Positions 1 to 56,118 of a stretch of 56,118 nucleotides of DNA are shown here, one piece after another. The position numbers were made by a program, and so were the translations under genes. This DNA comes from Nitrospirota bacterium (lineage in GTDB: Bacteria; Nitrospirota; Nitrospiria; SBBL01; SBBA01), in NCBI GenBank assembly GCA_038059935.1, contig JBBTIN010000005.1, forward strand, positions 1 through 56,118, written 5' to 3'. The notes beneath the pieces were generated by a model. That model saw only the letters and a program-made list of their open reading frames with translations. It was not told where the DNA came from and did not search any database. The number at the start of each line of letters is the position of its first letter. Position 1 is the stretch's first letter.

Positions 1-202
1 TGGCAGCCTCAACTTGAAAATTGTCACGGGAGAGAAGCCTGCCCCTATGAGGGCCTTTCACCGCCTCCTCATGGGCATGCCCACTTTCCTCCTCACGGGA
101 TTCGCTCCCGTTGGATGTTTTCTCCGTTCGCAAAATGAGGAACGCGAGAACGGCGCCGATTGCAAGAATAACGAGGATGGAAATTATGCTTTTATTTTTC
201 AT
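1..202 (-). CDS. czcB: Heavy-metal efflux RND periplasmic adaptor subunit (CzcB/CusB-like), 5' part only, runs off the window edge
   Basis: Absent from the ORF track. Manual translation from ATG at 202 gives MKNKSIISILVILAIGAVLAFLILRTEK...GHAHEEAVKGPHRGRLL. N-terminal TM, His-rich linker, GGAGAGGG RBS, downstream of a czcC-like gene. Confidence 0.75.
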   Translation of the reverse strand, partial: MKNKSIISILVILAIGAVLAFLILRTEKTSNGSESREEESGHAHEEAVKGPHRGRLLSRDNFQVEAA

Positions 203-230
203 AGGTATTCCCTCTCCGTAGTTGATTATC

Positions 231-288
231 GTAGGGGCGCACCTGTGTGTGCGCCCAAAGCAGGGCAGACACACAGGTCTGCCCCTAC
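231..288. repeat. GTAG-type REP doublet (REPIN-like)
   Basis: GTAGGGGCGCACCTGTGTGTGCGCCC ... GGGCAGACACACAGGTCTGCCCCTAC: two inverted imperfect palindromes with GTAG/CTAC ends. Confidence 0.8.
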
Positions 289-299
289 CAATATTAAAA

Positions 300-445
300 T
301 AGTGTCTGAACGGAAACCCCCATCCTTGTCATTTCGACCGAAGGGAGAAATCTTCTGGCTCATTGCTGCTATAAGATTTCTCCTTGCAGTCGAAATGACA
401 GAGAAAGCGAAATAGCAGAAAAAGAGGGTTTCCGTTCAGACACTA
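300..445. mobile_element. MITE-like element: 20-bp TIR enclosing a palindromic core
   Basis: Perfect TIR TAGTGTCTGAACGGAAACCC / GGGTTTCCGTTCAGACACTA. Core TGTCATTTCGAC..GAGAAATCT..AGATTTCTC..GTCGAAATGACA. Related copy at 46254-46388. Confidence 0.75.
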
Positions 446-456
446 AATAACTCCCC

Positions 457-1767
457 TTACAACTGTTTTCCCACTAATCGCTCCACATCGGCAGCACTCT
501 TGTGATATTCCGTCAATGCACGCAGGTATTGCATCCTGACGCTCACAAGGGTTCGCTGTGCATCCAGAACATCTAACAAGTCAAATTTTCCCAGGCGATA
601 CCCTTCACTAACCGCGTCAAACGTTTCCTGTGCGCGGGGGAGAAGCGTCGTCTTAATCAGACTGGCTTCGGTGTAGGCCGTTACGAGCGCCCGATGGGCC
701 TCGGTGAGGGTGGTCACCAGGCGCAGCCTTGTAGCGCGCCGCGCAACCTCGGCTATTGTCTCTCGTATGCGCGCCTCCTCAACGGCCCCCTCGTTGCGAT
801 TTACGATCGGCAGGGGAAGGCTCATGCCAACAAGAAAGGCGGTATCCCCCCGTTCGGAAAATTGCCGAATGCCGAAACTTAAAGTGAGATCAGGAATCGC
901 CTGTGCCTTTTCTAAATCCACTGCGGCGCGGCGCTGATTCAACTCGGCTTCCAAACGGGCCATGTCCGGATTTCTATCAAGATGCGGAATCAGTTGGGAA
1001 AGCGGGGCAACCTGCGATAGTGTTTCCATCTCCCCTTTTGCCGAATGAAAAGAGGCGACCGAACTGCCCCATGTAGTGGCAAGGGTCTCACGCGCTGCCT
1101 GTAAGTCCAAATCAGAGCGTTTCAGATCAATTTGGCTTGCGGCAAGAAGAAGGGTAGCCTTCGTTTCTTCAATGGGGGAACCCTTCCCTGCGCGCACCCG
1201 CTCCGCCACAATCCTTGTGACTTGTTCCGCCAAATGAGTCGCCTCCGTAAGATAAGCGTGCTGTTGCTGCGCGCCAAGCAAGGCAACAAAGGCCGATGTC
1301 ACCTCTGCCGTGATTTCGTTTCGCTTGGCTAAAATATCCCATTTTGTCAAATCTTGGGTCAGAGAAGCCTTCCGTGTCCGCGCGAACCGTTTTCCCCCAA
1401 GCTCAATGGATTGGCTCCATTGGAGGGTTGTCTGCATTTGATCAATGCCCTGAAACGCCCCCGATCCGGCAATATCTTCCAAACTAGCGCTCAAGATGGG
1501 ATTGGGGGGAAGCCCCGCTTGACGGGTCGCCGCCTCGCGTGCCTGCTCCTCATGAGATAGCATCGTCAGTTCCGGATGACGTGATAAGGCCATCGAAAGC
1601 GCCCGATTCAATGTCAGATCGAAGGTGGGCTCTTCCAAATCGGATGAAAAAGGCCGAGCCGAATCACTTTGTGTTGCCATGTTGGAAGCCTCGGCATCCA
1701 TCGCGATGGCGTGGCCGGTTGCCGTTCCAAATAGCAGAATAAAAAAAATCGTCATGATCAATTGCAT
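457..1767 (-). CDS. czcC: TolC-family outer membrane efflux protein, CzcC-like
   Basis: Signal peptide; motifs LPPNP, IELGGKR, PDLTLSFG, GYRLGKFDLLDVLDAQRTL typical of CzcC. Confidence 0.85.
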   Translation of the reverse strand: MQLIMTIFFILLFGTATGHAIAMDAEASNMATQSDSARPFSSDLEEPTFDLTLNRALSMALSRHPELTMLSHEEQAREAATRQAGLPPNPILSASLEDIAGSGAFQGIDQMQTTLQWSQSIELGGKRFARTRKASLTQDLTKWDILAKRNEITAEVTSAFVALLGAQQQHAYLTEATHLAEQVTRIVAERVRAGKGSPIEETKATLLLAASQIDLKRSDLDLQAARETLATTWGSSVASFHSAKGEMETLSQVAPLSQLIPHLDRNPDMARLEAELNQRRAAVDLEKAQAIPDLTLSFGIRQFSERGDTAFLVGMSLPLPIVNRNEGAVEEARIRETIAEVARRATRLRLVTTLTEAHRALVTAYTEASLIKTTLLPRAQETFDAVSEGYRLGKFDLLDVLDAQRTLVSVRMQYLRALTEYHKSAADVERLVGKQL

Positions 1768-1870
1768 GAACTCCTCTTTTTTCGTATGTCATGCCGGAGG
1801 AGGTCGGTATCCAGATCCCCCAGCAATACTATTATGAATTTGTTAAGTGTACTGTGATGTTGGTTGACTC

Positions 1871-1915
1871 ACCGCGACCAACGGGAGTGGTCAGTTCGCT
1901 CCCGCCCGTGGCGGG
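1871..1915 (+). repeat. Stop-abutting hairpin element (GACCAACGGGA module plus CCCGCC-GGCGGG hairpin)
   Basis: ACCGC-GACCAACGGGA-GTGGT followed by CCCGCCCGTGGCGGG, ending at the stop codon at 1916. Confidence 0.75.
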
Positions 1916-2380
1916 TCAGATGCGGAGAACGGTGGTTTTGAGAATGGCAAGCGTAAGAGACCGAGGGAAATCCAAAGAGGAACGGGTTGGAGTAAAATCG
2001 GCGGGGATCATTGTGAATCGAATCGGGGCGGCTGTTGAATGGAAAAGGCGGTGGGCTATTTTAGAGACCTGCGTGGAGACAATTTGCGGCTTAAGTGGAG
2101 AGAGATGGAACGCATGATCGGCTGTGTCAGATGCTGCAGGAGAAGCATTGCCAAGTGCAAGGGGTACGACCCCTGCGAGGGTCGAATTGGCATGCGCATC
2201 GTGATGGCCGGGATGATGCAGAACCAAGTCGAGATGGTTCTGGTCATGAATCATGATAACTTGATGCGGGTGCAACAGGACAGCCAAAAAAGGAAGACCC
2301 AGCACGCTTCCGCAAAGAAAGGCAAAGAGAGACACCACGCTAATTGATTTTTGCAGCAGGGTTGTTTTTCTTTGCGACAT
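1916..2380 (-). CDS. His-rich membrane-anchored hypothetical protein upstream of czcC
   Basis: TM segment, then HPHQVIMIHDQNHLDLVLHHPGHHDAH, C-terminus LKTTVLRI. Start at 2380 or 2398. Confidence 0.6.
   Translation of the reverse strand: MSQRKTTLLQKSISVVSLFAFLCGSVLGLPFLAVLLHPHQVIMIHDQNHLDLVLHHPGHHDAHANSTLAGVVPLALGNASPAASDTADHAFHLSPLKPQIVSTQVSKIAHRLFHSTAAPIRFTMIPADFTPTRSSLDFPRSLTLAILKTTVLRI
2161..2179 (+). repeat. RCG-loop micro-hairpin, in-frame within the His-rich ORF
   Basis: GGGGT-ACG-ACCCC-TGCGAG; encodes LAGVVP on the minus strand. Confidence 0.7.
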
Positions 2381-2479
2381 AATAAAATTCCAGATCAACC
2401 CCTTATGGATGGGTCATCCTCTGCCAAAAACAGGAGTGATGTCAAGAAACGCATTGGCCATATCCATGACATTCAAAAC

Positions 2480-2848
2480 TCATCGGGAGAAATGATCCTC
2501 CAGATTTTCGTTCAACGTAAAAATAATCATTCGTTCCCCTGTCTTCGTGCTGATATCGGTATGGAGGCTAATCACCTTGAGGCCGGTGACATTCTCAATC
2601 GCTTCTTTGATCAACGCTTTGCCCTGCTCTAACAAATTGGAACGTATCTTTTTAATCAGGCTAATTCCCTCCGAATTTTTGGCCAGTTGTTGCTCTGCCG
2701 GAGTCAGCACCCCTTTCAGCCGAACCAAAACCATATCTTCAATGACGAATGCCTTTGTTTCTTGTGGGCCTCGGCCCATGTAATCCTTTTCAAACTGGAT
2801 TAAGGCATTACTGATCTCTGCCTCTATTTGCCCTTTTGTTCTTCTCAT
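2480..2848 (-). CDS. DUF2294 / MpsC-family protein
   Basis: TKGQIEAEISNALIQFEKDYMGRGP...LKGVLTPAEQQL...ISLHTDISTKTGERMIIF matches the DUF2294 signature. Confidence 0.85.
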   Translation of the reverse strand: MRRTKGQIEAEISNALIQFEKDYMGRGPQETKAFVIEDMVLVRLKGVLTPAEQQLAKNSEGISLIKKIRSNLLEQGKALIKEAIENVTGLKVISLHTDISTKTGERMIIFTLNENLEDHFSR

Positions 2849-2858
2849 TGAATTGTCC

Positions 2859-3701
2859 TTAAGATGGAAATGCCGCACGGATCACAATCCGCATCTTTTG
2901 AATCCACGAAAGTCGAATGGAACGATCTAAAACGTCAAACGGTTTCTCATCAATTCGATCCATCAACGCAATATAGACCTGACGCATCAGCGAAAGCGCG
3001 AACCGCGCATCAGCATCCACAAGCGAAATCAACGCGGCCGATTTTTCAAAAAGCGCACGGATACGATCCGACTGAAATCGAACCAATTTCAAAAAGGCGT
3101 CATTTTTCGTTTTTGATAAAAGCGCCGCTTCGGAATAACCACATGCCGCTATTTCGTCTAGTGGCAGATAGATACGACCGCGATTCAAATCCTCTCCAAC
3201 GTCGCGGAGAATATTGGTGAGTTGCAACGCGGTAGAAAGCGCCTGTCCATATTCATAAGCCAATGGATCGTGAAATCCAAAGACCGGCAACGAGAGGTCG
3301 GAAATGGTGGTCGCCACTTTATCACAATAAACCAACAGCGCATCATAAGTGGGATAGCGGTTGATTGTGCAATCCATCTTACATCCGGCAATGAGTCCCA
3401 AAAAACCTTCAATCGGAATCGGATATTTTTTGATCGCATCAGAAAGCGCAATGCCAATCGGATGAGAAGGCGTTTGCTGGTAACAACGCACCAACTCTTC
3501 TTCCCATTCTTTTAAGAGGAGATCAATCGGTTTGACTTGATGCTCATCTACAATATCATCGGCATAGCGGCAAAAGGCATAGACTGCAAAAATCGCTTTT
3601 CGCTTTGAAGGCGGCAAAAACCGAAACCCAACAGAAAAATGAGGCCCCTGTTGATTCGTTATATTCTGACAGTAGCGGTATGCGCCTTCCACACTGATCA
3701 T
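2859..3701 (-). CDS. Phytoene/squalene synthase family protein (CrtB/HpnD-like)
   Basis: YAFCRYADDIVD, YCDKVA, LQLTNILRDVGEDLNRGRIYLP motifs. ATG at 3701 overlaps the upstream stop (ATGA). Confidence 0.88.
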   Translation of the reverse strand: MISVEGAYRYCQNITNQQGPHFSVGFRFLPPSKRKAIFAVYAFCRYADDIVDEHQVKPIDLLLKEWEEELVRCYQQTPSHPIGIALSDAIKKYPIPIEGFLGLIAGCKMDCTINRYPTYDALLVYCDKVATTISDLSLPVFGFHDPLAYEYGQALSTALQLTNILRDVGEDLNRGRIYLPLDEIAACGYSEAALLSKTKNDAFLKLVRFQSDRIRALFEKSAALISLVDADARFALSLMRQVYIALMDRIDEKPFDVLDRSIRLSWIQKMRIVIRAAFPS

Positions 3702-4843
3702 TTTGTGCCCCGACGCGCCGCCCGATCTCGGCACCAGTGTTCCAAAAACGGATGCGTACAAGTGTGAGACGTTTCTTTTCGCCAAAGTTGTTTTACAATC
3801 GGAAAGAGCGCGCTCTTCCAAAAAGAGGGGGCATGCCACTTCGCCAAATAGGCTTTGAAATCGCGTCCCTCCGCCTGACGAACAAAATGAGACAGTCCGG
3901 CATTCCCGCCCGATTCGTAAAGTGCTCGATTCACCAAACTCACCTCCTGCGCATTTCCAAACGCTTCTTTCCAAAGCCTGTCGTAATTTTCAGATGAGAT
4001 AAAACTTTGTGCCGCAAAATGGCCGGTCATGATGGCATAGCGCAGTCCCAATCCAAAAAGATAATCTTGAAATCCGCCGGCTTCTCCGACATACAGTTTC
4101 TGATCATGAATTGCCGATTGTTTTAGACTAAAATCCATAAAGGAATAACCGGTCTTTTTGCTTTGAATGGTAAAGGGGGTAATCTCTAAAAACCGCGCAA
4201 GTGCAGCGTCAAAATACCGGTTTATCTGGGGAAGATCGCGCGTGATGGCGCATCCCAAGGTCGCCTCGCCTTCGTGCACAAAAAGATAGGCGTAGCCTCC
4301 GGGGGAAATCGTTTTATCAAACAAAACCCAAACGATATTGGGATGATCCGTTAAAAAACACATCTCTTTCGCAAGGCCGTCCGCACGGGTGGGGCCGGTT
4401 GCGACAATGTCCACGTCATGCGCGGTCACCCTTTGCCCATAATAAACCATGACGTCCGCTGCAAGTGCCTGATCGAGTAGGCCCTGATCTAAACTAATCT
4501 TATCGTCTTTTTTATGGCTGGTTCCCCGTTTAATCAAGTAGCAAAAGGGGGTTTCACTGCGAACTGTTTTAGAAACGAGCCGATGATCAAATAGGGTCGC
4601 CTCACGAACGCCGGAAACGAAGAAGTTCGTGGCAATCCCAATCTTGTTGAGCATTTCCAGAAAATCCGTTGCCCCGCTGCCGTTTTCCAGCACTTGGAAA
4701 TCGCCAATAAATCGAGCGCCAACGGCCTCGCGTGCATCGAAGACTTCGACGTTATATCCTGCTTTTGCGAGACCAATCGCCGCGGTCAGTCCCGACGGCC
4801 CTGCCCCTGCAATCTTGATTTTTTTTGTTTGTGTTCTTTCCAT
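3698..4843 (-). CDS. FAD/NAD(P)-dependent oxidoreductase, geranylgeranyl-reductase-like
   Basis: IAGAGPSGLTAA Rossmann motif, PGGYAYLF, YVGEAGGFQD. Confidence 0.8.
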   Translation of the reverse strand: MERTQTKKIKIAGAGPSGLTAAIGLAKAGYNVEVFDAREAVGARFIGDFQVLENGSGATDFLEMLNKIGIATNFFVSGVREATLFDHRLVSKTVRSETPFCYLIKRGTSHKKDDKISLDQGLLDQALAADVMVYYGQRVTAHDVDIVATGPTRADGLAKEMCFLTDHPNIVWVLFDKTISPGGYAYLFVHEGEATLGCAITRDLPQINRYFDAALARFLEITPFTIQSKKTGYSFMDFSLKQSAIHDQKLYVGEAGGFQDYLFGLGLRYAIMTGHFAAQSFISSENYDRLWKEAFGNAQEVSLVNRALYESGGNAGLSHFVRQAEGRDFKAYLAKWHAPSFWKSALFPIVKQLWRKETSHTCTHPFLEHWCRDRAARRGTK

Positions 4844-4989
4844 CCGCTTCTCACAATTTGGCATGATTCTAGCCGAAATCCAAAAATAAAACACTGTACT
4901 AGAAAAGAACCAACTTTGTTGACAGATTTTTTTGATTTATGTTACTTATTTTATAGGTATTTTCTTAAAAAATTAGAGAGGATGTTGTC

Positions 4990-5448
4990 ATGGATATTAG
5001 ACAAGGCATTGCCATCTACGTCAAAAAAGAAATTCGATCGGGTCGTGCTGATGAGAAAGAAACCGCTCCGTCTGCCGTTACGTTTCAAATTGGTGGCCAA
5101 CTGATTCGCATTGCGATTGGGTCTACTCCGATCATCGATCACGGCGATAAAATTATTGTTGCGGGCAAGATAGATAAAAAAGAGGTCTTGCATGTTTATG
5201 CCTACAAGAATCTGACCAAAATTGTTGAGGGTTCTGCCGGCTGGGAAACGCGCTTTGCACTTTCTGCGATTGCTTTGCTGCCGTCGCTATTTTTTAACGA
5301 CCTGCTATTGGCCTTCATCGCAGGTAGTTTGTATTTCTTTTTTCACGGCGTCAATGTCGTCAATGCAATTGAGCGCGTTCGATCAGAAATCTGGAGCGGT
5401 CCAATCGAGCAAACCACCGTGGATCAAACCGCAGAACAATCCGCTTAA
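4990..5448 (+). CDS. Hypothetical protein with small beta domain and two C-terminal TM helices
   Basis: 152-aa ORF with an AGGA RBS-like sequence and an upstream TTGACA at 4919. Confidence 0.6.
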   Translation: MDIRQGIAIYVKKEIRSGRADEKETAPSAVTFQIGGQLIRIAIGSTPIIDHGDKIIVAGKIDKKEVLHVYAYKNLTKIVEGSAGWETRFALSAIALLPSLFFNDLLLAFIAGSLYFFFHGVNVVNAIERVRSEIWSGPIEQTTVDQTAEQSA

Positions 5449-5453
5449 GGGAT

Positions 5454-5479
5454 AGAGAAAGAACCTTTTCGTTCAGACA
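5454..5479. repeat. Solo right end of the TAGTGTCTGAAC MITE family
   Basis: AGAGAAAGAACCTTTTCGTTCAGACA is identical over 26 bp to 46360-46385. Confidence 0.75.
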
Positions 5480-5480
5480 T

Positions 5481-5593
5481 TCATTAGGATATCACCTGTA
5501 CCAAGACCCGTATCCCCGCTTCGACATCACCCGATTCTTCTTCAATGACAATCAAGCCGTTTGCCTGGGTCAAAGACACTAGGTTTGCGGAGT
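5481..5593 (-). pseudogene. Detached duplicate of the moeA 3' end
   Basis: Translates SANLVSLTQANGLIVIEEESGDVEAGIRVLVQVIS then two stops. 5491-5593 aligns ungapped to 6848-6950 with 15 mismatches in 103 bp (manual count). Confidence 0.85.
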
Positions 5594-5599
5594 ATCTAA

Positions 5600-6790
5600 A
5601 TGGATTCAAAAGTATCTGAAAGGACTCGTTTTGTATCTGATACACAATTTCAAAATAAAGTCATTTTCTTTTTTCCTTGTTTACTTTATAAAGTCAATGC
5701 TGAATTATTCGATCAATTAGACTTTGATGATGACAATATTTTCCTTGAACCGCTCCTCTTTGCTTACTTTACTGACCCTCACCCCGTGATTCAGCTTGAG
5801 CAAATTCTCTTTGGTTATATCCCCGAGGAGACCCGTCCAAAAATGATCCACGTCTATGCCAATTCGGATGGAATTGTTGAACTCCCAATCGTTGGGTCCC
5901 TTCATACAAGCATTCATAATGCAACGCTTCGTCTGGTTTGGAGAAACGGTTTCGGAAACTGTGTATTAGAGAATGCTGAGGGTTCAAGTGTCACGATACA
6001 TAGCCGTAGTCAACCCGTTTTTGCAGAAGGAACATCGATCGAGATTTGTCGCTATAATCACCCTTTGTTGGAGCGGTTTTTTGTCAATGATGCTGGACAA
6101 CGGGTTGACGTTGACATTGAAAATATCACGCGTCTGCATTTCAGTCATATCAGCTGTGCACTTGACTTGATTAAAGGATTTTTGCCCGATTATTATAAAA
6201 GCATTCTAGCAGTGACTAGAAGAATTATGGTCTATAGTGGCAAGCGTCCATTTTCATTTGCAACGGTTTCAGCACACGGGATTGTATTTTTGAATGCCTC
6301 CAAAGAGGATAACCAATTATTCTTCTTAGAGGACATCATCCATCAATGCGGCCACATTATCTTCAGTGCCATGACTATTGATCCCCAGAAAATTATTAAA
6401 ATTCAGAGCCATACACCTCTCAATCATTTGAATGGCGATAAACGTGATGGTCGTGACATTTATACGACACTCCATGGTGTATTTACCGAGGCTTGGATGA
6501 ATTTATGTCTAGATCGGGGCTGCGATAGTAAACAATTTCCTCTGTTTCAAAGGCACGAATTATTTGGCCGTTTTGCACTGATCTTCACGCGGTTTGGGTG
6601 CGATCTCAAAAGCTTGATGGTGAGTGGCCTCTTCACTGAGCAAGGACAGCAGTTGTTCAATTGTCTTACGAATATCTATCAGGATATTGTCAGCAGAAGG
6701 TATAACCAACTTTCACAAATTAAGATATCGAATCAAAAATATTGCTTTAGCCGTGCAGATTTTTTACGACTGAACCCTCTTGATCAATAG
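5600..6790 (+). CDS. HExxH-motif-like protein (HQCGH variant), possible aKG-HExxH peptide-modifying enzyme
   Basis: SFATVSAHGIVFLN...LEDIIHQCGH...RDIYTTLHGVF spacing resembles aKG-HExxH family motifs; visibly AT-richer than flanking genes. Confidence 0.55.
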   Translation: MDSKVSERTRFVSDTQFQNKVIFFFPCLLYKVNAELFDQLDFDDDNIFLEPLLFAYFTDPHPVIQLEQILFGYIPEETRPKMIHVYANSDGIVELPIVGSLHTSIHNATLRLVWRNGFGNCVLENAEGSSVTIHSRSQPVFAEGTSIEICRYNHPLLERFFVNDAGQRVDVDIENITRLHFSHISCALDLIKGFLPDYYKSILAVTRRIMVYSGKRPFSFATVSAHGIVFLNASKEDNQLFFLEDIIHQCGHIIFSAMTIDPQKIIKIQSHTPLNHLNGDKRDGRDIYTTLHGVFTEAWMNLCLDRGCDSKQFPLFQRHELFGRFALIFTRFGCDLKSLMVSGLFTEQGQQLFNCLTNIYQDIVSRRYNQLSQIKISNQKYCFSRADFLRLNPLDQ

Positions 6791-6834
6791 AGTAAAACAG
6801 TGGAGGAACAAACACCAATGTCTAAACAGGACGA

Positions 6835-8052
6835 TCAAAATAAAGACATCACCTGCACCGACACCATTGCCCCCGCTTCGACATCACCTGATTGTGCTTC
6901 AATGACAATCAATCCGTTTGCTTGGGTCAAAGACACGAGATTTGCAGAGTCTTGATCCCCTGTTGGGGTCACTTGATATTCGCCATCTTGGAGGCTCAGC
7001 CTTCCCCGCACAAAATGGCATCGGCCTTCTTCTCGCAGGGGTCGTACCTCTTTCTCAATCGGTGCCATGAGTTTCGCTTGTACCACCGGAAGAAATAAAT
7101 CGTTGCGCCCTTGCGATGCGAGCAGCGCCGGACGCACAAACTGATCAAAGGTCACCATCGCGGAGACGGGATTCCCCGGAAGCCCAAACGCAATCTTTCC
7201 AGCAATGCGTCCAAACGCAAGTGGCTTCCCGGGCTTCATCGCCACCTTCCAAAATTTCATCGTGAGCACCTCTTTGACAATATCGTAATCGCCAACAGAA
7301 ACCCCACCCGATAACAAAATAAAGTCGGCCTCTTTGGCTTTTTCCAATTTGGAAGTGAGGTCGGCCAGATTATCTTTTGCAATCCCTAAAGAAAGAGGAC
7401 CCCCGCCCGCCTCGGTCACTTGGGCTGCCAATCCATATCCATTGCTATTATAAATCTGGTGCGGTTCTCGCTTCTGATGAATATCAACCAGTTCGTCCCC
7501 CGTAGATAAAATAGCGACGATTGGCCGTTTAGAAACAGAAACCGTCGTCACCCCAATCGCCGCCATCAGCGCAATTTCATAAGACCGAATGACAATCCCC
7601 GGTGAAAGCAGCAATGCTCCTTCACGAATCACGCCCCCACGCGGTCGAATAAACGCTCCAGCAGGAACGGGACGGGTCAACGTGATGGTCTGATCTGATC
7701 CGACTTTGATGTCCTCGATTTTGATGATGGCATCGGCTCCTTCTGGAATCGGCGCGCCGGTCATGACCTTGGATGTCGTTCCCTTCGTAACGGCTTTTGT
7801 CGGGATGACTCCAGCGCGAATGATTTCAATCACCGTTAGCGTGCAAGGATTATTTTCAAGTGCAAATTGGGACTCTTCTGATTGAATGGCGTAGCCGTCC
7901 ATGGCGGAGCGATCCCACGGCGGGTCGGCGATTTTTGAAACAATGGATTCGGCAAGAATCCGTCCTAGCGAAAGGGAAAGAGGGACACTCTCGTAGCCTA
8001 CTGGCGTGATTTCGGAGAGAATTGTTTTTTGGGCTTCAGCAACAGAAAGCAT
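6835..8052 (-). CDS. moeA: Molybdopterin molybdotransferase
   Basis: PPWDRSAMDGYA, MTGAPIPEGADA, STGDEL, SGGVSVGDYD, MKPGKP, GLPGNPVS. Confidence 0.95.
   Translation of the reverse strand: MLSVAEAQKTILSEITPVGYESVPLSLSLGRILAESIVSKIADPPWDRSAMDGYAIQSEESQFALENNPCTLTVIEIIRAGVIPTKAVTKGTTSKVMTGAPIPEGADAIIKIEDIKVGSDQTITLTRPVPAGAFIRPRGGVIREGALLLSPGIVIRSYEIALMAAIGVTTVSVSKRPIVAILSTGDELVDIHQKREPHQIYNSNGYGLAAQVTEAGGGPLSLGIAKDNLADLTSKLEKAKEADFILLSGGVSVGDYDIVKEVLTMKFWKVAMKPGKPLAFGRIAGKIAFGLPGNPVSAMVTFDQFVRPALLASQGRNDLFLPVVQAKLMAPIEKEVRPLREEGRCHFVRGRLSLQDGEYQVTPTGDQDSANLVSLTQANGLIVIEAQSGDVEAGAMVSVQVMSLF
7032..7050 (-). repeat. RCG-loop micro-hairpin, in-frame within moeA
   Basis: Minus strand GAGGT-ACG-ACCCC-TGCGAG; encodes VRPLRE. 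Confidence 0.65.
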
Positions 8053-8079
8053 AAACGGCTTTATATTAAATAATTCAAA

Positions 8080-8105
8080 GGGCAACCACGAGGGATTGCC
8101 CCTAC
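8080..8105. repeat. GTAG-type REP
   Basis: GGGCAACCACGAGGGATTGCCC-CTAC. Confidence 0.7.
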
Positions 8106-8143
8106 AATATTACACAATGCAACAATGTAACGGGTTATCCTAA

Positions 8144-8181
8144 TCGCGACCAACGGGAGCGACAATCTGCGCCCTCCGCGC
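8144..8181 (+). repeat. Stop-abutting GACCAACGGGA hairpin element
   Basis: TCGC-GACCAACGGGA-GCGA directly downstream of the folE stop. Confidence 0.75.
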
Positions 8182-8736
8182 CTAGGAGAGGAGGTTGAGG
8201 AATTCCGCGCGGGTTTTGGAGTCGGTTCTAAAGGAGCCCAGCATTGTGGAGGTAATCATCTCTCCGTTTTGTTTTTCCACACCGCGCATCATCATGCAAA
8301 GATGTTTTGCCTCGATCACCACGCCCACCCCATAGGGCGCGATTTTTTCCATAATGGCCTCGGCGATTTGACTGGTCAATTGTTCTTGAATCTGCAGACG
8401 TCGGCAGAAAACTTCGACCAACCGAGGCAGTTTGGAAAGCCCCACCACCTTTTTTTTAGGCAAATAGCCAATATGACATTTTCCAAAAAAAGGCAAAAGG
8501 TGATGCTCGCACATGGAGTAAAAATCAATGTTTCTGACAATCACCATCTCTTCATGGGGCGCGTCAAAAAAAGCGTTGTTCAAAACGGTATCTATATCTT
8601 GATGATATCCCTGTGTGAGAAATTGCAAAGACCGCTCCACGCGATCGGGTGTTCCTAAAAGCCCTTCGCGCGTGGGGTCTTCTCCGATTGCAACAAGCAG
8701 TTTGTGAACGATGTCTTTTATAGATTGATTTTTCAT
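8182..8736 (-). CDS. folE: GTP cyclohydrolase I
   Basis: [50 protein letters not shown]. Confidence 0.96.
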
Positions 8737-8765
8737 TTTAATGTGCGTTCCATTTTGTATTTATT

Positions 8766-8794
8766 GTAGAGGCGGGTTTGAAACCCGCCCTTAC
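8766..8794. repeat. REP palindrome overlapping the peptidase stop codon
   Basis: GTAGAGGCGGGTTTGAAACCCGCCCTTAC. Confidence 0.7.
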
Positions 8795-9927
8795 GCAATC
8801 TCCAGAAATTTTGGATAGGTTGTCAGATTGGTACAACCATTTTCTTCAACGAGCACCATATCTTCAATCCGAACGCCGCCGATATCCGGGTAATAAAGCC
8901 CCGGCTCCACGGTAACGACCTCTCCTTTTTTTAGAATACACTCCCGCAAACTAATGCCCGGCGATTCATGAATATCAAGGCCGACGCCATGTCCCGTTCC
9001 ATGGAAAAATCCTTGCATGCGGCCATCCACGCGGCCTGTCTTATATCCGTTCACCTCAAAAAGCGCAACAATTTCTTCGTGGATCATCTTGCTGTTGACT
9101 CCCGCTTTTACGCGCGAAATCCCAAACTCCTGCCCTTCTAAAACCGTATCATACATTTTTTTGAGACGATCCGATGCAACCCCTTTAACGACCGTTCGGC
9201 TCATATCGGCGAAGTAGCGCGTCTCAATCGAGCGGGGAAAGATATCAAAGACAATGGCCTCATTGGCGCGAAGTGGCCCCTTGCCGATTTGGTGGGGATC
9301 GCAGGCATCGGCCCCGCAGGCAATAATTGAATGCTCGGCCAGACATCCTTTGCCCATCAGATTCAGATGGAGTCGTTGTCGCAGCGATTCGGATGTGAGC
9401 GACTGTCCCTCATGGCAAATAAAGCCGTCTTTAATTTCTGCGGCGCGGAGCAAGTCAAACAAATCGTCCACTGCTTCTTCTACTGCAATTTGTGTTTTCC
9501 GAATGGCCGCGACTTCTACGGTTGTTTTAATGGCGCGTTCTTCAAAAAAGGGTTCTCGTTTGATGGTGAGTTTATAGCCCAATGCGCGAAGGGCATCGCC
9601 GGATTCCAGCGGGAAATTGGCTGGGACCATCAGTTCGGAAATGGCGCGTTCTTTAAGGAGAACAGAAATCACGTCGGTTGCGGTTGGTCTTTCTTTCTGG
9701 GGTGCGACCCCTGCGAGTTGTTTGGCCTTTTCTTCGTAGTCGGAATAGGAAAGAACGTGATCCACTTTGGATTGCAATCGTGCGCGGTCTACTTCCAGAT
9801 CGCTCATCAGGAGGAAGGATTTCCCGTTTGATTTGAGGTAGATAAAGGAATCGGGCGCGAGGAATCCGCTGGCGTAATAAAGATTCGCGTTACTTTCGCT
9901 TGCAGCGATGATGAGAAAATTATTCAT
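8791..9927 (-). CDS. Xaa-Pro aminopeptidase (M24 family)
   Basis: DIFP, YFADMSRT, FHGTGHGVGLDIHE, TVEPGLYY, GVRIEDMV. The true start is most likely the ATG at 9927, overlapping the trxB stop. Confidence 0.92.
   Translation of the reverse strand: MNNFLIIAASESNANLYYASGFLAPDSFIYLKSNGKSFLLMSDLEVDRARLQSKVDHVLSYSDYEEKAKQLAGVAPQKERPTATDVISVLLKERAISELMVPANFPLESGDALRALGYKLTIKREPFFEERAIKTTVEVAAIRKTQIAVEEAVDDLFDLLRAAEIKDGFICHEGQSLTSESLRQRLHLNLMGKGCLAEHSIIACGADACDPHQIGKGPLRANEAIVFDIFPRSIETRYFADMSRTVVKGVASDRLKKMYDTVLEGQEFGISRVKAGVNSKMIHEEIVALFEVNGYKTGRVDGRMQGFFHGTGHGVGLDIHESPGISLRECILKKGEVVTVEPGLYYPDIGGVRIEDMVLVEENGCTNLTTYPKFLEIA
9699..9717 (+). repeat. RCG-loop micro-hairpin, in-frame within the M24 peptidase
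   Basis: GGGGT-GCG-ACCCC-TGCGAG; encodes LAGVAP on the minus strand. Confidence 0.7.
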
Positions 9928-10876
9928 GGTGATGGGCCGGTGCCTCCTCCGCCTCCAAAAATCGTTCTGCATCAATGGCGGCCATGCAACCGGTACCTGC
10001 TGCCGTAATGGCTTGACGATAGGCTGGGTCTTGCACATCTCCTGCTGCAAATACCCCATGAACATTGGTCTTTGTGTTTTTAGATTCGGTCAGAATGTAA
10101 CCGCGTTCATCCAAGTTTAATTTGCCTTGAAAAAGCGCGGTGTTGGGCTCATGACCTATCGCGATAAAAATACCGTCTGCGGCGACACGAGACAATTGCC
10201 CTGTTTTTAGATTTCTCAAATCCAATGCGCCAACGCACCCCGTCGCCCCTTCTCTCTCTAAGATTTCAACCACTTCGGTATTCCATATAAATTTCATTTT
10301 TGGATTTTGCAACGCGCGGTCTTGCATAATTTTAGATGCACGCAACTGTTCTCGCCGATGAATCAGCGTAACGGTATTGGCAAATCGGGTTAGGAAAGTG
10401 GCCTCTTCCAAAGCGGTATCGCCACCGCCCACAACAAAGACCTCTTTATTTCTAAAGAAAAATCCGTCACAGGTTGCGCAAGCGGAAACGCCATGACCCA
10501 TTAGACGACTTTCTGATTCCAATCCCAAAAGTTTGGCGCGTGCGCCAGAGGCAATGATCAGCGATTTTGCAAAAAGGGTTTGTTCATCCTCGATTACCAC
10601 TTTAAAAGGACGATTTGATAAATCAACATCGGTGACATCACCGGTTATAAATCGGGTGCCGAATCGTTCTGCTTGTTTTTTAATTTCAAAAATCAGTTGC
10701 GGCCCTTGAATGCCGGTTGGAAACGCGGGATAATTTTCAACATCGGTCGTAATCATGAGCTGACCGCCGGCGGATGTGCCTTCAATGAGAATGGGTTTTA
10801 GATTCGCGCGTGCGGCGTAGATGGCCGCAGTGAGACCGGCGGGGCCAGAGCCTAATATGATAACGTTTTCTTCCAA
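9920..10876 (-). CDS. trxB: Thioredoxin reductase
   Basis: GSGPAGLTAAIY, GGQL, CATCDG redox motif, GGGDTA, FAAGDVQD. Confidence 0.96.
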   Translation of the reverse strand: MEENVIILGSGPAGLTAAIYAARANLKPILIEGTSAGGQLMITTDVENYPAFPTGIQGPQLIFEIKKQAERFGTRFITGDVTDVDLSNRPFKVVIEDEQTLFAKSLIIASGARAKLLGLESESRLMGHGVSACATCDGFFFRNKEVFVVGGGDTALEEATFLTRFANTVTLIHRREQLRASKIMQDRALQNPKMKFIWNTEVVEILEREGATGCVGALDLRNLKTGQLSRVAADGIFIAIGHEPNTALFQGKLNLDERGYILTESKNTKTNVHGVFAAGDVQDPAYRQAITAAGTGCMAAIDAERFLEAEEAPAHHHE

Positions 10877-10884
10877 GTAACAAC

Positions 10885-10972
10885 CCCCTGCCCCCTTTTT
10901 TAAGGGGGAATAAGATTAAATGAATTTTAGAGAACCCATCCCCACCTAACCTCCCCTTGAAGGGGAGGGAGG
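10885..10972. repeat. C-rich/G-rich palindromic repeats
   Basis: CCCCCTGCCCCC-TTTTTTAA-GGGGG and CCCATCCCCACCTAACCTCCCC-TTGAA-GGGGAGGG; a similar unit occurs at about 41409-41437. Confidence 0.55.
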
Positions 10973-10987
10973 GAGAGGTAATCCTAA

Positions 10988-11045
10988 TCACGACCAACGG
11001 GGCAGCGTGCCCTGCGGGGAGTGACAATCCGCCCTCCGCGAGAAG
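10988..11045 (+). repeat. Stop-abutting GACCAAC element carrying an 18-nt micro-hairpin insert
   Basis: TCAC-GACCAAC-[GGGGCAGCGTGCCCTGCG]-GGGA-GTGA; otherwise similar to the 8133-8180 copy. Confidence 0.75.
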
Positions 11046-11741
11046 TCAGCCACCCAAGTCGTTGAGGGCGTCTTTTAGGTTTTTGCGGACACAGGTAAAA
11101 ATGGGGGTATCGCGCAGGGTATACTTTGATCCCTCTGTTTCTCTCAACTCCATCACCAAGTCTAAAAAGTCGGCGGGATGATCGCTTTCAAACGCGACAA
11201 CAAATTCCGAGTCGTCCAAACCAAACGAGTAGCTGGTATTGATTTTGACCGTTGGATATTTATGACCGATGGCAATATGTTTATCCATCATTTCCTGTCG
11301 GGCAGCCTTCGGCAACAAATACCAATCGCGGGTCTTCCAAAACGGATAGATAAATAAATATTTGGATTCTCCAGGTACGATCGTGAGCCGCCGGGATTCT
11401 TGGCCTTCATGCTCATGTTTATCCACATAGGTAGAGCGTTTCGTCATGGCAAGATAGGAGTAGGCAATATTGATATATTTCCCCAGACCGGTAGAAAGGA
11501 GTCGAGTCGTCATTTCTTGGATCGCCTCTAATTCATAACCGATTCGCCAAAACATCAGGTCTACTTCCGCGCGAATACCGACGGTGGAATAGGGGATGAG
11601 CATTACCTTTGATGAGAACTCATTGCAGACGGAGTCAAACTCCAACTTTCCTGATTCTCGTTCTGCGGCAGGAAGTCTTCTCCATGCTGGATCCACCTTC
11701 AAAAACCAGTAATTCACATATTGACGCTTTTCTTTATCCAT
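11046..11741 (-). CDS. Chlorite dismutase family heme protein (coproheme decarboxylase-like)
   Basis: YPFWKTRDWYLL, MMDKH (proximal His), SFGLDDSEFVVAFE, MELRETE. Confidence 0.85.
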   Translation of the reverse strand: MDKEKRQYVNYWFLKVDPAWRRLPAAERESGKLEFDSVCNEFSSKVMLIPYSTVGIRAEVDLMFWRIGYELEAIQEMTTRLLSTGLGKYINIAYSYLAMTKRSTYVDKHEHEGQESRRLTIVPGESKYLFIYPFWKTRDWYLLPKAARQEMMDKHIAIGHKYPTVKINTSYSFGLDDSEFVVAFESDHPADFLDLVMELRETEGSKYTLRDTPIFTCVRKNLKDALNDLGG

Positions 11742-11843
11742 AGAATCTCCCTTGAAATAATATTTAGGTTGCTAAAACTGATCTGACTTCAGGGCTGGAA
11801 TCTTAACAGTCGTCGCCTTCCGAAATCAATCCTACTTATGATT

Positions 11844-11906
11844 GTAGGGGCATGTTGCACATGCCCTCAATCCGAGCAGCAAGGGCACGTTGCAACGTGC
11901 CCCTAC
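11844..11906. repeat. GTAG-type REP doublet
   Basis: GTAGGGGCATGTTGCACATGCCC ... GGGCACGTTGCAACGTGCCCCTAC. Confidence 0.8.
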
Positions 11907-11922
11907 GAAGTTTTATCGGTTT

Positions 11923-12933
11923 TTAGACGTGCCCATAATAGGCTTTGTACCACGCAACAAATCGCCTAACCCCTTCTTCAATCGAAATCTTCGGAACAAA
12001 TCCGGTCACCAAAGCCAGATCATCCACATTGGCAAAAGTCTTCGGCACATCGCCCGGCTGCATCGGAAGCATCCGTCTTTCGGTCTTTTTCCCCATTTCT
12101 TTTTCTAACAGGTCTAACAGTGCCAAGATCGAAATGGGATTGTGATTCCCAATGTTAAAAACCCGATACGGCGCGAAACTTTGAGAAGGGTCTAAAACGC
12201 GATCCACAGGAGAAATCGCACGAGTCGGAATGTTTTCCCCCACGCGAACAATCCCCTCGACAATATCGTCTATATATGTAAAATCGCGCTCCATCTCTCC
12301 AAAGTTAAAAACGTCAATCGGCTTTTGTTCAACAATCGCCTTGGCAAACAAAAAAAGCGCCATATCCGGCCGACCCCATGGGCCATAAACAGTAAAAAAT
12401 CGTAGCCCCGTCGTTGGAATGTTGTAAAGGTGAGAATAAGAATGCGCCATCAACTCATTGGCCTTCTTCGTCGCGCCATAAAGCGAAAGCGGATGATCTG
12501 CCGGATCGTGCGTTGCAAAAGGCATCTTGGTATTGCCCCCATAAACGGAACTCGAAGAGGCATAAATTAAGTGAGAAATTGTATGATGGCGGCAGCCCTC
12601 CAGAATATTCAGAAATCCGAGGAGATTGCTTTCGATATAAACATGCGGATTCGTCAGACTATATCGCACCCCCGCCTGCGCCGCCAAATGATAAACACGG
12701 TCAAACGACGACGACGAAAAAAGCGCGGCAACCCCTTCTTTATTTGCGATATCCAGTTGAACAAACCCAAAACGCGTATTGTCCTTCAGCCGGCTAACGC
12801 GATCAAGTTTTAGCTGCACATCGTAATAGTCATTCAGATTATCCAGACCAACAACACGGTGCCCTTCTGCTAAAAGCCGCGTGGATAAATGGGATCCAAT
12901 AAATCCAGCCGCGCCGGTCACCAACATATTCAT
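11923..12933 (-). CDS. NAD-dependent epimerase, UDP-glucuronate 4-epimerase type
   Basis: TGAAGFIG, HLAAQAGVRYS, YGATKK, RFFTVYGPWGRPDMA. Confidence 0.92.
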   Translation of the reverse strand: MNMLVTGAAGFIGSHLSTRLLAEGHRVVGLDNLNDYYDVQLKLDRVSRLKDNTRFGFVQLDIANKEGVAALFSSSSFDRVYHLAAQAGVRYSLTNPHVYIESNLLGFLNILEGCRHHTISHLIYASSSSVYGGNTKMPFATHDPADHPLSLYGATKKANELMAHSYSHLYNIPTTGLRFFTVYGPWGRPDMALFLFAKAIVEQKPIDVFNFGEMERDFTYIDDIVEGIVRVGENIPTRAISPVDRVLDPSQSFAPYRVFNIGNHNPISILALLDLLEKEMGKKTERRMLPMQPGDVPKTFANVDDLALVTGFVPKISIEEGVRRFVAWYKAYYGHV

Positions 12934-12967
12934 GAACGTATTTCCTATTTTCTTGAATTCGTTTTCA

Positions 12968-13018
12968 GGGCGAGGGCACCTCGCCCCTACAGAAACAAAA
13001 CAAAAAGGGCAACCCTAC
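12968..13018. repeat. REP plus truncated REP overlapping the dehydrogenase stop
   Basis: GGGCGAGGGCACCTCGCCCCTAC and GGGCAACCCTAC; CTA at 13015-13017 is the stop codon. Confidence 0.65.
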
Positions 13019-14295
13019 AGCCTGCCGTCTACCCACTCCCGATTCCACAAATGCTTCACGTCGTAGATCACCGATTCTATTTTTGCAATGCTATAGAGAT
13101 ATTCACGGGTCCACTTCGCAAACTGATTATGGGCCACGGCTAAAATAACCGCATCATAACCGTTGTCGGAGGGCTTGGGCGTCAGCGTTATTTTATACTC
13201 TTTCTCAACATCTTCTTTACTGGCCCATGGATCATAAATATCCACATGGGTATTGTATTGTTGCAACTCATGCACAATATCCACCACGCGGGTATTTCGA
13301 ATGTCGGGACAATTTTCCTTAAACGTCAATCCCAAAATAAGAATATGGCTGTCCACGACTTGAATCTTTTTTTGCGTCATCAACTTAATGACCTCTGAAG
13401 CAACATGGCTTCCCATACTATCATTGATCCGCCGTCCCGCGAGAATGACATCGGTATGAAAACCCACCTCTTGCGCCTTATGCGTCAGATAATAAGGATC
13501 AACGCCGATACAATGCCCGCCGACCAGACCCGGGGAAAAAGGCAGAAAGTTCCATTTTGTTCTTGCGGCCCTTAATACATCATCCGTATCAATTCCCAGC
13601 CGATTAAAAAGAAGTGTTAGTTCGTTAATCAAGGCAATATTCACATCACGCTGCGTATTTTCAATCACCTTGGCCGCCTCGGCCACGCGAATCGTCTCCG
13701 CACGATGCAGTCCCGCCGTAATGATCTTCCCATAAACAGCGGCGACTTTTTCTAATGTTTCAGGGGTTGACCCGGAAACAATCTTTAAGATTTTTGTGAC
13801 CGTATGTTCTTTATCTCCGGGATTAATGCGTTCGGGGGAATAACCTACAAAAAAATCCAGATTAAACTTCAGCTCCGATTTTTTCTCCAGAATCGGAACG
13901 CACAATTCCTCTGTCAATCCAGGATAAACGGTAGACTCATAAACGACAATATCCCCTTTTTTAAGAATCGTTCCAACCGACTCTGTCGCCCCGATGATCG
14001 CGGAAAGCTCCGGCCTTTTATAAACGTCAATGGGCGTTGGCACCGTAATAATAAAAAAATTGCAGGATCGCAATCCTTCCAGTTTGGAGGTATAGGTCAG
14101 ATGCTTTGCTTCTTTTAGCGTTTCCGGGGTGACCTCTAGCGTGACATCCACGCCCTCTTTTAATTCACGAACCCGCGTCTCGTTAATATCAAGCCCAATT
14201 GTTTTGAATTTCTTGCCAAACTCGACGGCAAGCGGAAGCCCAACATATCCAAGCCCAATCATTCCAATCGTAAACGACTTCTCGATGTCATTCAT
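13015..14295 (-). CDS. tviB: UDP-N-acetylhexosamine 6-dehydrogenase (TviB/WbpO type)
   Basis: GLGYVGLPLA, YESTVYPG, SPERINPGD, AKVIENTQRDVNIA, GGHCIGVDP, FKENCPD. Confidence 0.9.
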   Translation of the reverse strand: MNDIEKSFTIGMIGLGYVGLPLAVEFGKKFKTIGLDINETRVRELKEGVDVTLEVTPETLKEAKHLTYTSKLEGLRSCNFFIITVPTPIDVYKRPELSAIIGATESVGTILKKGDIVVYESTVYPGLTEELCVPILEKKSELKFNLDFFVGYSPERINPGDKEHTVTKILKIVSGSTPETLEKVAAVYGKIITAGLHRAETIRVAEAAKVIENTQRDVNIALINELTLLFNRLGIDTDDVLRAARTKWNFLPFSPGLVGGHCIGVDPYYLTHKAQEVGFHTDVILAGRRINDSMGSHVASEVIKLMTQKKIQVVDSHILILGLTFKENCPDIRNTRVVDIVHELQQYNTHVDIYDPWASKEDVEKEYKITLTPKPSDNGYDAVILAVAHNQFAKWTREYLYSIAKIESVIYDVKHLWNREWVDGRL

Positions 14296-14322
14296 TGACG
14301 AACCTCCTGTTTTATTAAAATA

Positions 14323-14346
14323 GGGCGACGCGCGCGTCGCCCCTAC
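14323..14346. repeat. REP whose GTAG provides the queH stop codon
   Basis: GGGCGACGCGCGCGTCGCCCCTAC; CTA at 14343-14345. Confidence 0.75.
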
Positions 14347-15008
14347 AATCCGTAATACTTAACGCCGCGTTGAATGGGATCCCTTCCCTGCGTAATACGA
14401 AAACGATTGGTATCTCGCAGGCTATAAATGCAGCCGCAATACTCTTGTTGATAAAAATGCTCCTGCTTTGAAACTTCAATCATGCGTTGAGAGCCGCCGC
14501 CTTTACGCCAATTAAAAGTGAGGTAAGCCATATCAGAATAACGGCTGGCAGCACGCACGCCGGAGTCGTTGATCTGATCCATATCTTTCCATCGAGAGAT
14601 GCCCAATGTACTGGAAAAAATGCGATATCCCTGCTCATGCGCATAAAGAGCCGTTCGGTCAAAACGATAATCAAAGCAAAGTGTACAGCGTTTTCCCCGC
14701 TCCGGCTCGTTTTCAAATCCCTTCACACGGGCAAACCAATTCGGGGCATCATAGTCAGCATCCACAAAGGGAACCCCCAGCTTTTCCGCATAGCGAATAT
14801 TTTCTTCTTTTCGTTGCTCATATTCGGTCAGCGGGTGAATGTTGGGATTATAGAAAAAAATGACATACGAAATGCCCGACGCGGACAATGCGTTCATAAT
14901 CTCGCCCGCACAAGGGGCACAGCAAGAATGAAGCACCATTCTCGTTTCCCCAAACGGAAGCGAAATTTTTGTTGGGGAATCGGTTTCCAATTTTTGAGGC
15001 TTTATCAT
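14343..15008 (-). CDS. queH: Epoxyqueuosine reductase
   Basis: [36 protein letters not shown] (DUF208). Confidence 0.93.
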
Positions 15009-15024
15009 AAAATGAGCGATTGCA

Positions 15025-15945
15025 TTAGAGCATTTTGGGCGAGGCCGGGGCCTGCGCCCGCTTAAACAAACCCGGCTGACCAAAATGATAGTCGTCTATG
15101 GAAAGTTGAATCGCCAACGTGTTTCCTTTTTCTTTAACACTGCCGCTTGACGGAACCTTGAAGAGTTCCAATAAACGCCGAGAAGTTTCCAATGAGGTCT
15201 CCAACTCTTTTTTAAGGGGCGCACGATATTGCAGATTCACGGGAATGGCCGTCGCCTGTGCGGCAATCTTTTTCTGTGGCCCCAGACGAAACACCCCCGA
15301 AAGCCGTTTAATTTGATCTGGCTCTTTAATCATTGGGATGATACTTCTTTGTTGATTCTCACGCATCAGAGCTGTTAAATCTCCCTTTGTATTATCAGCC
15401 CAAAAGCGAACCCCTGCGTTTTTCAAAAGACCATCCGATAAAAAGGCCTTGTTGGGGGTCACCCACTCGTCCGGGGTCTTGACCGTTTTTAAAAGATGGA
15501 TCAGCGCATCGGGGTTTCCAGACAGAAAAAGCCAATTGTCCCATTTTAAGTAGGCAGACAATTTCGCGTTCTGCGGGGCCGGATGATAAAAAACCGTTTT
15601 CCCTTTCGGCCCTTTCATCTGTTGAGGAACGCCACCCACCAAACCCGCAAGCAGCGCATTGATCGCTTTATCTTTCTGAAGATTTTTGACCTTAGCGACC
15701 ACCAGCGCCTCCCGCTCGCTTCTGGGCGTTACCATGTAAAAGACAGGTGGGAGCACCGATGCGATCGGGGTTCCTTGTACAGAAAATTGGATATACGACT
15801 CAACAAATTCTTTGACCCCCGGGACCGTGCGGTCAAATTGAAACGTAATTGCAAAAAGATTTGCGGGCACGAAAAAAGTAATGATCCCGGCCATCAGAAA
15901 TAAAGCGGAACGTCCGCTGCGGATGGAAAATTTAACAAAGCGCAT
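15025..15945 (-). CDS. Hypothetical exported protein
   Basis: 306 aa, signal-peptide-like N-terminus, GGAGG RBS. Confidence 0.7.
15905..15923 (+). repeat. RCG-loop micro-hairpin, in-frame within the signal peptide region
   Basis: GCGGA-ACG-TCCGC-TGCGGA; encodes RSGRSA on the minus strand. Confidence 0.7.
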
Positions 15946-16104
15946 TGTTACCCTCCCAAAATGAGTTTATCATACAGAATCTTAATCTGCTTGTAAGACA
16001 TTTTCTTGTGAAGACGGGGCATTATAAATGTTCAATTTCAAAATGTCTATGCATTGCCCTAGAAGGTGTGATAGCATGACCGCGTTTTTCAAGAGATAAA
16101 AAAA

Positions 16105-16197
16105 GGAGAGATGTCCGAGCGGCTGAAGGAGCACGACTGGAAATCGTGTAGACGGCCAAAATCTGTCTCGGGGGTTCAAATCCCCCTCTCTCCGCCA
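16105..16197 (+). tRNA. tRNA-Ser (GGA)
   Basis: GGAGAGA acceptor stem, anticodon arm CACGA-CTGGAAA-TCGTG, long variable arm, GGTTCAAATCC, encoded CCA. Confidence 0.95.
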
Positions 16198-16219
16198 ATT
16201 TTTAAAGTTGGAACTTTTT

Positions 16220-16293
16220 GCGTCTGTAGCTCAACTGGATAGAGCGCCGGCCTCCGAAGCCGTAGGTTATGGGTTCAAGTCCCGTCAGGCGCA
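16220..16293 (+). tRNA. tRNA-Arg (CCG)
   Basis: GCGTCTG/CAGGCGC acceptor, TAGCTCAACTGGATAGAGC D arm, anticodon loop CTCCGAA, GGTTCAAGTCC; CCA not encoded. Confidence 0.93.
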
Positions 16294-16368
16294 TGTCTCA
16301 TCCTAATATCAATGCACTCATTTGTTTTGACATGAGGAAACGAACCTGTAAGGGGTGTTTGGTCATTC

Positions 16369-17430
16369 GTGGGCAAAGTCAATCTTTCTATTTGTATTCC
16401 GACATACAACTTTGGGAAATATATTGAAGAGACCCTTCAAAGTATTCTTTGCCAAATCACAGAAGCGGTTGAAGTTGTCATTGTAGATGGCGCCTCCACA
16501 GATGAGACACAAGAGATCGTTCGAAAACTCCAGCAGACCTTTCCGCAGATTCATTACAATCGTTGCGACCAGCGGGGCGGAATTGACAAGGACATGGCCA
16601 AAACGGTGGAGATCGCAGAAGGAAAATATTGCTGGTTATTTAGCGCGGATGATCTCATGAAACCCAATGCCATTTCAAAAATACTCCACGAAATTCAATC
16701 AGAATGTGATCTTTATTTATGCGGGCTCACGCTATGCACGCTTGCGATGAAGCCCTTTTCCAATCATCCGGTCTGTGCGCTCAATGAAGAGAAAATATTT
16801 GATTTGAGCAATGCCGAAGAAAGGCTCCGTTATTTTCAAATAGCACAGACCACCACGGCCTTTTTTAGTTTTTGCGGCTCACTCATATTTAAAAAATCAA
16901 GATGGGATGCAGTGGCGCCTGATCCCTCTTTTTATGGGGGTTGTTTCGCCCATGCCGCAAGGCTCCTTTGTATGATCCCTCATGGCCTTCGCGTAAAATA
17001 TCTCCCGGATTCTTTGCTTTACAAGCGCGGAGATAACGATTCCTTTTTATCTCATGGCATGGCAAATCGCCTGCGAATTGTCATTGATGGGTATCATCAA
17101 ATCGCCAATACTTTTTTTGGAGCAAAAAGCGAGGAGGCATTTCATATTCGGCGCGCTTTGCGTAACGAAGTGCAATTTTATAAATTCTTAAATCCCAAGC
17201 TGGAATGCCAAGAAAAGGGACTCAAAAAAGATTTAGAACTATTAAATAGTCTGGTTCAGAAACACTACGCGGACCCTTCTCTTTTAAACCGGACTTATAA
17301 ATTACTCTACCAGTTTACCCCGCTCGTCCTTCTTAAAATGGCAAGACCCATTCTCAAAATAGCAAAGCCCATTGCCAGAAGCATTATCAGGGCGTTTCAT
17401 AAAACAGGGGATGTTCTCGTTAAAGGGTAG
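16369..17430 (+). CDS. Glycosyltransferase family 2
   Basis: LSICIPTYN, IVDGASTD, YCWLFSADD. Confidence 0.9.
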   Translation: MGKVNLSICIPTYNFGKYIEETLQSILCQITEAVEVVIVDGASTDETQEIVRKLQQTFPQIHYNRCDQRGGIDKDMAKTVEIAEGKYCWLFSADDLMKPNAISKILHEIQSECDLYLCGLTLCTLAMKPFSNHPVCALNEEKIFDLSNAEERLRYFQIAQTTTAFFSFCGSLIFKKSRWDAVAPDPSFYGGCFAHAARLLCMIPHGLRVKYLPDSLLYKRGDNDSFLSHGMANRLRIVIDGYHQIANTFFGAKSEEAFHIRRALRNEVQFYKFLNPKLECQEKGLKKDLELLNSLVQKHYADPSLLNRTYKLLYQFTPLVLLKMARPILKIAKPIARSIIRAFHKTGDVLVKG

Positions 17431-17480
17431 AGAAAAAATGAGGTTCTTGATAATATCCATCTTCACTAAAGGAATCGTCC

Positions 17481-18719
17481 ATGAATAACTATCGTGAAAT
17501 TAATGCATGTCGCGTCAGCCAAAGCAGCCGTCTCGTCTCTGTTGTCAATTTAGGCATTCAGACACTCACCGGTGTCTTCCCAAAGAGCACGACGGATCCG
17601 ATTACGCAAGGCCCACTTGAATTGGTCTGGTGCCCTGACAGCGGCCTCCTTCAACTAAAGCACGCTTACGCGCCAGATGAAATGTATGGCGAAAACTATG
17701 GGTATCGCTCTGGGCTAAACCAATCCATGGTAGATCACTTAACAGAGAAGGTGCGGACGCTGGAACGGGTGGTCACGTTAAACCCCAATGATGTGGTTTT
17801 GGACATTGGCAGTAACGATGCCACGACGCTTAAGGCCTATTCAGCAAAAGGCATTCGGAGAATTGGGATTGACCCCACCGGGAAAAAGTTTCAGCAGTAT
17901 TACACGGATGAGATTACACTGATCCCCGACTTTTTTTCATCCGATGCTTATCGAAAAGCGGAAAAAAGTCCGGCAAAAATTGTGACCTCTATTGCGATGT
18001 TTTATGATCTCGATGCGCCGGTTGCCTTTGCCAAACAGGTTGAATCTATTTTGGCGGACGACGGCATCTGGCATTTTGAGCAAAGTTATATGCCCTCCAT
18101 GTTACGCCTCAACGCTTACGACACCATCTGTCACGAACACTTGGAATATTATTCGCTGGGTGTGATTACAAAAATCATGGAACAAGCGGGGTTAAAAGTC
18201 GTAGATGTCATCATGAACGCCGTCAATGGAGGTAGTTTCGCGGTCACCGTCGCAAAGGTCGGTAATCGGCAGATCAAGCAAAATCGTGCAGTGATTGACT
18301 GGCTGCTGATGCAAGAAGAGAGAATGGGATTAAACACCCCTGCTCCCTACCGCCATTTTGAGGAACGTATTTTTCGGCACAAAGACGACCTGACTCGACT
18401 GATTCATGGGCTCAATGCTGATGGAAAGAAAATTATCTGCTATGGTGCCTCTACGAAAGGAAATGTGGTCCTGCAATTTTGTGGATTCACGGCAAAGGAT
18501 ATTCCCGCGGTCGCGGAGGTCAATCCTGATAAATTCGGCTGCTTTACGCCCGGAACGCATATCCCAATTATTTCGGAAAAAGAGGCCCGAGCGATGAAGC
18601 CTGATTATTTCCTCGTCTTACCCTGGCACTTCAAAGATGGGATTGTCCGTCGGGAAAAGGAGTTTTTATCAAACGGGGGCCGAATGATCTTCCCCTTTCC
18701 AGAAATTGAAATTATTTGA
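17481..18719 (+). CDS. NDP-sugar C-methyltransferase (class I SAM, Zn-binding N-terminus)
   Basis: YGYRSG, VLDIGSNDAT, YDTICHEHLEYYS, NGGS, YGASTKGN, TPGTHIPI, PDYFLVLPWHF. Confidence 0.88.
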   Translation: MNNYREINACRVSQSSRLVSVVNLGIQTLTGVFPKSTTDPITQGPLELVWCPDSGLLQLKHAYAPDEMYGENYGYRSGLNQSMVDHLTEKVRTLERVVTLNPNDVVLDIGSNDATTLKAYSAKGIRRIGIDPTGKKFQQYYTDEITLIPDFFSSDAYRKAEKSPAKIVTSIAMFYDLDAPVAFAKQVESILADDGIWHFEQSYMPSMLRLNAYDTICHEHLEYYSLGVITKIMEQAGLKVVDVIMNAVNGGSFAVTVAKVGNRQIKQNRAVIDWLLMQEERMGLNTPAPYRHFEERIFRHKDDLTRLIHGLNADGKKIICYGASTKGNVVLQFCGFTAKDIPAVAEVNPDKFGCFTPGTHIPIISEKEARAMKPDYFLVLPWHFKDGIVRREKEFLSNGGRMIFPFPEIEII

Positions 18720-20061
18720 TGGCACTTTCCCTGTTTGCTTTTACATAAAAAACGGATAAAGCCAACAAAACAAAGGCGGAACCGCTCGTTGACAGCATGA
18801 TTCCTACAAGGGCATAAGCGTCAACCAGCAAGACATTTAGTCCCACTTTGGCACAAAGTACCCCAATCGTGATCATCAGCAATTCTTTGTATCGGCCTAA
18901 TGCAGCCAGCCATTGCACCAACACAACGCCTGCACAATAAAATGGCAACTGTAACAGTCCAAAACGGAGCAACAAACTGATTGCCGCCGTATTTTCTGCA
19001 GTAAACGCACCCCGTTCAAAAAGGAGTCTGACCCCCCAAGGGGCCAGTAACCAGCCCACCAAGGCAACACCACTCCAAATGACAAACATCAACCCAGACC
19101 ATTTCATGGCTTGAGTTCGTCCCAAGTCGTATTCTCCGCTTGCTGCGACCTCCGACAAGACAGGGAGTAGCACGCGGCCGATGATGAGTGTCCCAATTCC
19201 AATGGCAAAGGCAATGATCCGGTTGGTATACCCCAGCATTGCAATGGCTCCGTCACCCATTTGAGCGGCAAAAATTTGATCAATCGGAATAGAAAGTGCC
19301 GCAATCAATTGTCCAAGTGCCATCAAGCCGAGTCCACCGTAAAAACCACGCCAGCATGGCGAATCGTGCGTGATAGCAATCCGGCCCAATCCGTCATCAG
19401 CGCGATGGGTCAGAAAGCCAAGCCAGAGGGCTTGCGCCACCGCGCCAAAAAGGGTTCCAGAGATCAGGGGCCACAGATTGATGTCGTCAGGCGTGAATAA
19501 AATAAAGGCGACAATACAAAACGCAGGCACGGCCTCCATCAGAGCATAACCAAATTGCTCCCGGGCCTGTAAGCGAATAGATAAAATGCCGGAGAACAGC
19601 GTGAGCATCGCCAAGGGGGATAGTTGCCATGTGATCAAGCGCACCCGTTCCTGTATGCCCGTTGAAAGTCCGCTTGTCGTCAAGCCATGTGCCCATCCCA
19701 AAAATACGGATAAGATCACCATGGCCATTCCCAAAATGATTATTCTGCCATTTAACTCTGAAATAAAACGGGATCGTTCCGAAGGATTGTTCATTGCCAT
19801 GAGCCGTGGGACGAGCACAACGACTCCTGTCGAACAAAGTACCATAGGAAGCCATGTCGTCATGGTCATGGCCAAAAAGTAGGCATCTACCTCACTACTA
19901 ACCCCATAACGCCACGCAATCGTCATCTCTTTGAGGGCAACCATCGCCTTGGCAGTAATGGTGAGCATGCCGAGCAGCAACATCCCCCACGCAATACGCT
20001 GGTGATTCGGATGCATTTCTCTAAAACGGCGGGGCAATTTACTGACAAGGTAATTTTTCAA
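18712..20061 (-). CDS. MurJ/MviN-like polysaccharide flippase (MOP superfamily)
   Basis: About 12 TM helices, AWRYGVSSEVDAY, LLFERGAFTAENT. Start uncertain (20061 or 20016). Confidence 0.82.
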   Translation of the reverse strand: MKNYLVSKLPRRFREMHPNHQRIAWGMLLLGMLTITAKAMVALKEMTIAWRYGVSSEVDAYFLAMTMTTWLPMVLCSTGVVVLVPRLMAMNNPSERSRFISELNGRIIILGMAMVILSVFLGWAHGLTTSGLSTGIQERVRLITWQLSPLAMLTLFSGILSIRLQAREQFGYALMEAVPAFCIVAFILFTPDDINLWPLISGTLFGAVAQALWLGFLTHRADDGLGRIAITHDSPCWRGFYGGLGLMALGQLIAALSIPIDQIFAAQMGDGAIAMLGYTNRIIAFAIGIGTLIIGRVLLPVLSEVAASGEYDLGRTQAMKWSGLMFVIWSGVALVGWLLAPWGVRLLFERGAFTAENTAAISLLLRFGLLQLPFYCAGVVLVQWLAALGRYKELLMITIGVLCAKVGLNVLLVDAYALVGIMLSTSGSAFVLLALSVFYVKANRESAIK

Positions 20062-20201
20062 AGGGCTTCCTGATTGGCCTACGATGCTTGCATTAAAACG
20101 GGTTCTTGGTTATAAAGTAACCTGATCTTGTTTCATAGGTCAAATCCAAATTTTAATGTTGAAGTCGGCATTCCAAATAAAAATGATCATGAGGTTGCAC
20201 A

Positions 20202-20954
20202 ATGGAGATATTACAAAATAAAACACAAATAAAAAACGCGCGTTCTGAATTAGTTAGAAAAGGGGTTTCGGCTATTGACTCTCCAATCCGCGCTTTCATG
20301 CGTCGCCTAGGCCTCGTAGAGGGTGTTGGTGTCGGCGATTACATTAAAAGTTGGGATCTCCTTTCTAGTGTCACATTTCTTGAACAACATGTAAAAAAGA
20401 ATGAACCGATACTCGATATCGGTTGCTTTGCATCTGAAATACTGGGAGTACTGCATCAATTGGGATATCAGAAACTCTCCGGCGTAGATATGAATCCTGA
20501 TTTATCCAAAATGCCCTATTCAGACCAGATCCGGTATGAAATATCTGACTTTATGAAAACACCATTTCAAGAGGCCTCCTTCCGTGCGGTTACGGCCATT
20601 TCAGTCATTGAACATGGATTTTGCTCCGATGCGCTCTTAAAAGAGCTGTCACGATTACTCATGCCGGGTGGATTTTTTATTGCCTCCTTTGATTACTGGC
20701 CTGAGAAGATTGATACCAGCACAATAAAATTATTTGGAATGGATTGGAGAATCTTTTCTGAGAGAGACGTGAACGACTTTGTTCAGGAGGCTTCTGAATA
20801 TGGGTTCTTACCGGTTGGAAAGATAAACAATACCGCAGCAGATAAGGTCATTCATTGGGGTGGACAAAAATATACCTTTGGATGGTTAGTGCTTGAAAAA
20901 TCGGTGAGTGGAGCGTCCGCTGTGGGCGGAACAACGTCCACTGCGGAAAAATGA
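20202..20954 (+). CDS. Class I SAM-dependent methyltransferase
   Basis: ILDIGC motif I, AISVIEHG, LLMPGG. Confidence 0.85.
   Translation: MEILQNKTQIKNARSELVRKGVSAIDSPIRAFMRRLGLVEGVGVGDYIKSWDLLSSVTFLEQHVKKNEPILDIGCFASEILGVLHQLGYQKLSGVDMNPDLSKMPYSDQIRYEISDFMKTPFQEASFRAVTAISVIEHGFCSDALLKELSRLLMPGGFFIASFDYWPEKIDTSTIKLFGMDWRIFSERDVNDFVQEASEYGFLPVGKINNTAADKVIHWGGQKYTFGWLVLEKSVSGASAVGGTTSTAEK
20908..20947 (+). repeat. Two tandem degenerate RCG micro-hairpins forming the methyltransferase C-terminal tail
   Basis: GTGGA-GCG-TCCGC-TGTGG then GCGGA-ACAACG-TCCAC-TGCGGA. Confidence 0.6.
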
Positions 20955-22036
20955 GGGTTCTATTGATCACCGGGTCGTTTCCTCCCGATCAATGCGGGGT
21001 AGGGGATTACTCTTTTAATCTGGCCAAGGCACTGGATTCCCTTCCCGAAATAAAAATAGCGGTTTTGACAAACTGCTCGTCAGCGCATCCGGCCTCACAC
21101 GAAACATTCGATCTTTTTCCGCTCATCCCCAAATGGCGTTTATCAGAGATCGGAAAAGTCATAAAGGTCATTCGAGAATGGACCCCCGATATTGTCCATA
21201 TACAGTATCCCACGCAAGGATATCAGCGCGGGCTATTGTCTTGGTTTATTCCGCTTCTCGCTTTTTGTATGGGGAAAACAGTTGTCCAGACATGGCATGA
21301 ATTTTATCGTAAAAAACATATCCCCCAACTTTTTCTCAAAACGATTGTTCCAGGGGGGATCATCTTTGTCCGTCCACAATACAGGGAAAATCTCTCCTCT
21401 TTTTTACAGTGGTCTCTCTGGGGAAAAAAAACGGTGCAGATAGAGAACGCATCGACTATTCCTAATGTTGTTTTAAATCAAGAGGAAACCCATCGCTTAA
21501 GAAGAACCTACTTAATGGAACAAAAACGATTAGTTATTTTCTTTGGTTTTGTCTATGAACATAAAGGCGTTGAACAACTATTTGAAATTGCAAATCCAAC
21601 AACAGACCAGATTGTCATCGCAGGGGGAATGACTCAAGAAGATCCCTATTGTCAGAAGGTTTTACGACTGGCCGCCACAACAACGTGGCAAGGGAAAGCA
21701 TCCGTGAAAGGGTTTCTATCGAACAACGATATTGCTGCATTGCTAAGCATTGCTGATGCCGTTGTTTTGCCATTTAAAATTGGAGGGGGAGAGTGGAATA
21801 CGTCGCTTCACGCGGCGATCTTGCAAGGGACGTTTGTCATCACCACCTCTTTGAACCCATGCGGCTACGACACAAAACAAAATGTTTATTATGCAAAACC
21901 AAACGATGTAATGGCAATGCAGGCCGCGTTACAAACGTATGCCGGGAAACGGCGTCCGTTCTCCCCCGATATAGATGGCGATCCCTGGCACCAAATTGCG
22001 ATTAAACATCAATCGTTCTACCTCAGTGTCAGCTGA
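20951..22036 (+). CDS. Glycosyltransferase family 4
   Basis: SFPPDQCGVGDY, DIVHIQYP, FFGFVYEHKG, ADAVVLPF; ATGA overlap with the upstream gene. Confidence 0.88.
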   Translation: MRVLLITGSFPPDQCGVGDYSFNLAKALDSLPEIKIAVLTNCSSAHPASHETFDLFPLIPKWRLSEIGKVIKVIREWTPDIVHIQYPTQGYQRGLLSWFIPLLAFCMGKTVVQTWHEFYRKKHIPQLFLKTIVPGGIIFVRPQYRENLSSFLQWSLWGKKTVQIENASTIPNVVLNQEETHRLRRTYLMEQKRLVIFFGFVYEHKGVEQLFEIANPTTDQIVIAGGMTQEDPYCQKVLRLAATTTWQGKASVKGFLSNNDIAALLSIADAVVLPFKIGGGEWNTSLHAAILQGTFVITTSLNPCGYDTKQNVYYAKPNDVMAMQAALQTYAGKRRPFSPDIDGDPWHQIAIKHQSFYLSVS

Positions 22037-22046
22037 TAATGCCCCT

Positions 22047-25000
22047 CTAAAATTTGACGTCAACCGGTAGCGGCGCAATCAAAACCAAACCGGTTCCAAT
22101 CTGTCCGGTGCTGTTATTTCCCCAGCATTTTACTTGCCCAACTGGATTTTGCAGCATGGCACAAACGTGATCAACCCCGGCGTCAATTGAAGAAACGGTT
22201 AAAGGGGTTGGTGTGTTCTCCCTTGATTGAGGAACGAGTGCAGGTGTTGACTCGAAGAGATCGTCTCTTCCTATTCCCAATTGTCCAACATCATTGAATC
22301 CCCAACAATAGACATGGTTATTCACATTTATAATGGCACAGGTATAGCGGTCCCCCGCCGTAATCGCTGATGCAAAAATGCCTACAACATGGAGTGGAAG
22401 GCTCGATGTCGTAGTCGTATCAGGAGATTCGAGATCGAATGGATTAACCCCAAGTTGTCCCATGTTGTTATTCCCCCAGCAATAGACCTCACGGGTATTA
22501 CTAATTGCGCAAGTGTGATCTTCCCCTGCAGCAATGGCAATCGCTCCACTAGGTATAGTGACTGGAGAGGGGGTTAGCACCCAATTGGTTTCAGCACTTG
22601 TTCCTGCCTGTCCGTAACTATTCTCTCCCCAGCAGTAAACCGTCCCACCACTCAAGATAACACAGGCATGAGAGTCCCCAACTGCAAGCGTTGAAGCGGT
22701 CATGGTATTCGCTACAAGACCTGGTAGCGCATTGTCATTCCTTGTGCCATTTCCCATTTGTCCGTTGTTTCCGTAACCCCAGCATTTTACATTGTTCGGG
22801 CCATTTTCTAACGCACAGTTATAACTCGTGCCTGCCAAGACGGCTATGGCATTTAAATTCCCTTGAACAACTACGGGGATAATTGATGCTGTTCTTGTTT
22901 CATTCCCAAGTTGACCATTGTTGTTGTCCCCCCAACATTGGATAGAAGATGCGTTTCTTGCACAAGCGTGGGAATGCCCTGCCGACACGCTCTCGGCGCC
23001 GGTTATTCCAAAGACATCGGACGGAACAGGAGAGTTTTCCATTGTCGCATTCCCCAGCTGCCCGTCCTCATTGGATCCCATACACTTTATCGTACTCGTG
23101 CCCCCACTCGTATTAAAACAGGTAAAGTTGCCGCCTGCTGTAACCGAAGTTGCCGAACTGATTTCAGGCACAAGAATCGGTGTGGATGAAATGGCCCGCT
23201 GCCCGTTTCCAATCTGCCCGGAATTGTTGTCTCCCCAGCACTTCATGTTGCCGCCGATCAATTGCACGCAAGTATGCAACCCGCCTGTCAAGATTGATTT
23301 CGCTTTATCGACCCCCAGATCAACAGAAACAGGAACGAGAGAACGGATGATTGTACTCGTACTATTTCCCAATCCTAACTGCCCAGAACGATTGTCTCCC
23401 CAACACGAAACAGTGTCATTTGTAAGAAGGGCACAGGTATGCGCCCCCCCGGCGGAAACGGCGATTGCAGGCAATCCCCCCGGAAATACCGGTGCCGTTG
23501 AAGTGGCAGTCGTATTATTTCCCAACTGCCCGGAGCTGTTATTCCCCCAGCAGGCGACACTGTTATCAAGTGAACGAATTGCACAGGTATGCCCACCCCC
23601 TGCAGAAATTGATTTTGCGGCAAAAGACGGGACCATTACTGGTGTTGTCGAAGTGGCTGTACTATTATTTCCCAACTGCCCAAAACGATTATCCCCCCAA
23701 CAAAATACGTTTCCGTTTGGACGAAGTGCGCAGGTATGAAAATCTCCAGCATCAATCGCATCCGAGGGCCAAACAGAATTATGCGTGGAGACAGGAATCG
23801 TTGAAGAGGCACTTGTGCTGCCGTTTCCCAACTGACCGAATTGGTTATCTCCCCAGCACTTGATGACGCCGCTTTGTAAACGTGCACAGGTATGTGATTC
23901 CCCTGCCGTTACAGAAACAGTGCCCAAAAGATCTTTCACCGGTATGGGCAACAGGGATCTGTTGTTTGTTCCGTCTCCGATTTGGCCGTACGCATTATTA
24001 CCCCAACAACGCACAGTCCCATTTTTGAAGGTGGCACAGGTATGCGCCCCCCCGGCAGTCATATTGATCGCCTGCCCGATACTATTAACATCCTCGGGAG
24101 TGGAGATATTTTTGATCGAACCATTTCCCAATTGTCCGAAGGTATTTTGTCCCCAACATTTCATTTCTCCATTGGTCATCAGCGTGCAGCTGTGTTTCTT
24201 TCCGAGAGCCAAATCCTTAGGCACTGCGGCTGCCACCGTGAGTGTCGTGGTTCCGGTTGATGTGCCATACCATGCGCGAATCTCCGAGGTGCCACTGGTG
24301 GAAAAGGTTGTTGCAAGCCCCTGACTTCCCGCATCGTTACTGATCGTTGCAACAAAGATTTTGTCGCTTTCCCAACTCACAGCGGTGGTCAAGTCTTGTT
24401 CATCGTTATCGGTAAAAACGCCTATGGCTGTAAAAGATTGTGTATCCCCTTGAGGAACCTTTGGATTAGACGGGGTAATAAGAATATGGTCAATGACCGC
24501 CGCCGTCACGGTTAATCCTGTAATCGCGCTGGTGGATTGGAATGTCGCGCTAACGGTTGTCGTTCCTTGTTTTATTGTCGTCAGAAGCCCGCCCTGATTG
24601 ATGATTGCTATTGTCCCGTCTGTAACAGACCAAATTGCGTATGCGGTTACATCAAAAACGGTATTAACGGTATTAACGGGATTAACGATTTCCTCGGAGT
24701 AATTCGCTTCTGCCTTGTACTGTACTTTTGCGCCCTGTCCCACTGATTTGCTTTGGGGAGACACTGTAACAGTCTGTAACTTTGCATTGTTCACCTTTAG
24801 CGTAGTTGTTCCAGTGACCGGCCCCCGAGTGGTGTCAAGCGTTGCTCTAATATAGGTCTCCCCCTCGTTCTTCCCAGTGGCCAATCCACTTTGGTTGACC
24901 GTTGCGCGTGCCGGTTCAGATGAATTCCAGCTGACGCTTGCACTAATATCCTGAACTAGATCGCCATAGATACCCTTCGCTACATATTGTCTGGAGATGC

Positions 25001-26783
25001 CGACCGGAATCGTCGGCGTTTTATCTGTTGTTGTAATCTCAATGCGATCTAGTGTGAGTGTCCTGACGTCCAGTCGTGTTTGAACAGACGCAGACTCAAA
25101 CGCGGCACGAATTTCTGCGGTTCCACTCTTTAGTCCATAGACAAGCCCCCCTTTTGAGATAGAGGCAATATCGTCTCCTTCCGAAACAGACCATACGGCC
25201 GATTCCGTTAAATCTTTTGTCGTTCCGTTTGAAAAAGTCCCGATGGCCTTAAATTGCAAGACAGACTCAACGGCCATGATCCAGTTTTGCGGCTCGATTT
25301 GAATCGAACTTAATGTGGCGTTTGATACAGTGAGCACTGTAGAACCGCTTGTTTTATCGCCAAAATCGGCCGTGGCTCGGATATTGACCGTCCCTATTCT
25401 CTTGCCCAAGGCCCTCCCGGTGGCATCAATCGTTGCAACAGTTGAATCGGCGCTCCATTGAACAGAATAGGCCAAATCTTGTGTAATCCCATCACTAAAA
25501 ATTCCTGTTGCAAAAAACTGTTCGGTGATGCCAATCGGCACAAAAGCGGAAACTGGCGTGACTAAGATCGCGGAAAGCGTCACATTCCTTACAGTCAGCG
25601 ACGTAGAGGCACTCACGACCGTAGTGGATGTCCCAATCGGCCCAAAGGAGGCTGTAATTGTGGTTGTTGCTGTGGCCGTTACATTCGCCGCAGTCACAAG
25701 CCCGGTAGAGTCAATTGTGGCAATACCAGCCGATGAAGTGCTCCAATCGGCCAACTCGGTAATATCCTCTGACGCGCCGGTGTCAAAGGTGCCAATCGCT
25801 GTATATTTCATCTTTGTTTCTTTCGCGATAGAATGGTTTTTCGGGATCAGATTAATTGAGTCGAGCTTTCCGGGAAGAACAGACAAAATGGCACTTCCCG
25901 TTTTTGACCCCAACGAAGAGATCGCCGTCGCGGCAATGGTGACTTTCCCGCTGGGAAGGCTCCCCCTTGCCTTTCCCTTGTTGGTAATCGTTGCGATGGT
26001 TGGATCAGATGAACTCCACACAACCTCTTCTGCCGATAAGTTCCGGCTGATTTTGTCACTAAACACACCCGTTGCAGTAAACTGCTGGGTGAGGCCGGGC
26101 AAAAGCAATGCTCTCAAAGGCGTGATTATAATTGAATTCAACGAAACCGCTTTGACTGTCGTACTGATGGTTCCTTCGATTCCATGAAATTGGGCTGTGA
26201 CAGTAGGGGATCCCGCAGAAACGCCCGTTGCCAATCCGGTTGTCCCAATGGTGGCAGCGGAATTCGAGACACGCCATATCGCAGACTGGGTAATGTCTGA
26301 TATCTTTCCGTCGCTCCATGTTCCGATTGCCGTGAATTGGTTTTTTCCGCCAACGACCGTGTCCGGTTTTTCTGCTGTCACTGTAATGGCCTCTACGGCG
26401 ACGGTTGCAACGGTTAGTGTTGTGCTTGAAGAAAACGAGTCGTTGTGCTTTGCGGTAATAACGGTCTGACCTACTGTTAGGGTGTTGACCACGCCCAATG
26501 GACTGACCGTCGCAATGGACGGAGCGGATGAACTCCACGTGGCAGATGCGGTCAGAATGGTTGTGGAATCATCGGTTAGGGTTCCCGTGAGCTTAAAAGG
26601 GCGTGGCTTGTTTAATGCGAGATAAAGGCCGTTGGGAGTAAGACTAACCGATTTTAAAACAAGCTGTGTGGTTTTCGGGGGCGTTGGTTTTGGACAGCCA
26701 AAAAGCGACAGTGTCAGGAGCAAGAAGACAAAGAGATGCCATGCGACAGGAAAGCGTCTATTTTTTTCTTTGGTGATATTCAT
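22047..26783 (-). CDS. Large surface lipoprotein with 9 Ig-like (Big_2) repeats and 14 RCC1-like repeats
   Basis: Lipobox LSLFGC; repeated L.SI.I.P...F.A.G.FSD...W.SS units; 14 copies of G..HTC...CWG.N..GQLG. Confidence 0.88.
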   Translation of the reverse strand: MNITKEKNRRFPVAWHLFVFLLLTLSLFGCPKPTPPKTTQLVLKSVSLTPNGLYLALNKPRPFKLTGTLTDDSTTILTASATWSSSAPSIATVSPLGVVNTLTVGQTVITAKHNDSFSSSTTLTVATVAVEAITVTAEKPDTVVGGKNQFTAIGTWSDGKISDITQSAIWRVSNSAATIGTTGLATGVSAGSPTVTAQFHGIEGTISTTVKAVSLNSIIITPLRALLLPGLTQQFTATGVFSDKISRNLSAEEVVWSSSDPTIATITNKGKARGSLPSGKVTIAATAISSLGSKTGSAILSVLPGKLDSINLIPKNHSIAKETKMKYTAIGTFDTGASEDITELADWSTSSAGIATIDSTGLVTAANVTATATTTITASFGPIGTSTTVVSASTSLTVRNVTLSAILVTPVSAFVPIGITEQFFATGIFSDGITQDLAYSVQWSADSTVATIDATGRALGKRIGTVNIRATADFGDKTSGSTVLTVSNATLSSIQIEPQNWIMAVESVLQFKAIGTFSNGTTKDLTESAVWSVSEGDDIASISKGGLVYGLKSGTAEIRAAFESASVQTRLDVRTLTLDRIEITTTDKTPTIPVGISRQYVAKGIYGDLVQDISASVSWNSSEPARATVNQSGLATGKNEGETYIRATLDTTRGPVTGTTTLKVNNAKLQTVTVSPQSKSVGQGAKVQYKAEANYSEEIVNPVNTVNTVFDVTAYAIWSVTDGTIAIINQGGLLTTIKQGTTTVSATFQSTSAITGLTVTAAVIDHILITPSNPKVPQGDTQSFTAIGVFTDNDEQDLTTAVSWESDKIFVATISNDAGSQGLATTFSTSGTSEIRAWYGTSTGTTTLTVAAAVPKDLALGKKHSCTLMTNGEMKCWGQNTFGQLGNGSIKNISTPEDVNSIGQAINMTAGGAHTCATFKNGTVRCWGNNAYGQIGDGTNNRSLLPIPVKDLLGTVSVTAGESHTCARLQSGVIKCWGDNQFGQLGNGSTSASSTIPVSTHNSVWPSDAIDAGDFHTCALRPNGNVFCWGDNRFGQLGNNSTATSTTPVMVPSFAAKSISAGGGHTCAIRSLDNSVACWGNNSSGQLGNNTTATSTAPVFPGGLPAIAVSAGGAHTCALLTNDTVSCWGDNRSGQLGLGNSTSTIIRSLVPVSVDLGVDKAKSILTGGLHTCVQLIGGNMKCWGDNNSGQIGNGQRAISSTPILVPEISSATSVTAGGNFTCFNTSGGTSTIKCMGSNEDGQLGNATMENSPVPSDVFGITGAESVSAGHSHACARNASSIQCWGDNNNGQLGNETRTASIIPVVVQGNLNAIAVLAGTSYNCALENGPNNVKCWGYGNNGQMGNGTRNDNALPGLVANTMTASTLAVGDSHACVILSGGTVYCWGENSYGQAGTSAETNWVLTPSPVTIPSGAIAIAAGEDHTCAISNTREVYCWGNNNMGQLGVNPFDLESPDTTTTSSLPLHVVGIFASAITAGDRYTCAIINVNNHVYCWGFNDVGQLGIGRDDLFESTPALVPQSRENTPTPLTVSSIDAGVDHVCAMLQNPVGQVKCWGNNSTGQIGTGLVLIAPLPVDVKF
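24657..24687. repeat. 9-bp in-frame tandem repeat, about 3.5 units
   Basis: AACGGTATT AACGGTATT AACGGGATT AACG, encoding VNPVNTVNTV. Confidence 0.7.
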
Positions 26784-26877
26784 CCCAGCCTCCTACTTTG
26801 TAATGATACCACACACAAAAAAAAAACACCAAAGAGAGATGAAAAGGATATTGGCTCTTGGAAATGATTGGAGTGGA

Positions 26878-27222
26878 TCACCCCGGTGGCCAGTAAAAGG
26901 GGCGGCCGCTCATCAGATGAATATGAAGATGGAAAACAGTTTGGCCAGCCAATGCGCCTGTATTGATTACAGTGCGAAATCCGAGTTTCTCGCCCCCAAG
27001 CATGGAGACCACCCAAAGCAGATGTCCTAACAAGGCTTTATCCTCTTCCTTGGCATCAGCGAGAGAACTAATATGTCTTTTGGGAACCACCAAAAGATGA
27101 CCGGGGGCCTGCGGATTGATATCGTTAAACGCAATGCAAAGCCCATCCTCATATTCCAACTTACTGGGGATGGTTTTATTCACAATTTTACAAAAAAGAC
27201 AAACAGGTTCTTCTGGTGACAC
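26878..27222 (-). CDS. hinT: Histidine triad (HIT) nucleotide-binding protein
   Basis: CLFCKI, FNDINPQAP, GQTVFHLHIH, WPPG. Confidence 0.93.
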   Translation of the reverse strand: MSPEEPVCLFCKIVNKTIPSKLEYEDGLCIAFNDINPQAPGHLLVVPKRHISSLADAKEEDKALLGHLLWVVSMLGGEKLGFRTVINTGALAGQTVFHLHIHLMSGRPFYWPPG

Positions 27223-27303
27223 GGGCCGCTCCTTCTTATTTTAATGACAGGGGGTACAACCCAGCCTCATACAAATATCAACATGAAGCGGATTTGTCTT
27301 TTC

Positions 27304-27351
27304 ACAGCGACCAACGGGAAGCTGTCACTCCTCGCTGGGGCACGCTGCCCC
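27304..27351 (+). repeat. Stop-abutting GACCAACGGGA element plus inverted micro-hairpin
   Basis: ACAGC-GACCAACGGGAA-GCTGT; minus strand GGGGCA-GCG-TGCCCC-AGCGAG directly after the thiolase stop. Confidence 0.75.
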
Positions 27352-28542
27352 CTATTTGCGCTCCAACACCATTGCCGAGCCAATCCCTCCACCGACACAA
27401 AGCGAGACCACACCCAACGACAAATTCCGCCGTTTCATCTCGCGCAAAATGGTAATCACCAGCCGCGTCCCGCTCATTCCCACCGGATGCCCTAACGCAA
27501 TAGCGCCACCATTCACATTGACTTTATCCCGTGACAATCCAAGCGACTGCTCCACCGCAAGATACTGCGCGGCAAACGGTTCGTTAATTTCAAATAGATC
27601 AATGTTGGATAATTCTAACCCGGCCTTCTTCAGCGCCTTTGGAATGGCCAAAGCCGGGCCCAACCCCATTCGAGACGGCTCTAGTCCAACGGAGACGTAA
27701 GAGCGAACATATCCTAACGGCTCTTTCCCCAACGATTGTGCCTTTTCTTTCGACATGATCAGCAATGCCGCGCCGCCATCGCTAATGGGACAAGCGTTCC
27801 CCGGCGTGACCGTACCGCCTTCCTTGAAGGTCGTCGGATAAAGCGAAAGCATCTGCTCGGTTAACGCAATGTTTGGCCCTTCATCTTGCGCAAACGGTTC
27901 CGGCGTGACGGGTTTTCCCGCGACCATCTTTGGAACCGGCATGGGAACAATCTCGTCCTTAAACTTTCCTTCTCGAATCGCGCGAAACGCTTTTTTATGA
28001 CTAAAAACAGCATATTGGTCTTGCTCTGTGCGGGAGATTTTAAACTCCTCCGCCAGATTCTCCGCCGTATATCCCATGACCTGTCCGCAGAAGCCGTCAG
28101 TTAACCCTTCCCAGATCGTGTCAATCATTGTGGTGTGACGGAGCCGATGTCCAAATCGCATATCGCGCGAGACAAACGGTGCCAACGACATATTTTCCAC
28201 GCCACCCGCGACTTGTAGATCGGCATCGCCCGAATAAATATTCTGACAAGCATTCACAACGGCTTGAAGACCAGAGGCACAATTGCGCGCCACGGTATAG
28301 GCGGGGACGGTCATCGGTAATCCAGCCATCAATGTAATCACGCGGGCGAGGTTGGTCGCGTCGCTATATTGGCCGACACATCCGAAGATCACCTCGTCCA
28401 CCTCGGCGGGATCCACGCCTGTTCGGTTCATCAGTTCGCGCACCAGATGGCTTCCCATCTTTTGGTTGGTGATGTCTTTTAGTGCCCCGCCCATATTTCC
28501 AATCGGGGTTCTCACCCCATCAATAATCACAATTTCTTTCAT
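27352..28542 (-). CDS. Acetyl-CoA C-acyltransferase (thiolase)
   Basis: RTPIG, NCASGLQA, EINEPFA, NGGAIALGHPVG, LCVGGG. Confidence 0.93.
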   Translation of the reverse strand: MKEIVIIDGVRTPIGNMGGALKDITNQKMGSHLVRELMNRTGVDPAEVDEVIFGCVGQYSDATNLARVITLMAGLPMTVPAYTVARNCASGLQAVVNACQNIYSGDADLQVAGGVENMSLAPFVSRDMRFGHRLRHTTMIDTIWEGLTDGFCGQVMGYTAENLAEEFKISRTEQDQYAVFSHKKAFRAIREGKFKDEIVPMPVPKMVAGKPVTPEPFAQDEGPNIALTEQMLSLYPTTFKEGGTVTPGNACPISDGGAALLIMSKEKAQSLGKEPLGYVRSYVSVGLEPSRMGLGPALAIPKALKKAGLELSNIDLFEINEPFAAQYLAVEQSLGLSRDKVNVNGGAIALGHPVGMSGTRLVITILREMKRRNLSLGVVSLCVGGGIGSAMVLERK

Positions 28543-28558
28543 TTTCCCTTTCCTAAAT

Positions 28559-28698
28559 GGCACCTCTAAAAACCGTCACGAGCGACTAGAGTACAAGGCG
28601 CCCGGAGCACAGGAACCGGAGTGTACGTAATGTACATGAGGATTTCGAGCACCGCGCAACGCAGTAATCTAGCCGCACAGTAGGTTTTTAGAGGTGCC
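28559..28698. mobile_element. 140-bp MITE with perfect 16-bp TIR, overlapping the fadD 3' end
   Basis: GGCACCTCTAAAAACC / GGTTTTTAGAGGTGCC; internal TGTAC-GTAAT-GTACA hairpin. Confidence 0.8.
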
Positions 28699-30363
28699 CC
28701 CTAATTCTTCCTCAATCAACACCCTTCGTAACACCTTACCAATCATTGTTTTGGGAAGCGATTCCCGAAACGAAATCTCTTGCGGCACTTTGAATCGCGC
28801 CAAATCATTTTTGCAAAAATCCATCATCTCGCTGGCAGTCGCAGTCTGACCCTCTTTCAGAACAATATACGCCTTGATCTTTTCTCCGGCAAAACTATCC
28901 GATAACGGCAATCCGACGACAACCGCATCCATTACTTTCGGATGCCGATACAAAACCTCCTCGACCTCGCGGGGATACACATTTTCCCCCTTGGTCTTGA
29001 TCATATCTTTTTTACGATCCACAATAAAAAAGAAGCCTTCTTCGTCTTGCCGCGCCATATCCCCCGTGTGAAGCCAGCCGTTTTTAATCACATGATCCGT
29101 GTCTTCAGGTTTATTCCAATAGCCTCGCATTACTTGAGGCCCACTCACAATCAATTCCCCAACATCACCAACGGCCATGCGCTTTTCCCCGCTCTCCACA
29201 TCAACAATTTTAGCATCGGTGCTCGGAAGCGGAAGACCAATACAAGCCTCTTTGCGTTTCCCATAGATTAAGTTGGCATGGGTGACAGGAGAAGCCTCCG
29301 ACAATCCATACCCTTCAACCAATTTTCCGCCAGTTAATGATTCAAACTTTTTTTGCACCTCGACATGAAGCGGCCCGGCACCGGACAGACAGACCCGAAT
29401 AGATGAGAGATTATAATCCTTCACGGTCGGGAAATTATTGATCGCAACATACATCGCCTGAACGCCCATAAAGATTGTTGCCTTTGTTTTTTGAATCGCC
29501 TCCAAGACATCGCGTGTTGCAAATCGCGGCAGAAGAATCATTCGTGCCCCCAGAAAAATAGCGAGGTTCATACAAGACGACATTCCATAGACATGGAAAA
29601 AAGGAACAACGGCCAAAAATACTTCTTCCCCATTTTTAAAATCCGGCATCCATGCGCGGCACTGAAGCGTGTTGGCCATTAAATTGCGATGCGTCAGCAT
29701 GACTCCCTTGGGCGTTCCAGTCGTCCCCCCCGTGTATTGCAATAGCGCGAGATCATCCGATGAGACCTCGACGAGCGTCAAATCCGATGAGGCGTCTTTG
29801 ATCAACGATTTCATATCATATAAAAAATGTTGCTTGGGCAATTTAACAGTCGTGCCCTCTTTCATGGCCTTAATCGGATAAAGCAGGGCGAGTAAAAAAG
29901 GAAGGGCATCCGGAACCGTTGTCACAATCACCTGTTTTAACGGGGTCTTCTTGATAATCGCTTCAATACGTGGATAGAAAAGATCAAGCGCGACAAGGGT
30001 CTCCGCCCCCGAATCCACCAGTTGAACCTCTAACTCCCGCTCGACATAAAGGGGATTGGTCATCACCGCAATCGCGCCGATTTTGAGTGTCGCATAATAG
30101 GCAATAATGCATTGCGGAACATTCGGCAGCATGATGGCCACGCGGTCGCCTTTTTTAACGTGGAGCGTTAATAATGCATTGGCAAACCGATTGACGGACG
30201 CTTCCAACTGTGCGTAAGTCGTCTCCTTCCCATAAAATTGGGTTGCCACATGGTTTGGATAGGAACGCGCCGTATCGGTTAGAATCTGAAAAAGTGGGGT
30301 GTTGGGGAGTTCAATTGTTTCTGGGACGCCCGCATCGTATTGTAATAACCAAGGTTGACTCAT
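28669..30363 (-). CDS. fadD: Long-chain fatty acid-CoA ligase
   Basis: LQYTGGTTGTPKG, EGYGLSE, GWLHTGD, VDRKKD, LPKTMIGK. Start at 30363 or 30375. Confidence 0.9.
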   Translation of the reverse strand: MSQPWLLQYDAGVPETIELPNTPLFQILTDTARSYPNHVATQFYGKETTYAQLEASVNRFANALLTLHVKKGDRVAIMLPNVPQCIIAYYATLKIGAIAVMTNPLYVERELEVQLVDSGAETLVALDLFYPRIEAIIKKTPLKQVIVTTVPDALPFLLALLYPIKAMKEGTTVKLPKQHFLYDMKSLIKDASSDLTLVEVSSDDLALLQYTGGTTGTPKGVMLTHRNLMANTLQCRAWMPDFKNGEEVFLAVVPFFHVYGMSSCMNLAIFLGARMILLPRFATRDVLEAIQKTKATIFMGVQAMYVAINNFPTVKDYNLSSIRVCLSGAGPLHVEVQKKFESLTGGKLVEGYGLSEASPVTHANLIYGKRKEACIGLPLPSTDAKIVDVESGEKRMAVGDVGELIVSGPQVMRGYWNKPEDTDHVIKNGWLHTGDMARQDEEGFFFIVDRKKDMIKTKGENVYPREVEEVLYRHPKVMDAVVVGLPLSDSFAGEKIKAYIVLKEGQTATASEMMDFCKNDLARFKVPQEISFRESLPKTMIGKVLRRVLIEEELGGTSKNLLCG

Positions 30364-30389
30364 AACCCGCTCCATTTCTCGATGGTGAA

Positions 30390-30417
30390 TTTATACAAAT
30401 GACGATGGGAAAGTCAA
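30390..30417 (-). promoter_or_regulatory. Putative sigma70 promoter of fadD
   Basis: Minus strand TTGACT-N16-TATAAA. Confidence 0.45.
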
Positions 30418-30476
30418 TTTAAGAATGCTGCGAGCCGATTTGATTTTATCCTCTTTTTGATGTTAAGAATTGGGCC

Positions 30477-30812
30477 ATGAAAGTAGATGTTGTTTATGCG
30501 ATTCAAACTCGGCCGGACGATGAAGACCCGTTATTGCATGAATTTGGACTGCTTTATTTTGAGTTTGCAGAATTAGAAACGGATAGAGCAAAGCCTGCTG
30601 TTTGGGTTCGGTTCTCCGATGTGAATCAAATTGAGACGTTGCAATTTCACTGTCCAGACGCGAAACTGGGGCCATCCGCGGCCTTTACAGAGGCGCTCAT
30701 TCTGACGGATTCTCTGGATGCGGCTAACGCGCTTTGCAAGAAAATCGAGCATTTTTTGACAGACGCGCAGATGAAAGAAATATTTGGGGAAGATACGCTA
30801 GAGGATTATTGA
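30477..30812 (+). CDS. Hypothetical acidic protein
   Basis: 111-aa ORF, first of a tightly packed plus-strand operon. Confidence 0.65.
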   Translation: MKVDVVYAIQTRPDDEDPLLHEFGLLYFEFAELETDRAKPAVWVRFSDVNQIETLQFHCPDAKLGPSAAFTEALILTDSLDAANALCKKIEHFLTDAQMKEIFGEDTLEDY

Positions 30813-30814
30813 TC

Positions 30815-31522
30815 ATGCTGAAAGCCGTTATCTTTGACTGCGATGGCGTGATCATCAATAGCGAGCCACACCATCTAAAAGGGTTTCAGATGGTATTGGC
30901 CGAAGAGGGAATTTCGTTCACCGAAGCAGAATACAACAAGACCTATCTCGCGATGGACGACAAGGGCTGTTTTGAAATCGTCATGGCGAAGAACAATCGC
31001 CCGACCGATAAAGCGACGATTAAAAGGCTCATTCACACGAAGATGGCCATCTACAAAACGCTTGCTGAACAAGAGACCCATATTTATCCGGGCGTTTTTG
31101 AATTGGTCAAGGCATTAGAAGGGAAGGTTCCTCTGGCGATTGCATCGGGAGCCTTTCGAGGTGAGATTAAATTTGCGCTGGATCAAGCCAATATCCGTTC
31201 CGCGTTTCCGATTATTGTCAGCGCGCAGGATGTGAAGCACGGAAAGCCGCATCCAGAGGCTTTCTTAACCGCGCTCACGAAAATAAATGCCCTCTACCGA
31301 CCAAACAATTCAGAACAACTGCCATTGATAATGCCAAGTGAATGTGTTGTAATCGAAGACTCCGTGCACGGGGTGGGTGCGGCGAAAGCCGCTGGCATGA
31401 AGTCGGTGGCCGTCACCAACTCCTATTCAAAAGAGATATTGATTTTGTTGGCGGATTGGGTTGTTGGGAGTCTCACGGAGGTTCATCTGGAGGCGTTGGA
31501 GCAATTATGCAAGACGGATTAG
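30815..31522 (+). CDS. HAD-family phosphatase (beta-phosphoglucomutase-like)
   Basis: FDCDGV, IASGA, GKPHPE, IEDSVHG. Confidence 0.92.
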   Translation: MLKAVIFDCDGVIINSEPHHLKGFQMVLAEEGISFTEAEYNKTYLAMDDKGCFEIVMAKNNRPTDKATIKRLIHTKMAIYKTLAEQETHIYPGVFELVKALEGKVPLAIASGAFRGEIKFALDQANIRSAFPIIVSAQDVKHGKPHPEAFLTALTKINALYRPNNSEQLPLIMPSECVVIEDSVHGVGAAKAAGMKSVAVTNSYSKEILILLADWVVGSLTEVHLEALEQLCKTD

Positions 31523-31779
31523 AAAGACGCATTGACCATTTAGAATCGGTCATTTTTGCGTTACAAGAAAAAGTGGCTGTGCTGCAATTAGAAGCGCGGC
31601 TTGCCTCGAAGCGATACGTCGCGGCCTGTCCCGCTTGCAAACATGAATTTGATCTGTTGGTAAATCATTACAGTATCGGTCTTTTTGATAATCTGGTCTA
31701 TGTGAAGTGTCCGCATTGCAACAAATCTATGCCGGTTGTTGATCAAGAAGGTGGCGGGATTCGTGTCGTTTCAGATTAG
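31507..31779 (+). CDS. Coiled-coil plus zinc-ribbon hypothetical protein
   Basis: Heptad LERRIDHLESVIFALQEKVAVL, CPAC...CPHC; GGAG RBS. Confidence 0.7.
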   Translation: MQDGLERRIDHLESVIFALQEKVAVLQLEARLASKRYVAACPACKHEFDLLVNHYSIGLFDNLVYVKCPHCNKSMPVVDQEGGGIRVVSD

Positions 31780-31827
31780 GTGGCGACGGTACTCCAAACA
31801 GTAATTGCTCACATGAGGTTAGGTAAT

Positions 31828-33381
31828 ATGAATCAAATATTCGTTGGTCAGGGCGAGCAGCCCGTTCATCTGTTTGCGAAGTACGGAAATCGTCACGGCC
31901 TCATTGCCGGGGCCACCGGCACGGGAAAGACCATATCGCTTTTGGTGCTGGCGGAAGGGTTCTCTCGTCTGGGTGTCCCGGTGTTTATGGCGGATGTAAA
32001 GGGGGATGTTGCAGGTTTAGCCATGGCTGGCGTGACGAACGAGAAAATCGAGAAACGGGTCAAACAGCTTGGAATTTCGGGGTATACTAACGAGGCCAAC
32101 CCCGTGCTATTTTGGGACATATTTGGCAAATCGGGACATCCTGTACGCGCAACCGTGAGCGAAATTGGGCCAACCTTGTTGGGGCGTATTCTGGAGCTAA
32201 ACGATGTTCAATCCGGCGTGTTGGAGATTGCCTTCAAACTGGCGGACGATCGCGGATTATTGCTGCTTGATCTTGACGATCTGCGTGCCTTGCTCGCGTT
32301 TGTCGGGAACGAGCGAAAAGAAATATCCGCCGAGTATGGTTTAGTAAGCGCGCAATCGGTCGCAGCCATTCAGCGTGGCATTTTATCGCTTGAACGCGAA
32401 GGAGGGGAGGCATTTTTCGGGGAACCGGCATTGGAACTTTCCGATCTGATGCGTACCGATCTGAACGGCCGTGGCATCATCAATATTCTTGCGGCTGACC
32501 AATTGATCCTCAAGCCGAGACTGTATTCCAGTTTTTTGCTATGGCTTTTATCGGAGTTGTTTGAGAACCTGCCTGAGGTGGGTGATCTCGACCGTCCCAA
32601 ACTGGTTTTTTTCTTTGATGAAGCCCATTTGTTATTTAATGATGCCCCTGCCGCACTTTCCCAACGTGTAGAGCAGGTGGTGCGCCTGATTCGTTCCAAA
32701 GGGGTGGGGGTTTATTTTTGTTCACAGATTCCTGATGATGTGCCCAACGAAATTTTGGGTCAGTTGGGAAATCGGATTCAGCATGCCCTGCGTGCCTATA
32801 CCCCGCGCGATCAAAAGGCAGTGCGTACCGCGGCAGAGACTTTTCCTAACAATCCTGCAATTAACGTTGCCGAAGTGATTTCCCAACTGGCCGTTGGCGA
32901 GGCACTCGTATCCACCCTTCAGGAAAATGGCGTGCCGATGAAGGTTGAGCGTACAACCATCGCCCCGCCGCGTTGCCGTATGGGTGCTGTCACTCCCGAT
33001 GAACGCGCGACAGTCCGGGGGCGTAGCCCAGTCGGCATGAAATACGATACGCCTATCAATCGCGAGTCGGCTTATGAAAAACTCAATCAGCGTGCCACAC
33101 CGACAGATAAAGCACCAGTGACAGATAAAGCACCAGTGGCGGAACCTGCGTCTGTTTCGCCCCAGCCTTCCAAAGCCATGACTCATCCCCAACCCATTGA
33201 AGAAAAGAAAAGTGAGGAGCCAGGACTAATCAGCGGCTTATTATTAGGTACAGGGCGGCGGCAGGGGCTGGCAGAAACGATGGTGAAGCAGGTTGCCCGT
33301 ACGGTTGCAAGCCAGGTTGGCCGGCAGATCATGCGCGGTCTACTCGGTGGTCTCATGGGTGGATCACGATCTCGCAGATAG
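31828..33381 (+). CDS. DUF853 / YjgR HerA-like ATPase
   Basis: NRHGLIAGATGTGKT, DVKGD, FFDEAH, RLIRSKGVG, QLGNRIQHALRA. Confidence 0.92.
   Translation: MNQIFVGQGEQPVHLFAKYGNRHGLIAGATGTGKTISLLVLAEGFSRLGVPVFMADVKGDVAGLAMAGVTNEKIEKRVKQLGISGYTNEANPVLFWDIFGKSGHPVRATVSEIGPTLLGRILELNDVQSGVLEIAFKLADDRGLLLLDLDDLRALLAFVGNERKEISAEYGLVSAQSVAAIQRGILSLEREGGEAFFGEPALELSDLMRTDLNGRGIINILAADQLILKPRLYSSFLLWLLSELFENLPEVGDLDRPKLVFFFDEAHLLFNDAPAALSQRVEQVVRLIRSKGVGVYFCSQIPDDVPNEILGQLGNRIQHALRAYTPRDQKAVRTAAETFPNNPAINVAEVISQLAVGEALVSTLQENGVPMKVERTTIAPPRCRMGAVTPDERATVRGRSPVGMKYDTPINRESAYEKLNQRATPTDKAPVTDKAPVAEPASVSPQPSKAMTHPQPIEEKKSEEPGLISGLLLGTGRRQGLAETMVKQVARTVASQVGRQIMRGLLGGLMGGSRSRR
33103..33138. repeat. 18-bp exact tandem duplication
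   Basis: ACAGATAAAGCACCAGTG twice (TDKAPV twice) in a low-complexity linker. Confidence 0.8.
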
Positions 33382-33511
33382 GTAGTGGGTGAATTTCATA
33401 TAAGCATATTATTCCCGCAATTTTTAGGCGGGAATCTATGGTTTTATGATAAGAGATTCCTGCCAGAAACACGCAGGAATGACAGATCACTTTTCAAACT
33501 CATCCACTACC
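33381..33511. mobile_element. MITE-like element: imperfect 18-bp TIR around an ATTCCCGC..GCGGGAAT palindromic core
   Basis: GGTAGTGGGTGAATTTCA vs reverse complement GGTAGTGGATGAGTTTGA; core ATTCCCGC..GCGGGAATCT...AGATTCCTGC..GCAGGAATGAC. Confidence 0.65.
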
Positions 33512-33526
33512 CGCAGATAGAGGTCA

Positions 33527-33556
33527 TTGACACCGGTTTCTTCTTTATAATACAAT
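33527..33556 (+). promoter_or_regulatory. sigma70 promoter of the cold-shock gene
   Basis: TTGACA-N18-TACAAT, implying a 5' UTR of about 130 nt. Confidence 0.55.
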
Positions 33557-33692
33557 TCCAGATTGTAGGTAGTAGGCTGTCCTGAAACAATGGTTTTGTG
33601 GGTGACTGTCTTAGACATGAGTAATTCAGTTTAAGCGCAGTGAAAGCGCACTGGTCGGGGTAGCATTTAGTAATGTAATGGAGGAAGTAGAA

Positions 33693-33902
33693 ATGGCAAA
33701 AGGTCATGTGAAGTGGTTCAACGCGAGCAAGGGATACGGATTTATCACGCAGGAAAATGGGGGAGATGTTTTCGTTCATTTTTCAGCGATTCAAACAGAG
33801 GGTTTTAAGTCTCTGGCTGAAGGCCAAGAAGTCGAATTCGAGGTCACTTCCGGCGCAAAAGGACCACAGGCAGCAAACGTAACAGCACCTATCGTTGGTT
33901 AA
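33693..33902 (+). CDS. Cold-shock protein (CspA family)
   Basis: [32 protein letters not shown]; GGAGG RBS. Confidence 0.95.
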
Positions 33903-33911
33903 CTAACGTTG

Positions 33912-33934
33912 CTTAACACTTTATAAGTGTTAAG
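33912..33934. terminator. Perfect inverted repeat after the csp stop (terminator- or operator-like)
   Basis: CTTAACACTT-TAT-AAGTGTTAAG; no U-tract follows. Confidence 0.35.
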
Positions 33935-34016
33935 TGTGGGAAGGAGGGGGTGCCTCAAACGCCCTCTCCCTCTCCAAAATCTCCTTCCCGTTCAGATTTT
34001 CTCCAAGCAACTCAAT

Positions 34017-34134
34017 AGACTGTTTGAAAACTGTCGTTTCGACCAAAGGGAGAAATCTGTTATCTTAATGTTGTCGAGCTCTTGAGATTTCTCACTTCGT
34101 TCGAAATGACAAAAAAGGAGTTTCCACACAGTCT
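34017..34134. mobile_element. MITE-like element with the same core as 300-445 but a different TIR
   Basis: AGACTGTTTGAAAACT / AGTTTCCACACAGTCT around TGTCGTTTCGACCAAAGGGAGAAATCT..AGATTTCTCACTTCGTTCGAAATGACA. Confidence 0.7.
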
Positions 34135-34145
34135 GTCAACCGTTA

Positions 34146-35567
34146 TTATTTTAGGTTTAGTGCAAGAAATTTTAACTCGGTCATTTCGAGAATTGCGTAT
34201 CGAATTCCTTCTCGTCCGATACCGGACTCTTTAATTCCGCCATAAGGCATGTGATCAATTCGATAAGTGGGGATATCGTTTACAATCAGCCCGCCCACTT
34301 CGATTTCATCAAAGGCCTGAAAAATGTTTTTGATATCTCTTGTAAAAATTCCAGACTGTAATCCATAATGCGATTGATTCATCCCATCAATCGCATTATT
34401 TATATGTTGATAAGGGGTCACAGTAACCACGGGCGCAAAAATTTCTTCACAGAAAACTTTCATCTGGGGTGTAATATCGGCTAAAACTGTTGGGGTCATG
34501 ACATTGTCCATGCGTTTTCCTCCAGTTAAAACCGTTGCGCCCAATGAAACCGCCTCCGAAATCCACGCCTCTGCGCGTTTTGCTTCATGAAGGCTGATCA
34601 TGACACTCATATTTGTTTTTTCATCCATCGGGTCTCCCACTTGAAGTGCTGCGACCTGCGGAAGAAATCGTTCTAAAAAAGGTTGATAGACACTTTCTTG
34701 AATATAGATTCTTTGTACCGAGATACAAACCTGTCCTGCATAGGCAAAACCGCCGGCCACACAACGCACTGCGGCATAATCCAAATCGGCATCAGAATGA
34801 ATGATCACCCCTGCGTTTCCCCCCAATTCCAAAAGAACCCGCTTTTTAGGCAGTTTTTCTTTCAAAGACCAACCCACTTCGGCACTGCCAGTGAACGTGA
34901 GCATCTTTATTCTTGGGTCTTGTGCCATTTCCTCCGCAAGGGAATTTGTTGTCGAAAAAATTTGGACTGCGCCTTCCGGCAGCCCTGCCGACGCAATAAT
35001 TTCTGCTAGCAACAACGCGGTCAAAGGCGTCTTCGGGGCCGGCTTTAGAATAATGGTATTCCCCGCGGCCAGAGCAGGAGCAATTTTATGGGCAACCAGA
35101 TTCAGTGGGAAGTTAAACGGCGCAATGCCTAAAATCGGCCCAATCGGAACCCGTTTCGTTAGACCAAATCGTTTTTCAGAGCCGGCCATCAGATCAAGCG
35201 GCATCACCTCACCGTTGATTCGTTTGGCCTCCTCTGACGCAATCTGAAAAGTGAAAATAGCGCGATTCACTTCAGATCTCGCGTCGGCAATCGGCTTGCC
35301 CGATTCGCACGTAATCATCTGCGCGATTTCATCATGCCGATCTTTCAGACCGTTTGAAATATGAGAAAGTGCCGCTGCACGTTGGAAGCTAGAAAAGGTG
35401 CGCATGGCTTGAAACGCTTGCACCGCAGAGCAGATTGCTTCTTCAATCTCTTCAGCACCCGCGCAATAGGTTCTGCCAATGCTTTCACTATTATAGGGGT
35501 TTTGCACCAGAAACGATTCCGAGGTGCTCTTCCATTTCCCCCCAATCCATATTTTATAATCTTTCAT
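34146..35567 (-). CDS. Aldehyde dehydrogenase family protein
   Basis: PFNFP, KPA, FTGS, LELGGN, GQVCIS, EEIFAP, PYGGIKESG. Confidence 0.94.
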   Translation of the reverse strand: MKDYKIWIGGKWKSTSESFLVQNPYNSESIGRTYCAGAEEIEEAICSAVQAFQAMRTFSSFQRAAALSHISNGLKDRHDEIAQMITCESGKPIADARSEVNRAIFTFQIASEEAKRINGEVMPLDLMAGSEKRFGLTKRVPIGPILGIAPFNFPLNLVAHKIAPALAAGNTIILKPAPKTPLTALLLAEIIASAGLPEGAVQIFSTTNSLAEEMAQDPRIKMLTFTGSAEVGWSLKEKLPKKRVLLELGGNAGVIIHSDADLDYAAVRCVAGGFAYAGQVCISVQRIYIQESVYQPFLERFLPQVAALQVGDPMDEKTNMSVMISLHEAKRAEAWISEAVSLGATVLTGGKRMDNVMTPTVLADITPQMKVFCEEIFAPVVTVTPYQHINNAIDGMNQSHYGLQSGIFTRDIKNIFQAFDEIEVGGLIVNDIPTYRIDHMPYGGIKESGIGREGIRYAILEMTELKFLALNLK

Positions 35568-35579
35568 TGCGTCATCTCG

Positions 35580-36455
35580 CTAATAATTGAAAACAATTCC
35601 AGCTAAAATAATCGCTCCGATAAAGACATGCGCCTTAAAAAGAGAAAACAATCTTTCTCTTTCTGCGGAGCGTCCGCTGCGGAATGCACTCAAAAGCAAG
35701 ACGGTTTGATAGAGCAATCCAATCGCCGCGATCATCAGTGCCTCATAATAGGGCGCTCCCATTTTGGCTTGCTGTCCCACAAGATAAAGCAATAAGACGA
35801 CATTCAAAAAACAAAACCCGATTGCAATTGTGCTTTTTGATCCAAAAAAAATTGCCGTGGATTTCACCCCAATTTTCAGATCATCCTCTTTATCCATCAA
35901 CGCATAGATCGTATCATACCCAATCGTCCAAAAAAGATTTGCAATAAAAATCAGAATAGGAATGAGTGTAATCTCATTGAGAACGGCCGTCCATGCCATC
36001 AGAATGCCAAAACTAAAGGCAATGCCTAAAACGGCTTGCGGAAAATGAGTCAATCGTTTTGCAAATGGATAAAAAGAAGCCACGAAAAGCGCAATAAAAC
36101 TAAACAGAATGGTTCGCGTATTTAATAGTAAAACCAATAGGAATGAAACGGTCAAAAGCGGAATCAATACAAAGAACGCCTCTTTGTGGGTCAGCACACC
36201 ACTTGCTATCGGACGATCTTTTGTTCGAGCGACCTGTGCATCGAATTTATAATCGGTCATGTCGTTGATCACACAACCTGCGCTTCGCATGAAAAAAGAG
36301 CCCAGAATAAAGACCATTAAATGCGTAAGCGTCGGGCGCCCCGAAGCCGCAATAACGAGTGACCAAAGTGTCGGAAAGAGAAGCAGCAGCGTGCCGTAAG
36401 GCCGATCCAATCGCATCAGATGGATCAGCGCATTTCTTTTTTCAAGCGAGAACAT
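35580..36455 (-). CDS. ubiA: 4-hydroxybenzoate polyprenyltransferase
   Basis: RLDRPYGTLLL, MRSAGCVINDMTD, YPFAKR, YDTIYALMDKEDDLKIGVKSTA. Confidence 0.92.
   Translation of the reverse strand: MFSLEKRNALIHLMRLDRPYGTLLLLFPTLWSLVIAASGRPTLTHLMVFILGSFFMRSAGCVINDMTDYKFDAQVARTKDRPIASGVLTHKEAFFVLIPLLTVSFLLVLLLNTRTILFSFIALFVASFYPFAKRLTHFPQAVLGIAFSFGILMAWTAVLNEITLIPILIFIANLFWTIGYDTIYALMDKEDDLKIGVKSTAIFFGSKSTIAIGFCFLNVVLLLYLVGQQAKMGAPYYEALMIAAIGLLYQTVLLLSAFRSGRSAERERLFSLFKAHVFIGAIILAGIVFNY
35665..35683 (+). repeat. RCG-loop micro-hairpin, in-frame within ubiA
   Basis: GCGGA-GCG-TCCGC-TGCGGA; encodes RSGRSA. Confidence 0.7.
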
Positions 36456-36999
36456 CTTTTTTAATAACGCGATATCGCTCCGCTCCACAAAGCCGTGAAA
36501 CCAGTTCCAATGCAAATTCCATTGCAGTACCAGGGGCGCGGCTGGTGATAAATGGCCCATCAACGACAACGCGCTCTTCCTGATATTCGACCCCCGGCAT
36601 TTCTGATTGAACACACGGATGAGACGTTGCCTTTCGGCCAATCAATGCCTGCGCAATCAGAGACGGCGCGGCACAGATTGCGCCAATCCATATTCCTTCG
36701 CCGCGGACGTTCCGCTTTTTAATCGCATCATTGAGTATCTGCATCACCCGTTTGTCTTGACCCAGATGCGCCACGCCTTCGCCTCCGCCCGGGAGGACAA
36801 CCATATCAAACGTTTCGTTTTGCGCGTTATCAAGTGAGCAATCGGCCAGTAGGCGCACGCCGCGCGAACCGGTAATCGGCCCTTCGATGGTGCCTCCGAC
36901 CATCACTTCGACGCCTGCGCGGCGCAAGATGTCAATCACGGTAATGGTTTCGATCTCTTCAAACCCTGGGGCTAAAAATACAAGCACTTTCTTTTTCAT
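36442..36999 (-). CDS. yajL: DJ-1/ThiJ/YajL family protein
   Basis: GFEEIE, DILRRAG, LPGG, AICAAP, ITSRAPGTA. Confidence 0.88.
   Translation of the reverse strand: MKKKVLVFLAPGFEEIETITVIDILRRAGVEVMVGGTIEGPITGSRGVRLLADCSLDNAQNETFDMVVLPGGGEGVAHLGQDKRVMQILNDAIKKRNVRGEGIWIGAICAAPSLIAQALIGRKATSHPCVQSEMPGVEYQEERVVVDGPFITSRAPGTAMEFALELVSRLCGAERYRVIKKDVLA
36697..36715 (-). repeat. RCG-loop micro-hairpin, in-frame within the DJ-1 gene
   Basis: Minus strand GCGGA-ACG-TCCGC-GGCGAA; encodes RNVRGE just before the AICAAP strand. Confidence 0.65.
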
Positions 37000-37043
37000 G
37001 GCTTCTCCTTGATGAGTCTTTCTCGGATCATATCTTTAAACCC

Positions 37044-37076
37044 GCAGGGAAGGGCACGTTGCAACGTGCCCTTCCC
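37044..37076. repeat. REP-like perfect palindrome with a GCAG foot
   Basis: GCA-GGGAAGGGCACGTTGCAACGTGCCCTTCCC; the core is identical to the REP at 11883-11902. Confidence 0.7.
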
Positions 37077-37126
37077 TAAAATCTAAACACCCTCTTGGTC
37101 TTGTAGGTAATGGTAAAACCCCTTCA

Positions 37127-37190
37127 CCGCGACTAACAGGAGCGGGGATAGACTGCGAAGCAGTCGTTATCGGAGTGGCCGTCGCCGCCA
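37127..37190 (+). repeat. Stop-abutting element (GACTAACAGGA variant plus GACTGC-GAA-GCAGTC hairpin)
   Basis: CCGC-GACTAACAGGA-GCGG, ATAGACTGCGAAGCAGTCGT; ends at the ybaB stop. Confidence 0.75.
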
Positions 37191-37514
37191 CTAGAACAAT
37201 CCAGGAATTTGAAGCCCTCCGGTCAGACCCTTCATCTCTTCTGCCATCAATCCCTGACTTTTTCGCACCCCTTCATTCACCGCTGCAATAATGAGGTCTT
37301 GCAGCATATCAATATCCCCTGATTTTACAATCTCCGGATCAAGTACAATCGAAAGTAGATTTTGCTTCCCGTTCATGCGAACGACGACCATGTTTCCGCC
37401 GGAGGACGCCTCGATTATTTTTTGAGCCGCCTCGTCCTGGCTCTTTGCCATCTTCTCCTGAAACGCCTGCGCCTGCTTTAGAATATCACCTAGCATTTTT
37501 TTATTGGACATCAT
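37191..37514 (-). CDS. ybaB: YbaB/EbfC nucleoid-associated protein
   Basis: KQAQ, SGGNMV, DMLQDLIIAAVN, IPGLF; follows dnaX. Confidence 0.93.
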   Translation of the reverse strand: MMSNKKMLGDILKQAQAFQEKMAKSQDEAAQKIIEASSGGNMVVVRMNGKQNLLSIVLDPEIVKSGDIDMLQDLIIAAVNEGVRKSQGLMAEEMKGLTGGLQIPGLF

Positions 37515-37530
37515 TCACTCCCTATTTGCC

Positions 37531-39204
37531 CTATTTAATTGTTGCACCACTAAATATTTTTAACGCCTCTTTTACAAAAAGATTGTCCTGCTCCATTCCC
37601 GCAACCGGCACACGTTCCAAAATGGAAGCCCGCAAATCCAATTCCAAATCCCGCTTAAAATAATTTTTCAGAAGTGGCGCAAGCACTTTTTTATTCTCCT
37701 CCTTCTCAATTAGAGAGATTAAAAAAGAACTCTCTTCCGAAAATTGGAGTTGAATCGTTTTCTCTTCAACCTTTTGTAAAGCGCCTTGATCCAAATAAGA
37801 GGCGAGATTTGGCCGCGCCTTCTTGACCTCTTGTAAGAGTGCTTTCCATAAATCCGCGTCATTTTGTAGGGGCGAAAAACCTTTTGCCCCATCATTGGGC
37901 AGGGATGTCGTCGCAATTTCCGATGGACGTGGAGACAAAAAACTTTTCGTCTCGGATCGGGGAGGGGACAGCGTTGTTTGCACGGGTAGGGGCATGTTGC
38001 GTGTTGGTTTTGTGTAATCATGAGGCAGGGATGTTTCTTTGGGCGAAAAGTTTTTCGCCCCGACCACAGGGTTCGTCATCCCCTGAATCTCTGCGATGAC
38101 TTGTTCGATGGGTGTGAGATCGGCAATTAAAATCGCGCGCATCAGGGCGACTTCCAGCAACAGGTGGGGACGCGGCGCGTTTCGAATATCCTCTTGCAAT
38201 CTTATAAAAATCGAAAAGAAAGATTGTAATACTTCATGAGAGAAAAGCGCACTCTCCTTTTCAATCTCCCTTTTTTCTTCGTCGGGAAGATCAATCAGAT
38301 GATCCGCCGACTTCACATTTTTCATCACAATCAGATGCCTTAAATGCTCGATCCAATCCGTCAGAAATTGACGAAGATCGTATCCGTTGTTTTCGATTTC
38401 GCGCGCCAGAGAAAGCAGGGCTTCCGCATTTTTATCAGACATGGCGGCAATCAACGCATGAAAGGTGTTTTCCGCTGCGCGTCCAAAAAGAATCGAAATG
38501 TCTTCTTCCGACATGTGATCTTTGGCATAGGTCATGACCTGATCGAATAACGAAAGGGCATCGCGCAGGCTGCCTTCGGAGGCCTTTGTAATGAAGGTGA
38601 GAACATGGTCGGGCATCTCTTTATTTTCTTGCAATAAGATTTTTCTCAACTGGGTCTCAATTTCAACGCGCTTCACGCGGCGAAAGATCAGATGTTGGCA
38701 GCGGGAAAGAATGGTCGTCGGAATTTTATGCGCCTCTGTTGTGGCCAAAATAAAGACCAGATGCGACGGGGGCTCTTCCAACGTTTTAAGCAGCGCGTTA
38801 AACGCCGCATTGGAAAGCATGTGGACTTCGTCAATGATATAAACCTTGTATTTTCCGGAAAGCGGCAAATATTGAACCTTCTCCCGCAGGTGATGGACAT
38901 CTTCCACATGGGTGTTGGACGCGCCGTCTATTTCAATGACATCCACAGAGCGATTGGCAATAATCTCGCTGCAGGAGGAACAAGCATTACAAGGCGGATT
39001 TTCGGTGCTGGTGCAATTGATGGCTTTGGCGAGGATGCGCGCGACAGAGGTCTTGCCGACACCGCGTATGCCGGAGAAGAGATAGGCCTGTGCGGCCTTT
39101 TCTCCAGAGACGGCATTTTTTAGAATACGGATGAGGTGTTGCTGTCCGACAACTTCTTCAAAGGTTTTAGGACGCCATAGGCGCGCTGAGACTTGAAACT
39201 GCAC
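37531..39204 (-). CDS. dnaX: DNA polymerase III subunit tau/gamma
   Basis: RPKTF, GIRGVGKTS, zinc module, EIDGASN, IIDEVHML, LLKTLEEPP, SRC. Confidence 0.96.
   Translation of the reverse strand: MQFQVSARLWRPKTFEEVVGQQHLIRILKNAVSGEKAAQAYLFSGIRGVGKTSVARILAKAINCTSTENPPCNACSSCSEIIANRSVDVIEIDGASNTHVEDVHHLREKVQYLPLSGKYKVYIIDEVHMLSNAAFNALLKTLEEPPSHLVFILATTEAHKIPTTILSRCQHLIFRRVKRVEIETQLRKILLQENKEMPDHVLTFITKASEGSLRDALSLFDQVMTYAKDHMSEEDISILFGRAAENTFHALIAAMSDKNAEALLSLAREIENNGYDLRQFLTDWIEHLRHLIVMKNVKSADHLIDLPDEEKREIEKESALFSHEVLQSFFSIFIRLQEDIRNAPRPHLLLEVALMRAILIADLTPIEQVIAEIQGMTNPVVGAKNFSPKETSLPHDYTKPTRNMPLPVQTTLSPPRSETKSFLSPRPSEIATTSLPNDGAKGFSPLQNDADLWKALLQEVKKARPNLASYLDQGALQKVEEKTIQLQFSEESSFLISLIEKEENKKVLAPLLKNYFKRDLELDLRASILERVPVAGMEQDNLFVKEALKIFSGATIK
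37866..38064. repeat. Cluster of four REP-like units inside the dnaX coding sequence
   Basis: GTAGGGGCGAAAAACCTTTTGCCCC (37866), GTGGAGACAAAAAACTTTTCGTCTC (37929), GTAGGGGCATGTTGC (37986), GGGCGAAAAGTTTTTCGCCCCGAC (38041). Confidence 0.7.
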
Positions 39205-39247
39205 CGTCTTTTACTATGCGAGATATAAAAAACGCGCTCTCTTTTGT

Positions 39248-39354
39248 GGAGAGGCCAGATGATCCCGCGGCACCTAGAAGGGCTTACGGACCGTTGCTTC
39301 CTTCCGGATCTGGCGGGGTTAATAAGTTTCTACTGCACAGGGTCCAGCCCCTCC
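39248..39354 (-). ncRNA. ffs: Small signal recognition particle RNA (4.5S)
   Basis: Minus strand CCAGATCCGGAAGGAAGCAACGG helix-8 motif in a long hairpin; canonical position upstream of dnaX. Confidence 0.92.
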
Positions 39355-39382
39355 AAAAAAGAGAGTGCACAAACCGACGGGA

Positions 39383-39411
39383 ATAGTATCATGCTTCCAA
39401 TCGGGAATCAA
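39383..39411 (-). promoter_or_regulatory. sigma70 promoter of ffs
   Basis: Minus strand TTGATT-N17-TACTAT. Confidence 0.6.
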
Positions 39412-39426
39412 CGCATCTTCCAGACG

Positions 39427-40233
39427 CTACTTCTGCTTTCTTACCGCAAGGCGGTCATAAAGCGCGTCTCCCAATAAATTAAATGACACCACCACAATGA
39501 TAATCATGATTCCCGGAATGATGACCAAATGCGGCGCAACAAGCAGAAACGATTTGGCATCACTTAACATCCCGCCCCAACTGGGCATCGGCGGAGCAAT
39601 TCCAAGCCCCAGAAACGAAAGAGAAGATTCCGCGACAATCGCATGACCCACCCCAAACATCGCCTCAACAAGAACCGGTGCAAAAACATTCGGAAGAATA
39701 TGCCGAACGATCACCCGTGAAGGGGTCAGGCCAAGCGATATCGCCGATAAAATATAATCTTCCTGACGCACCACCAAAATCTGTCCACGAACAACGCGCG
39801 CGTAACCACCCCAGCCCAAAATGGATAACGCAATAATAATATTGATCACGGACGGGCCTAATACCGCAGCCATGACAATCGCCAGTAAAATGCCCGGAAA
39901 CGACAAGACAATATCCACTAAACGCATTAACAGTGCATCCACTTTTCCACCGCAAAACCCGGCAAGAGAACCCACGAAAAGACCAATGGAAACGGAAATG
40001 ACCGTTGCAATAATGCCAACTCCCAACGAAACGCGTCCGCCATGGAGGACACGACTCAAAATGTCTCGGCCTAATTTGTCTTGTCCTAAAAAGTGAGAGG
40101 ATGAAGGGGAGGATAAGCCCTGTTCTAAATTGATTTGATCTGGAGAATGAGGGGAAAGGATCGGAGCAAAAACCGCCGACACAAAAAGAATGACTAAAAA
40201 AAAGCAACCGATAATGAAGCCTATATTTTTCAC
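39427..40233 (-). CDS. Peptide/nickel ABC transporter permease (DppC/NikC-like)
   Basis: LGQDKLGRDILSR, SFPGILLAI, RHILPN, LSFLGLG..PSWG. Confidence 0.92.
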   Translation of the reverse strand: MKNIGFIIGCFFLVILFVSAVFAPILSPHSPDQINLEQGLSSPSSSHFLGQDKLGRDILSRVLHGGRVSLGVGIIATVISVSIGLFVGSLAGFCGGKVDALLMRLVDIVLSFPGILLAIVMAAVLGPSVINIIIALSILGWGGYARVVRGQILVVRQEDYILSAISLGLTPSRVIVRHILPNVFAPVLVEAMFGVGHAIVAESSLSFLGLGIAPPMPSWGGMLSDAKSFLLVAPHLVIIPGIMIIIVVVSFNLLGDALYDRLAVRKQK

Positions 40234-40242
40234 GATAGGCTC

Positions 40243-41166
40243 CTATGTTTCATATCGCACCCTCGGATCGGTGATGACATACAAAATATCTACTAGCAAA
40301 TTCACCAGAAGATAGGTGAATGCAACGGCAAGAACACACCCTTGTACCAATGGATAATCGCGGCTAAAAATCGCTTGGATCATTAAACGCCCCAGTCCCG
40401 GCCAGGAAAAAATGGTCTCCGTAATAATAGACCCCGTCAATAACGCGCCAAATTGCAATCCTAAAACGGTGATCAATGGAATGAGGCTGTTGCGAAAAAG
40501 ATGTTTGAAAATCACAACGCGCTCGGGGAGTCCTTTTGCCCGTGCGGTGACCATAAATGTTTTTTCCATGGTATCGAGCACGGATGCACGTGTCATTCTA
40601 ATTAAGATTGCGGCCATACCGATTCCCAGCGTCAACGCTGGCAAGATGAGAGAGAGAACCCCTTCTTTGCCAGAAACGGGAAGCCAATTTAATTGAAGCG
40701 AAAACAGGATAATCAGAAGTGGCCCAAGACAAAAATTTGGCATGGAGACACCAAAAAGAGAACCAAGAAGAATCGTCTGATCCCCGATGCCTCCTTTCTT
40801 GAGTCCGGAAAAAATACCGAGCGGAATGGCCAAGGCAATTGCAATGATCATTGCAGAAATGGCAAGCAACAGTGTCGCCGGATAGCGGGACAAGAGAATA
40901 TCCATCACCGGCTTCTTCATGCTGAACGACTCGCCCAAATCGCCCGTTGCCAAACGCAATATAAAATGACCGTATTGTTTGAGGATCGGCTCGTCCAGAT
41001 GAAGCGATTCTCGGAGGTGGACGCGATCTGCGACGCCTGCCGTCTCTCCAAGCATGAGGTCAATGGGGTCCCCCGGAATCAGGTGAATCAAGAAAAACAC
41101 AGCGGTGACCACACCCAGCGCAACGGGCAAAATCCAGAGCAGTCTTAAAAAAAGATAGCGTGCCAT
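40243..41166 (-). CDS. Peptide/nickel ABC transporter permease (DppB/NikB-like)
   Basis: IPGDP, GDLGES, TARAKGL, ETIFSWPGLG, RDYP, DPRV. Confidence 0.92.
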   Translation of the reverse strand: MARYLFLRLLWILPVALGVVTAVFFLIHLIPGDPIDLMLGETAGVADRVHLRESLHLDEPILKQYGHFILRLATGDLGESFSMKKPVMDILLSRYPATLLLAISAMIIAIALAIPLGIFSGLKKGGIGDQTILLGSLFGVSMPNFCLGPLLIILFSLQLNWLPVSGKEGVLSLILPALTLGIGMAAILIRMTRASVLDTMEKTFMVTARAKGLPERVVIFKHLFRNSLIPLITVLGLQFGALLTGSIITETIFSWPGLGRLMIQAIFSRDYPLVQGCVLAVAFTYLLVNLLVDILYVITDPRVRYET

Positions 41167-41167
41167 C

Positions 41168-41392
41168 TCATTCCCCGATCATCGCAATAAAACGTCGTCC
41201 AAACCAAATAACGACTCCGACAAGAATAACGACATAAAAAACAAAGACGCCAAAAAGAACAGGCCGCGCACTAAAAAGAGAATAGCCCACAGAAATGGTA
41301 ACGGCCGCAACGATGAGACACCCGATTGCAAAAACCAAGAAAATCGGCTTCTGCCATTTTGCAAAAAATAGTTTCGTAAAGTCTTTCGGCAA
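41168..41392 (-). CDS. Small two-TM membrane protein
   Basis: 74 aa, two hydrophobic helices, AAGGA RBS, ends 1 nt before the permease start. Confidence 0.55.
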   Translation of the reverse strand: MPKDFTKLFFAKWQKPIFLVFAIGCLIVAAVTISVGYSLFSARPVLFGVFVFYVVILVGVVIWFGRRFIAMIGE

Positions 41393-41447
41393 TGCTATTT
41401 CCTTAACACCCCCCTACCCCCCTTGCTCGGGGGGAATGAAGCGTGTT

Positions 41448-42509
41448 TCATTTTTCCAGTGTCCAGTATTGATAGGCCAAATGAGGATTCCACATGGCCC
41501 CCGTCGCCGACATCACGGCATCCACACCCAAATCAAAAAACTGCCGAACATGATCCGCCGTCATCACGCCGCCCACTCCGATAATCGAAAAGTCGTATTT
41601 TTCTTTTTGCCTTAATTCAATAAGTCGGCTCGCCTGTTCCATCGCACAGCCCCGAATCGCCGATCCGCAGACACCGGAGCGAAGCCGTCCCGGCAACGCG
41701 GGATTCCCATGGGTATCCACGACTTCAAACGAGAGCGTATTGAGTCCTGAAATGGCATTGACGTAAGGGGCATTTGCCTTGGCAACTTGAGATAATTTTC
41801 CCTTGTCTCTTAAATAGCCTATCTTCATGATAAGGGGTCCCGTTCCAATCGCCTGTCTCACTGCCTTTGAAATGTTTGAAGAAAAAACAGGATCGGCATA
41901 AATGGACCCCTCACCCGTCTCGACATTCGGACAAGAAAGATTAATCTCAATGATATCGGCACCTGCTTCTACGGCAAGCGATGCCCCTTTTGCGTAGTCG
42001 GCCACCAAATCGCCCTGTTCAGGCGTGCCAGAGACGCTCACAATCAATACCTGTCCCGGCTTGATCCCGCGGCGAGCAATTGCAACATCCTCCTGCCAAA
42101 TTTTCGGATCTCGCGATGGCATTCCAAAGGAATTGGTAATGCTAATATCCTCTAAAGCAGATGGCGTCTTTGGTGTTGCGATGAGCCGTTTTCCAAAATC
42201 GTTTTCTAGCAGTAGCCCTGCAGGTTCCAAAAAAACACAGTTGGGGGTCGGATGACTTGGAGTCGCAACGGTTCGGACGGTTTTATAAACCAGCAGATCA
42301 AATCCCAACGCGGCGTAATCTAAAATCCATTTGGAATTTAACAGTGGCCCCGCCGGGATTCCCAAACGAGAGTGCACGGAAAATCCCAGAAAGTTTTGTT
42401 TTGGATGTGAGTCGGAAAAGGGAGCGACAGTAGGTAATGTCGTTATGAGAGAAGGCCCCTTTTGGTAGTTGTCCTCATAAGAGGCCGTGATGTTGTATGT
42501 CCCGTGCAT
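41448..42509 (-). CDS. Dihydroorotate dehydrogenase-like FMN TIM-barrel oxidoreductase
   Basis: PAGP, YKTV, NSFG, EINLSCPN, NTL, GVGGV. Confidence 0.8.
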   Translation of the reverse strand: MHGTYNITASYEDNYQKGPSLITTLPTVAPFSDSHPKQNFLGFSVHSRLGIPAGPLLNSKWILDYAALGFDLLVYKTVRTVATPSHPTPNCVFLEPAGLLLENDFGKRLIATPKTPSALEDISITNSFGMPSRDPKIWQEDVAIARRGIKPGQVLIVSVSGTPEQGDLVADYAKGASLAVEAGADIIEINLSCPNVETGEGSIYADPVFSSNISKAVRQAIGTGPLIMKIGYLRDKGKLSQVAKANAPYVNAISGLNTLSFEVVDTHGNPALPGRLRSGVCGSAIRGCAMEQASRLIELRQKEKYDFSIIGVGGVMTADHVRQFFDLGVDAVMSATGAMWNPHLAYQYWTLEK

Positions 42510-42535
42510 TAGATTTTGGTTTGTGTGTCTTCAAA

Positions 42536-42751
42536 TCAAACGAGTTTCTTTAAGGTTTCAACCGTCAGGTCTGCTTTTTTTAGGATATTATTAAGAGTCC
42601 CTTTTTTCACTTCTTTATGGTTAGGGACAATGACCGTGATACTTTTTTCCAGATGATGCAAGAAGATGTGGCTTCCTTTCTGATGATCCATCACAAAGCC
42701 GATGCGATGGAGGGCTTTAACAACCTGCCTTCCTGAAAATGTTTTGCTCAA
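42536..42751 (-). CDS. hicA: HicA-family mRNA interferase toxin
   Basis: [26 protein letters not shown]. Confidence 0.9.
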
Positions 42752-42963
42752 ATAGCGACCTCGACTTCTCTGATGGTTAGGTTCGGTTTTGTTTTAATCT
42801 CATTTAATTTTTCAAGTCCCTCAATGTAGCACACGATGGCTTCCCTTGCATTTTCAAGTGCTTCTTCCATCGTGTCCCCTTGCGTAAAACAGCCATCGAG
42901 TGCCGGAACAACCACGTTAAAGCCTCCCTCATCCGCTTTATCCAAAACGATATTAAACTTCAT
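42748..42963 (-). CDS. hicB: HicB-family antitoxin, short form
   Basis: [32 protein letters not shown]; GGAG RBS. Confidence 0.9.
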
Positions 42964-43029
42964 TTTCTCTCCTACTTTTATTTTGTTGTACAGACTCACC
43001 CTCTGACATAACAAAAAAGGATGTCTTTA

Positions 43030-43112
43030 TCGCGGCCAACGGGGCAAGCACCTTGCGAGGAGCAAGCATAGACTGCGAAAGCAGTCGTCCCGCAGGGGGG
43101 GTGCTACCCCCC
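43030..43112 (+). repeat. Composite stop-abutting element
   Basis: GGCCAAC-[GGGGCAAGCACCTTGCG]-AGGA, ATAGACTGCGAAAGCAGTCGT, and a G-rich hairpin spanning the reductase stop. Confidence 0.7.
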
Positions 43113-45560
43113 TTTCTCAATGACCAGTTCGTAATGACTATCGGGACGCCTTACCAACTCTAAAACTTTATGGCCCTCTGCTTTCACCGATCGGGGAACA
43201 TTATCTTTCGGCGCGCCATCATCAATAATCACCTCTAAAATTTCACCGGTCTCCATCTCTTCTAATTGCAGTTTTGTCTTTACAAAATTCATTGGACAAG
43301 CGACACCCGATAAGTCCAGTCGAACATCTACTTTCCTACCTGAAACATTAGAGACGGCGGACGCATTTGATTCCTGCGGCACTTTGTCCTCCTTCTTTCT
43401 CAATTTCATACTCGCGTCCATTTGGTCATACGCGGCTTTGCATTCGGCGATCACAAGACCGGCCAACGCAAGCGATGATAAAACGGCATCGGAAGAAACA
43501 TCAAACACCGTCCATTGTCCGAGACCTGCGGTCAGTTTTTCAAATTGCTCCGAGACAATGCCTTGCTCGACTAATTTATGTTGAAACTCTTTTAAGATTT
43601 CCCCTTCCAGTTGAGAATCAACCCCAAACGGAATCAACAACGCGCGGCAAGAAAGCAGGATCGCATTTTTCATTCGTTCAATAGCCGACTCCATGTTGCC
43701 ACGACGCACTTCCAATTGAGCCATTTCAAGCGACTGCGCACTGGTTCGAAGATAATTTTCAATGAGATCAATCACCGTTCCCGCACACTCGCCTGGCCCT
43801 AAATCATCTAAATGAAAATCGCTCTCGGCATTGTAATCATGGTAGGACGAAGGAGAGTCCGCGGGCAGCGGGAGCGCCGTCAACACGATCAGTTGATCCG
43901 AGATCACATCGGCCCCATAACGCTTTACAAACGGATTAAACAATTCTCCATCAAGACGATTTTCGCTATAGATTTGGACAATCTTTGTGACCGCTTGCGG
44001 AATATTTTTTGCAGGCAATTTAATTTTCGGCTTCCCCAGTGTCGGAGAATCGGCATTGACCCCGCCGCCTAAATGCAGTTGATAATGCGGTGCCAATTTT
44101 CCATGCACCTTTTTGGCCACACCGTGAAAACCAATCCCTGCAATATGATGATGCGCACAGGAGTTTGGACAGCCAGAGATACGAATACGAAGACCGCTAT
44201 CCGCGATTGCATCGGCTTCATTTTTCCCAAATTCATTCACAATCGCGTCGCCCAATCCCATTGAAGAAGTCAATGCCAACTGGCAAGTGTCGGCACCGGG
44301 ACAGGCAATCACATCAATGGCCCTTTGCGCGCCAGGATGGGCAAGGGAGATTTGTCGCAACGCTTCATAAAGACTCGGCAGCGATTCTTGCAAGATGCCA
44401 TGCAGAATAAAATTTTGCTGATGCGTCGCGCGAATCTCGTGAGGGACAGCGTGTCCTGCGGGCAGAAACCGATCTACAATATCGGCTAATCCTAAAAGTT
44501 CGGGCGCGGCAATATCTCCGAGCGTGAGTCTAATTTCAACCGATACCCGTTCTCCGGGCATAAAAAGAACATTGGTTCGCATCCATTTTTCATAGTCGGT
44601 CTCATCAGCTGATGCGATTCTTTTTTGCGCTGAATCGCTTGGTAATACAAAAAGAGGTTTTGTTGCAGGCTCCGGAAGATCGGGGTAGACGTTCCCCATC
44701 TCCTTTAAGAGCGCGATTTCTTTGGCGACCTCTGCCTTAAACTTTTCCAATCCCCATCGCTCCAGCACAAATTTCATTCGTGCCTTGCTACGGGTCTTTC
44801 GATCTCCATTGGCGTCAAATATTTTTAAGATGGCCTCACAGGTTGGCAATACCTCTGAAAACGGCAAAAACTCCGAATACAGTTTTGCAAGCTTTGGACT
44901 GGAACCCAAGCCGCCTCCCACATAAACCTTAAACCCGTACGCCACGCTTCCATCCGCAGGGGACGTTCCCCCTTTAGGACGACTCTCTGCGATAAAACCG
45001 ATGTCGTGAATGGCTGCCATTGCGCATTCGCTCTTGCATCCTGAAAAGGAGATTTTGAATTTTCGAGGTAAATCGGCATTGATCGGATTTCTCAAAAGAT
45101 GATAGGCCACCTTTTCCGAGATCGGCGCGACATTAAACGTTTCTGTATGACAAGCACCGGCCAGATGACAGGCCGTCACATTGCGAACTGTATTGCCGCA
45201 GGCCTCTCGTGTTGTCAGCCCCACTTCTGCAAGTCGCGTAAGGATGGTCGTAATATGATCCAATTTTACGAAATGAAATTGGATGTCCTGTCGGGTTGTG
45301 ACATGACATTTTCCGGTGGAGTATTTCGTGACAACATCGGCAAGGGTTCGTAGTTTTTCGGCGTTTAAGAATCCAGATGGAATCTTAACGCGAACCATCT
45401 GAACGCCCTTTTGCCGTTGGCCGTAGATGCCTTGCTGCAGTCGAAATTTCTTGAATTTCTCTTCTGGGATTTCTTTGTTTTGAAGTCGTTTAACCTCGCG
45501 GCCAAACGCTTCAATTTCTTTGAGGACTTCTTCTGGGATTGTAACCATAGGGGGCATCAT
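43104..45560 (-). CDS. Siroheme nitrite/sulfite reductase fused to a helical (HEPN-like) domain and a C-terminal TusA/SirA domain
   Basis: GIYGQR, TTRQDIQ, CGNTVRN, LPRKFK, ACPGADTC, SGCPNSC; C-terminal LDLSGVACPMNFVKTKL. Confidence 0.88.
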   Translation of the reverse strand: MMPPMVTIPEEVLKEIEAFGREVKRLQNKEIPEEKFKKFRLQQGIYGQRQKGVQMVRVKIPSGFLNAEKLRTLADVVTKYSTGKCHVTTRQDIQFHFVKLDHITTILTRLAEVGLTTREACGNTVRNVTACHLAGACHTETFNVAPISEKVAYHLLRNPINADLPRKFKISFSGCKSECAMAAIHDIGFIAESRPKGGTSPADGSVAYGFKVYVGGGLGSSPKLAKLYSEFLPFSEVLPTCEAILKIFDANGDRKTRSKARMKFVLERWGLEKFKAEVAKEIALLKEMGNVYPDLPEPATKPLFVLPSDSAQKRIASADETDYEKWMRTNVLFMPGERVSVEIRLTLGDIAAPELLGLADIVDRFLPAGHAVPHEIRATHQQNFILHGILQESLPSLYEALRQISLAHPGAQRAIDVIACPGADTCQLALTSSMGLGDAIVNEFGKNEADAIADSGLRIRISGCPNSCAHHHIAGIGFHGVAKKVHGKLAPHYQLHLGGGVNADSPTLGKPKIKLPAKNIPQAVTKIVQIYSENRLDGELFNPFVKRYGADVISDQLIVLTALPLPADSPSSYHDYNAESDFHLDDLGPGECAGTVIDLIENYLRTSAQSLEMAQLEVRRGNMESAIERMKNAILLSCRALLIPFGVDSQLEGEILKEFQHKLVEQGIVSEQFEKLTAGLGQWTVFDVSSDAVLSSLALAGLVIAECKAAYDQMDASMKLRKKEDKVPQESNASAVSNVSGRKVDVRLDLSGVACPMNFVKTKLQLEEMETGEILEVIIDDGAPKDNVPRSVKAEGHKVLELVRRPDSHYELVIEKGG
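44444..44462 (+). repeat. RCG-loop micro-hairpin, in-frame within the reductase
   Basis: GGACA-GCG-TGTCC-TGCGGG; encodes PAGHAV. Confidence 0.7.
44953..44971 (-). repeat. RCG-loop micro-hairpin, in-frame within the reductase
   Basis: Minus strand GGGGA-ACG-TCCCC-TGCGGA; encodes GTSPAD. Confidence 0.7.
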
Positions 45561-45643
45561 ACCCCGCTATGATTTATACGGTCAATAGACTCATCCGGTT
45601 TCAGAGCGTGTAATCTGGGTTTTGAGGAAGGAGGGGCTGTTTT

Positions 45644-46225
45644 TCACTGGGAAAAGGCTGCGTAAATTCCCTTCAAATCATCGGGTGTATTGATATTTCT
45701 CAAGAGGGGCTCTTCTGTATCCGAGAGGGGAAGAAACGATGGCGTACTGTTTTGAATCGCACGACAAAGCGAACGCTCGCCCAGCAATAATTGTTTTTGG
45801 ATTTCAGGAAGCCAACATGCGGGATAGTATCCTGGAAGCGGGGTTAACATTGTCGAGACTGACCTCTGAAAAATGCAAGGACCAATGGATTCCGCCCTGA
45901 TCAATCGGCGCAAAAGAGCAGCGGTTAAAAACGGCTGATCACATGCGGTTACCATATAGCCATGCAGATCAATTTCGCTTTTAAGAAGTGTTGCAATGGC
46001 ATAAAGCGGCCCCATCCCGGGTGCTTCATCAGGCAGTGCGATTAATTGTGGCAGTGATGGAAGGTTGACGCCACGGCAATTCCCGATGATCACGATTTTT
46101 TCGCAAACTTCTAGGAGTGGTGCCATGACATGTGCAATCATGGGTCGTCCATCAGAAAGGAGAATCCCTTCCTTAGGCTGCCCCATTCTGGTACTCAATC
46201 CTCCGGATAATATTGCACCTGTCAT
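45644..46225 (-). CDS. mobA: Molybdenum cofactor guanylyltransferase
   Basis: ILSGGLSTRMGQPK, GPL, ACDQPF, NINTPDD. Confidence 0.9.
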   Translation of the reverse strand: MTGAILSGGLSTRMGQPKEGILLSDGRPMIAHVMAPLLEVCEKIVIIGNCRGVNLPSLPQLIALPDEAPGMGPLYAIATLLKSEIDLHGYMVTACDQPFLTAALLRRLIRAESIGPCIFQRSVSTMLTPLPGYYPACWLPEIQKQLLLGERSLCRAIQNSTPSFLPLSDTEEPLLRNINTPDDLKGIYAAFSQ

Positions 46226-46253
46226 CTCTATTCCTTTTTTACTTTTCTCTGTC

Positions 46254-46388
46254 TAGTGTCTGAACGGAAACCCTATTTTTTGTCATTTCGACCAAAGGGA
46301 GAAATCTGTCACCTCAATGTGATCAAGCCTCTAAGATTTCTCACTTCGTTCGAAATGACAGAGAAAGAACCTTTTCGTTCAGACACTA
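46254..46388. mobile_element. MITE-like element, same family as 300-445
   Basis: TAGTGTCTGAACGGAAA ... TTTTCGTTCAGACACTA around a TGTCATTTCGAC..CGAAATGACA core. Confidence 0.75.
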
Positions 46389-46429
46389 TCCAAGAAAGAA
46401 TCCAACTTACATAACCGTTCACCCCCGTA

Positions 46430-46494
46430 CCCTGACCAACGGGAAGGGGGATAGACTGCGACAGCAGTCGTCATCGAGCCCGCCCGTTGGCGGG
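46430..46494 (+). repeat. Stop-abutting three-module element
   Basis: CCCT-GACCAACGGGA-AGGG, ATAGACTGCGACAGCAGTCGT, CCCGCCCGTTGGCGGG, then the lolC/E stop. Confidence 0.78.
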
Positions 46495-47730
46495 CTATTC
46501 GTAGCGGAGGGCTTCGGCGGGGTCTAGTTTGGCTGCCTGCCATGATGGGTATAATGTTGCAAAAAAGGCGATCAGGAGTGCTGATACCGAGACGACAATC
46601 AGATCAAATGGAAGAATTGCAACTGGAAGATGGCTGATATAATAGACATCGGTTGGCAACTTATAAAACCGAACTAAAAGTGAACAGATTAAAAGTCCCA
46701 ACGGCAGACCCATGAGAACACCCACACCGCCGATCATGACCCCTTCAATCATAAAAACACGCATGATGGATTTTTGGCTGGCTCCCATTGCTTTTAATAT
46801 GGCGATCTCTCTTCCCTTTTCCAGTACCGTCATGGTCAAGGTTGAAACGATGTTAAATGAAGCGACCAGGATAATCAGTGTGAGGATAATGAACATCACA
46901 ATTTTTTCCAGTTTCAGCGCGGAGAAGAGCGAGCGATTCATCTTGAGCCAATCTTTCGCCTGATGTGGAAATCCGAGCACGGCTTCGATCTCATCGGCAA
47001 TCTCGGCCGCTGCGGAAATATCGGTAACCTTCACTTCAATTCCGCTGACATGCTGTTCAAAATTAAAAAATCGCTGCGCCTCCGGAATTGAGATATAAAC
47101 CAGTGCGGAATCGTATTCGTACATGCCGGAATCAAAAATCCCAACGATCGTAAATTTGCGAATTTTTGGCGTCATGCCGATCGAGCCGATTCCCGCTTGA
47201 TTTTCCAAGCCCGCCGGAGAGATCACGTTAATCGTGTCGCCTAAACCCACTGAAAGACGGGAGGAAAGCTCTACCCCCATCAACATACTGCTGGTCGCCA
47301 AATCCTCTATTTTCCCTTGAATCAGACTTTCGGCAATCTTGGTCACTTTGGCCTCTCGTTTTGGATCAATGCCGCGTAAGATCACCCCCACCGCACCGGC
47401 ACTGGAGGACAGCAAGACTTGTCTCATGATAAATGGGGTCGCGGCGACCACACGCTGATTTTGGGAGATGACTTCGATGAGCGGCTCCACATTCTCCAAT
47501 CCTTCGCGTGTTCGGTCATCCACAACAATATGAGAATTGATCCCCAAGATTTTATCGCGCAGTTCGTTTTTGAACCCAGTCATCACGGCCAGCGTCGCAA
47601 TCAGCGCGGCGACTCCTACTGTGACCCCCGCAATTGAAATGAACGTGGTTAGGGAAATTCCCTTTTGCCGTCGTTTTGCACGAAGATAGCGAATGCTGAT
47701 AAAAAATTCGAAAGGCAGATAGCGATTCAT
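46495..47730 (-). CDS. lolC: Lipoprotein-releasing ABC permease LolC/E
   Basis: RYLRAKR, GVTVGVAALI, VASFNI..L.MTV.EK.REIAILKAMGA, DVYYISHLP, PAEALRYE. Confidence 0.9.
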   Translation of the reverse strand: MNRYLPFEFFISIRYLRAKRRQKGISLTTFISIAGVTVGVAALIATLAVMTGFKNELRDKILGINSHIVVDDRTREGLENVEPLIEVISQNQRVVAATPFIMRQVLLSSSAGAVGVILRGIDPKREAKVTKIAESLIQGKIEDLATSSMLMGVELSSRLSVGLGDTINVISPAGLENQAGIGSIGMTPKIRKFTIVGIFDSGMYEYDSALVYISIPEAQRFFNFEQHVSGIEVKVTDISAAAEIADEIEAVLGFPHQAKDWLKMNRSLFSALKLEKIVMFIILTLIILVASFNIVSTLTMTVLEKGREIAILKAMGASQKSIMRVFMIEGVMIGGVGVLMGLPLGLLICSLLVRFYKLPTDVYYISHLPVAILPFDLIVVSVSALLIAFFATLYPSWQAAKLDPAEALRYE

Positions 47731-48401
47731 GAATAGTACCGATTCTTTCTTTTTCTAAATAAAAAAATGAGACTCATCCCTGCGACAAAGCCACCCACGT
47801 GTGCAAGAAAGGCAACCCCTCCAGCACCGCTTTGCGTCAAGGTCGCATTCAAAACTTGCATTAAAAACCAAAAACCCAAAACGACGACCGCCGGAAGCCA
47901 TGAGAAATTGATAAAAATAATAATGGGAATCAGGGTGAGGACACGCGCGCGCGGGAAGAGAACCAGATAGGCTCCTAACACGCCGGAGACCGCGCCGGAA
48001 GCGCCAATCATCGGGATACGTGAGGTCGGATCAAACCCTGCATGGGAAAAAACGGCAACGATTCCGCAGATGAGATAAAAGAAAATAAACCGGACTGGCC
48101 CCATGACGTCTTCAATATTATTTCCAAAAATCCAAAGATAGAGCATATTTCCGCCGAGGTGTAAAAAACCCGCATGAAGAAACATGGAGGCAAAAATAGA
48201 GGCAGAAGCGTCTGGAATGGAAACGGTTTGTTCAAAAGGGTGCATCAGATTAAATGGAATTGCGCCATAGGTAAAAATGAGTTGCTCGGAAGATTCCCCC
48301 AATGTGATCTGATAGTAAAACGCAAGCAGGTTTGCCACAATGAGACCGATGGTCACAAATGGGAACGAATGGGTCGGCAGATCATCTTTAAGTGGAATCA
48401 T
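47727..48401 (-). CDS. Rhomboid family intramembrane protease
   Basis: MIPLKDD, HLGGNMLYLWIFG, GASG, AHVGGF. Confidence 0.92.
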   Translation of the reverse strand: MIPLKDDLPTHSFPFVTIGLIVANLLAFYYQITLGESSEQLIFTYGAIPFNLMHPFEQTVSIPDASASIFASMFLHAGFLHLGGNMLYLWIFGNNIEDVMGPVRFIFFYLICGIVAVFSHAGFDPTSRIPMIGASGAVSGVLGAYLVLFPRARVLTLIPIIIFINFSWLPAVVVLGFWFLMQVLNATLTQSGAGGVAFLAHVGGFVAGMSLIFLFRKRKNRYYS

Positions 48402-48458
48402 CGTTAATTTACCAGCGGGGGACTCTAACACAATCACGCGTTCTTTTACGATAAAACT

Positions 48459-48487
48459 TTGACTTTTGTATATGTGGCAGATACAAT
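48459..48487 (+). promoter_or_regulatory. sigma70 promoter of tRNA-Asn
   Basis: TTGACT-N17-TACAAT, 12 nt before the tRNA. Confidence 0.7.
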
Positions 48488-48499
48488 AGCCCGACTTTT

Positions 48500-48575
48500 T
48501 CCCCAGTAGCTCAGTCGGCAGAGCGGACGGCTGTTAACCGTCATGTCGCTGGTTCGAATCCGGCCTGGGGAGCCA
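48500..48575 (+). tRNA. tRNA-Asn (GTT)
   Basis: TCCCCAG/CTGGGGA acceptor, GACGG-CTGTTAA-CCGTC anticodon arm, GGTTCGAATCC, encoded CCA. Confidence 0.95.
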
Positions 48576-48581
48576 ACTTCT

Positions 48582-50318
48582 ATGACCTTCTCCCAACTGG
48601 TTTCTACCTTTGAAAAAATCGAAGCAACATCAAAACGACTGGAGATGTTTGCCATTCTCTCCGATCTCTTCAAAGAAGCAGACACCAATGAAATCGCCCA
48701 AATCATCTATCTCCTGAAAGGCGAACTGCTGCCCGCTTTTCATGACATCAACATCGGCATGTCAGAAAAATATCTGCTCCGCACCATTGCCAACACAACA
48801 GGCATCGCTTCCGAACCCTTATTAAAACAACACCAAATACTTGGTGATATTGGAAAGACCGCTGCACAATTTATCTTAAAAAAAGAATGCAGAAACCCAA
48901 CCATTTCTGAAGTCTATTCCGCCATCTATCAAATGGCCATGATGAATGGCGAAGGCAGCGTGGATCAAAAGATTGATGCGTTATCGCATCTGTTCTCCTG
49001 CCTCTCTCCTGTGGAGGCAAAATATGTTGCGCGATTTGTTGCGGGACAACTTCGACTCGGTTCCGGAGATGCCACCATTTTAGAGGCACTCGCTTTATCG
49101 CAAGGCAGTCGCACTTTTCGCCCAGCACTCGATCGCGCCTATAACTTGATTTCCGATTTAGGCCTGCTCGCTAAAATCTACCGTCAAGAAGGAGAGGCCG
49201 GCGTGCTGGCCATCGCGGTGCGATGCGGCTATCCAATTCGTTCCGCGCTGTGCGAGCGATTACCCTCTGCTGAAGAGATCATCGAAAAGATCGGTCGCTG
49301 TTCGGTTGAAATCAAATATGACGGATTTCGCTGTCAGGCACATAAAAAAGAAAATGAAGTAATTCTCTTCTCGCGTAATCAGGAACGCACTACTTTAATG
49401 TTTCCCGAAATTGTGGAAGCCATACAGAGCGTTTTTCATGGCCATGACATTATTTTGGAAGGAGAGGCTTTGGCTGTGAATGAGACCACAGGAGAAGCGT
49501 TCCCTTTTCAGGTCACGATGCAACGCAAACGAAAGCATGATATTGCTCTTTTGGCCAAAACGGTTCCTCTCAAATTCTTTCTGTTTGATCTGCTTTACTT
49601 AGATGGAGAGGACTATACACAATATCCATACCATGCGCGGCGGAATAAATTAATTTCACTGCTACCAAAACATCCTGTCCTTGAAATATCGGAGGCCATT
49701 GAAACAGAGGATCCGAACGCGGTTTCTCTGTTTTTTAATGATGTCGTAGAGCGCGGATATGAGGGGATTGTGGCGAAACGATTGGAGTCGCTCTATACGG
49801 CGGGCTCCAGAAATTTTAATTGGATTAAATTAAAACGCAGTTACAAAGGAGAGATGACCGATACGCTGGACCTTTGTATTGTCGGTTATTTTTTTGGAAA
49901 GGGAGCCCGCACGAAATTTGGAATTGGCACCATTTTAGTCGCGGCGTATGATAAAGAGGAGGCTCGCTTTAAGACCCTCTCAAAAATTGGAACCGGGTTT
50001 ACAGAGGCCGAGTTAATCGCGCTCAAGGGACTGCTTGATCCGATAAGCATTCCTGAAAAGCCCAAAACACTCGACGCGAAGATCGTTCCCGACGTTTGGG
50101 TCGTTCCAAAATTCGTCGTCACGGTGACAGCGGATGAAATGACGCGATCTCGAAGTCATACAGCCAATCAAGACGCCGATGGCGTGGGGTTATCGCTTCG
50201 ATTTCCGCGTGTCAAAGGATTTATTCGCAATGACAAGGGGCATGAAGATTCGACGACGACAGCGGAAATCGCCACGCTGTTTTTGCAGCAAAAACGAATT
50301 CAACTAAAAGAGACTTAA
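48582..50318 (+). CDS. ATP-dependent DNA ligase (full-length, with N-terminal DNA-binding domain)
   Basis: EIKYDGFR motif I, FSRN, EGE, FDLLY, EGIVAK, WIKLK, SLRFPR. Confidence 0.92.
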   Translation: MTFSQLVSTFEKIEATSKRLEMFAILSDLFKEADTNEIAQIIYLLKGELLPAFHDINIGMSEKYLLRTIANTTGIASEPLLKQHQILGDIGKTAAQFILKKECRNPTISEVYSAIYQMAMMNGEGSVDQKIDALSHLFSCLSPVEAKYVARFVAGQLRLGSGDATILEALALSQGSRTFRPALDRAYNLISDLGLLAKIYRQEGEAGVLAIAVRCGYPIRSALCERLPSAEEIIEKIGRCSVEIKYDGFRCQAHKKENEVILFSRNQERTTLMFPEIVEAIQSVFHGHDIILEGEALAVNETTGEAFPFQVTMQRKRKHDIALLAKTVPLKFFLFDLLYLDGEDYTQYPYHARRNKLISLLPKHPVLEISEAIETEDPNAVSLFFNDVVERGYEGIVAKRLESLYTAGSRNFNWIKLKRSYKGEMTDTLDLCIVGYFFGKGARTKFGIGTILVAAYDKEEARFKTLSKIGTGFTEAELIALKGLLDPISIPEKPKTLDAKIVPDVWVVPKFVVTVTADEMTRSRSHTANQDADGVGLSLRFPRVKGFIRNDKGHEDSTTTAEIATLFLQQKRIQLKET

Positions 50319-50782
50319 GTCGCAGGAGGACTGACGGCGATGGTCTCTCCGACGCGAATCGTTCCTACTGTGACCACAAGCGCCAGATAGCCGATTCGGC
50401 CAACCGTTTCTTTTTCTAAACGGGCATCAATCGCGCCCAATACAAAACAAGGTTTTCTTGGCTCGACCAACTCCAGCACGACTCCGCCAGAAAAAGAAAG
50501 GCGTGTCTTCGGTGCGAGGGTCTGAACGTGAAGATCACGCACCGTAATATTTTCTCCCATCGCACCGGGGAACACAGGGTATCCTTCGGCAATAAGCGTC
50601 TCTAAAATCTCAAAATCAAACAGAGAGATCGCGCGGGTCGGCTTGAGATGGTTTGCATGTTCATGCCCATCCCCTTCTATTCCGGTTTGTGTAACAAACG
50701 CAATATCAATCGGCCGTTTTGGAATTCCCCCCGGCGAAATATTCAAGGAGATAACCTGTGGGTCTTTTTTTTCTTGATCCAT
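50315..50782 (-). CDS. MOSC domain protein
   Basis: GGIPK, GIEGDGH, RAISL, PGAMGEN, PRKPC. Confidence 0.88.
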   Translation of the reverse strand: MDQEKKDPQVISLNISPGGIPKRPIDIAFVTQTGIEGDGHEHANHLKPTRAISLFDFEILETLIAEGYPVFPGAMGENITVRDLHVQTLAPKTRLSFSGGVVLELVEPRKPCFVLGAIDARLEKETVGRIGYLALVVTVGTIRVGETIAVSPPAT

Positions 50783-50860
50783 CTGTAAAGAAACCCTATT
50801 TTAAAACGAAACATCATCCATGCAAAATCGTTTGGATAATAAAACAAACCGTTTTCTATT

Positions 50861-52555
50861 TCAAGGTTTTCTCTCAAACCCATCAATAAAAGAGACCAGA
50901 AAAAGAATAGATGAAATGGCAGCGACGCCACCGAGTAATATTCCAATGGGGGTCAGCCTTACGAAAGATTCGTTTTGATCAAGGTAAAAAATCGCCGCGC
51001 CGGCCACCAACCCCAGTAATGACCGATAGGCGAGATTGTAGATTTTAAGCAAGGTCGTCTCAACCCCCTTGGAATGCATCTCTGTTTTGACTCCACCGCT
51101 GTGACCCAATTCCAAGACCGATTGCAAAGCGGCTGGAAGCGCGAGTAAAGCCGAAAACACCGCCTTCCCTTTTACAAACAGTTCTTTTATGCCTTGTTTT
51201 TTGTAGGCAAACTTTTTGGCGTAGGGCTGCGCCAGATCAATAATATTCGCGTCCGGATCGAGTTGAGAACAAATTCCGTTTAACATTCCCACTGCCCGTC
51301 CCGCTAAAATAAAAATGTTGGGCACCTGCAGTGCAGAATAAATCGTAAAAATCGTTTTGAAATCATCTGAAATATCTTTAATGGTAATCGTTTTGAAGGC
51401 ACGAGGAGAAATACTCCGATACCGATCCATGAAAAATAAAACGACGCGTTCAATCTCGCTTTCGCCCTGCCCACCCTCTTTTGCAAGAAACCCGACCTCA
51501 ACCAGACCTCGCGCAATCGCGGGAATATCGCGATTGATGATCGCCATAATCATTCTTCTTAGTCCTTTGTCCGTCTGATCATCAATCTCTTGCATCAGGC
51601 CAAAATCAACATAGACCAATCGAAATTGGCCGGCTTGATTTTCTATCGGTTGCACAAAAAGATTCCCCGGATGCGGATCGCCATGAAAAAACTGAAAGAG
51701 CAGAATCTGCTTCATATACGACTCGACCAACAGTCGCGCGACCGCTTGGGTTTCAATCCCTGCCGTCCTGATTTCGTCAAAGCAATTTATTTTTATTCCG
51801 CCCACTTTTGTGAGCGTGAGAACGCGTTCGGTTGTATATTCCCAAACCACGCGAGGCACGAGAATGCGATCATCTCCTAAAAACTGTTTGTGAAACTTCT
51901 CGGCATTTTTGGCCTCCGCAATATAATTGAGTTCCATCTGTACCATTCGATCAAACTCTCGCATCAGAATATCAAATCGAATATGGGCAAAAATCTTCTG
52001 GAGCAGATACACAATAATTCGAATTGCGCGAAGATCGGTACGCACAATTGCCTCAATATGGGGATACTGAATCTTCACCGCCACATCAAGCGTTCCGTCT
52101 TCAAGGGGGCTGTTCAAAACCGCTTGATGGACTTGGCCAAACGACGCCGATGCCAATGGGATCGCGTTAAAAGAACGAAAAAGTGCTTCGGGTGTGTCGC
52201 CTAACTCGTCAATGATTCTTTCTCGAATTTCAGAAAAAGGAGCCGGCGGCACGTGGTCTTGCAGCGATGAAAGGGTTTTGGTATAGGCCTTGGGCAGAAG
52301 ATCAACCCGCGCACTCATGAATTGGCCAACCTTAATCATCAGCCCCTTTAAGGAAAGCGTGGTGTTTAGAAAGCGTTCGGCATTTTCAAGATGAAGCCGT
52401 TCCATCCATTGGACTTTTCTCCGGCTAGAGAGAACGGGAGCGACAAGATACAAAAGAAAATAGCCGATTAAAATGCGAAAAGATATCCAGAGAATTCGAG
52501 TCGCTCTTCCCCATAAGGGTGGGGGCGTGTCCGATGAAGAAGATTGTGTATTCAT
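50861..52555 (-). CDS. AarF/ABC1/UbiB family kinase
   Basis: IKVGQ, LQD, ASASFGQVH, VAVKIQYP, FHGDPHPGN, DFG. Confidence 0.92.
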   Translation of the reverse strand: MNTQSSSSDTPPPLWGRATRILWISFRILIGYFLLYLVAPVLSSRRKVQWMERLHLENAERFLNTTLSLKGLMIKVGQFMSARVDLLPKAYTKTLSSLQDHVPPAPFSEIRERIIDELGDTPEALFRSFNAIPLASASFGQVHQAVLNSPLEDGTLDVAVKIQYPHIEAIVRTDLRAIRIIVYLLQKIFAHIRFDILMREFDRMVQMELNYIAEAKNAEKFHKQFLGDDRILVPRVVWEYTTERVLTLTKVGGIKINCFDEIRTAGIETQAVARLLVESYMKQILLFQFFHGDPHPGNLFVQPIENQAGQFRLVYVDFGLMQEIDDQTDKGLRRMIMAIINRDIPAIARGLVEVGFLAKEGGQGESEIERVVLFFMDRYRSISPRAFKTITIKDISDDFKTIFTIYSALQVPNIFILAGRAVGMLNGICSQLDPDANIIDLAQPYAKKFAYKKQGIKELFVKGKAVFSALLALPAALQSVLELGHSGGVKTEMHSKGVETTLLKIYNLAYRSLLGLVAGAAIFYLDQNESFVRLTPIGILLGGVAAISSILFLVSFIDGFERKP

Positions 52556-52556
52556 A

Positions 52557-53111
52557 TCAAGAAGGCAGGTTCTTAAGGTCATCCGTCGCATCGGCTTTCT
52601 GCCCTCGCATATCCCGCATCATCGCCAATAACAGCATTGTGACGCCCATCGTAATCGCAGAATCGGCCACATTAAACGCAGGCCAATGATGCTCCCCAAT
52701 ATAAAAATCGAGAAAATCAATCACCTCGCCTAATCGCACCCGATCAATTAAATTCCCAATCGCTCCCCCCAGCAAAAGAGAAAGCGCGATCATCTGCCAG
52801 TAATCATCACTTGGGGTTTGATAAACCATCACCAACAAGAAAGAGAGGGCACAAAGCGAAACCACAGAAAAAAATAAGGCGCGAAAAAAACGGCTTTGAT
52901 CCGCAAAAAGGCCAAAGGCCGCACCGGGATTTCGAATATACGTTAATGAGAAAAGGTCGGGAATCACCGGCAGCGACTCATGCAGGGCAAAGGCGCGATC
53001 AATGTAGATTTTACTGACTTGATCTAAAACGACAATCCCTGTTGCAATCAGGGTGAGGATGATCCATTTAGATAATATTAAAGCAACGATTTTAGAAAGG
53101 GAGCGGGACAT
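52557..53111 (-). CDS. lspA: Lipoprotein signal peptidase II
   Basis: DQVSK, NPGAAFG, GAIGNLIDR, VIDF, FNVAD; follows ileS. Start approximate. Confidence 0.94.
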   Translation of the reverse strand: MSRSLSKIVALILSKWIILTLIATGIVVLDQVSKIYIDRAFALHESLPVIPDLFSLTYIRNPGAAFGLFADQSRFFRALFFSVVSLCALSFLLVMVYQTPSDDYWQMIALSLLLGGAIGNLIDRVRLGEVIDFLDFYIGEHHWPAFNVADSAITMGVTMLLLAMMRDMRGQKADATDDLKNLPS

Positions 53112-53140
53112 TAATAAAGATACCAATACCTACACAGCCC

Positions 53141-53189
53141 ACCACGACCAACGGAAGTGGTCACAACTCGCCTCCGCCCGTCGGCGGAA
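53141..53189 (+). repeat. GACCAACGG element overlapping the ileS 3' end
   Basis: ACCAC-GACCAACGGAA-GTGGT and TCCGCC-CGTC-GGCGGA. Confidence 0.72.
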
Positions 53190-55968
53190 CGGCCTCGCAA
53201 CATCGCTTACATAACGTCGGATGGGTTACGTCACTCCCCACCGCCTCACTAAAAAGCCAACAGCGTTCGCATTTTTCGCCGTCGGCGGCCTCGACTGTTA
53301 CATTCCAAACACTGGACTCTTCTAATTTGACTTGCGAGACAATAAAGAAGGATGGCAAAAATGCCTCACGCGACTTTAAGTCCTGAAACGCTTTTGATGT
53401 TGCAGTAATACTGATCGAGGCTTCCAGCGAAGTTCCAATCGTTTTATTGGCGCGCGCCTCTTCGAGTTTTTTGGAAACCAACTCCCGGGCGGCTCGGAGC
53501 CGCACCCATTTGTCCTCTAAATTCAAATCATTCGGCATTTTTTCTGGAAATGAGGTCAGATGAACCGAAGCAGCTTCTTCTCGGAATCCAACAGGTAAAG
53601 ACTGCCAAATCTCTTCCGTGGTAAAAGAGAGAATCGGTGCCATCAGCTTTGTGAGCGTGATTAAAATTTCGTGTAAAACAAATTGCGCCGCGCGTCGTTC
53701 GGGGGCATCGGCTTTCGAGGCATAAAGACGATCTTTAATAATATCAAGATAAAATGCAGAAAGCTCCACCGAACAAAATTGATTGATGGCGTGGAAAACC
53801 GCGTGAAACTCCATTGTGGCGTAAGATTGTTGCACCCTTTCGTTAAGCTGCGAAAGCCGATTGAGTGCCCAGACATCTATCTCAAGTTGTTTATTTCCAG
53901 ATGCCGTTTCCTTCTGATAGTCATAAAGATTACTGAGCAAGAACCGGCAGGTGTTTCGTATCTTTCGATACGCCTCGACCAACTGCTGCAAGATCACATC
54001 GGAGATTCGGACGTCGTCTCGAAAATCGGTGGCCGCCACCCACAACCGCAAAATCTCCGCGCCATACTTGTCGGTAATCTCCTGCGGGGCCACCACGTTT
54101 CCCACCGATTTGGACATTTTTTTACCCTCGCCATCCACGGTAAATCCATGCGTCAAGACCGTTTCAAATGCGGCCTTTTTATCCGTTTCCAGAGAGGCCA
54201 ACAGCGTACTTTGAAACCAGCCGCGATGCTGATCGGAACCTTCCAGATAAAGATCGGCCGGCCAAGATAATGTCCCACGCGCCTTCAATACCGCCGCATG
54301 AGAAACGCCTGATTCGAACCAGACATCCAGAATATCGTTCTCCTTCTCAAAGTCGCCACTCCCGCACGAACAGGTCATCCCGATAGGAAGCAGTTCTTTC
54401 GCCGATTTTGAAAACCACAAATCAGATCCTTCCGTCTCCATCTGATTTGCGATAGGGTCAATGATTGCTTGGGTGCAAACTTGTTTTTTGCACGCGATAC
54501 AAGTAAAGGCGACAATCGGGACACCCCAAACCCGCTGACGCGAGATACACCAATCGGGACGATTTCCAACGGCTCCGATAATCCGATCCTTTCCCCACTT
54601 TGGAATCCATTGGACTTTTTCAATTTCGTCTAATGCCCGCTCCCGCAATTTTGTCGTTTCCATCGAGACAAACCATTGGTCAGTCGCGCGAAAGAGCACC
54701 GGATTTTTACAGCGCCAGCAATGCGGATAAGAATGGACAATCTTTTTTTCTTTGACCAGCATTCCTTTTCCTTGTAACAGAGCAATGATTTGCGCGTTTG
54801 CCTCAAAGACAGGAAGCGCGGCAAATTGTTCTGCCTCTGCAGTAAACCGTCCCTTTTTGTCAACGGGGGCATAAGGGGCGATTCCATATTTCAAGCCAAC
54901 TTCGTAATCTTCCCGGCCATGTCCCGGCGCGGTATGTACACAGCCGGTACCGCCTTCTGCAGTCACATGATTTCCCAAAATCACAACAGACCTTCTATCT
55001 AACCAAGGATGATTAAATTGCCAGCCTTCAATTTGAGAGCCCTTGAACGTACAAACAATTGTCCCGTGATCTAATCCTGTTTCTTTGATGAACGATTCAT
55101 AAAGCGGCTCGGAAACAATCACCGCTTCGTTTTGAATCAGACACACGACATAGTTAAAATCAGGATGAAGACAAACAGCGCGATTGGCGACCAGTGTCCA
55201 CGGGGTGGTTGTCCAGATCACTATCGAAAGATTTTTCCCCGTGATTTGCCGTGTCTGATCCGAATCGGCGATCCCCATTGCCGCAAAAATATTCAGCAGG
55301 CTTTCTTCGTGTTGCGCATACAATGGAAATTTCACATAAATAGAAGGTGATGTATGATCGGCATATTCCACCTCCGCCTCGGCCAAGGCGGTTTCGCAAG
55401 AGGAACACCAAAGCACCGGTTTAAGCCCCTTATAAACCGAGCCCGCGGCAACGATCTTTCCAAATTCCCGAACGATGGCCGCCTCATAATCGGGGGTTAA
55501 TGTGAGATACGGATTTTCCCAATCGCCCAAAACACCCAGCCGCTTAAACTCTGCTTTTTGAATTGCGATAAATTTTTGTGCATAGTCGCGGCATAATTTC
55601 CGAATGGCGACTTTATCCATCCCTGCGCGTTTCGGGCCGAGATCTTTTAGCACCTGATGCTCAATGGGCAATCCATGGCAATCCCACCCCGGGACGTAAG
55701 GCGCCGCGTATCCACTCATCGTTTTCGACTTCACGACGATATCTTTCAGAATTTTGTTCAGTGCGTGTCCGATATGGATATGACCGTTCGCGTAGGGGGG
55801 GCCGTCATGCAGGATATATTTTGGCTTGCCTTCGCCTTTTTTCAGAATCTCTGGATAGAGCTGTTCTGTTTCCCATTTGGCCAACAAGAGAACCTCTTTT
55901 TCTTTGAGGTTGGCCTTCATCGGAAAATCGGTTTTGGGGAGGTTGAGCGTCGCTTGATATTTTTTCAT
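53161..55968 (-). CDS. ileS: Isoleucyl-tRNA synthetase
   Basis: GPPYANGHIHIGH, GWDCHGLPIE, WTTTPWT, WCISRQR, KMSKS, C-terminal zinc finger. Confidence 0.97.
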   Translation of the reverse strand: MKKYQATLNLPKTDFPMKANLKEKEVLLLAKWETEQLYPEILKKGEGKPKYILHDGPPYANGHIHIGHALNKILKDIVVKSKTMSGYAAPYVPGWDCHGLPIEHQVLKDLGPKRAGMDKVAIRKLCRDYAQKFIAIQKAEFKRLGVLGDWENPYLTLTPDYEAAIVREFGKIVAAGSVYKGLKPVLWCSSCETALAEAEVEYADHTSPSIYVKFPLYAQHEESLLNIFAAMGIADSDQTRQITGKNLSIVIWTTTPWTLVANRAVCLHPDFNYVVCLIQNEAVIVSEPLYESFIKETGLDHGTIVCTFKGSQIEGWQFNHPWLDRRSVVILGNHVTAEGGTGCVHTAPGHGREDYEVGLKYGIAPYAPVDKKGRFTAEAEQFAALPVFEANAQIIALLQGKGMLVKEKKIVHSYPHCWRCKNPVLFRATDQWFVSMETTKLRERALDEIEKVQWIPKWGKDRIIGAVGNRPDWCISRQRVWGVPIVAFTCIACKKQVCTQAIIDPIANQMETEGSDLWFSKSAKELLPIGMTCSCGSGDFEKENDILDVWFESGVSHAAVLKARGTLSWPADLYLEGSDQHRGWFQSTLLASLETDKKAAFETVLTHGFTVDGEGKKMSKSVGNVVAPQEITDKYGAEILRLWVAATDFRDDVRISDVILQQLVEAYRKIRNTCRFLLSNLYDYQKETASGNKQLEIDVWALNRLSQLNERVQQSYATMEFHAVFHAINQFCSVELSAFYLDIIKDRLYASKADAPERRAAQFVLHEILITLTKLMAPILSFTTEEIWQSLPVGFREEAASVHLTSFPEKMPNDLNLEDKWVRLRAARELVSKKLEEARANKTIGTSLEASISITATSKAFQDLKSREAFLPSFFIVSQVKLEESSVWNVTVEAADGEKCERCWLFSEAVGSDVTHPTLCKRCCEAVPPTGGGEL

Positions 55969-56118
55969 AAATCGGCGGATGGTATCATTCGTTCGCAATC
56001 AGAGTAAAGGGTACGTTATAGATCAAATTAAAGGTTACCGGGATGGGAGCGGATAGATCATAATGGGCGAGACTGTCCTATAATTAGTTGAAATTGCGAA
56101 ATGACCTCCGAGGCGATA

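Follow-up and report, generated by a model that had tools for sequence, protein, structure and literature searches.

Why do eight genes on one Nitrospirota contig carry the same small hairpin, in the same orientation, directly behind their stop codons, and does it act as RNA, as single-stranded DNA, or as an inserted repeat? The window, meaning here the whole stretch of DNA analysed, spans 56,118 nt of a 1.36-Mb MAG (G000). A preliminary description had reported eight plus-strand copies of a stem-loop motif, each near the stop of a minus-strand gene, and all eight were recovered, 4–59 nt from those stops. The 11-nt core GACCAACGGGA occurs exactly at 1876, 8148, 27309, and 46434, with one mismatch at 10992 and 53146, and with two mismatches at 37131 and 43034, always on the plus strand. 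The window holds 30 matches with at most two mismatches vs 13.98 ± 3.27 after shuffling, and 0 of 100 shuffles reached 30. The flanking stems agreed with the sequences given previously, including a CT-AAC-AG double change at 37131.

This hairpin, HP1 (stem-GACCAACGGGA-stem), is the best-conserved part of a modular repeat in which a T-rich lead is followed by HP1, an optional HP2 (GACTGC-GNA-GCAGTC), a GC-rich HP3, and the reverse-complemented stop codon. HP2 was found in 31 of 87 structured copies in G000 and a nested insert in 12; these inserts are 17–18-nt mini-hairpins located in some HP1 loops, after GACC or after GGG. HP3 types mostly have HP1 upstream (e.g., 20/25, 11/14, and 13/16). A full-length alignment revealed no terminal inverted repeats (TIRs); HP0/HP1 and HP3 mark opposite ends of the element, and the copies belong to longer modules that recur with defined ends. 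Only 3/80 cores have a same-strand neighbour less than or equal to 90 nt away, and these are tandem, not inverted. Tandem copies share one TTAG. The motif does not stand alone: the hairpin is real, but it forms part of a mosaic repeat with insertion polymorphism, which the preliminary description had missed.

The eight plus-strand copies illustrate this modularity. Copy 1 (1871–1915) consists of HP1 ACCGC-GACCAACGGGA-GTGGT (1871–1891), a linker, and HP3 (CCCGCCCGTGGCGGG), and abuts the TCA (=TGA) stop of a minus-strand ORF at 1916–2398. In copy 2 (8143–8191), HP1 (ATCGC/GCGA(C)) precedes an HP3 (CCCTCC...GGAGAGG) whose loop contains the folE stop CTA (=TAG) at 8182–8184. Copy 3 (10987–11045) has an HP1 with TCAC/GTGA arms and a 17–18-nt mini-hairpin (about GCAGCGTGCCCTGCGGGG) embedded within the 3' half of its core, and abuts the stop of a chlorite-dismutase-like gene. 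The HP1 of copy 4 (27304–27351) has ACAGC/GCTGT arms with an extra A and is followed by HP3 (GGGGCACGCTGCCCC), which abuts a thiolase CTA stop. Copy 5 (37126–37190) abuts the ybaB CTA stop and combines an HP1 with the compensatory core GACTAACAGGA, HP2 (37151–37165), and HP3. In copy 6 (43029–43112), HP1 is degenerate (GGCCAACGGGG) and encloses a mini-hairpin; it is followed by HP2 (43071–43086) and an HP3 (GGGGGGG-TGCTA-CCCCCC) with the stop of a NiR/SiR-type reductase gene within its loop. Copy 7 (46429–46494), with HP1 arms CCCT/AGGG, HP2 (46454–46469), and HP3 (CCCGCCCGTTGGCGGG), abuts the CTA stop of an FtsX/MacB-type permease gene. Finally, copy 8 (53141–53188) pairs HP1 ACCAC-GACCAACGGAA-GTGGT with HP3 at 53172–53188; here the ileS ORF runs through HP3 and ends at TCA directly after HP1. 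From the core end to the reverse-complemented minus-strand stop, the distances for copies 1–8 are 29, 23, 43, 32, 49, 59, 50, and 4 nt. The gene names given earlier were supported for 7/8 ORFs, which matched the implied Pfam families (GTP cyclohydrolase I, chlorite dismutase, thiolase, YbaB, NiR/SiR reductase, FtsX/MacB permease, and class I tRNA synthetase), while the 160-aa ORF at 1916–2398 had no Pfam match.

Across G000, the exact 11-mer was observed 63 times vs once for a reversed control, and core density is ~ 1 per 17–22 kb. Of these exact cores, 51 have at least 4/5 flanking pairs, two lie within a different repeat, and ten are other occurrences. Covariation was evaluated in 41 HP1 rows, taken from the window and from relatives, and 54 cells were changed on both sides vs 24.7 ± 3.1 after shuffling (0/500 shuffles reached this), which upheld the proposed outer stem covarying around an invariant asymmetric loop. 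Paired stem cells made up 89.9% vs 28.6–55.4% with the partner slid, a percentage that is inflated because the rows were pre-selected for at least 4/5 pairs. The motif had not been recognised as a named one, and Rfam covariance models searched against the window (gathering threshold and E ≤ 1) and against seven loci of G004, a genome of a sister genus (E ≤ 1), gave nothing that overlaps the elements. Covariation in such repeats may be misread as the mark of a structured regulatory RNA, and alone it is no proof of a new RNA class.

Placement after stops, and polarity relative to genes, hold genome-wide. An antisense ORF stop lies downstream of 68/87 structured copies in G000 in a first count and 62/86 in a recount, and of 26/44 copies in G004, where stop abutment was 27/54 vs 8/54 in a mirrored control. 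In the 87-copy count, core-to-stop distances cluster at 4–5, 29–32, and 46–50 nt, and HP3 usually lies 0–1 nt from the opposite-strand gene's stop codon or spans it. Gene calls were crude longest-ORF calls; by these, 63/79 copies lie outside ORFs of at least 100 aa, and convergent pairs hold 10/63 intergenic copies, which is no excess. Element-side stops are CTA in 29 cases, TTA in 19, and TCA in 14, while genome-wide counts are 390 TAA, 298 TAG, and 258 TGA. The flanks are mostly YTA(R); in G004, TTA is on the left in 27/33 copies and on the right in 14/23 (TTAG in 11). TTAG at both flanks may reflect target duplication or target mimicry.

Orientation follows genes and not the replication strand. 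In co-directional gene pairs, 41 copies are antisense vs 6 sense. Element-bearing genes were 26 co-oriented and 11 head-on vs 281:131 for all genes, with replication direction taken from GC3 skew and not assignable for 43/87 copies. Because CTAG is palindromic, the target alone cannot set orientation in G000, and one has to invoke either selection or a strand-specific step.

Comparison with the order's 37 genomes showed where the element has multiplied. GACCAACGGRA was counted 80 times in G000, 129 in G004, 24 in G005, 21 in G001, 9 in G002, and 5 in G003, and 0–13 times in each of the other 31 genomes vs 0–9 for controls. The element has expanded in only one family of the order, a small group of uncultured groundwater Nitrospirota. 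Within that family, sites differ between species. The ybaB and recR genes are 0–5 nt apart, abutting or overlapping, in the congeners G001, G002, and G003, all three of which have no element there, and G000 has about 190 nt of extra DNA between them, element included. Likewise, ileS and lspA overlap in G001, without the element, and are split in G000, which gives IleS a new C-terminus. At the reductase site, the module sets of G000 and G001 differ, and G002 and G003 have only plain hairpins. The orthologous HP1 in G001 has no nested insert at the Cld (chlorite-dismutase-like) site, and at the thiolase site it has an identical stem followed by a different HP3; at both, HP1 is more conserved than its surroundings, which a selected function would also fit. 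Presence and absence at orthologous sites argue that the copies are insertions and not inherited regulatory sites. The relatives' flanking genes are only 66–84% identical, so that no clean strain-level empty site was seen.

We therefore hold, with moderate confidence, that HP1 is the most conserved part of a lineage-specific repeat family whose short, non-coding mosaic members have multiplied by insertion in one groundwater Nitrospirota family. The element resembles REP/BIME-type repeats more than a new RNA regulator, and is best read as a REP/BIME-like miniature insertion element that targets YTAR/stop-codon sites.

The same placement could arise, though we think it unlikely, if a selected cis-acting mRNA 3'-end element had been recruited to many genes, presenting stem-UCCCGUUGGUC-stem in the mRNA sense after a GC hairpin at the stop and ending transcription in a non-canonical, factor-dependent way, blocking 3' exonucleases, or binding an RNA-binding protein. 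The fixed gene-relative orientation (41:6 and 62/86) and the start of HP3 0–1 nt past the stop would suit such an element, as would the conserved HP1 at the thiolase and Cld sites in G000 vs G001. Species without HP1 also have plain hairpins right after the same stops, and an unrelated repeat, family 2, which carries GACCAAAGGGA, has the same polarity (16:4). However, read as mRNA, none of the hairpins runs into a U tract; HP1 leads into A-rich sequence there, and its core becomes U.C/C.U mismatches. Convergent pairs, as noted, are not enriched, and sites are polymorphic among species, with varying module sets at one site. Copies also sit between genes whose translation is coupled in relatives (ybaB/recR and ileS/lspA), and a terminator there would shut off the downstream gene. 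An intrinsic terminator was rejected: on the mRNA, GCGAGAACGA-type linkers come after HP3 and A-rich sequence comes after HP1, and the T-rich run of the opposite strand precedes HP1.

That opposite strand, plus in the window and bearing the tandem G.A pairs (the GA strand), had been proposed as the functional form, either as single-stranded DNA or as antisense RNA. We consider it quite improbable that this strand yields a small antisense RNA transcribed convergently with each gene, or that it works as folded single-stranded DNA with tandem sheared G.A pairs; folding, HP3 wobble, replication strand, and promoter counts left the proposal unsupported. The related claim that this strand alone forms the fold gained modestly from HP1 wobbles, where G.T vs A.C favours the GA strand 19:6 (75 non-independent copies; 10:3 for pairs 1–4), and lost from HP3, which has no asymmetry (16:13), and from RNA-parameter folding, in which the strands are equal (−5.88 vs −5.71 kcal/mol; GA strand better in 30/73), so that the evidence is weak. 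With DNA parameters, the GA strand was more stable in 68/73 copies in G000 and 28/32 in G004, though by only ~ 0.5 kcal/mol. HP2 on this strand reads GC-GNA-GC, a loop type that forms unusually stable DNA mini-hairpins. The full-length element of G004 has GTGACA-17-GATAAT on the GA strand (10/12 matches), and sigma-70-like sites were found upstream there in 16/44 copies vs 3/44 on the other strand; the M0 module occurs 119 times. The window's own genome gave 1/74 such sites on the GA strand vs 8/74 on the opposite one and only three M0 modules, and the promoter-like box doubles as a hairpin 3' arm, so that its conservation is ambiguous. HP3 is not followed by a terminator-like U tract, and polarity tracks genes and not replication (26:11 vs a base rate of 281:131). 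Under the insertion reading, the tandem G.A pairs would be a property of a recognition hairpin, with no sign of a separate antisense RNA.

A double-stranded DNA site bound by a protein of the nucleoid, of recombination, or of DNA uptake (DUS/USS-like), lying by chance in terminator-like palindromes, would fit an invariant 11-nt word at high copy number in one lineage only, but is very improbable, given that the word sits in an unpaired hairpin centre with covarying arms that a duplex site does not need, that the 11-mer copies come within longer, repeated modules whose ends are defined, and that 1 per 17–22 kb is far below the density of uptake sequences.

Among known repeats, the element can be compared with REP/BIME, BOX, and hairpin-ended miniature elements. 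Published accounts place REP-type repeats mostly 3' of ORFs, where the neighbouring genes are unidirectional or convergent (PMC3733652), and often within 15 nt of stop codons (PMC12306157). Our element is like the REP/BIME repeats of Enterobacteria and Pseudomonas in being a short (20–40 nt), high-copy extragenic hairpin near stops, with several hairpin types and linkers combined into mosaics (PMC3733652, PMC12306157), and its 63 exact cores, 63/79 copies outside ORFs, and 62/86 at a stop agree with this. The REP superfamily is defined there by a 20–40-bp palindrome with an unpaired GTAG or CGTC tag at one end (PMC3733652). HP1 does not belong to it in this sense: its 5' flanks are YTTTAC/TTTCAC and similar, without a tag, and the conserved part is the 11-nt asymmetric centre. 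The HP2 flanks, ATAG (5') and CGTY (3'), resemble the tags only loosely. A REPIN, with two inverted REPs, was also rejected, with copies single and in one orientation and only 3/80 cores paired within 90 nt, in tandem.

The IS200/IS605 family transposes by a Y1 HUH mechanism, prefers the lagging-strand template, and is not known to make target duplications. Derived miniature elements (PATE-like) resemble ours in having subterminal hairpins at both ends, no TIRs, and one-orientation insertion beside a fixed tetranucleotide, here TTA(G) on the left in 27/33 and on the right in 14/23; recognition of the hairpin in a strand-specific way would account for a loop that stays invariant while the stems vary. 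Lagging-strand coupling was not seen (26:11 vs 281:131, by the crude GC3-skew approach), TTAG stands at both flanks, perhaps as a target duplication, and no cognate tnpA/tnpB was found beside the copies. A DDE-type MITE, with TIRs and a target-site duplication, was set aside because the HP1 family has no TIRs, though its TTAG flanks could be a duplication; family 2, by contrast, has clear 17-nt TIRs. The SDRs of Nostoc-type cyanobacteria, hairpin units of about 17–27 nt nested inside other repeats, recall the inserts in HP1 loops, but differ in phylum and sequence, and the small units here ride on a larger mosaic element. Correia/NIME (Neisseria) and BOX (Streptococcus) elements may be likened to ours as modular non-coding repeats of roughly 100–150 nt that share a transcript with adjacent genes. 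Some have promoter-like boxes, as the G004 full-length form does with GTGACA-17-GATAAT. They differ in having terminal inverted repeats or a fixed boxA-B-C order, and are not known to abut stop codons.

How might such an element settle at stop codons? Insertion would be orientation-specific at an asymmetric TTAG/YTAR target supplied by the stops (C-TAA, C-TAG), and purifying selection would clear insertions elsewhere in a genome that is approximately 92% coding. The invariant HP1 loop on a variable, always paired stem suggests that a trans-acting enzyme recognises this site; the most plausible candidate would be an enzyme that works on folded single strands, for instance a HUH/Y1-type transposase. 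After insertion, the element would be transcribed within the upstream gene's 3' UTR or intercistronic RNA, and there its hairpins, like those of REPs, may happen to cushion the RNA against decay from the 3' end.

No transposase could be linked to the element. A Y1_Tnp (PF01797) search of the 69%-complete G000 gave no match. RAYT-like genes were found in G001, G003, and G004 (73 bits vs the NF047646 cut-off of 80); none is flanked by the repeats, and their flanks have no HP1, no such hairpins, and no 12-mers in common with the element, so that a REP with a flanking RAYT (Y1) gene was rejected as a class. A bolder version, which we regard as speculative and probably wrong, would make the 11-nt HP1 centre the recognition and nicking site of a HUH-like enzyme that inserts the element one-way exactly at stop-made YTAR, with the nicked loop a capture hot spot for the 17–18-nt mini-hairpins. 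This would be a new kind of stop-codon-homing miniature element, to which the sister genus would add an outward sigma-70-type promoter that drives antisense transcription, convergent with the genes, at the ends of about a hundred of them.

If the insertion reading is true, ~ 5% of genes in these small-genome groundwater Nitrospirota would have a foreign hairpin cassette on the stop codon, and some copies would rewrite a C-terminus (IleS) or split coupled pairs (ybaB/recR and ileS/lspA). Such repeats would break metagenome assemblies and can mislead gene-end annotation. The family would also offer a compact natural system for target and orientation choice by hairpin mini-elements without an obvious transposase.

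The core GACCAACGGGA was found on the plus strand at all eight positions where the preliminary description had placed a post-stop hairpin (HP1). A pattern search of the window returned it as an exact match at 1876, 8148, 27309 and 46434, with one mismatch at 10992 and 53146, and with two mismatches at 37131 and 43034. The flanking stems were present at every core as they had been reported, as was the double change CT-AAC-AG at 37131. With up to two mismatches allowed, the window holds 30 cores, compared to 13.98 ± 3.27 in shuffled sequence, and none of 100 shuffles reached 30 or more. At all eight sites a minus-strand ORF has its reverse-complemented stop 4–59 nt away, confirming the post-stop placement, and seven of the eight ORFs matched a Pfam family in line with the implied gene identities, while the 160-aa ORF at 1916–2398 matched none. 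An Rfam search returned nothing overlapping the elements; it located one SRP RNA and three tRNA genes, at 39250–39349 (−), 16105–16293 (+) and 48500–48572 (+).

To place these sites in the context of their source genome (G000), we listed all copies across its assembly, which comprises 1,364,001 bases in 63 contigs with a GC content of 47% and is rated 69% complete; groundwater metagenome runs contain the window DNA. The exact core occurs 63 times, compared to once for a reversed control. At least four of five flanking pairs accompany 51 of the 63, with two of the others inside another repeat and ten representing other cases, and 139 matches were observed genome-wide at up to one mismatch. HP1 forms part of a mosaic. 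Along the strand carrying the core (the GA strand), a T-rich lead, often containing TGTAAC, is followed by TTTTAC or TTTCAC and then by HP1 itself, in which a variable 5-bp stem encloses the core and some copies have an extra A. An optional module comes next, consisting of GGATAGA, a second hairpin (HP2, GACTGC-GNA-GCAGTC) and TCGTYCTCGC. A GC-rich third hairpin (HP3) of several types (e.g., CTCCGCCCGTCGGCGGA, AGGCGGCCGTGCCGCC, CCCACCGCGTAGGTGG), sometimes in tandem, precedes the reverse-complemented stop codon. HP2 was present in 31 of 87 structured copies, and a nested mini-hairpin of 17–18 nt occupied the 3' half of the core in 12 of the 87; in other copies a related, oppositely oriented mini-hairpin is nested after GACC. 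HP3 is seldom found without an upstream HP1, which was present for 20/25, 11/14 and 13/16 copies of three types. Outside G000, HP2 had just four matches in the congeners G001 and G003 and none in G002 or G005. A perfect palindrome, GGGAAGGGCACGTTGCAACGTGCCCTTCCC, adjoins the fifth window copy at ~37058–37087 and resembles an inverted mini-hairpin dimer of the nested type.

The repeat has a narrow range. Expansion was seen only in one family (f1), among 37 genomes of the order. A pattern scan of species-representative genomes found four loci, with a real module only in L008, from a MAG labelled 'Nitrospirota bacterium'; the matches in two Peribacteria and one Syntrophobacter look like chance, with ~1.6 expected by our own arithmetic. 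Judged by title and abstract, none of the papers brought up by a search for the 11-mer core or its complement concerns bacterial repeats. The portion of PMC12306157 covered here, which includes a table with three named Nitrospirota genomes, contains no motif resembling HP1; its supplements might list consensus motifs.

A second genus of the same family, represented by G004 (93% complete), carries the core 110 times, predominantly within a full-length form of ~150 nt. On the GA strand it reads TTA|GACTCTCTGTTGGTGACATCTACGTTTTTTGCGTAGATAATTT, the latter being a module (M0) that is itself a hairpin, then GTGTAACGACATCGGTAGGCC, HP1 (CAGACC/GGGCTC), CGTTCGC, HP3 and TTAG. M0 was found 119 times at up to two mismatches, compared to twice in the control, and only three times in G000. 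An HP1-like core follows M0 in all 24 inspected G004 copies, 20 inspected regions having been selected from the 119 M0 matches as those with no exact HP1 listed adjacent. No autonomous copy, with a gene between M0 and HP1, was seen among the inspected copies, as 3/3 in G000 and 24/24 in G004 have M0 followed by HP1. TTA flanks the left end in 27 of 33 G004 copies and the right end in 14 of 23, 11 of these as TTAG, and one TTAG is common to adjacent tandem copies. The stop codon abuts the element in 26/44 copies or, by an alternative count, 27/54 compared to 8/54 in a mirrored control. In 4 of 33 copies a sense-strand gene uses the left TTAG or TTAA as its stop, and six copies lie upstream of a GA-strand gene start. 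At four G004 loci (L108, L109, L117 and L120) the M1 spacer is swapped for an AT-rich module of ~80 nt in which short units (GAATCAAGAATGAAGAAT..., TTCTTAATTCGTAATTCATA...) repeat in tandem. Rfam searches of G004 loci likewise gave no match on the elements; at locus L091 a long, near-perfect hairpin of ~100 nt (2090–2194), unrelated to the HP1 element, attracts spurious matches below threshold to many models of miRNA precursors.

Comparing window sites with three congeners shows gain, loss and module turnover; with flanking genes 66–84% identical, these relatives are too diverged to offer clean empty sites. The ybaB and recR reading frames touch or overlap in G001, G002 and G003; G000 has ~190 nt between them, and the end of an element within this stretch coincides with the conserved stop position. 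Similarly, ileS and lspA overlap in G001 and have an element between them in G000, where the IleS C-terminus reads ...CCEAVPPTGGGEL compared to ...CCEAVASAA and the LspA N-terminus also differs. The reductase site holds a nested HP1, HP2 and HP3 in G000, HP1 and HP3 in G001, and plain hairpins in G002 and G003. Orthologous HP1 copies in G001 at the thiolase and Cld sites have unchanged stems (ACAGC/GCTGT and TCAC/GTGA) and different HP3s. The nested insert of the Cld-site HP1 in G000 is absent from G001, and G002 has the hairpin CGACCC-AAC-GGGTCG there, with Watson-Crick pairs in place of the G.A pairs. The pattern is unlike that expected of a conserved regulatory site. Contigs of X1–X3 on 33500–53499 showed depth peaks in repeat-holding bins and ends beside repeats, with no joint cleanly skipping an element.

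The preliminary description had proposed that the hairpin functions as ssDNA or antisense RNA. Its claim of stem covariation was borne out in 41 related rows, drawn from the window and from relatives and chosen beforehand for having at least four of five pairs, with a score of 0.460 compared to 0.039–0.113 when the partner was slid. Both sides changed in five of seven pairs, and 54 cells were changed on both sides, compared to 24.7 in shuffles (0/500 reached 54). Given the relatedness of the copies and the palindromic nature of the arms in DNA, this supports a hairpin while leaving RNA and DNA undistinguished. The evidence favouring folding of the GA strand was weak: G.T outnumbered A.C by 19:6 in HP1 stems and DNA parameters favoured this strand by ~0.5 kcal/mol (68 of 73 copies), but the ratio was 16:13 in HP3 and RNA parameters gave equal strands (−5.88 vs. 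−5.71 kcal/mol). Antisense RNA fared differently in the two genera. In G004, GTGACA-17-GATAAT is present on the GA strand of the full-length element (10 of 12 matches; L079 has it as its best site), and a similar site lies upstream of 16/44 copies on this strand compared to 3/44 on the other. The promoter-like box doubles as a hairpin's 3' arm, so that its conservation can be read in more than one way; antisense RNA from the G004 element is a lead. For the window, this reading was not supported, since a promoter-like site was upstream of 1/74 G000 copies on the GA strand, compared to 8/74 on the other, and M0 is so scarce in that genome.

Position relative to genes was evaluated with our own crude longest-ORF calls in G000. 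Among 63 intergenic copies, those between co-directional genes had the GA strand antisense to both neighbours in 41 cases and sense in 6, while 10 copies lay in convergent gaps and 5 in divergent gaps. An opposite-strand ORF of at least 100 codons had its stop just downstream of 68 of 87 copies, and a recount of stop abutment gave 62 of 86. Distances from core end to stop form three clusters. At 4–5 nt the ORF, like ileS, extends across HP3 and ends at the TCA immediately adjoining HP1; the 29–32 nt class corresponds to HP1 and HP3, and the 46–50 nt class to HP1, HP2 and HP3. The stop codon mostly falls 0–1 nt from the final HP3 base or within the HP3 loop. Element-adjoining stops were TAG 29, TAA 19 and TGA 14, compared to TAA 390, TAG 298 and TGA 258 genome-wide. 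By our own count the GA-strand base following YTA is G in ~20 of 36 boundary cases, making the junction enriched for YTAR.

Orientation could instead follow the replication strand, so we separated a replication term from the coding term in GC3 skew, contig by contig, with the sign undetermined for contigs carrying 43 of the 87 copies. On the determinate contigs, 26 element-bearing genes were co-oriented and 11 head-on, a proportion equal to that of all genes (281 and 131). By this crude inference, polarity tracks gene orientation rather than the replication strand, and a replication-polarised word of the Chi or KOPS kind was dropped because polarity shows no replication-strand bias. A SECIS/PYLIS-like recoding signal was dropped because stop positions agree with orthologues, as was an integron attC site, given that the genes are housekeeping and an array is absent.

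Other repeats share this genome. A separate family, unrelated to the HP1 element, has 29 copies in G000, including 300–445, ~34010–34125 and 46254–46388 (all +) in the window, and matches were also found in G002 and G003. It is a classical MITE of ~135–150 nt with a long internal hairpin, 17-nt terminal inverted repeats (TAGTGYCTGAACGGAAA ... TTTCGTTCAGRCACTA) and an HP1 look-alike, TTTC-GACCAAAGGGA-GAAA. Its polarity, 16 antisense and 4 sense in 20 co-directional contexts, matches that of the HP1 element. One copy comes after a stretch at 33585–33943 (+) that scores below threshold against the cspA thermoregulator model (53.3 bits, E 9e-11; gathering score 78), suggesting a putative cold-shock gene whose 5' UTR is long. 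A small hairpin repeat (CCTCCCCTT-GAAG-GGGAGG / CCCCTCTTTG..CAAAGAGGGG type) at 10935–10968 recurs at L060, L039, L012 and sites in G001 and G003, with congener loci 97–100% identical, and sits post-stop in species without HP1. The last 50 nt of the contig (56069–56118) match five places in G001 at 90–100% identity, with no tRNA found there, and are probably another repeat that breaks the assembly.

The closest known kind is REP/BIME, which has position, copy number, mosaicism and stop-codon closeness in common with the HP1 repeat, according to the parts of PMC3733652 and PMC12306157 covered here; hairpin-ended mini-elements of the IS200/IS605 type are also close. Unlike REPs as defined, HP1 has no GTAG or CGTC tag, inverted dimers or flanked RAYT (Y1-type transposase) gene. 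PF01797, the Y1_Tnp family, had zero matches in the 69% complete G000 assembly, and the RAYT-like genes present in G001, G003 and G004 (in G004 at L001, ORF 1444–2394) have nothing element-like adjacent. The lagging-strand preference that characterizes IS200/IS605-type mini-elements was likewise not seen in the GC3-skew analysis. On these grounds we file the HP1 repeat as a mosaic intergenic insertion element, a reading whose full mechanism we favour only slightly, while considering it very probable that HP1 represents a repeat family spread by insertion and not a dedicated regulatory RNA motif.

Follow-up and report, generated by a model that had tools for sequence, protein, structure and literature searches.

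A short GC-rich hairpin recurs, often in frame within unrelated genes, along a 56,118-nt stretch of Nitrospirota DNA (contig JBBTIN010000005.1 of assembly GCA_038059935.1; hereafter the window), and raises the question of whether it is a mobile piece of DNA and, if so, what might move it. The window belongs to a 1.36-Mb MAG, 69% complete, of a small groundwater bacterium whose relatives are titled Candidatus Troglogloeales, Nitrospirota. In the repeated unit, which is 18 nt long, a 5-bp stem and its complement enclose an RCG loop, and a TGCGR tail follows. A strict census of the window, which required the hairpin and allowed at most one mismatch, returned nine units, given here together with a degenerate tandem at 20908:

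2161..2178, plus strand: perfect unit, GGGGT-ACG-ACCCC-TGCGA, inside ORF 1916-2398
7033..7050, minus strand: unit with one stem mismatch, in MoeA (6835-8085, minus strand), adding EVRPLR
9699..9716, plus strand: perfect unit, antisense to the M24 peptidase gene (8791-10065, minus strand), adding LAGVAP
11000..11017, plus strand: perfect unit within an element B copy, nested in its loop in the order CAACG, unit, GGAG
15905..15922, plus strand: perfect unit at the very 5' end of the minus-strand ORF 15025-15945
20908..20946, plus strand: two degenerate tandem units that make up the final 13 codons of a methyltransferase ORF (20202-20954)
35665..35682, plus strand: perfect unit, antisense to the UbiA gene (35580-36641, minus strand)
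36698..36715, minus strand: unit with tail GGCGA (one mismatch), in DJ-1/PfpI (36442-36999, minus strand)
44444..44461, plus strand: perfect unit, GGACA-GCG-TGTCC, antisense to the sulfite reductase-TusA gene (43104-45560, minus strand)
44954..44971, minus strand: perfect unit, GGGGA-ACG-TCCCC, in sense orientation in the same sulfite reductase-TusA gene, adding GTSPAD

The initial annotation had counted about 14 copies in the window; nine of these are good units, and the remainder are degenerate or belong to related modules. With the looser pattern RCGN5TGCGRR the window gave 13 matches against 4.72 expected, a number that none of 100 shuffles reached. Genome-wide we found 108 perfect 18-mers and 69 with one mismatch, compared with no perfect and 5-11 one-mismatch units in five third-order Markov shuffles of the genome. 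Perfect units within predicted ORFs numbered 82, versus 0-1 in five codon-order shuffles, so the motif excess that a genome scan was proposed to verify is real. The 18-nt hairpin repeat is thus real and present at about 170 places in this genome.

When sites were picked by loop and tail only, with no demand for pairing, the number of unpaired stem positions was bimodal, with 108 sites having none and 35 having one, and with the background peaking at four. Among perfect copies the stems were GCGGA (38), GGGCA (25), GGGGT (22), GGGGA (13), GGACA (3) and GTGGA (2), and the tails behind RCG hairpins were dominated by TGCGA (57) and TGCGG (51); the search itself required TGCGR of perfect copies. 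At least six stem sequences therefore keep perfect pairing around a constant loop and tail, and this excess, seen without selecting for pairing, bears out the covariation that had been proposed from the window. As single-stranded DNA the units are predicted to fold with −4.1 to −4.9 kcal/mol, and all 24 family variants are free of stops in all six frames.

If units insert into genes, orthologues should include versions lacking them. At all six testable internal sites of the window (MoeA, M24 peptidase, UbiA, DJ-1 and two in the sulfite reductase) we found orthologues without exactly 18 nt, or six codons, as had been predicted for inserts in unrelated proteins. The MoeA site shows an exact six-codon gap in G001, G005 and two metagenome homologues, and the insert falls, by Pfam coordinates, in the linker separating the MoCF_biosynth and MoeA_C domains. 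At the M24 peptidase site, both G005 and the 86% identical orthologue of G001 lack exactly six codons; in the remaining orthologues the region is a variable linker. The UbiA insert adds six residues 27 codons ahead of the stop and is exactly missing from the G003 and G004 orthologues, and that of DJ-1/PfpI places six residues immediately upstream of the IGAICAAP motif, with an exact six-residue gap in both orthologues that cover the site (G005 and G004).

The two reductase sites were examined in an alignment of 56 sequences. The unit at 44444 adds six residues that are lacking in G001, G003, G004 and G005; among 55 homologues only P0002 has an insert there, made of two units, SQGSHPSQGTLP. The six codons at 44954 are lacking in G001, G003 and G004, and the columns of this insert are empty in 54 of the 55 homologues, although the G002 reductase carries a longer unit-bearing insert in the same loop. 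Because each site lacks the insert in 54 of 55 homologues, the inserts represent the derived state. A confident AF2 model of the reductase (mean pLDDT 86.6) places the 44444 site in a helix-to-strand loop and the 44954 site in a beta-hairpin loop; together with the MoeA linker, these positions agree with the suggestion that units are tolerated in protein loops.

Two further copies that had been called coding fared less well than these six. ORF 1916-2398 matched nothing in Pfam, and the fetched loci included no orthologue of it; because the ORF is thus unsupported the unit at 2161 is probably non-coding. For the ORF with the unit at 15905, orthologue alignments begin at residue 15, which leaves the unit upstream of the conserved portion; on that account it is likely located in a 5'UTR or intergenic. 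The methyltransferase tandem, previously given as copies at 20908 and 20926, comprises an 18-nt unit followed by a 21-nt unit with three extra loop bases; we found no orthologue of this ORF in G001-G005.

Some copies lie in or beside a separate repeat, element B, of which the genome has about 80 copies. Besides the copy that hosts the unit at 11000, those that bear on the window's units are:

8142..8185, plus strand: element B copy without nested unit, the empty-site reference for the copy at 10992
27303..27351, plus strand: element B copy made of stem, GACCAACGGRA loop, stem and a 20-nt terminal module, TCGCT-GGGGCA-CGC-TGCCCC
43030..43104, plus strand: long-form element B copy with core variant GGCCAACG and a decayed nested unit

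The copies at 10992 and 8148 differ solely by one 18-nt unit between CAACG and GGAG, confirming the exact insert that had been read from this pair, and 14 units genome-wide occupy the identical spot of element B. Of the copies initially annotated as intergenic, only that at 11000 is a true unit. The one at 27331 is the terminal module of the 27303 element, and those at 43041 and 43089 are, respectively, the decayed nested unit and the terminal module (CCGCA-GGGGGG-GTGCTA-CCCCCC) of the long-form copy, whose middle hairpin is GACTGC-GAAA-GCAGTC.

Presence and absence also run in the other direction. G003 carries SQGSYP in its orthologue of window ORF 28669-30375, and one dnaX site holds six codons in G002 and 18 in G003; the window is empty at both. 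None of the checkable internal insertions of the window is shared with any relative, and sister lineages show independent hits in loops of proteins that are hit elsewhere too (reductase loops, dnaX and even a Y1 transposase-like gene). Multi-copy units are confined to families f1, f2 (genus g10) and f7; the single f6 genome has two copies, the 24 genomes of f4 and f5 have none, and the remainder of the 401 genomes of the phylum show at most two chance hits each. The nearest other genomes are about 70-80% identical in DNA. A metagenome scan returned nothing above 62% protein identity, and contig-level data from public sequencing runs showed no 18-nt indel at five unit sites.

The boundaries of the inserts are uniform. 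Compared with empty orthologous sites, the insert is exactly 18 nt and lacks a target duplication. RNNG lies directly 3' of 70 of the 111 solo units (background 12.6%), so that the opposite strand reads CNNY, then YCGCA, then the hairpin, and the orthologous sites without a unit in MoeA, UbiA and the reductase already contain RNNG. At least 41% of copies (71 of 173) are internal to coding sequence and 24 more lie within 40 codons of a stop, as classified by a crude purpose-made gene caller that miscalled two known-internal sites. Coding sequence flanks 48 of 116 units on both sides, compared with 5 of 46 related modules of 19, 20 or 22 nt. Internal copies use all six combinations of frame and orientation (13, 16, 8, 7, 15 and 12), and the encoded peptides vary accordingly with frame and strand, which supports the earlier view that conservation acts at the nucleic-acid level and not on the protein. 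Unit orientation is biased neither with respect to GC skew (p=0.28) nor to local gene strand (p=1.0).

The marks of mobile DNA were thus found here: whole units that are present or absent between orthologous sites, nested insertion, and multiple identical copies at loci unrelated to one another. We consider it likely that the hairpins make up one family of GC-rich 18-nt units whose spread takes place at the DNA level, through precise whole-unit insertion. Each unit would insert whole, 5' of RNNG and without target duplication, in either orientation and any frame. Because 18 nt amount to six codons with no stop in any frame, insertion into a gene adds six residues, and the copies still seen are found in loops, linkers and termini; the pattern may reflect insertion followed by purifying selection, with no protein-level function behind it. 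A constant loop and tail combined with freely covarying stems would imply recognition of the folded single strand by a trans-acting, structure-specific enzyme.

Could the repeats instead arise without dedicated transposition, through host replication or repair, by hairpin-promoted template switching, slippage, or gene conversion from sources such as the terminal modules of element B? All 13 arrays of units run head-to-tail with a period of 18, and in 11 of them neighbours are identical or near-identical, which fits slippage; element B does bear modules resembling the unit, and for 26 of the 173 units a B core is found no more than 90 nt away. However, the other 147 are far from any B copy, and the unit-rich genomes G012 and G015 have the B core at background only (two each). 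Insert boundaries are base-identical across unrelated loci whose flanks share no homology except RNNG, the sequences separating neighbouring units are mutually unrelated, and two arrays mix stem families, all of which makes such a host process very unlikely. Still less probable, and in our judgement barely credible, is retention of the motif by selection for a cell function, whether as a signal (protein-binding or uptake-type), as an RNA hairpin or as a hexapeptide of some use. Such selection might account for the excess of perfect over decayed copies (107 versus 66) and for the enrichment of copies at gene ends and in intergenic spaces relative to random positions. Against it, orthologues differ by whole-unit gaps instead of substitutions, the peptides follow no common sequence across frames and strands, internal copies are unbiased with respect to transcription (37 same orientation, 34 opposite), and the window's checkable internal insertions are private to it. 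Under precise whole-unit insertion, the same excess of perfect copies suggests that the unit may be active at present.

The initial annotation had gone further and read the unit as a minimal GTAG-type REP moved in trans by a RAYT (REP-associated Y1/HUH transposase). The hairpin does carry a conserved unpaired 5-nt tag on one side, and insertion without target duplication next to a CNNY flank on the tag side is similar to the way IS200/IS605-type elements insert 3' of a tetranucleotide. Y1_Tnp genes are also present in some relatives that bear units (G001, G003, G004, G012 and G015). However, the tag is YCGCA/TGCGR, neither GTAG nor the CGTC of other families (PMC3733652), and neither Y1_Tnp (PF01797) nor TnpB nor a reverse transcriptase was found in the window's 69% complete genome; likewise, neither G005 nor the 86% complete G002, which has 34 pattern matches, yielded a Y1 gene. 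Eight Y1 loci fetched from relatives included none with units flanking the gene on both sides; one had a unit 1.6 kb away, and in another the Y1 gene itself carried one. Of 41 genomes, 28 have Y1 genes, among them most of the unit-free ones, and homologues about 60% identical to the G012 Y1 are present in the unit-free G023, G031, G033, G037 and G039, indicating that Y1 distribution does not track the units. The head-to-tail arrays, in place of inverted REPIN/BIME pairs, the large gene-internal fraction and the even orientation add to the case, and we regard the RAYT reading as unlikely. For the presumed insertion reaction, some HUH/Y1-type enzyme is a guess that we offer with considerable doubt. 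Strict lagging-strand targeting of the IS200/IS605 kind would predict an orientation bias, and its absence counts against this guess, not against mobility.

Somewhat less doubtfully, though still tentatively, we suggest that the unit suffices by itself as a mobile substrate and is possibly the smallest piece of transposable DNA so far described, that its enzyme is other than a classical REP-flanked RAYT and that, being six stop-free codons long, it acts as a genome-wide generator of six-residue loop insertions. If an 18-nt hairpin suffices for mobilisation, this would set a new lower bound on what a mobile element requires and would offer a very small defined substrate with which to find and characterise the responsible enzyme. 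The units also amount to a natural experiment in protein tolerance: the housekeeping enzymes of a 1.4-Mb genome contain at least some 70 insertions of six residues, which show where MoeA, DJ-1, UbiA, sulfite reductase, DnaX and others are permissive. For the annotation of groundwater Nitrospirota MAGs, they explain six-residue indels and short repeats that could be mistaken for assembly errors.

Among known systems, the unit is like REPs in being a small GC-rich hairpin with an unpaired conserved end tag, several stem families and a lineage-specific distribution. According to Di Nocera et al. (2013, PMC3733652), REPs, including intragenic ones, form GTAG- and CGTC-tagged families of 20-40 bp, occur, as does the unit, in hundreds of copies, and are mostly intergenic and arranged as inverted dimers; some lie entirely within ORFs, as inserts suggested to be perhaps neutral because they fall within linkers or loops that are flexible. 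The same source describes CGTC REPs as having a terminal CGTC, TGTC or CCTC tag, a stem of 8-9 bp opening with A-T pairs, a 4-5 nt loop and a CCA-like tail, and includes CGTC families without an associated transposase. The unit differs in its 18-nt length, 5-bp stem, 3-nt loop and tag, and in its many gene-internal copies and head-to-tail arrays. The TGCGR tag, the lack of unit-flanked genes among the eight Y1 loci, the gene-internal copies and the arrays speak against a GTAG-type REP or REPtron, and the 5-bp stem opening with G, the 3-nt RCG loop and the TGCGR tail against a CGTC-type REP.

The hairpin, the lack of target duplication and the short specific flank are reminiscent of IS200/IS605 elements. 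Elements derived from that family have two different subterminal hairpins and insert 3' of a fixed tetra- or pentanucleotide without duplication, whereas the unit has a single hairpin, a degenerate flank (RNNG/CNNY) and no strand bias. TnpA and TnpB were not found in its genome, and the only unit-adjacent transposase was the one Y1 gene with an internal unit. Single-strand transposition in this family and its non-autonomous derivatives are covered in PMC6006769. The unit and the cyanobacterial small dispersed repeats (SDR) are both tiny hairpin repeats whose mobility is deduced from nesting and patchiness. SDR reportedly form hairpins of 21-27 nt, their mobility being said to rest on nested insertions and a patchy distribution; the unit is smaller than this reported size, and in-frame insertion into many housekeeping genes is documented for it. 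The SDR paper (Elhai et al. 2008) is cited in PMC3116915.

A parallel for the coding copies is offered by Rickettsia palindromic elements (RPEs), which are likewise in-frame palindromic inserts, as at six of six sites here. RPE-1 measures roughly 100-150 bp and comes from an obligate intracellular alphaproteobacterium; the unit differs from it in its 18-nt size and unrelated sequence. RPEs are described as palindromic repeats in frame in genes that likely still encode functional proteins (PMC3733652, PMC3184786), and RPE-4 and RPE-6 as CGTC REPs smaller than RPE-1 (PMC3733652). The statement that the unit is far smaller than RPEs thus holds against RPE-1, but in-frame inserts much smaller than RPE-1, namely intragenic REPs, RPE-4 and RPE-6, have been published (PMC3733652). 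Because Rickettsia RPEs and intragenic REPs are already known in frame, in-frame palindromic repeats as such are not new, and what is new here is an unusually small, 18-nt version of them.

We built codon alignments with the orthologous loci of five genomes from the same genus and family (the relatives G001 to G005), to which DNA identity is only 65-85%. Exactly six codons are absent from the orthologues at each of the six testable internal sites in the window where the initial annotation had placed an in-frame copy of the 18-nt hairpin unit (a 5-bp stem, an RCG loop, the complementary stem and a TGCGR tail):

7033-7050, in MoeA: gap in G001, G005 and two metagenome homologues
9699-9716, in the M24 peptidase: gap in G001 (86% identical) and G005
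35665-35682, in UbiA: gap in G003 and G004
36698-36715, in DJ-1: gap in G004 and G005, the two of two that cover the site
44444-44461, in sulfite reductase-TusA: gap in G001, G003, G004 and G005
44954-44971, in sulfite reductase-TusA: gap in G001, G003 and G004

At the MoeA site, the 18 nt are the sole difference between the filled and the empty site: the window reads ATT GAG AAA before the unit and GAA GAA GG after it, and the flanking codons in G001 are identical. No relative shares any of the internal window units for which this could be checked. Not all of the further copies listed as coding inserts stand as such. The unit at 15905 is located 5' of the part of its ORF that is conserved, and the unit at 2161 falls in an ORF without a Pfam match and without an orthologue among the fetched loci. 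The two decayed units at 20908 and 20926 supply the final 13 codons of a methyltransferase ORF for which no orthologue was found in the five relatives. Directly after them the end of this ORF overlaps the start of the next one (20951-22036) as ATGA at 20951-20954, so that the units lie in a 3' extension of the ORF in which translational coupling would be kept.

The two reductase inserts were also placed in an alignment of 55 homologues with 42-73% identity. Of these, 54 have nothing in the GTSPAD columns and the remaining one has an unrelated 4-residue insert, and the columns of the second insert are likewise empty in 54 of 55, the exception being the homologue P0002, whose insert SQGSHPSQGTLP consists of two units in another reading frame. 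This near-universal emptiness marks the insert as the derived state. In an AlphaFold2 model of the reductase (mean pLDDT 86.6, pTM 0.80), both inserts map to predicted loops: one falls in a beta-hairpin loop that joins strands 183-191 and 202-210, the other in the loop that connects helix 348-361 to strand 371-374. Mean pLDDT is 65 in the 10-residue blocks containing the inserts, compared with 88-96 in adjoining blocks.

The motif described in the initial annotation is real. In the window the loose pattern RCGN5TGCGRR has 13 matches where 4.7 are expected, and none of 100 shuffles reached 13. The genome as a whole holds 108 perfect units and 69 with one mismatch, whereas five third-order Markov shuffles gave no perfect unit and 5-11 with one mismatch; 173 copies are left once overlaps are taken out (107 perfect and 66 one-mismatch). 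Within predicted ORFs there are 82 perfect copies, compared with 0-1 in each of five codon-order shuffles, the control called for in the initial annotation. We examined the hairpin by picking sites on loop and tail only and then counting unpaired stem positions. Sites with 0, 1, 2, 3, 4 and 5 unpaired positions numbered 108, 35, 24, 81, 106 and 80, whereas shuffles peaked at 4 unpaired positions and never gave a fully paired stem. The hairpin is therefore no artefact of the search design, and the stem covariation seen in the initial annotation is borne out by sites at which pairing had not been selected.

Stems in the perfect copies are GCGGA (38), GGGCA (25), GGGGT (22), GGGGA (13), GGACA (3), GTGGA (2) and singletons. 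Of these copies, 47 have A and 61 have G as the loop purine, and 57 have A and 51 have G as the tail purine, with both variants at both positions present in every large stem family. Folded as single-stranded DNA, the units give the expected hairpin, with energies of −4.1 to −4.9 kcal/mol. There are also 13 head-to-tail arrays with a period of exactly 18 nt (10 doublets and 3 triplets); the stems within an array are the same or nearly the same in 11 of the 13, and two arrays mix stem families. At gathering thresholds, Rfam matched only tRNAs and the SRP RNA in the whole window and none of the sites of the unit or of element B (a separate, larger repeat), and at E ≤ 10 it gave only sub-threshold noise over 46380-46540.

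We classed the 173 units with a crude codon-usage method of our own, which is conservative in that it called two known internal sites 5' ends: 71 are internal to coding sequence, 24 lie at most 40 codons from a stop, another 39 map to a 5' end or upstream of one, and the last 39 fall between genes. For random positions the shares of these four classes are 64%, 9%, 13% and 14%; units are thus found inside genes less often than chance predicts, though they are still very common there. Every pairing of orientation with codon phase is represented among the internal copies (13, 16, 8, 7, 15 and 12 for the six combinations). The core inference of the initial annotation, that a DNA-level micro-element inserts as six codons, is confirmed. 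None of the 24 main sequence variants contains a stop codon in any of the six frames; because this also holds for 68% of random hairpins of equal GC content, it is unremarkable by itself. Total length matters for coding placement. Coding sequence lies on both sides of 48 of 116 copies of the 18-nt form, compared with 5 of 46 modules that share its style (YCGCM and a GC-rich hairpin) at a total of 19, 20 or 22 nt; for a 21-nt form that is part of another repeat, the count is 2 of 20.

Insertion leaves no target duplication. Among 111 solo units (nested and tandem copies, and one-mismatch copies unlike the main stem families, being excluded), the first base on the 3' side is a purine in 99, and RNNG follows directly in 70, whereas its genome background is 12.6%; the preference is seen in all location classes. 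Typical 3' flanks are ATTG, GTTG, ATGG, GATG and GAAG. Since empty orthologous sites already carry such a tetranucleotide (GAAG in MoeA, AATG in the reductase, AAAG in UbiA), we read RNNG as a target preference and not as part of the unit. On the opposite strand the order is CNNY, YCGCA, hairpin. Single-strand transposases insert 3' of a short word, and the CNNY flank of the unit resembles this arrangement. Neither GC skew (Fisher p = 0.28) nor the strand of local genes (p = 1.0) is associated with a bias in unit orientation.

Relatives carry units at sites where the window differs. In G003, the orthologue of the window ORF 28669-30375 encodes SQGSYP where the window has a 6-residue gap, and in G002 a longer unit-bearing insert occupies the same reductase loop as the window's unit at 44954. 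At a single dnaX site, the insert is one unit in G002 and is 18 codons long in G003, and the site is empty in the window gene (37531-39204; the dnaX-like loci compared were L037 from G002 and L048 from G003). This may reflect a hot spot for insertion, or else one old insertion that was expanded or lost.

With a pattern covering three stem families, the unit is multi-copy in all six genomes of the window's family, f1 (9-73 matches each), and also in G012 (family f2) and in G015 and G011 (family f7). The single f6 genome has 2 matches, and the 24 genomes of f4 and f5 have none. Only 9 of 401 genomes sampled across the phylum contain the pattern, and those outside the window's order have at most 2 matches per genome, most of those listed being non-hairpins.

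Some units are nested in element B, an intergenic repeat with about 80 copies in the genome. It consists of a variable stem round the conserved loop GACCAACGGRA, an optional hairpin GACTGC-GRA-GCAGTC (in 27 of 90 copies) and at least one terminal module of YCGCM and a GC hairpin (19-21 nt). Its copies in the window are:

1876, 8148, 10992, 27309, 46434 and 53146, forward strand: element B cores, GACCAACG
43030-43104: element B variant

The element B stem covaries, with at least 4 of 5 pairs in 43 of 80 copies and several different stems, and the element tends to lie antisense to neighbouring genes (42 versus 18). The sequences at 27331, 43041 and 43089 that had been taken for intergenic copies of the unit belong to element B. 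The sibling comparison in the initial annotation was sound: the filled copy at 10992 has exactly 18 nt that the empty one at 8148 lacks. Across the genome, 14 units occupy this one spot of the element B loop. Units do not depend on element B. Of the 173 units, 147 are not near an element B core, and the core is at background (2 each) in the unit-rich genomes G012 and G015 (59 and 29 pattern matches). Core counts are 80 in the window's own genome, 129 in G004, 24 in G005 and 21 in G001, and the core is abundant only in family f1.

Other repeats were also seen. A 141-nt repeat at 28559-28699, which looks like a MITE, has dozens of copies in G004 and G005 (80-90% identical) and some in G001. A 34-38-nt sequence at 10933-10970 that includes the hairpin CCTCCCCTTGAAGGGGAGG is present at many places in the genomes G001-G005 with 94-100% identity, and contig depth there is very high in the source sample. 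Further short dispersed repeats, also present in relatives, lie at 231-450, 1868-1920 and 46254-46388; the last is 84-86% identical to copies in G004 and G005 that also match the region around 297-400. A 1399-aa methylase-like ORF in G011 (locus L118, G011:C40) holds several copies of a different in-frame repeat, with VEAASPPL-like and SGGDAAST-like peptides that look by eye like two orientations of one longer GC hairpin; this ORF also contains a Y1_Tnp-like stretch.

The window is contig C5 of a draft genome of 1,364,001 bp in 63 contigs, 69% complete, and its protein homologues carry the names Nitrospirota and Candidatus Manganitrophus. The public runs that contain it are groundwater metagenomes, with no RNA run listed. 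Contigs from four runs compared with window positions 1-20000 show no 18-nt gain or loss at five unit sites, a comparison that says nothing on polymorphism because two runs hold the same strain and two only fragments. A metagenome scan with MoeA found no strain closer than 62% identity and no unit in any of its 14 loci.

Mobilisation by a RAYT, as initially proposed, is not supported. The 69%-complete genome has no match to PF01797 (Y1_Tnp), PF07282 (TnpB) or PF00078 (reverse transcriptase), and units flank none of the eight Y1 loci fetched from relatives. Of 41 genomes among the relatives, 28 have Y1 genes, most unit-free genomes included, and Y1 distribution was rejected as a correlate of units; unit-free genomes contain homologues about 60% identical to one Y1 protein of G012. 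In G001, a relative in the same genus, a Y1 gene itself has a unit inserted in frame (SQGSHP); at this locus (L115, G001:C45:191-481) the unit lies within the conserved region of a Y1 transposase-like sequence whose open frame is short, 120 aa. Composite transposons bounded by units were also rejected: in an all-against-all comparison of 53 neighbouring pairs 30-3000 nt apart, the intervening DNA was unrelated save for one assembly duplicate. The conserved loop and tail with covarying stems argue that the unit would be recognised as a folded single strand. An HUH-type enzyme is our best guess for what might move it, and a tentative one.

Among known repeats, the cyanobacterial SDRs (21-27 nt) are nearest in spirit to the unit. 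A literal word search of open-access full text returned no description of the 18-nt unit, nor of repeats of this kind in Troglogloeales. Palindromic repeats that sit in frame have been described as Rickettsia RPEs and as intragenic GTAG and CGTC REPs in several phyla, with the suggestion that these inserts are possibly neutral, being in flexible linkers or loops (PMC3733652, PMC3184786). GTAG REPs, CGTC REPs and RPE-1 are all larger than the unit, which lacks their defining features: it differs in its tag, in the size of its stem and loop, in how its copies are organised and in its association with a transposase. Its initial assignment as a minimal GTAG-type REP is not supported. The unit is an unusually small and unusually gene-invasive form of a known element type.
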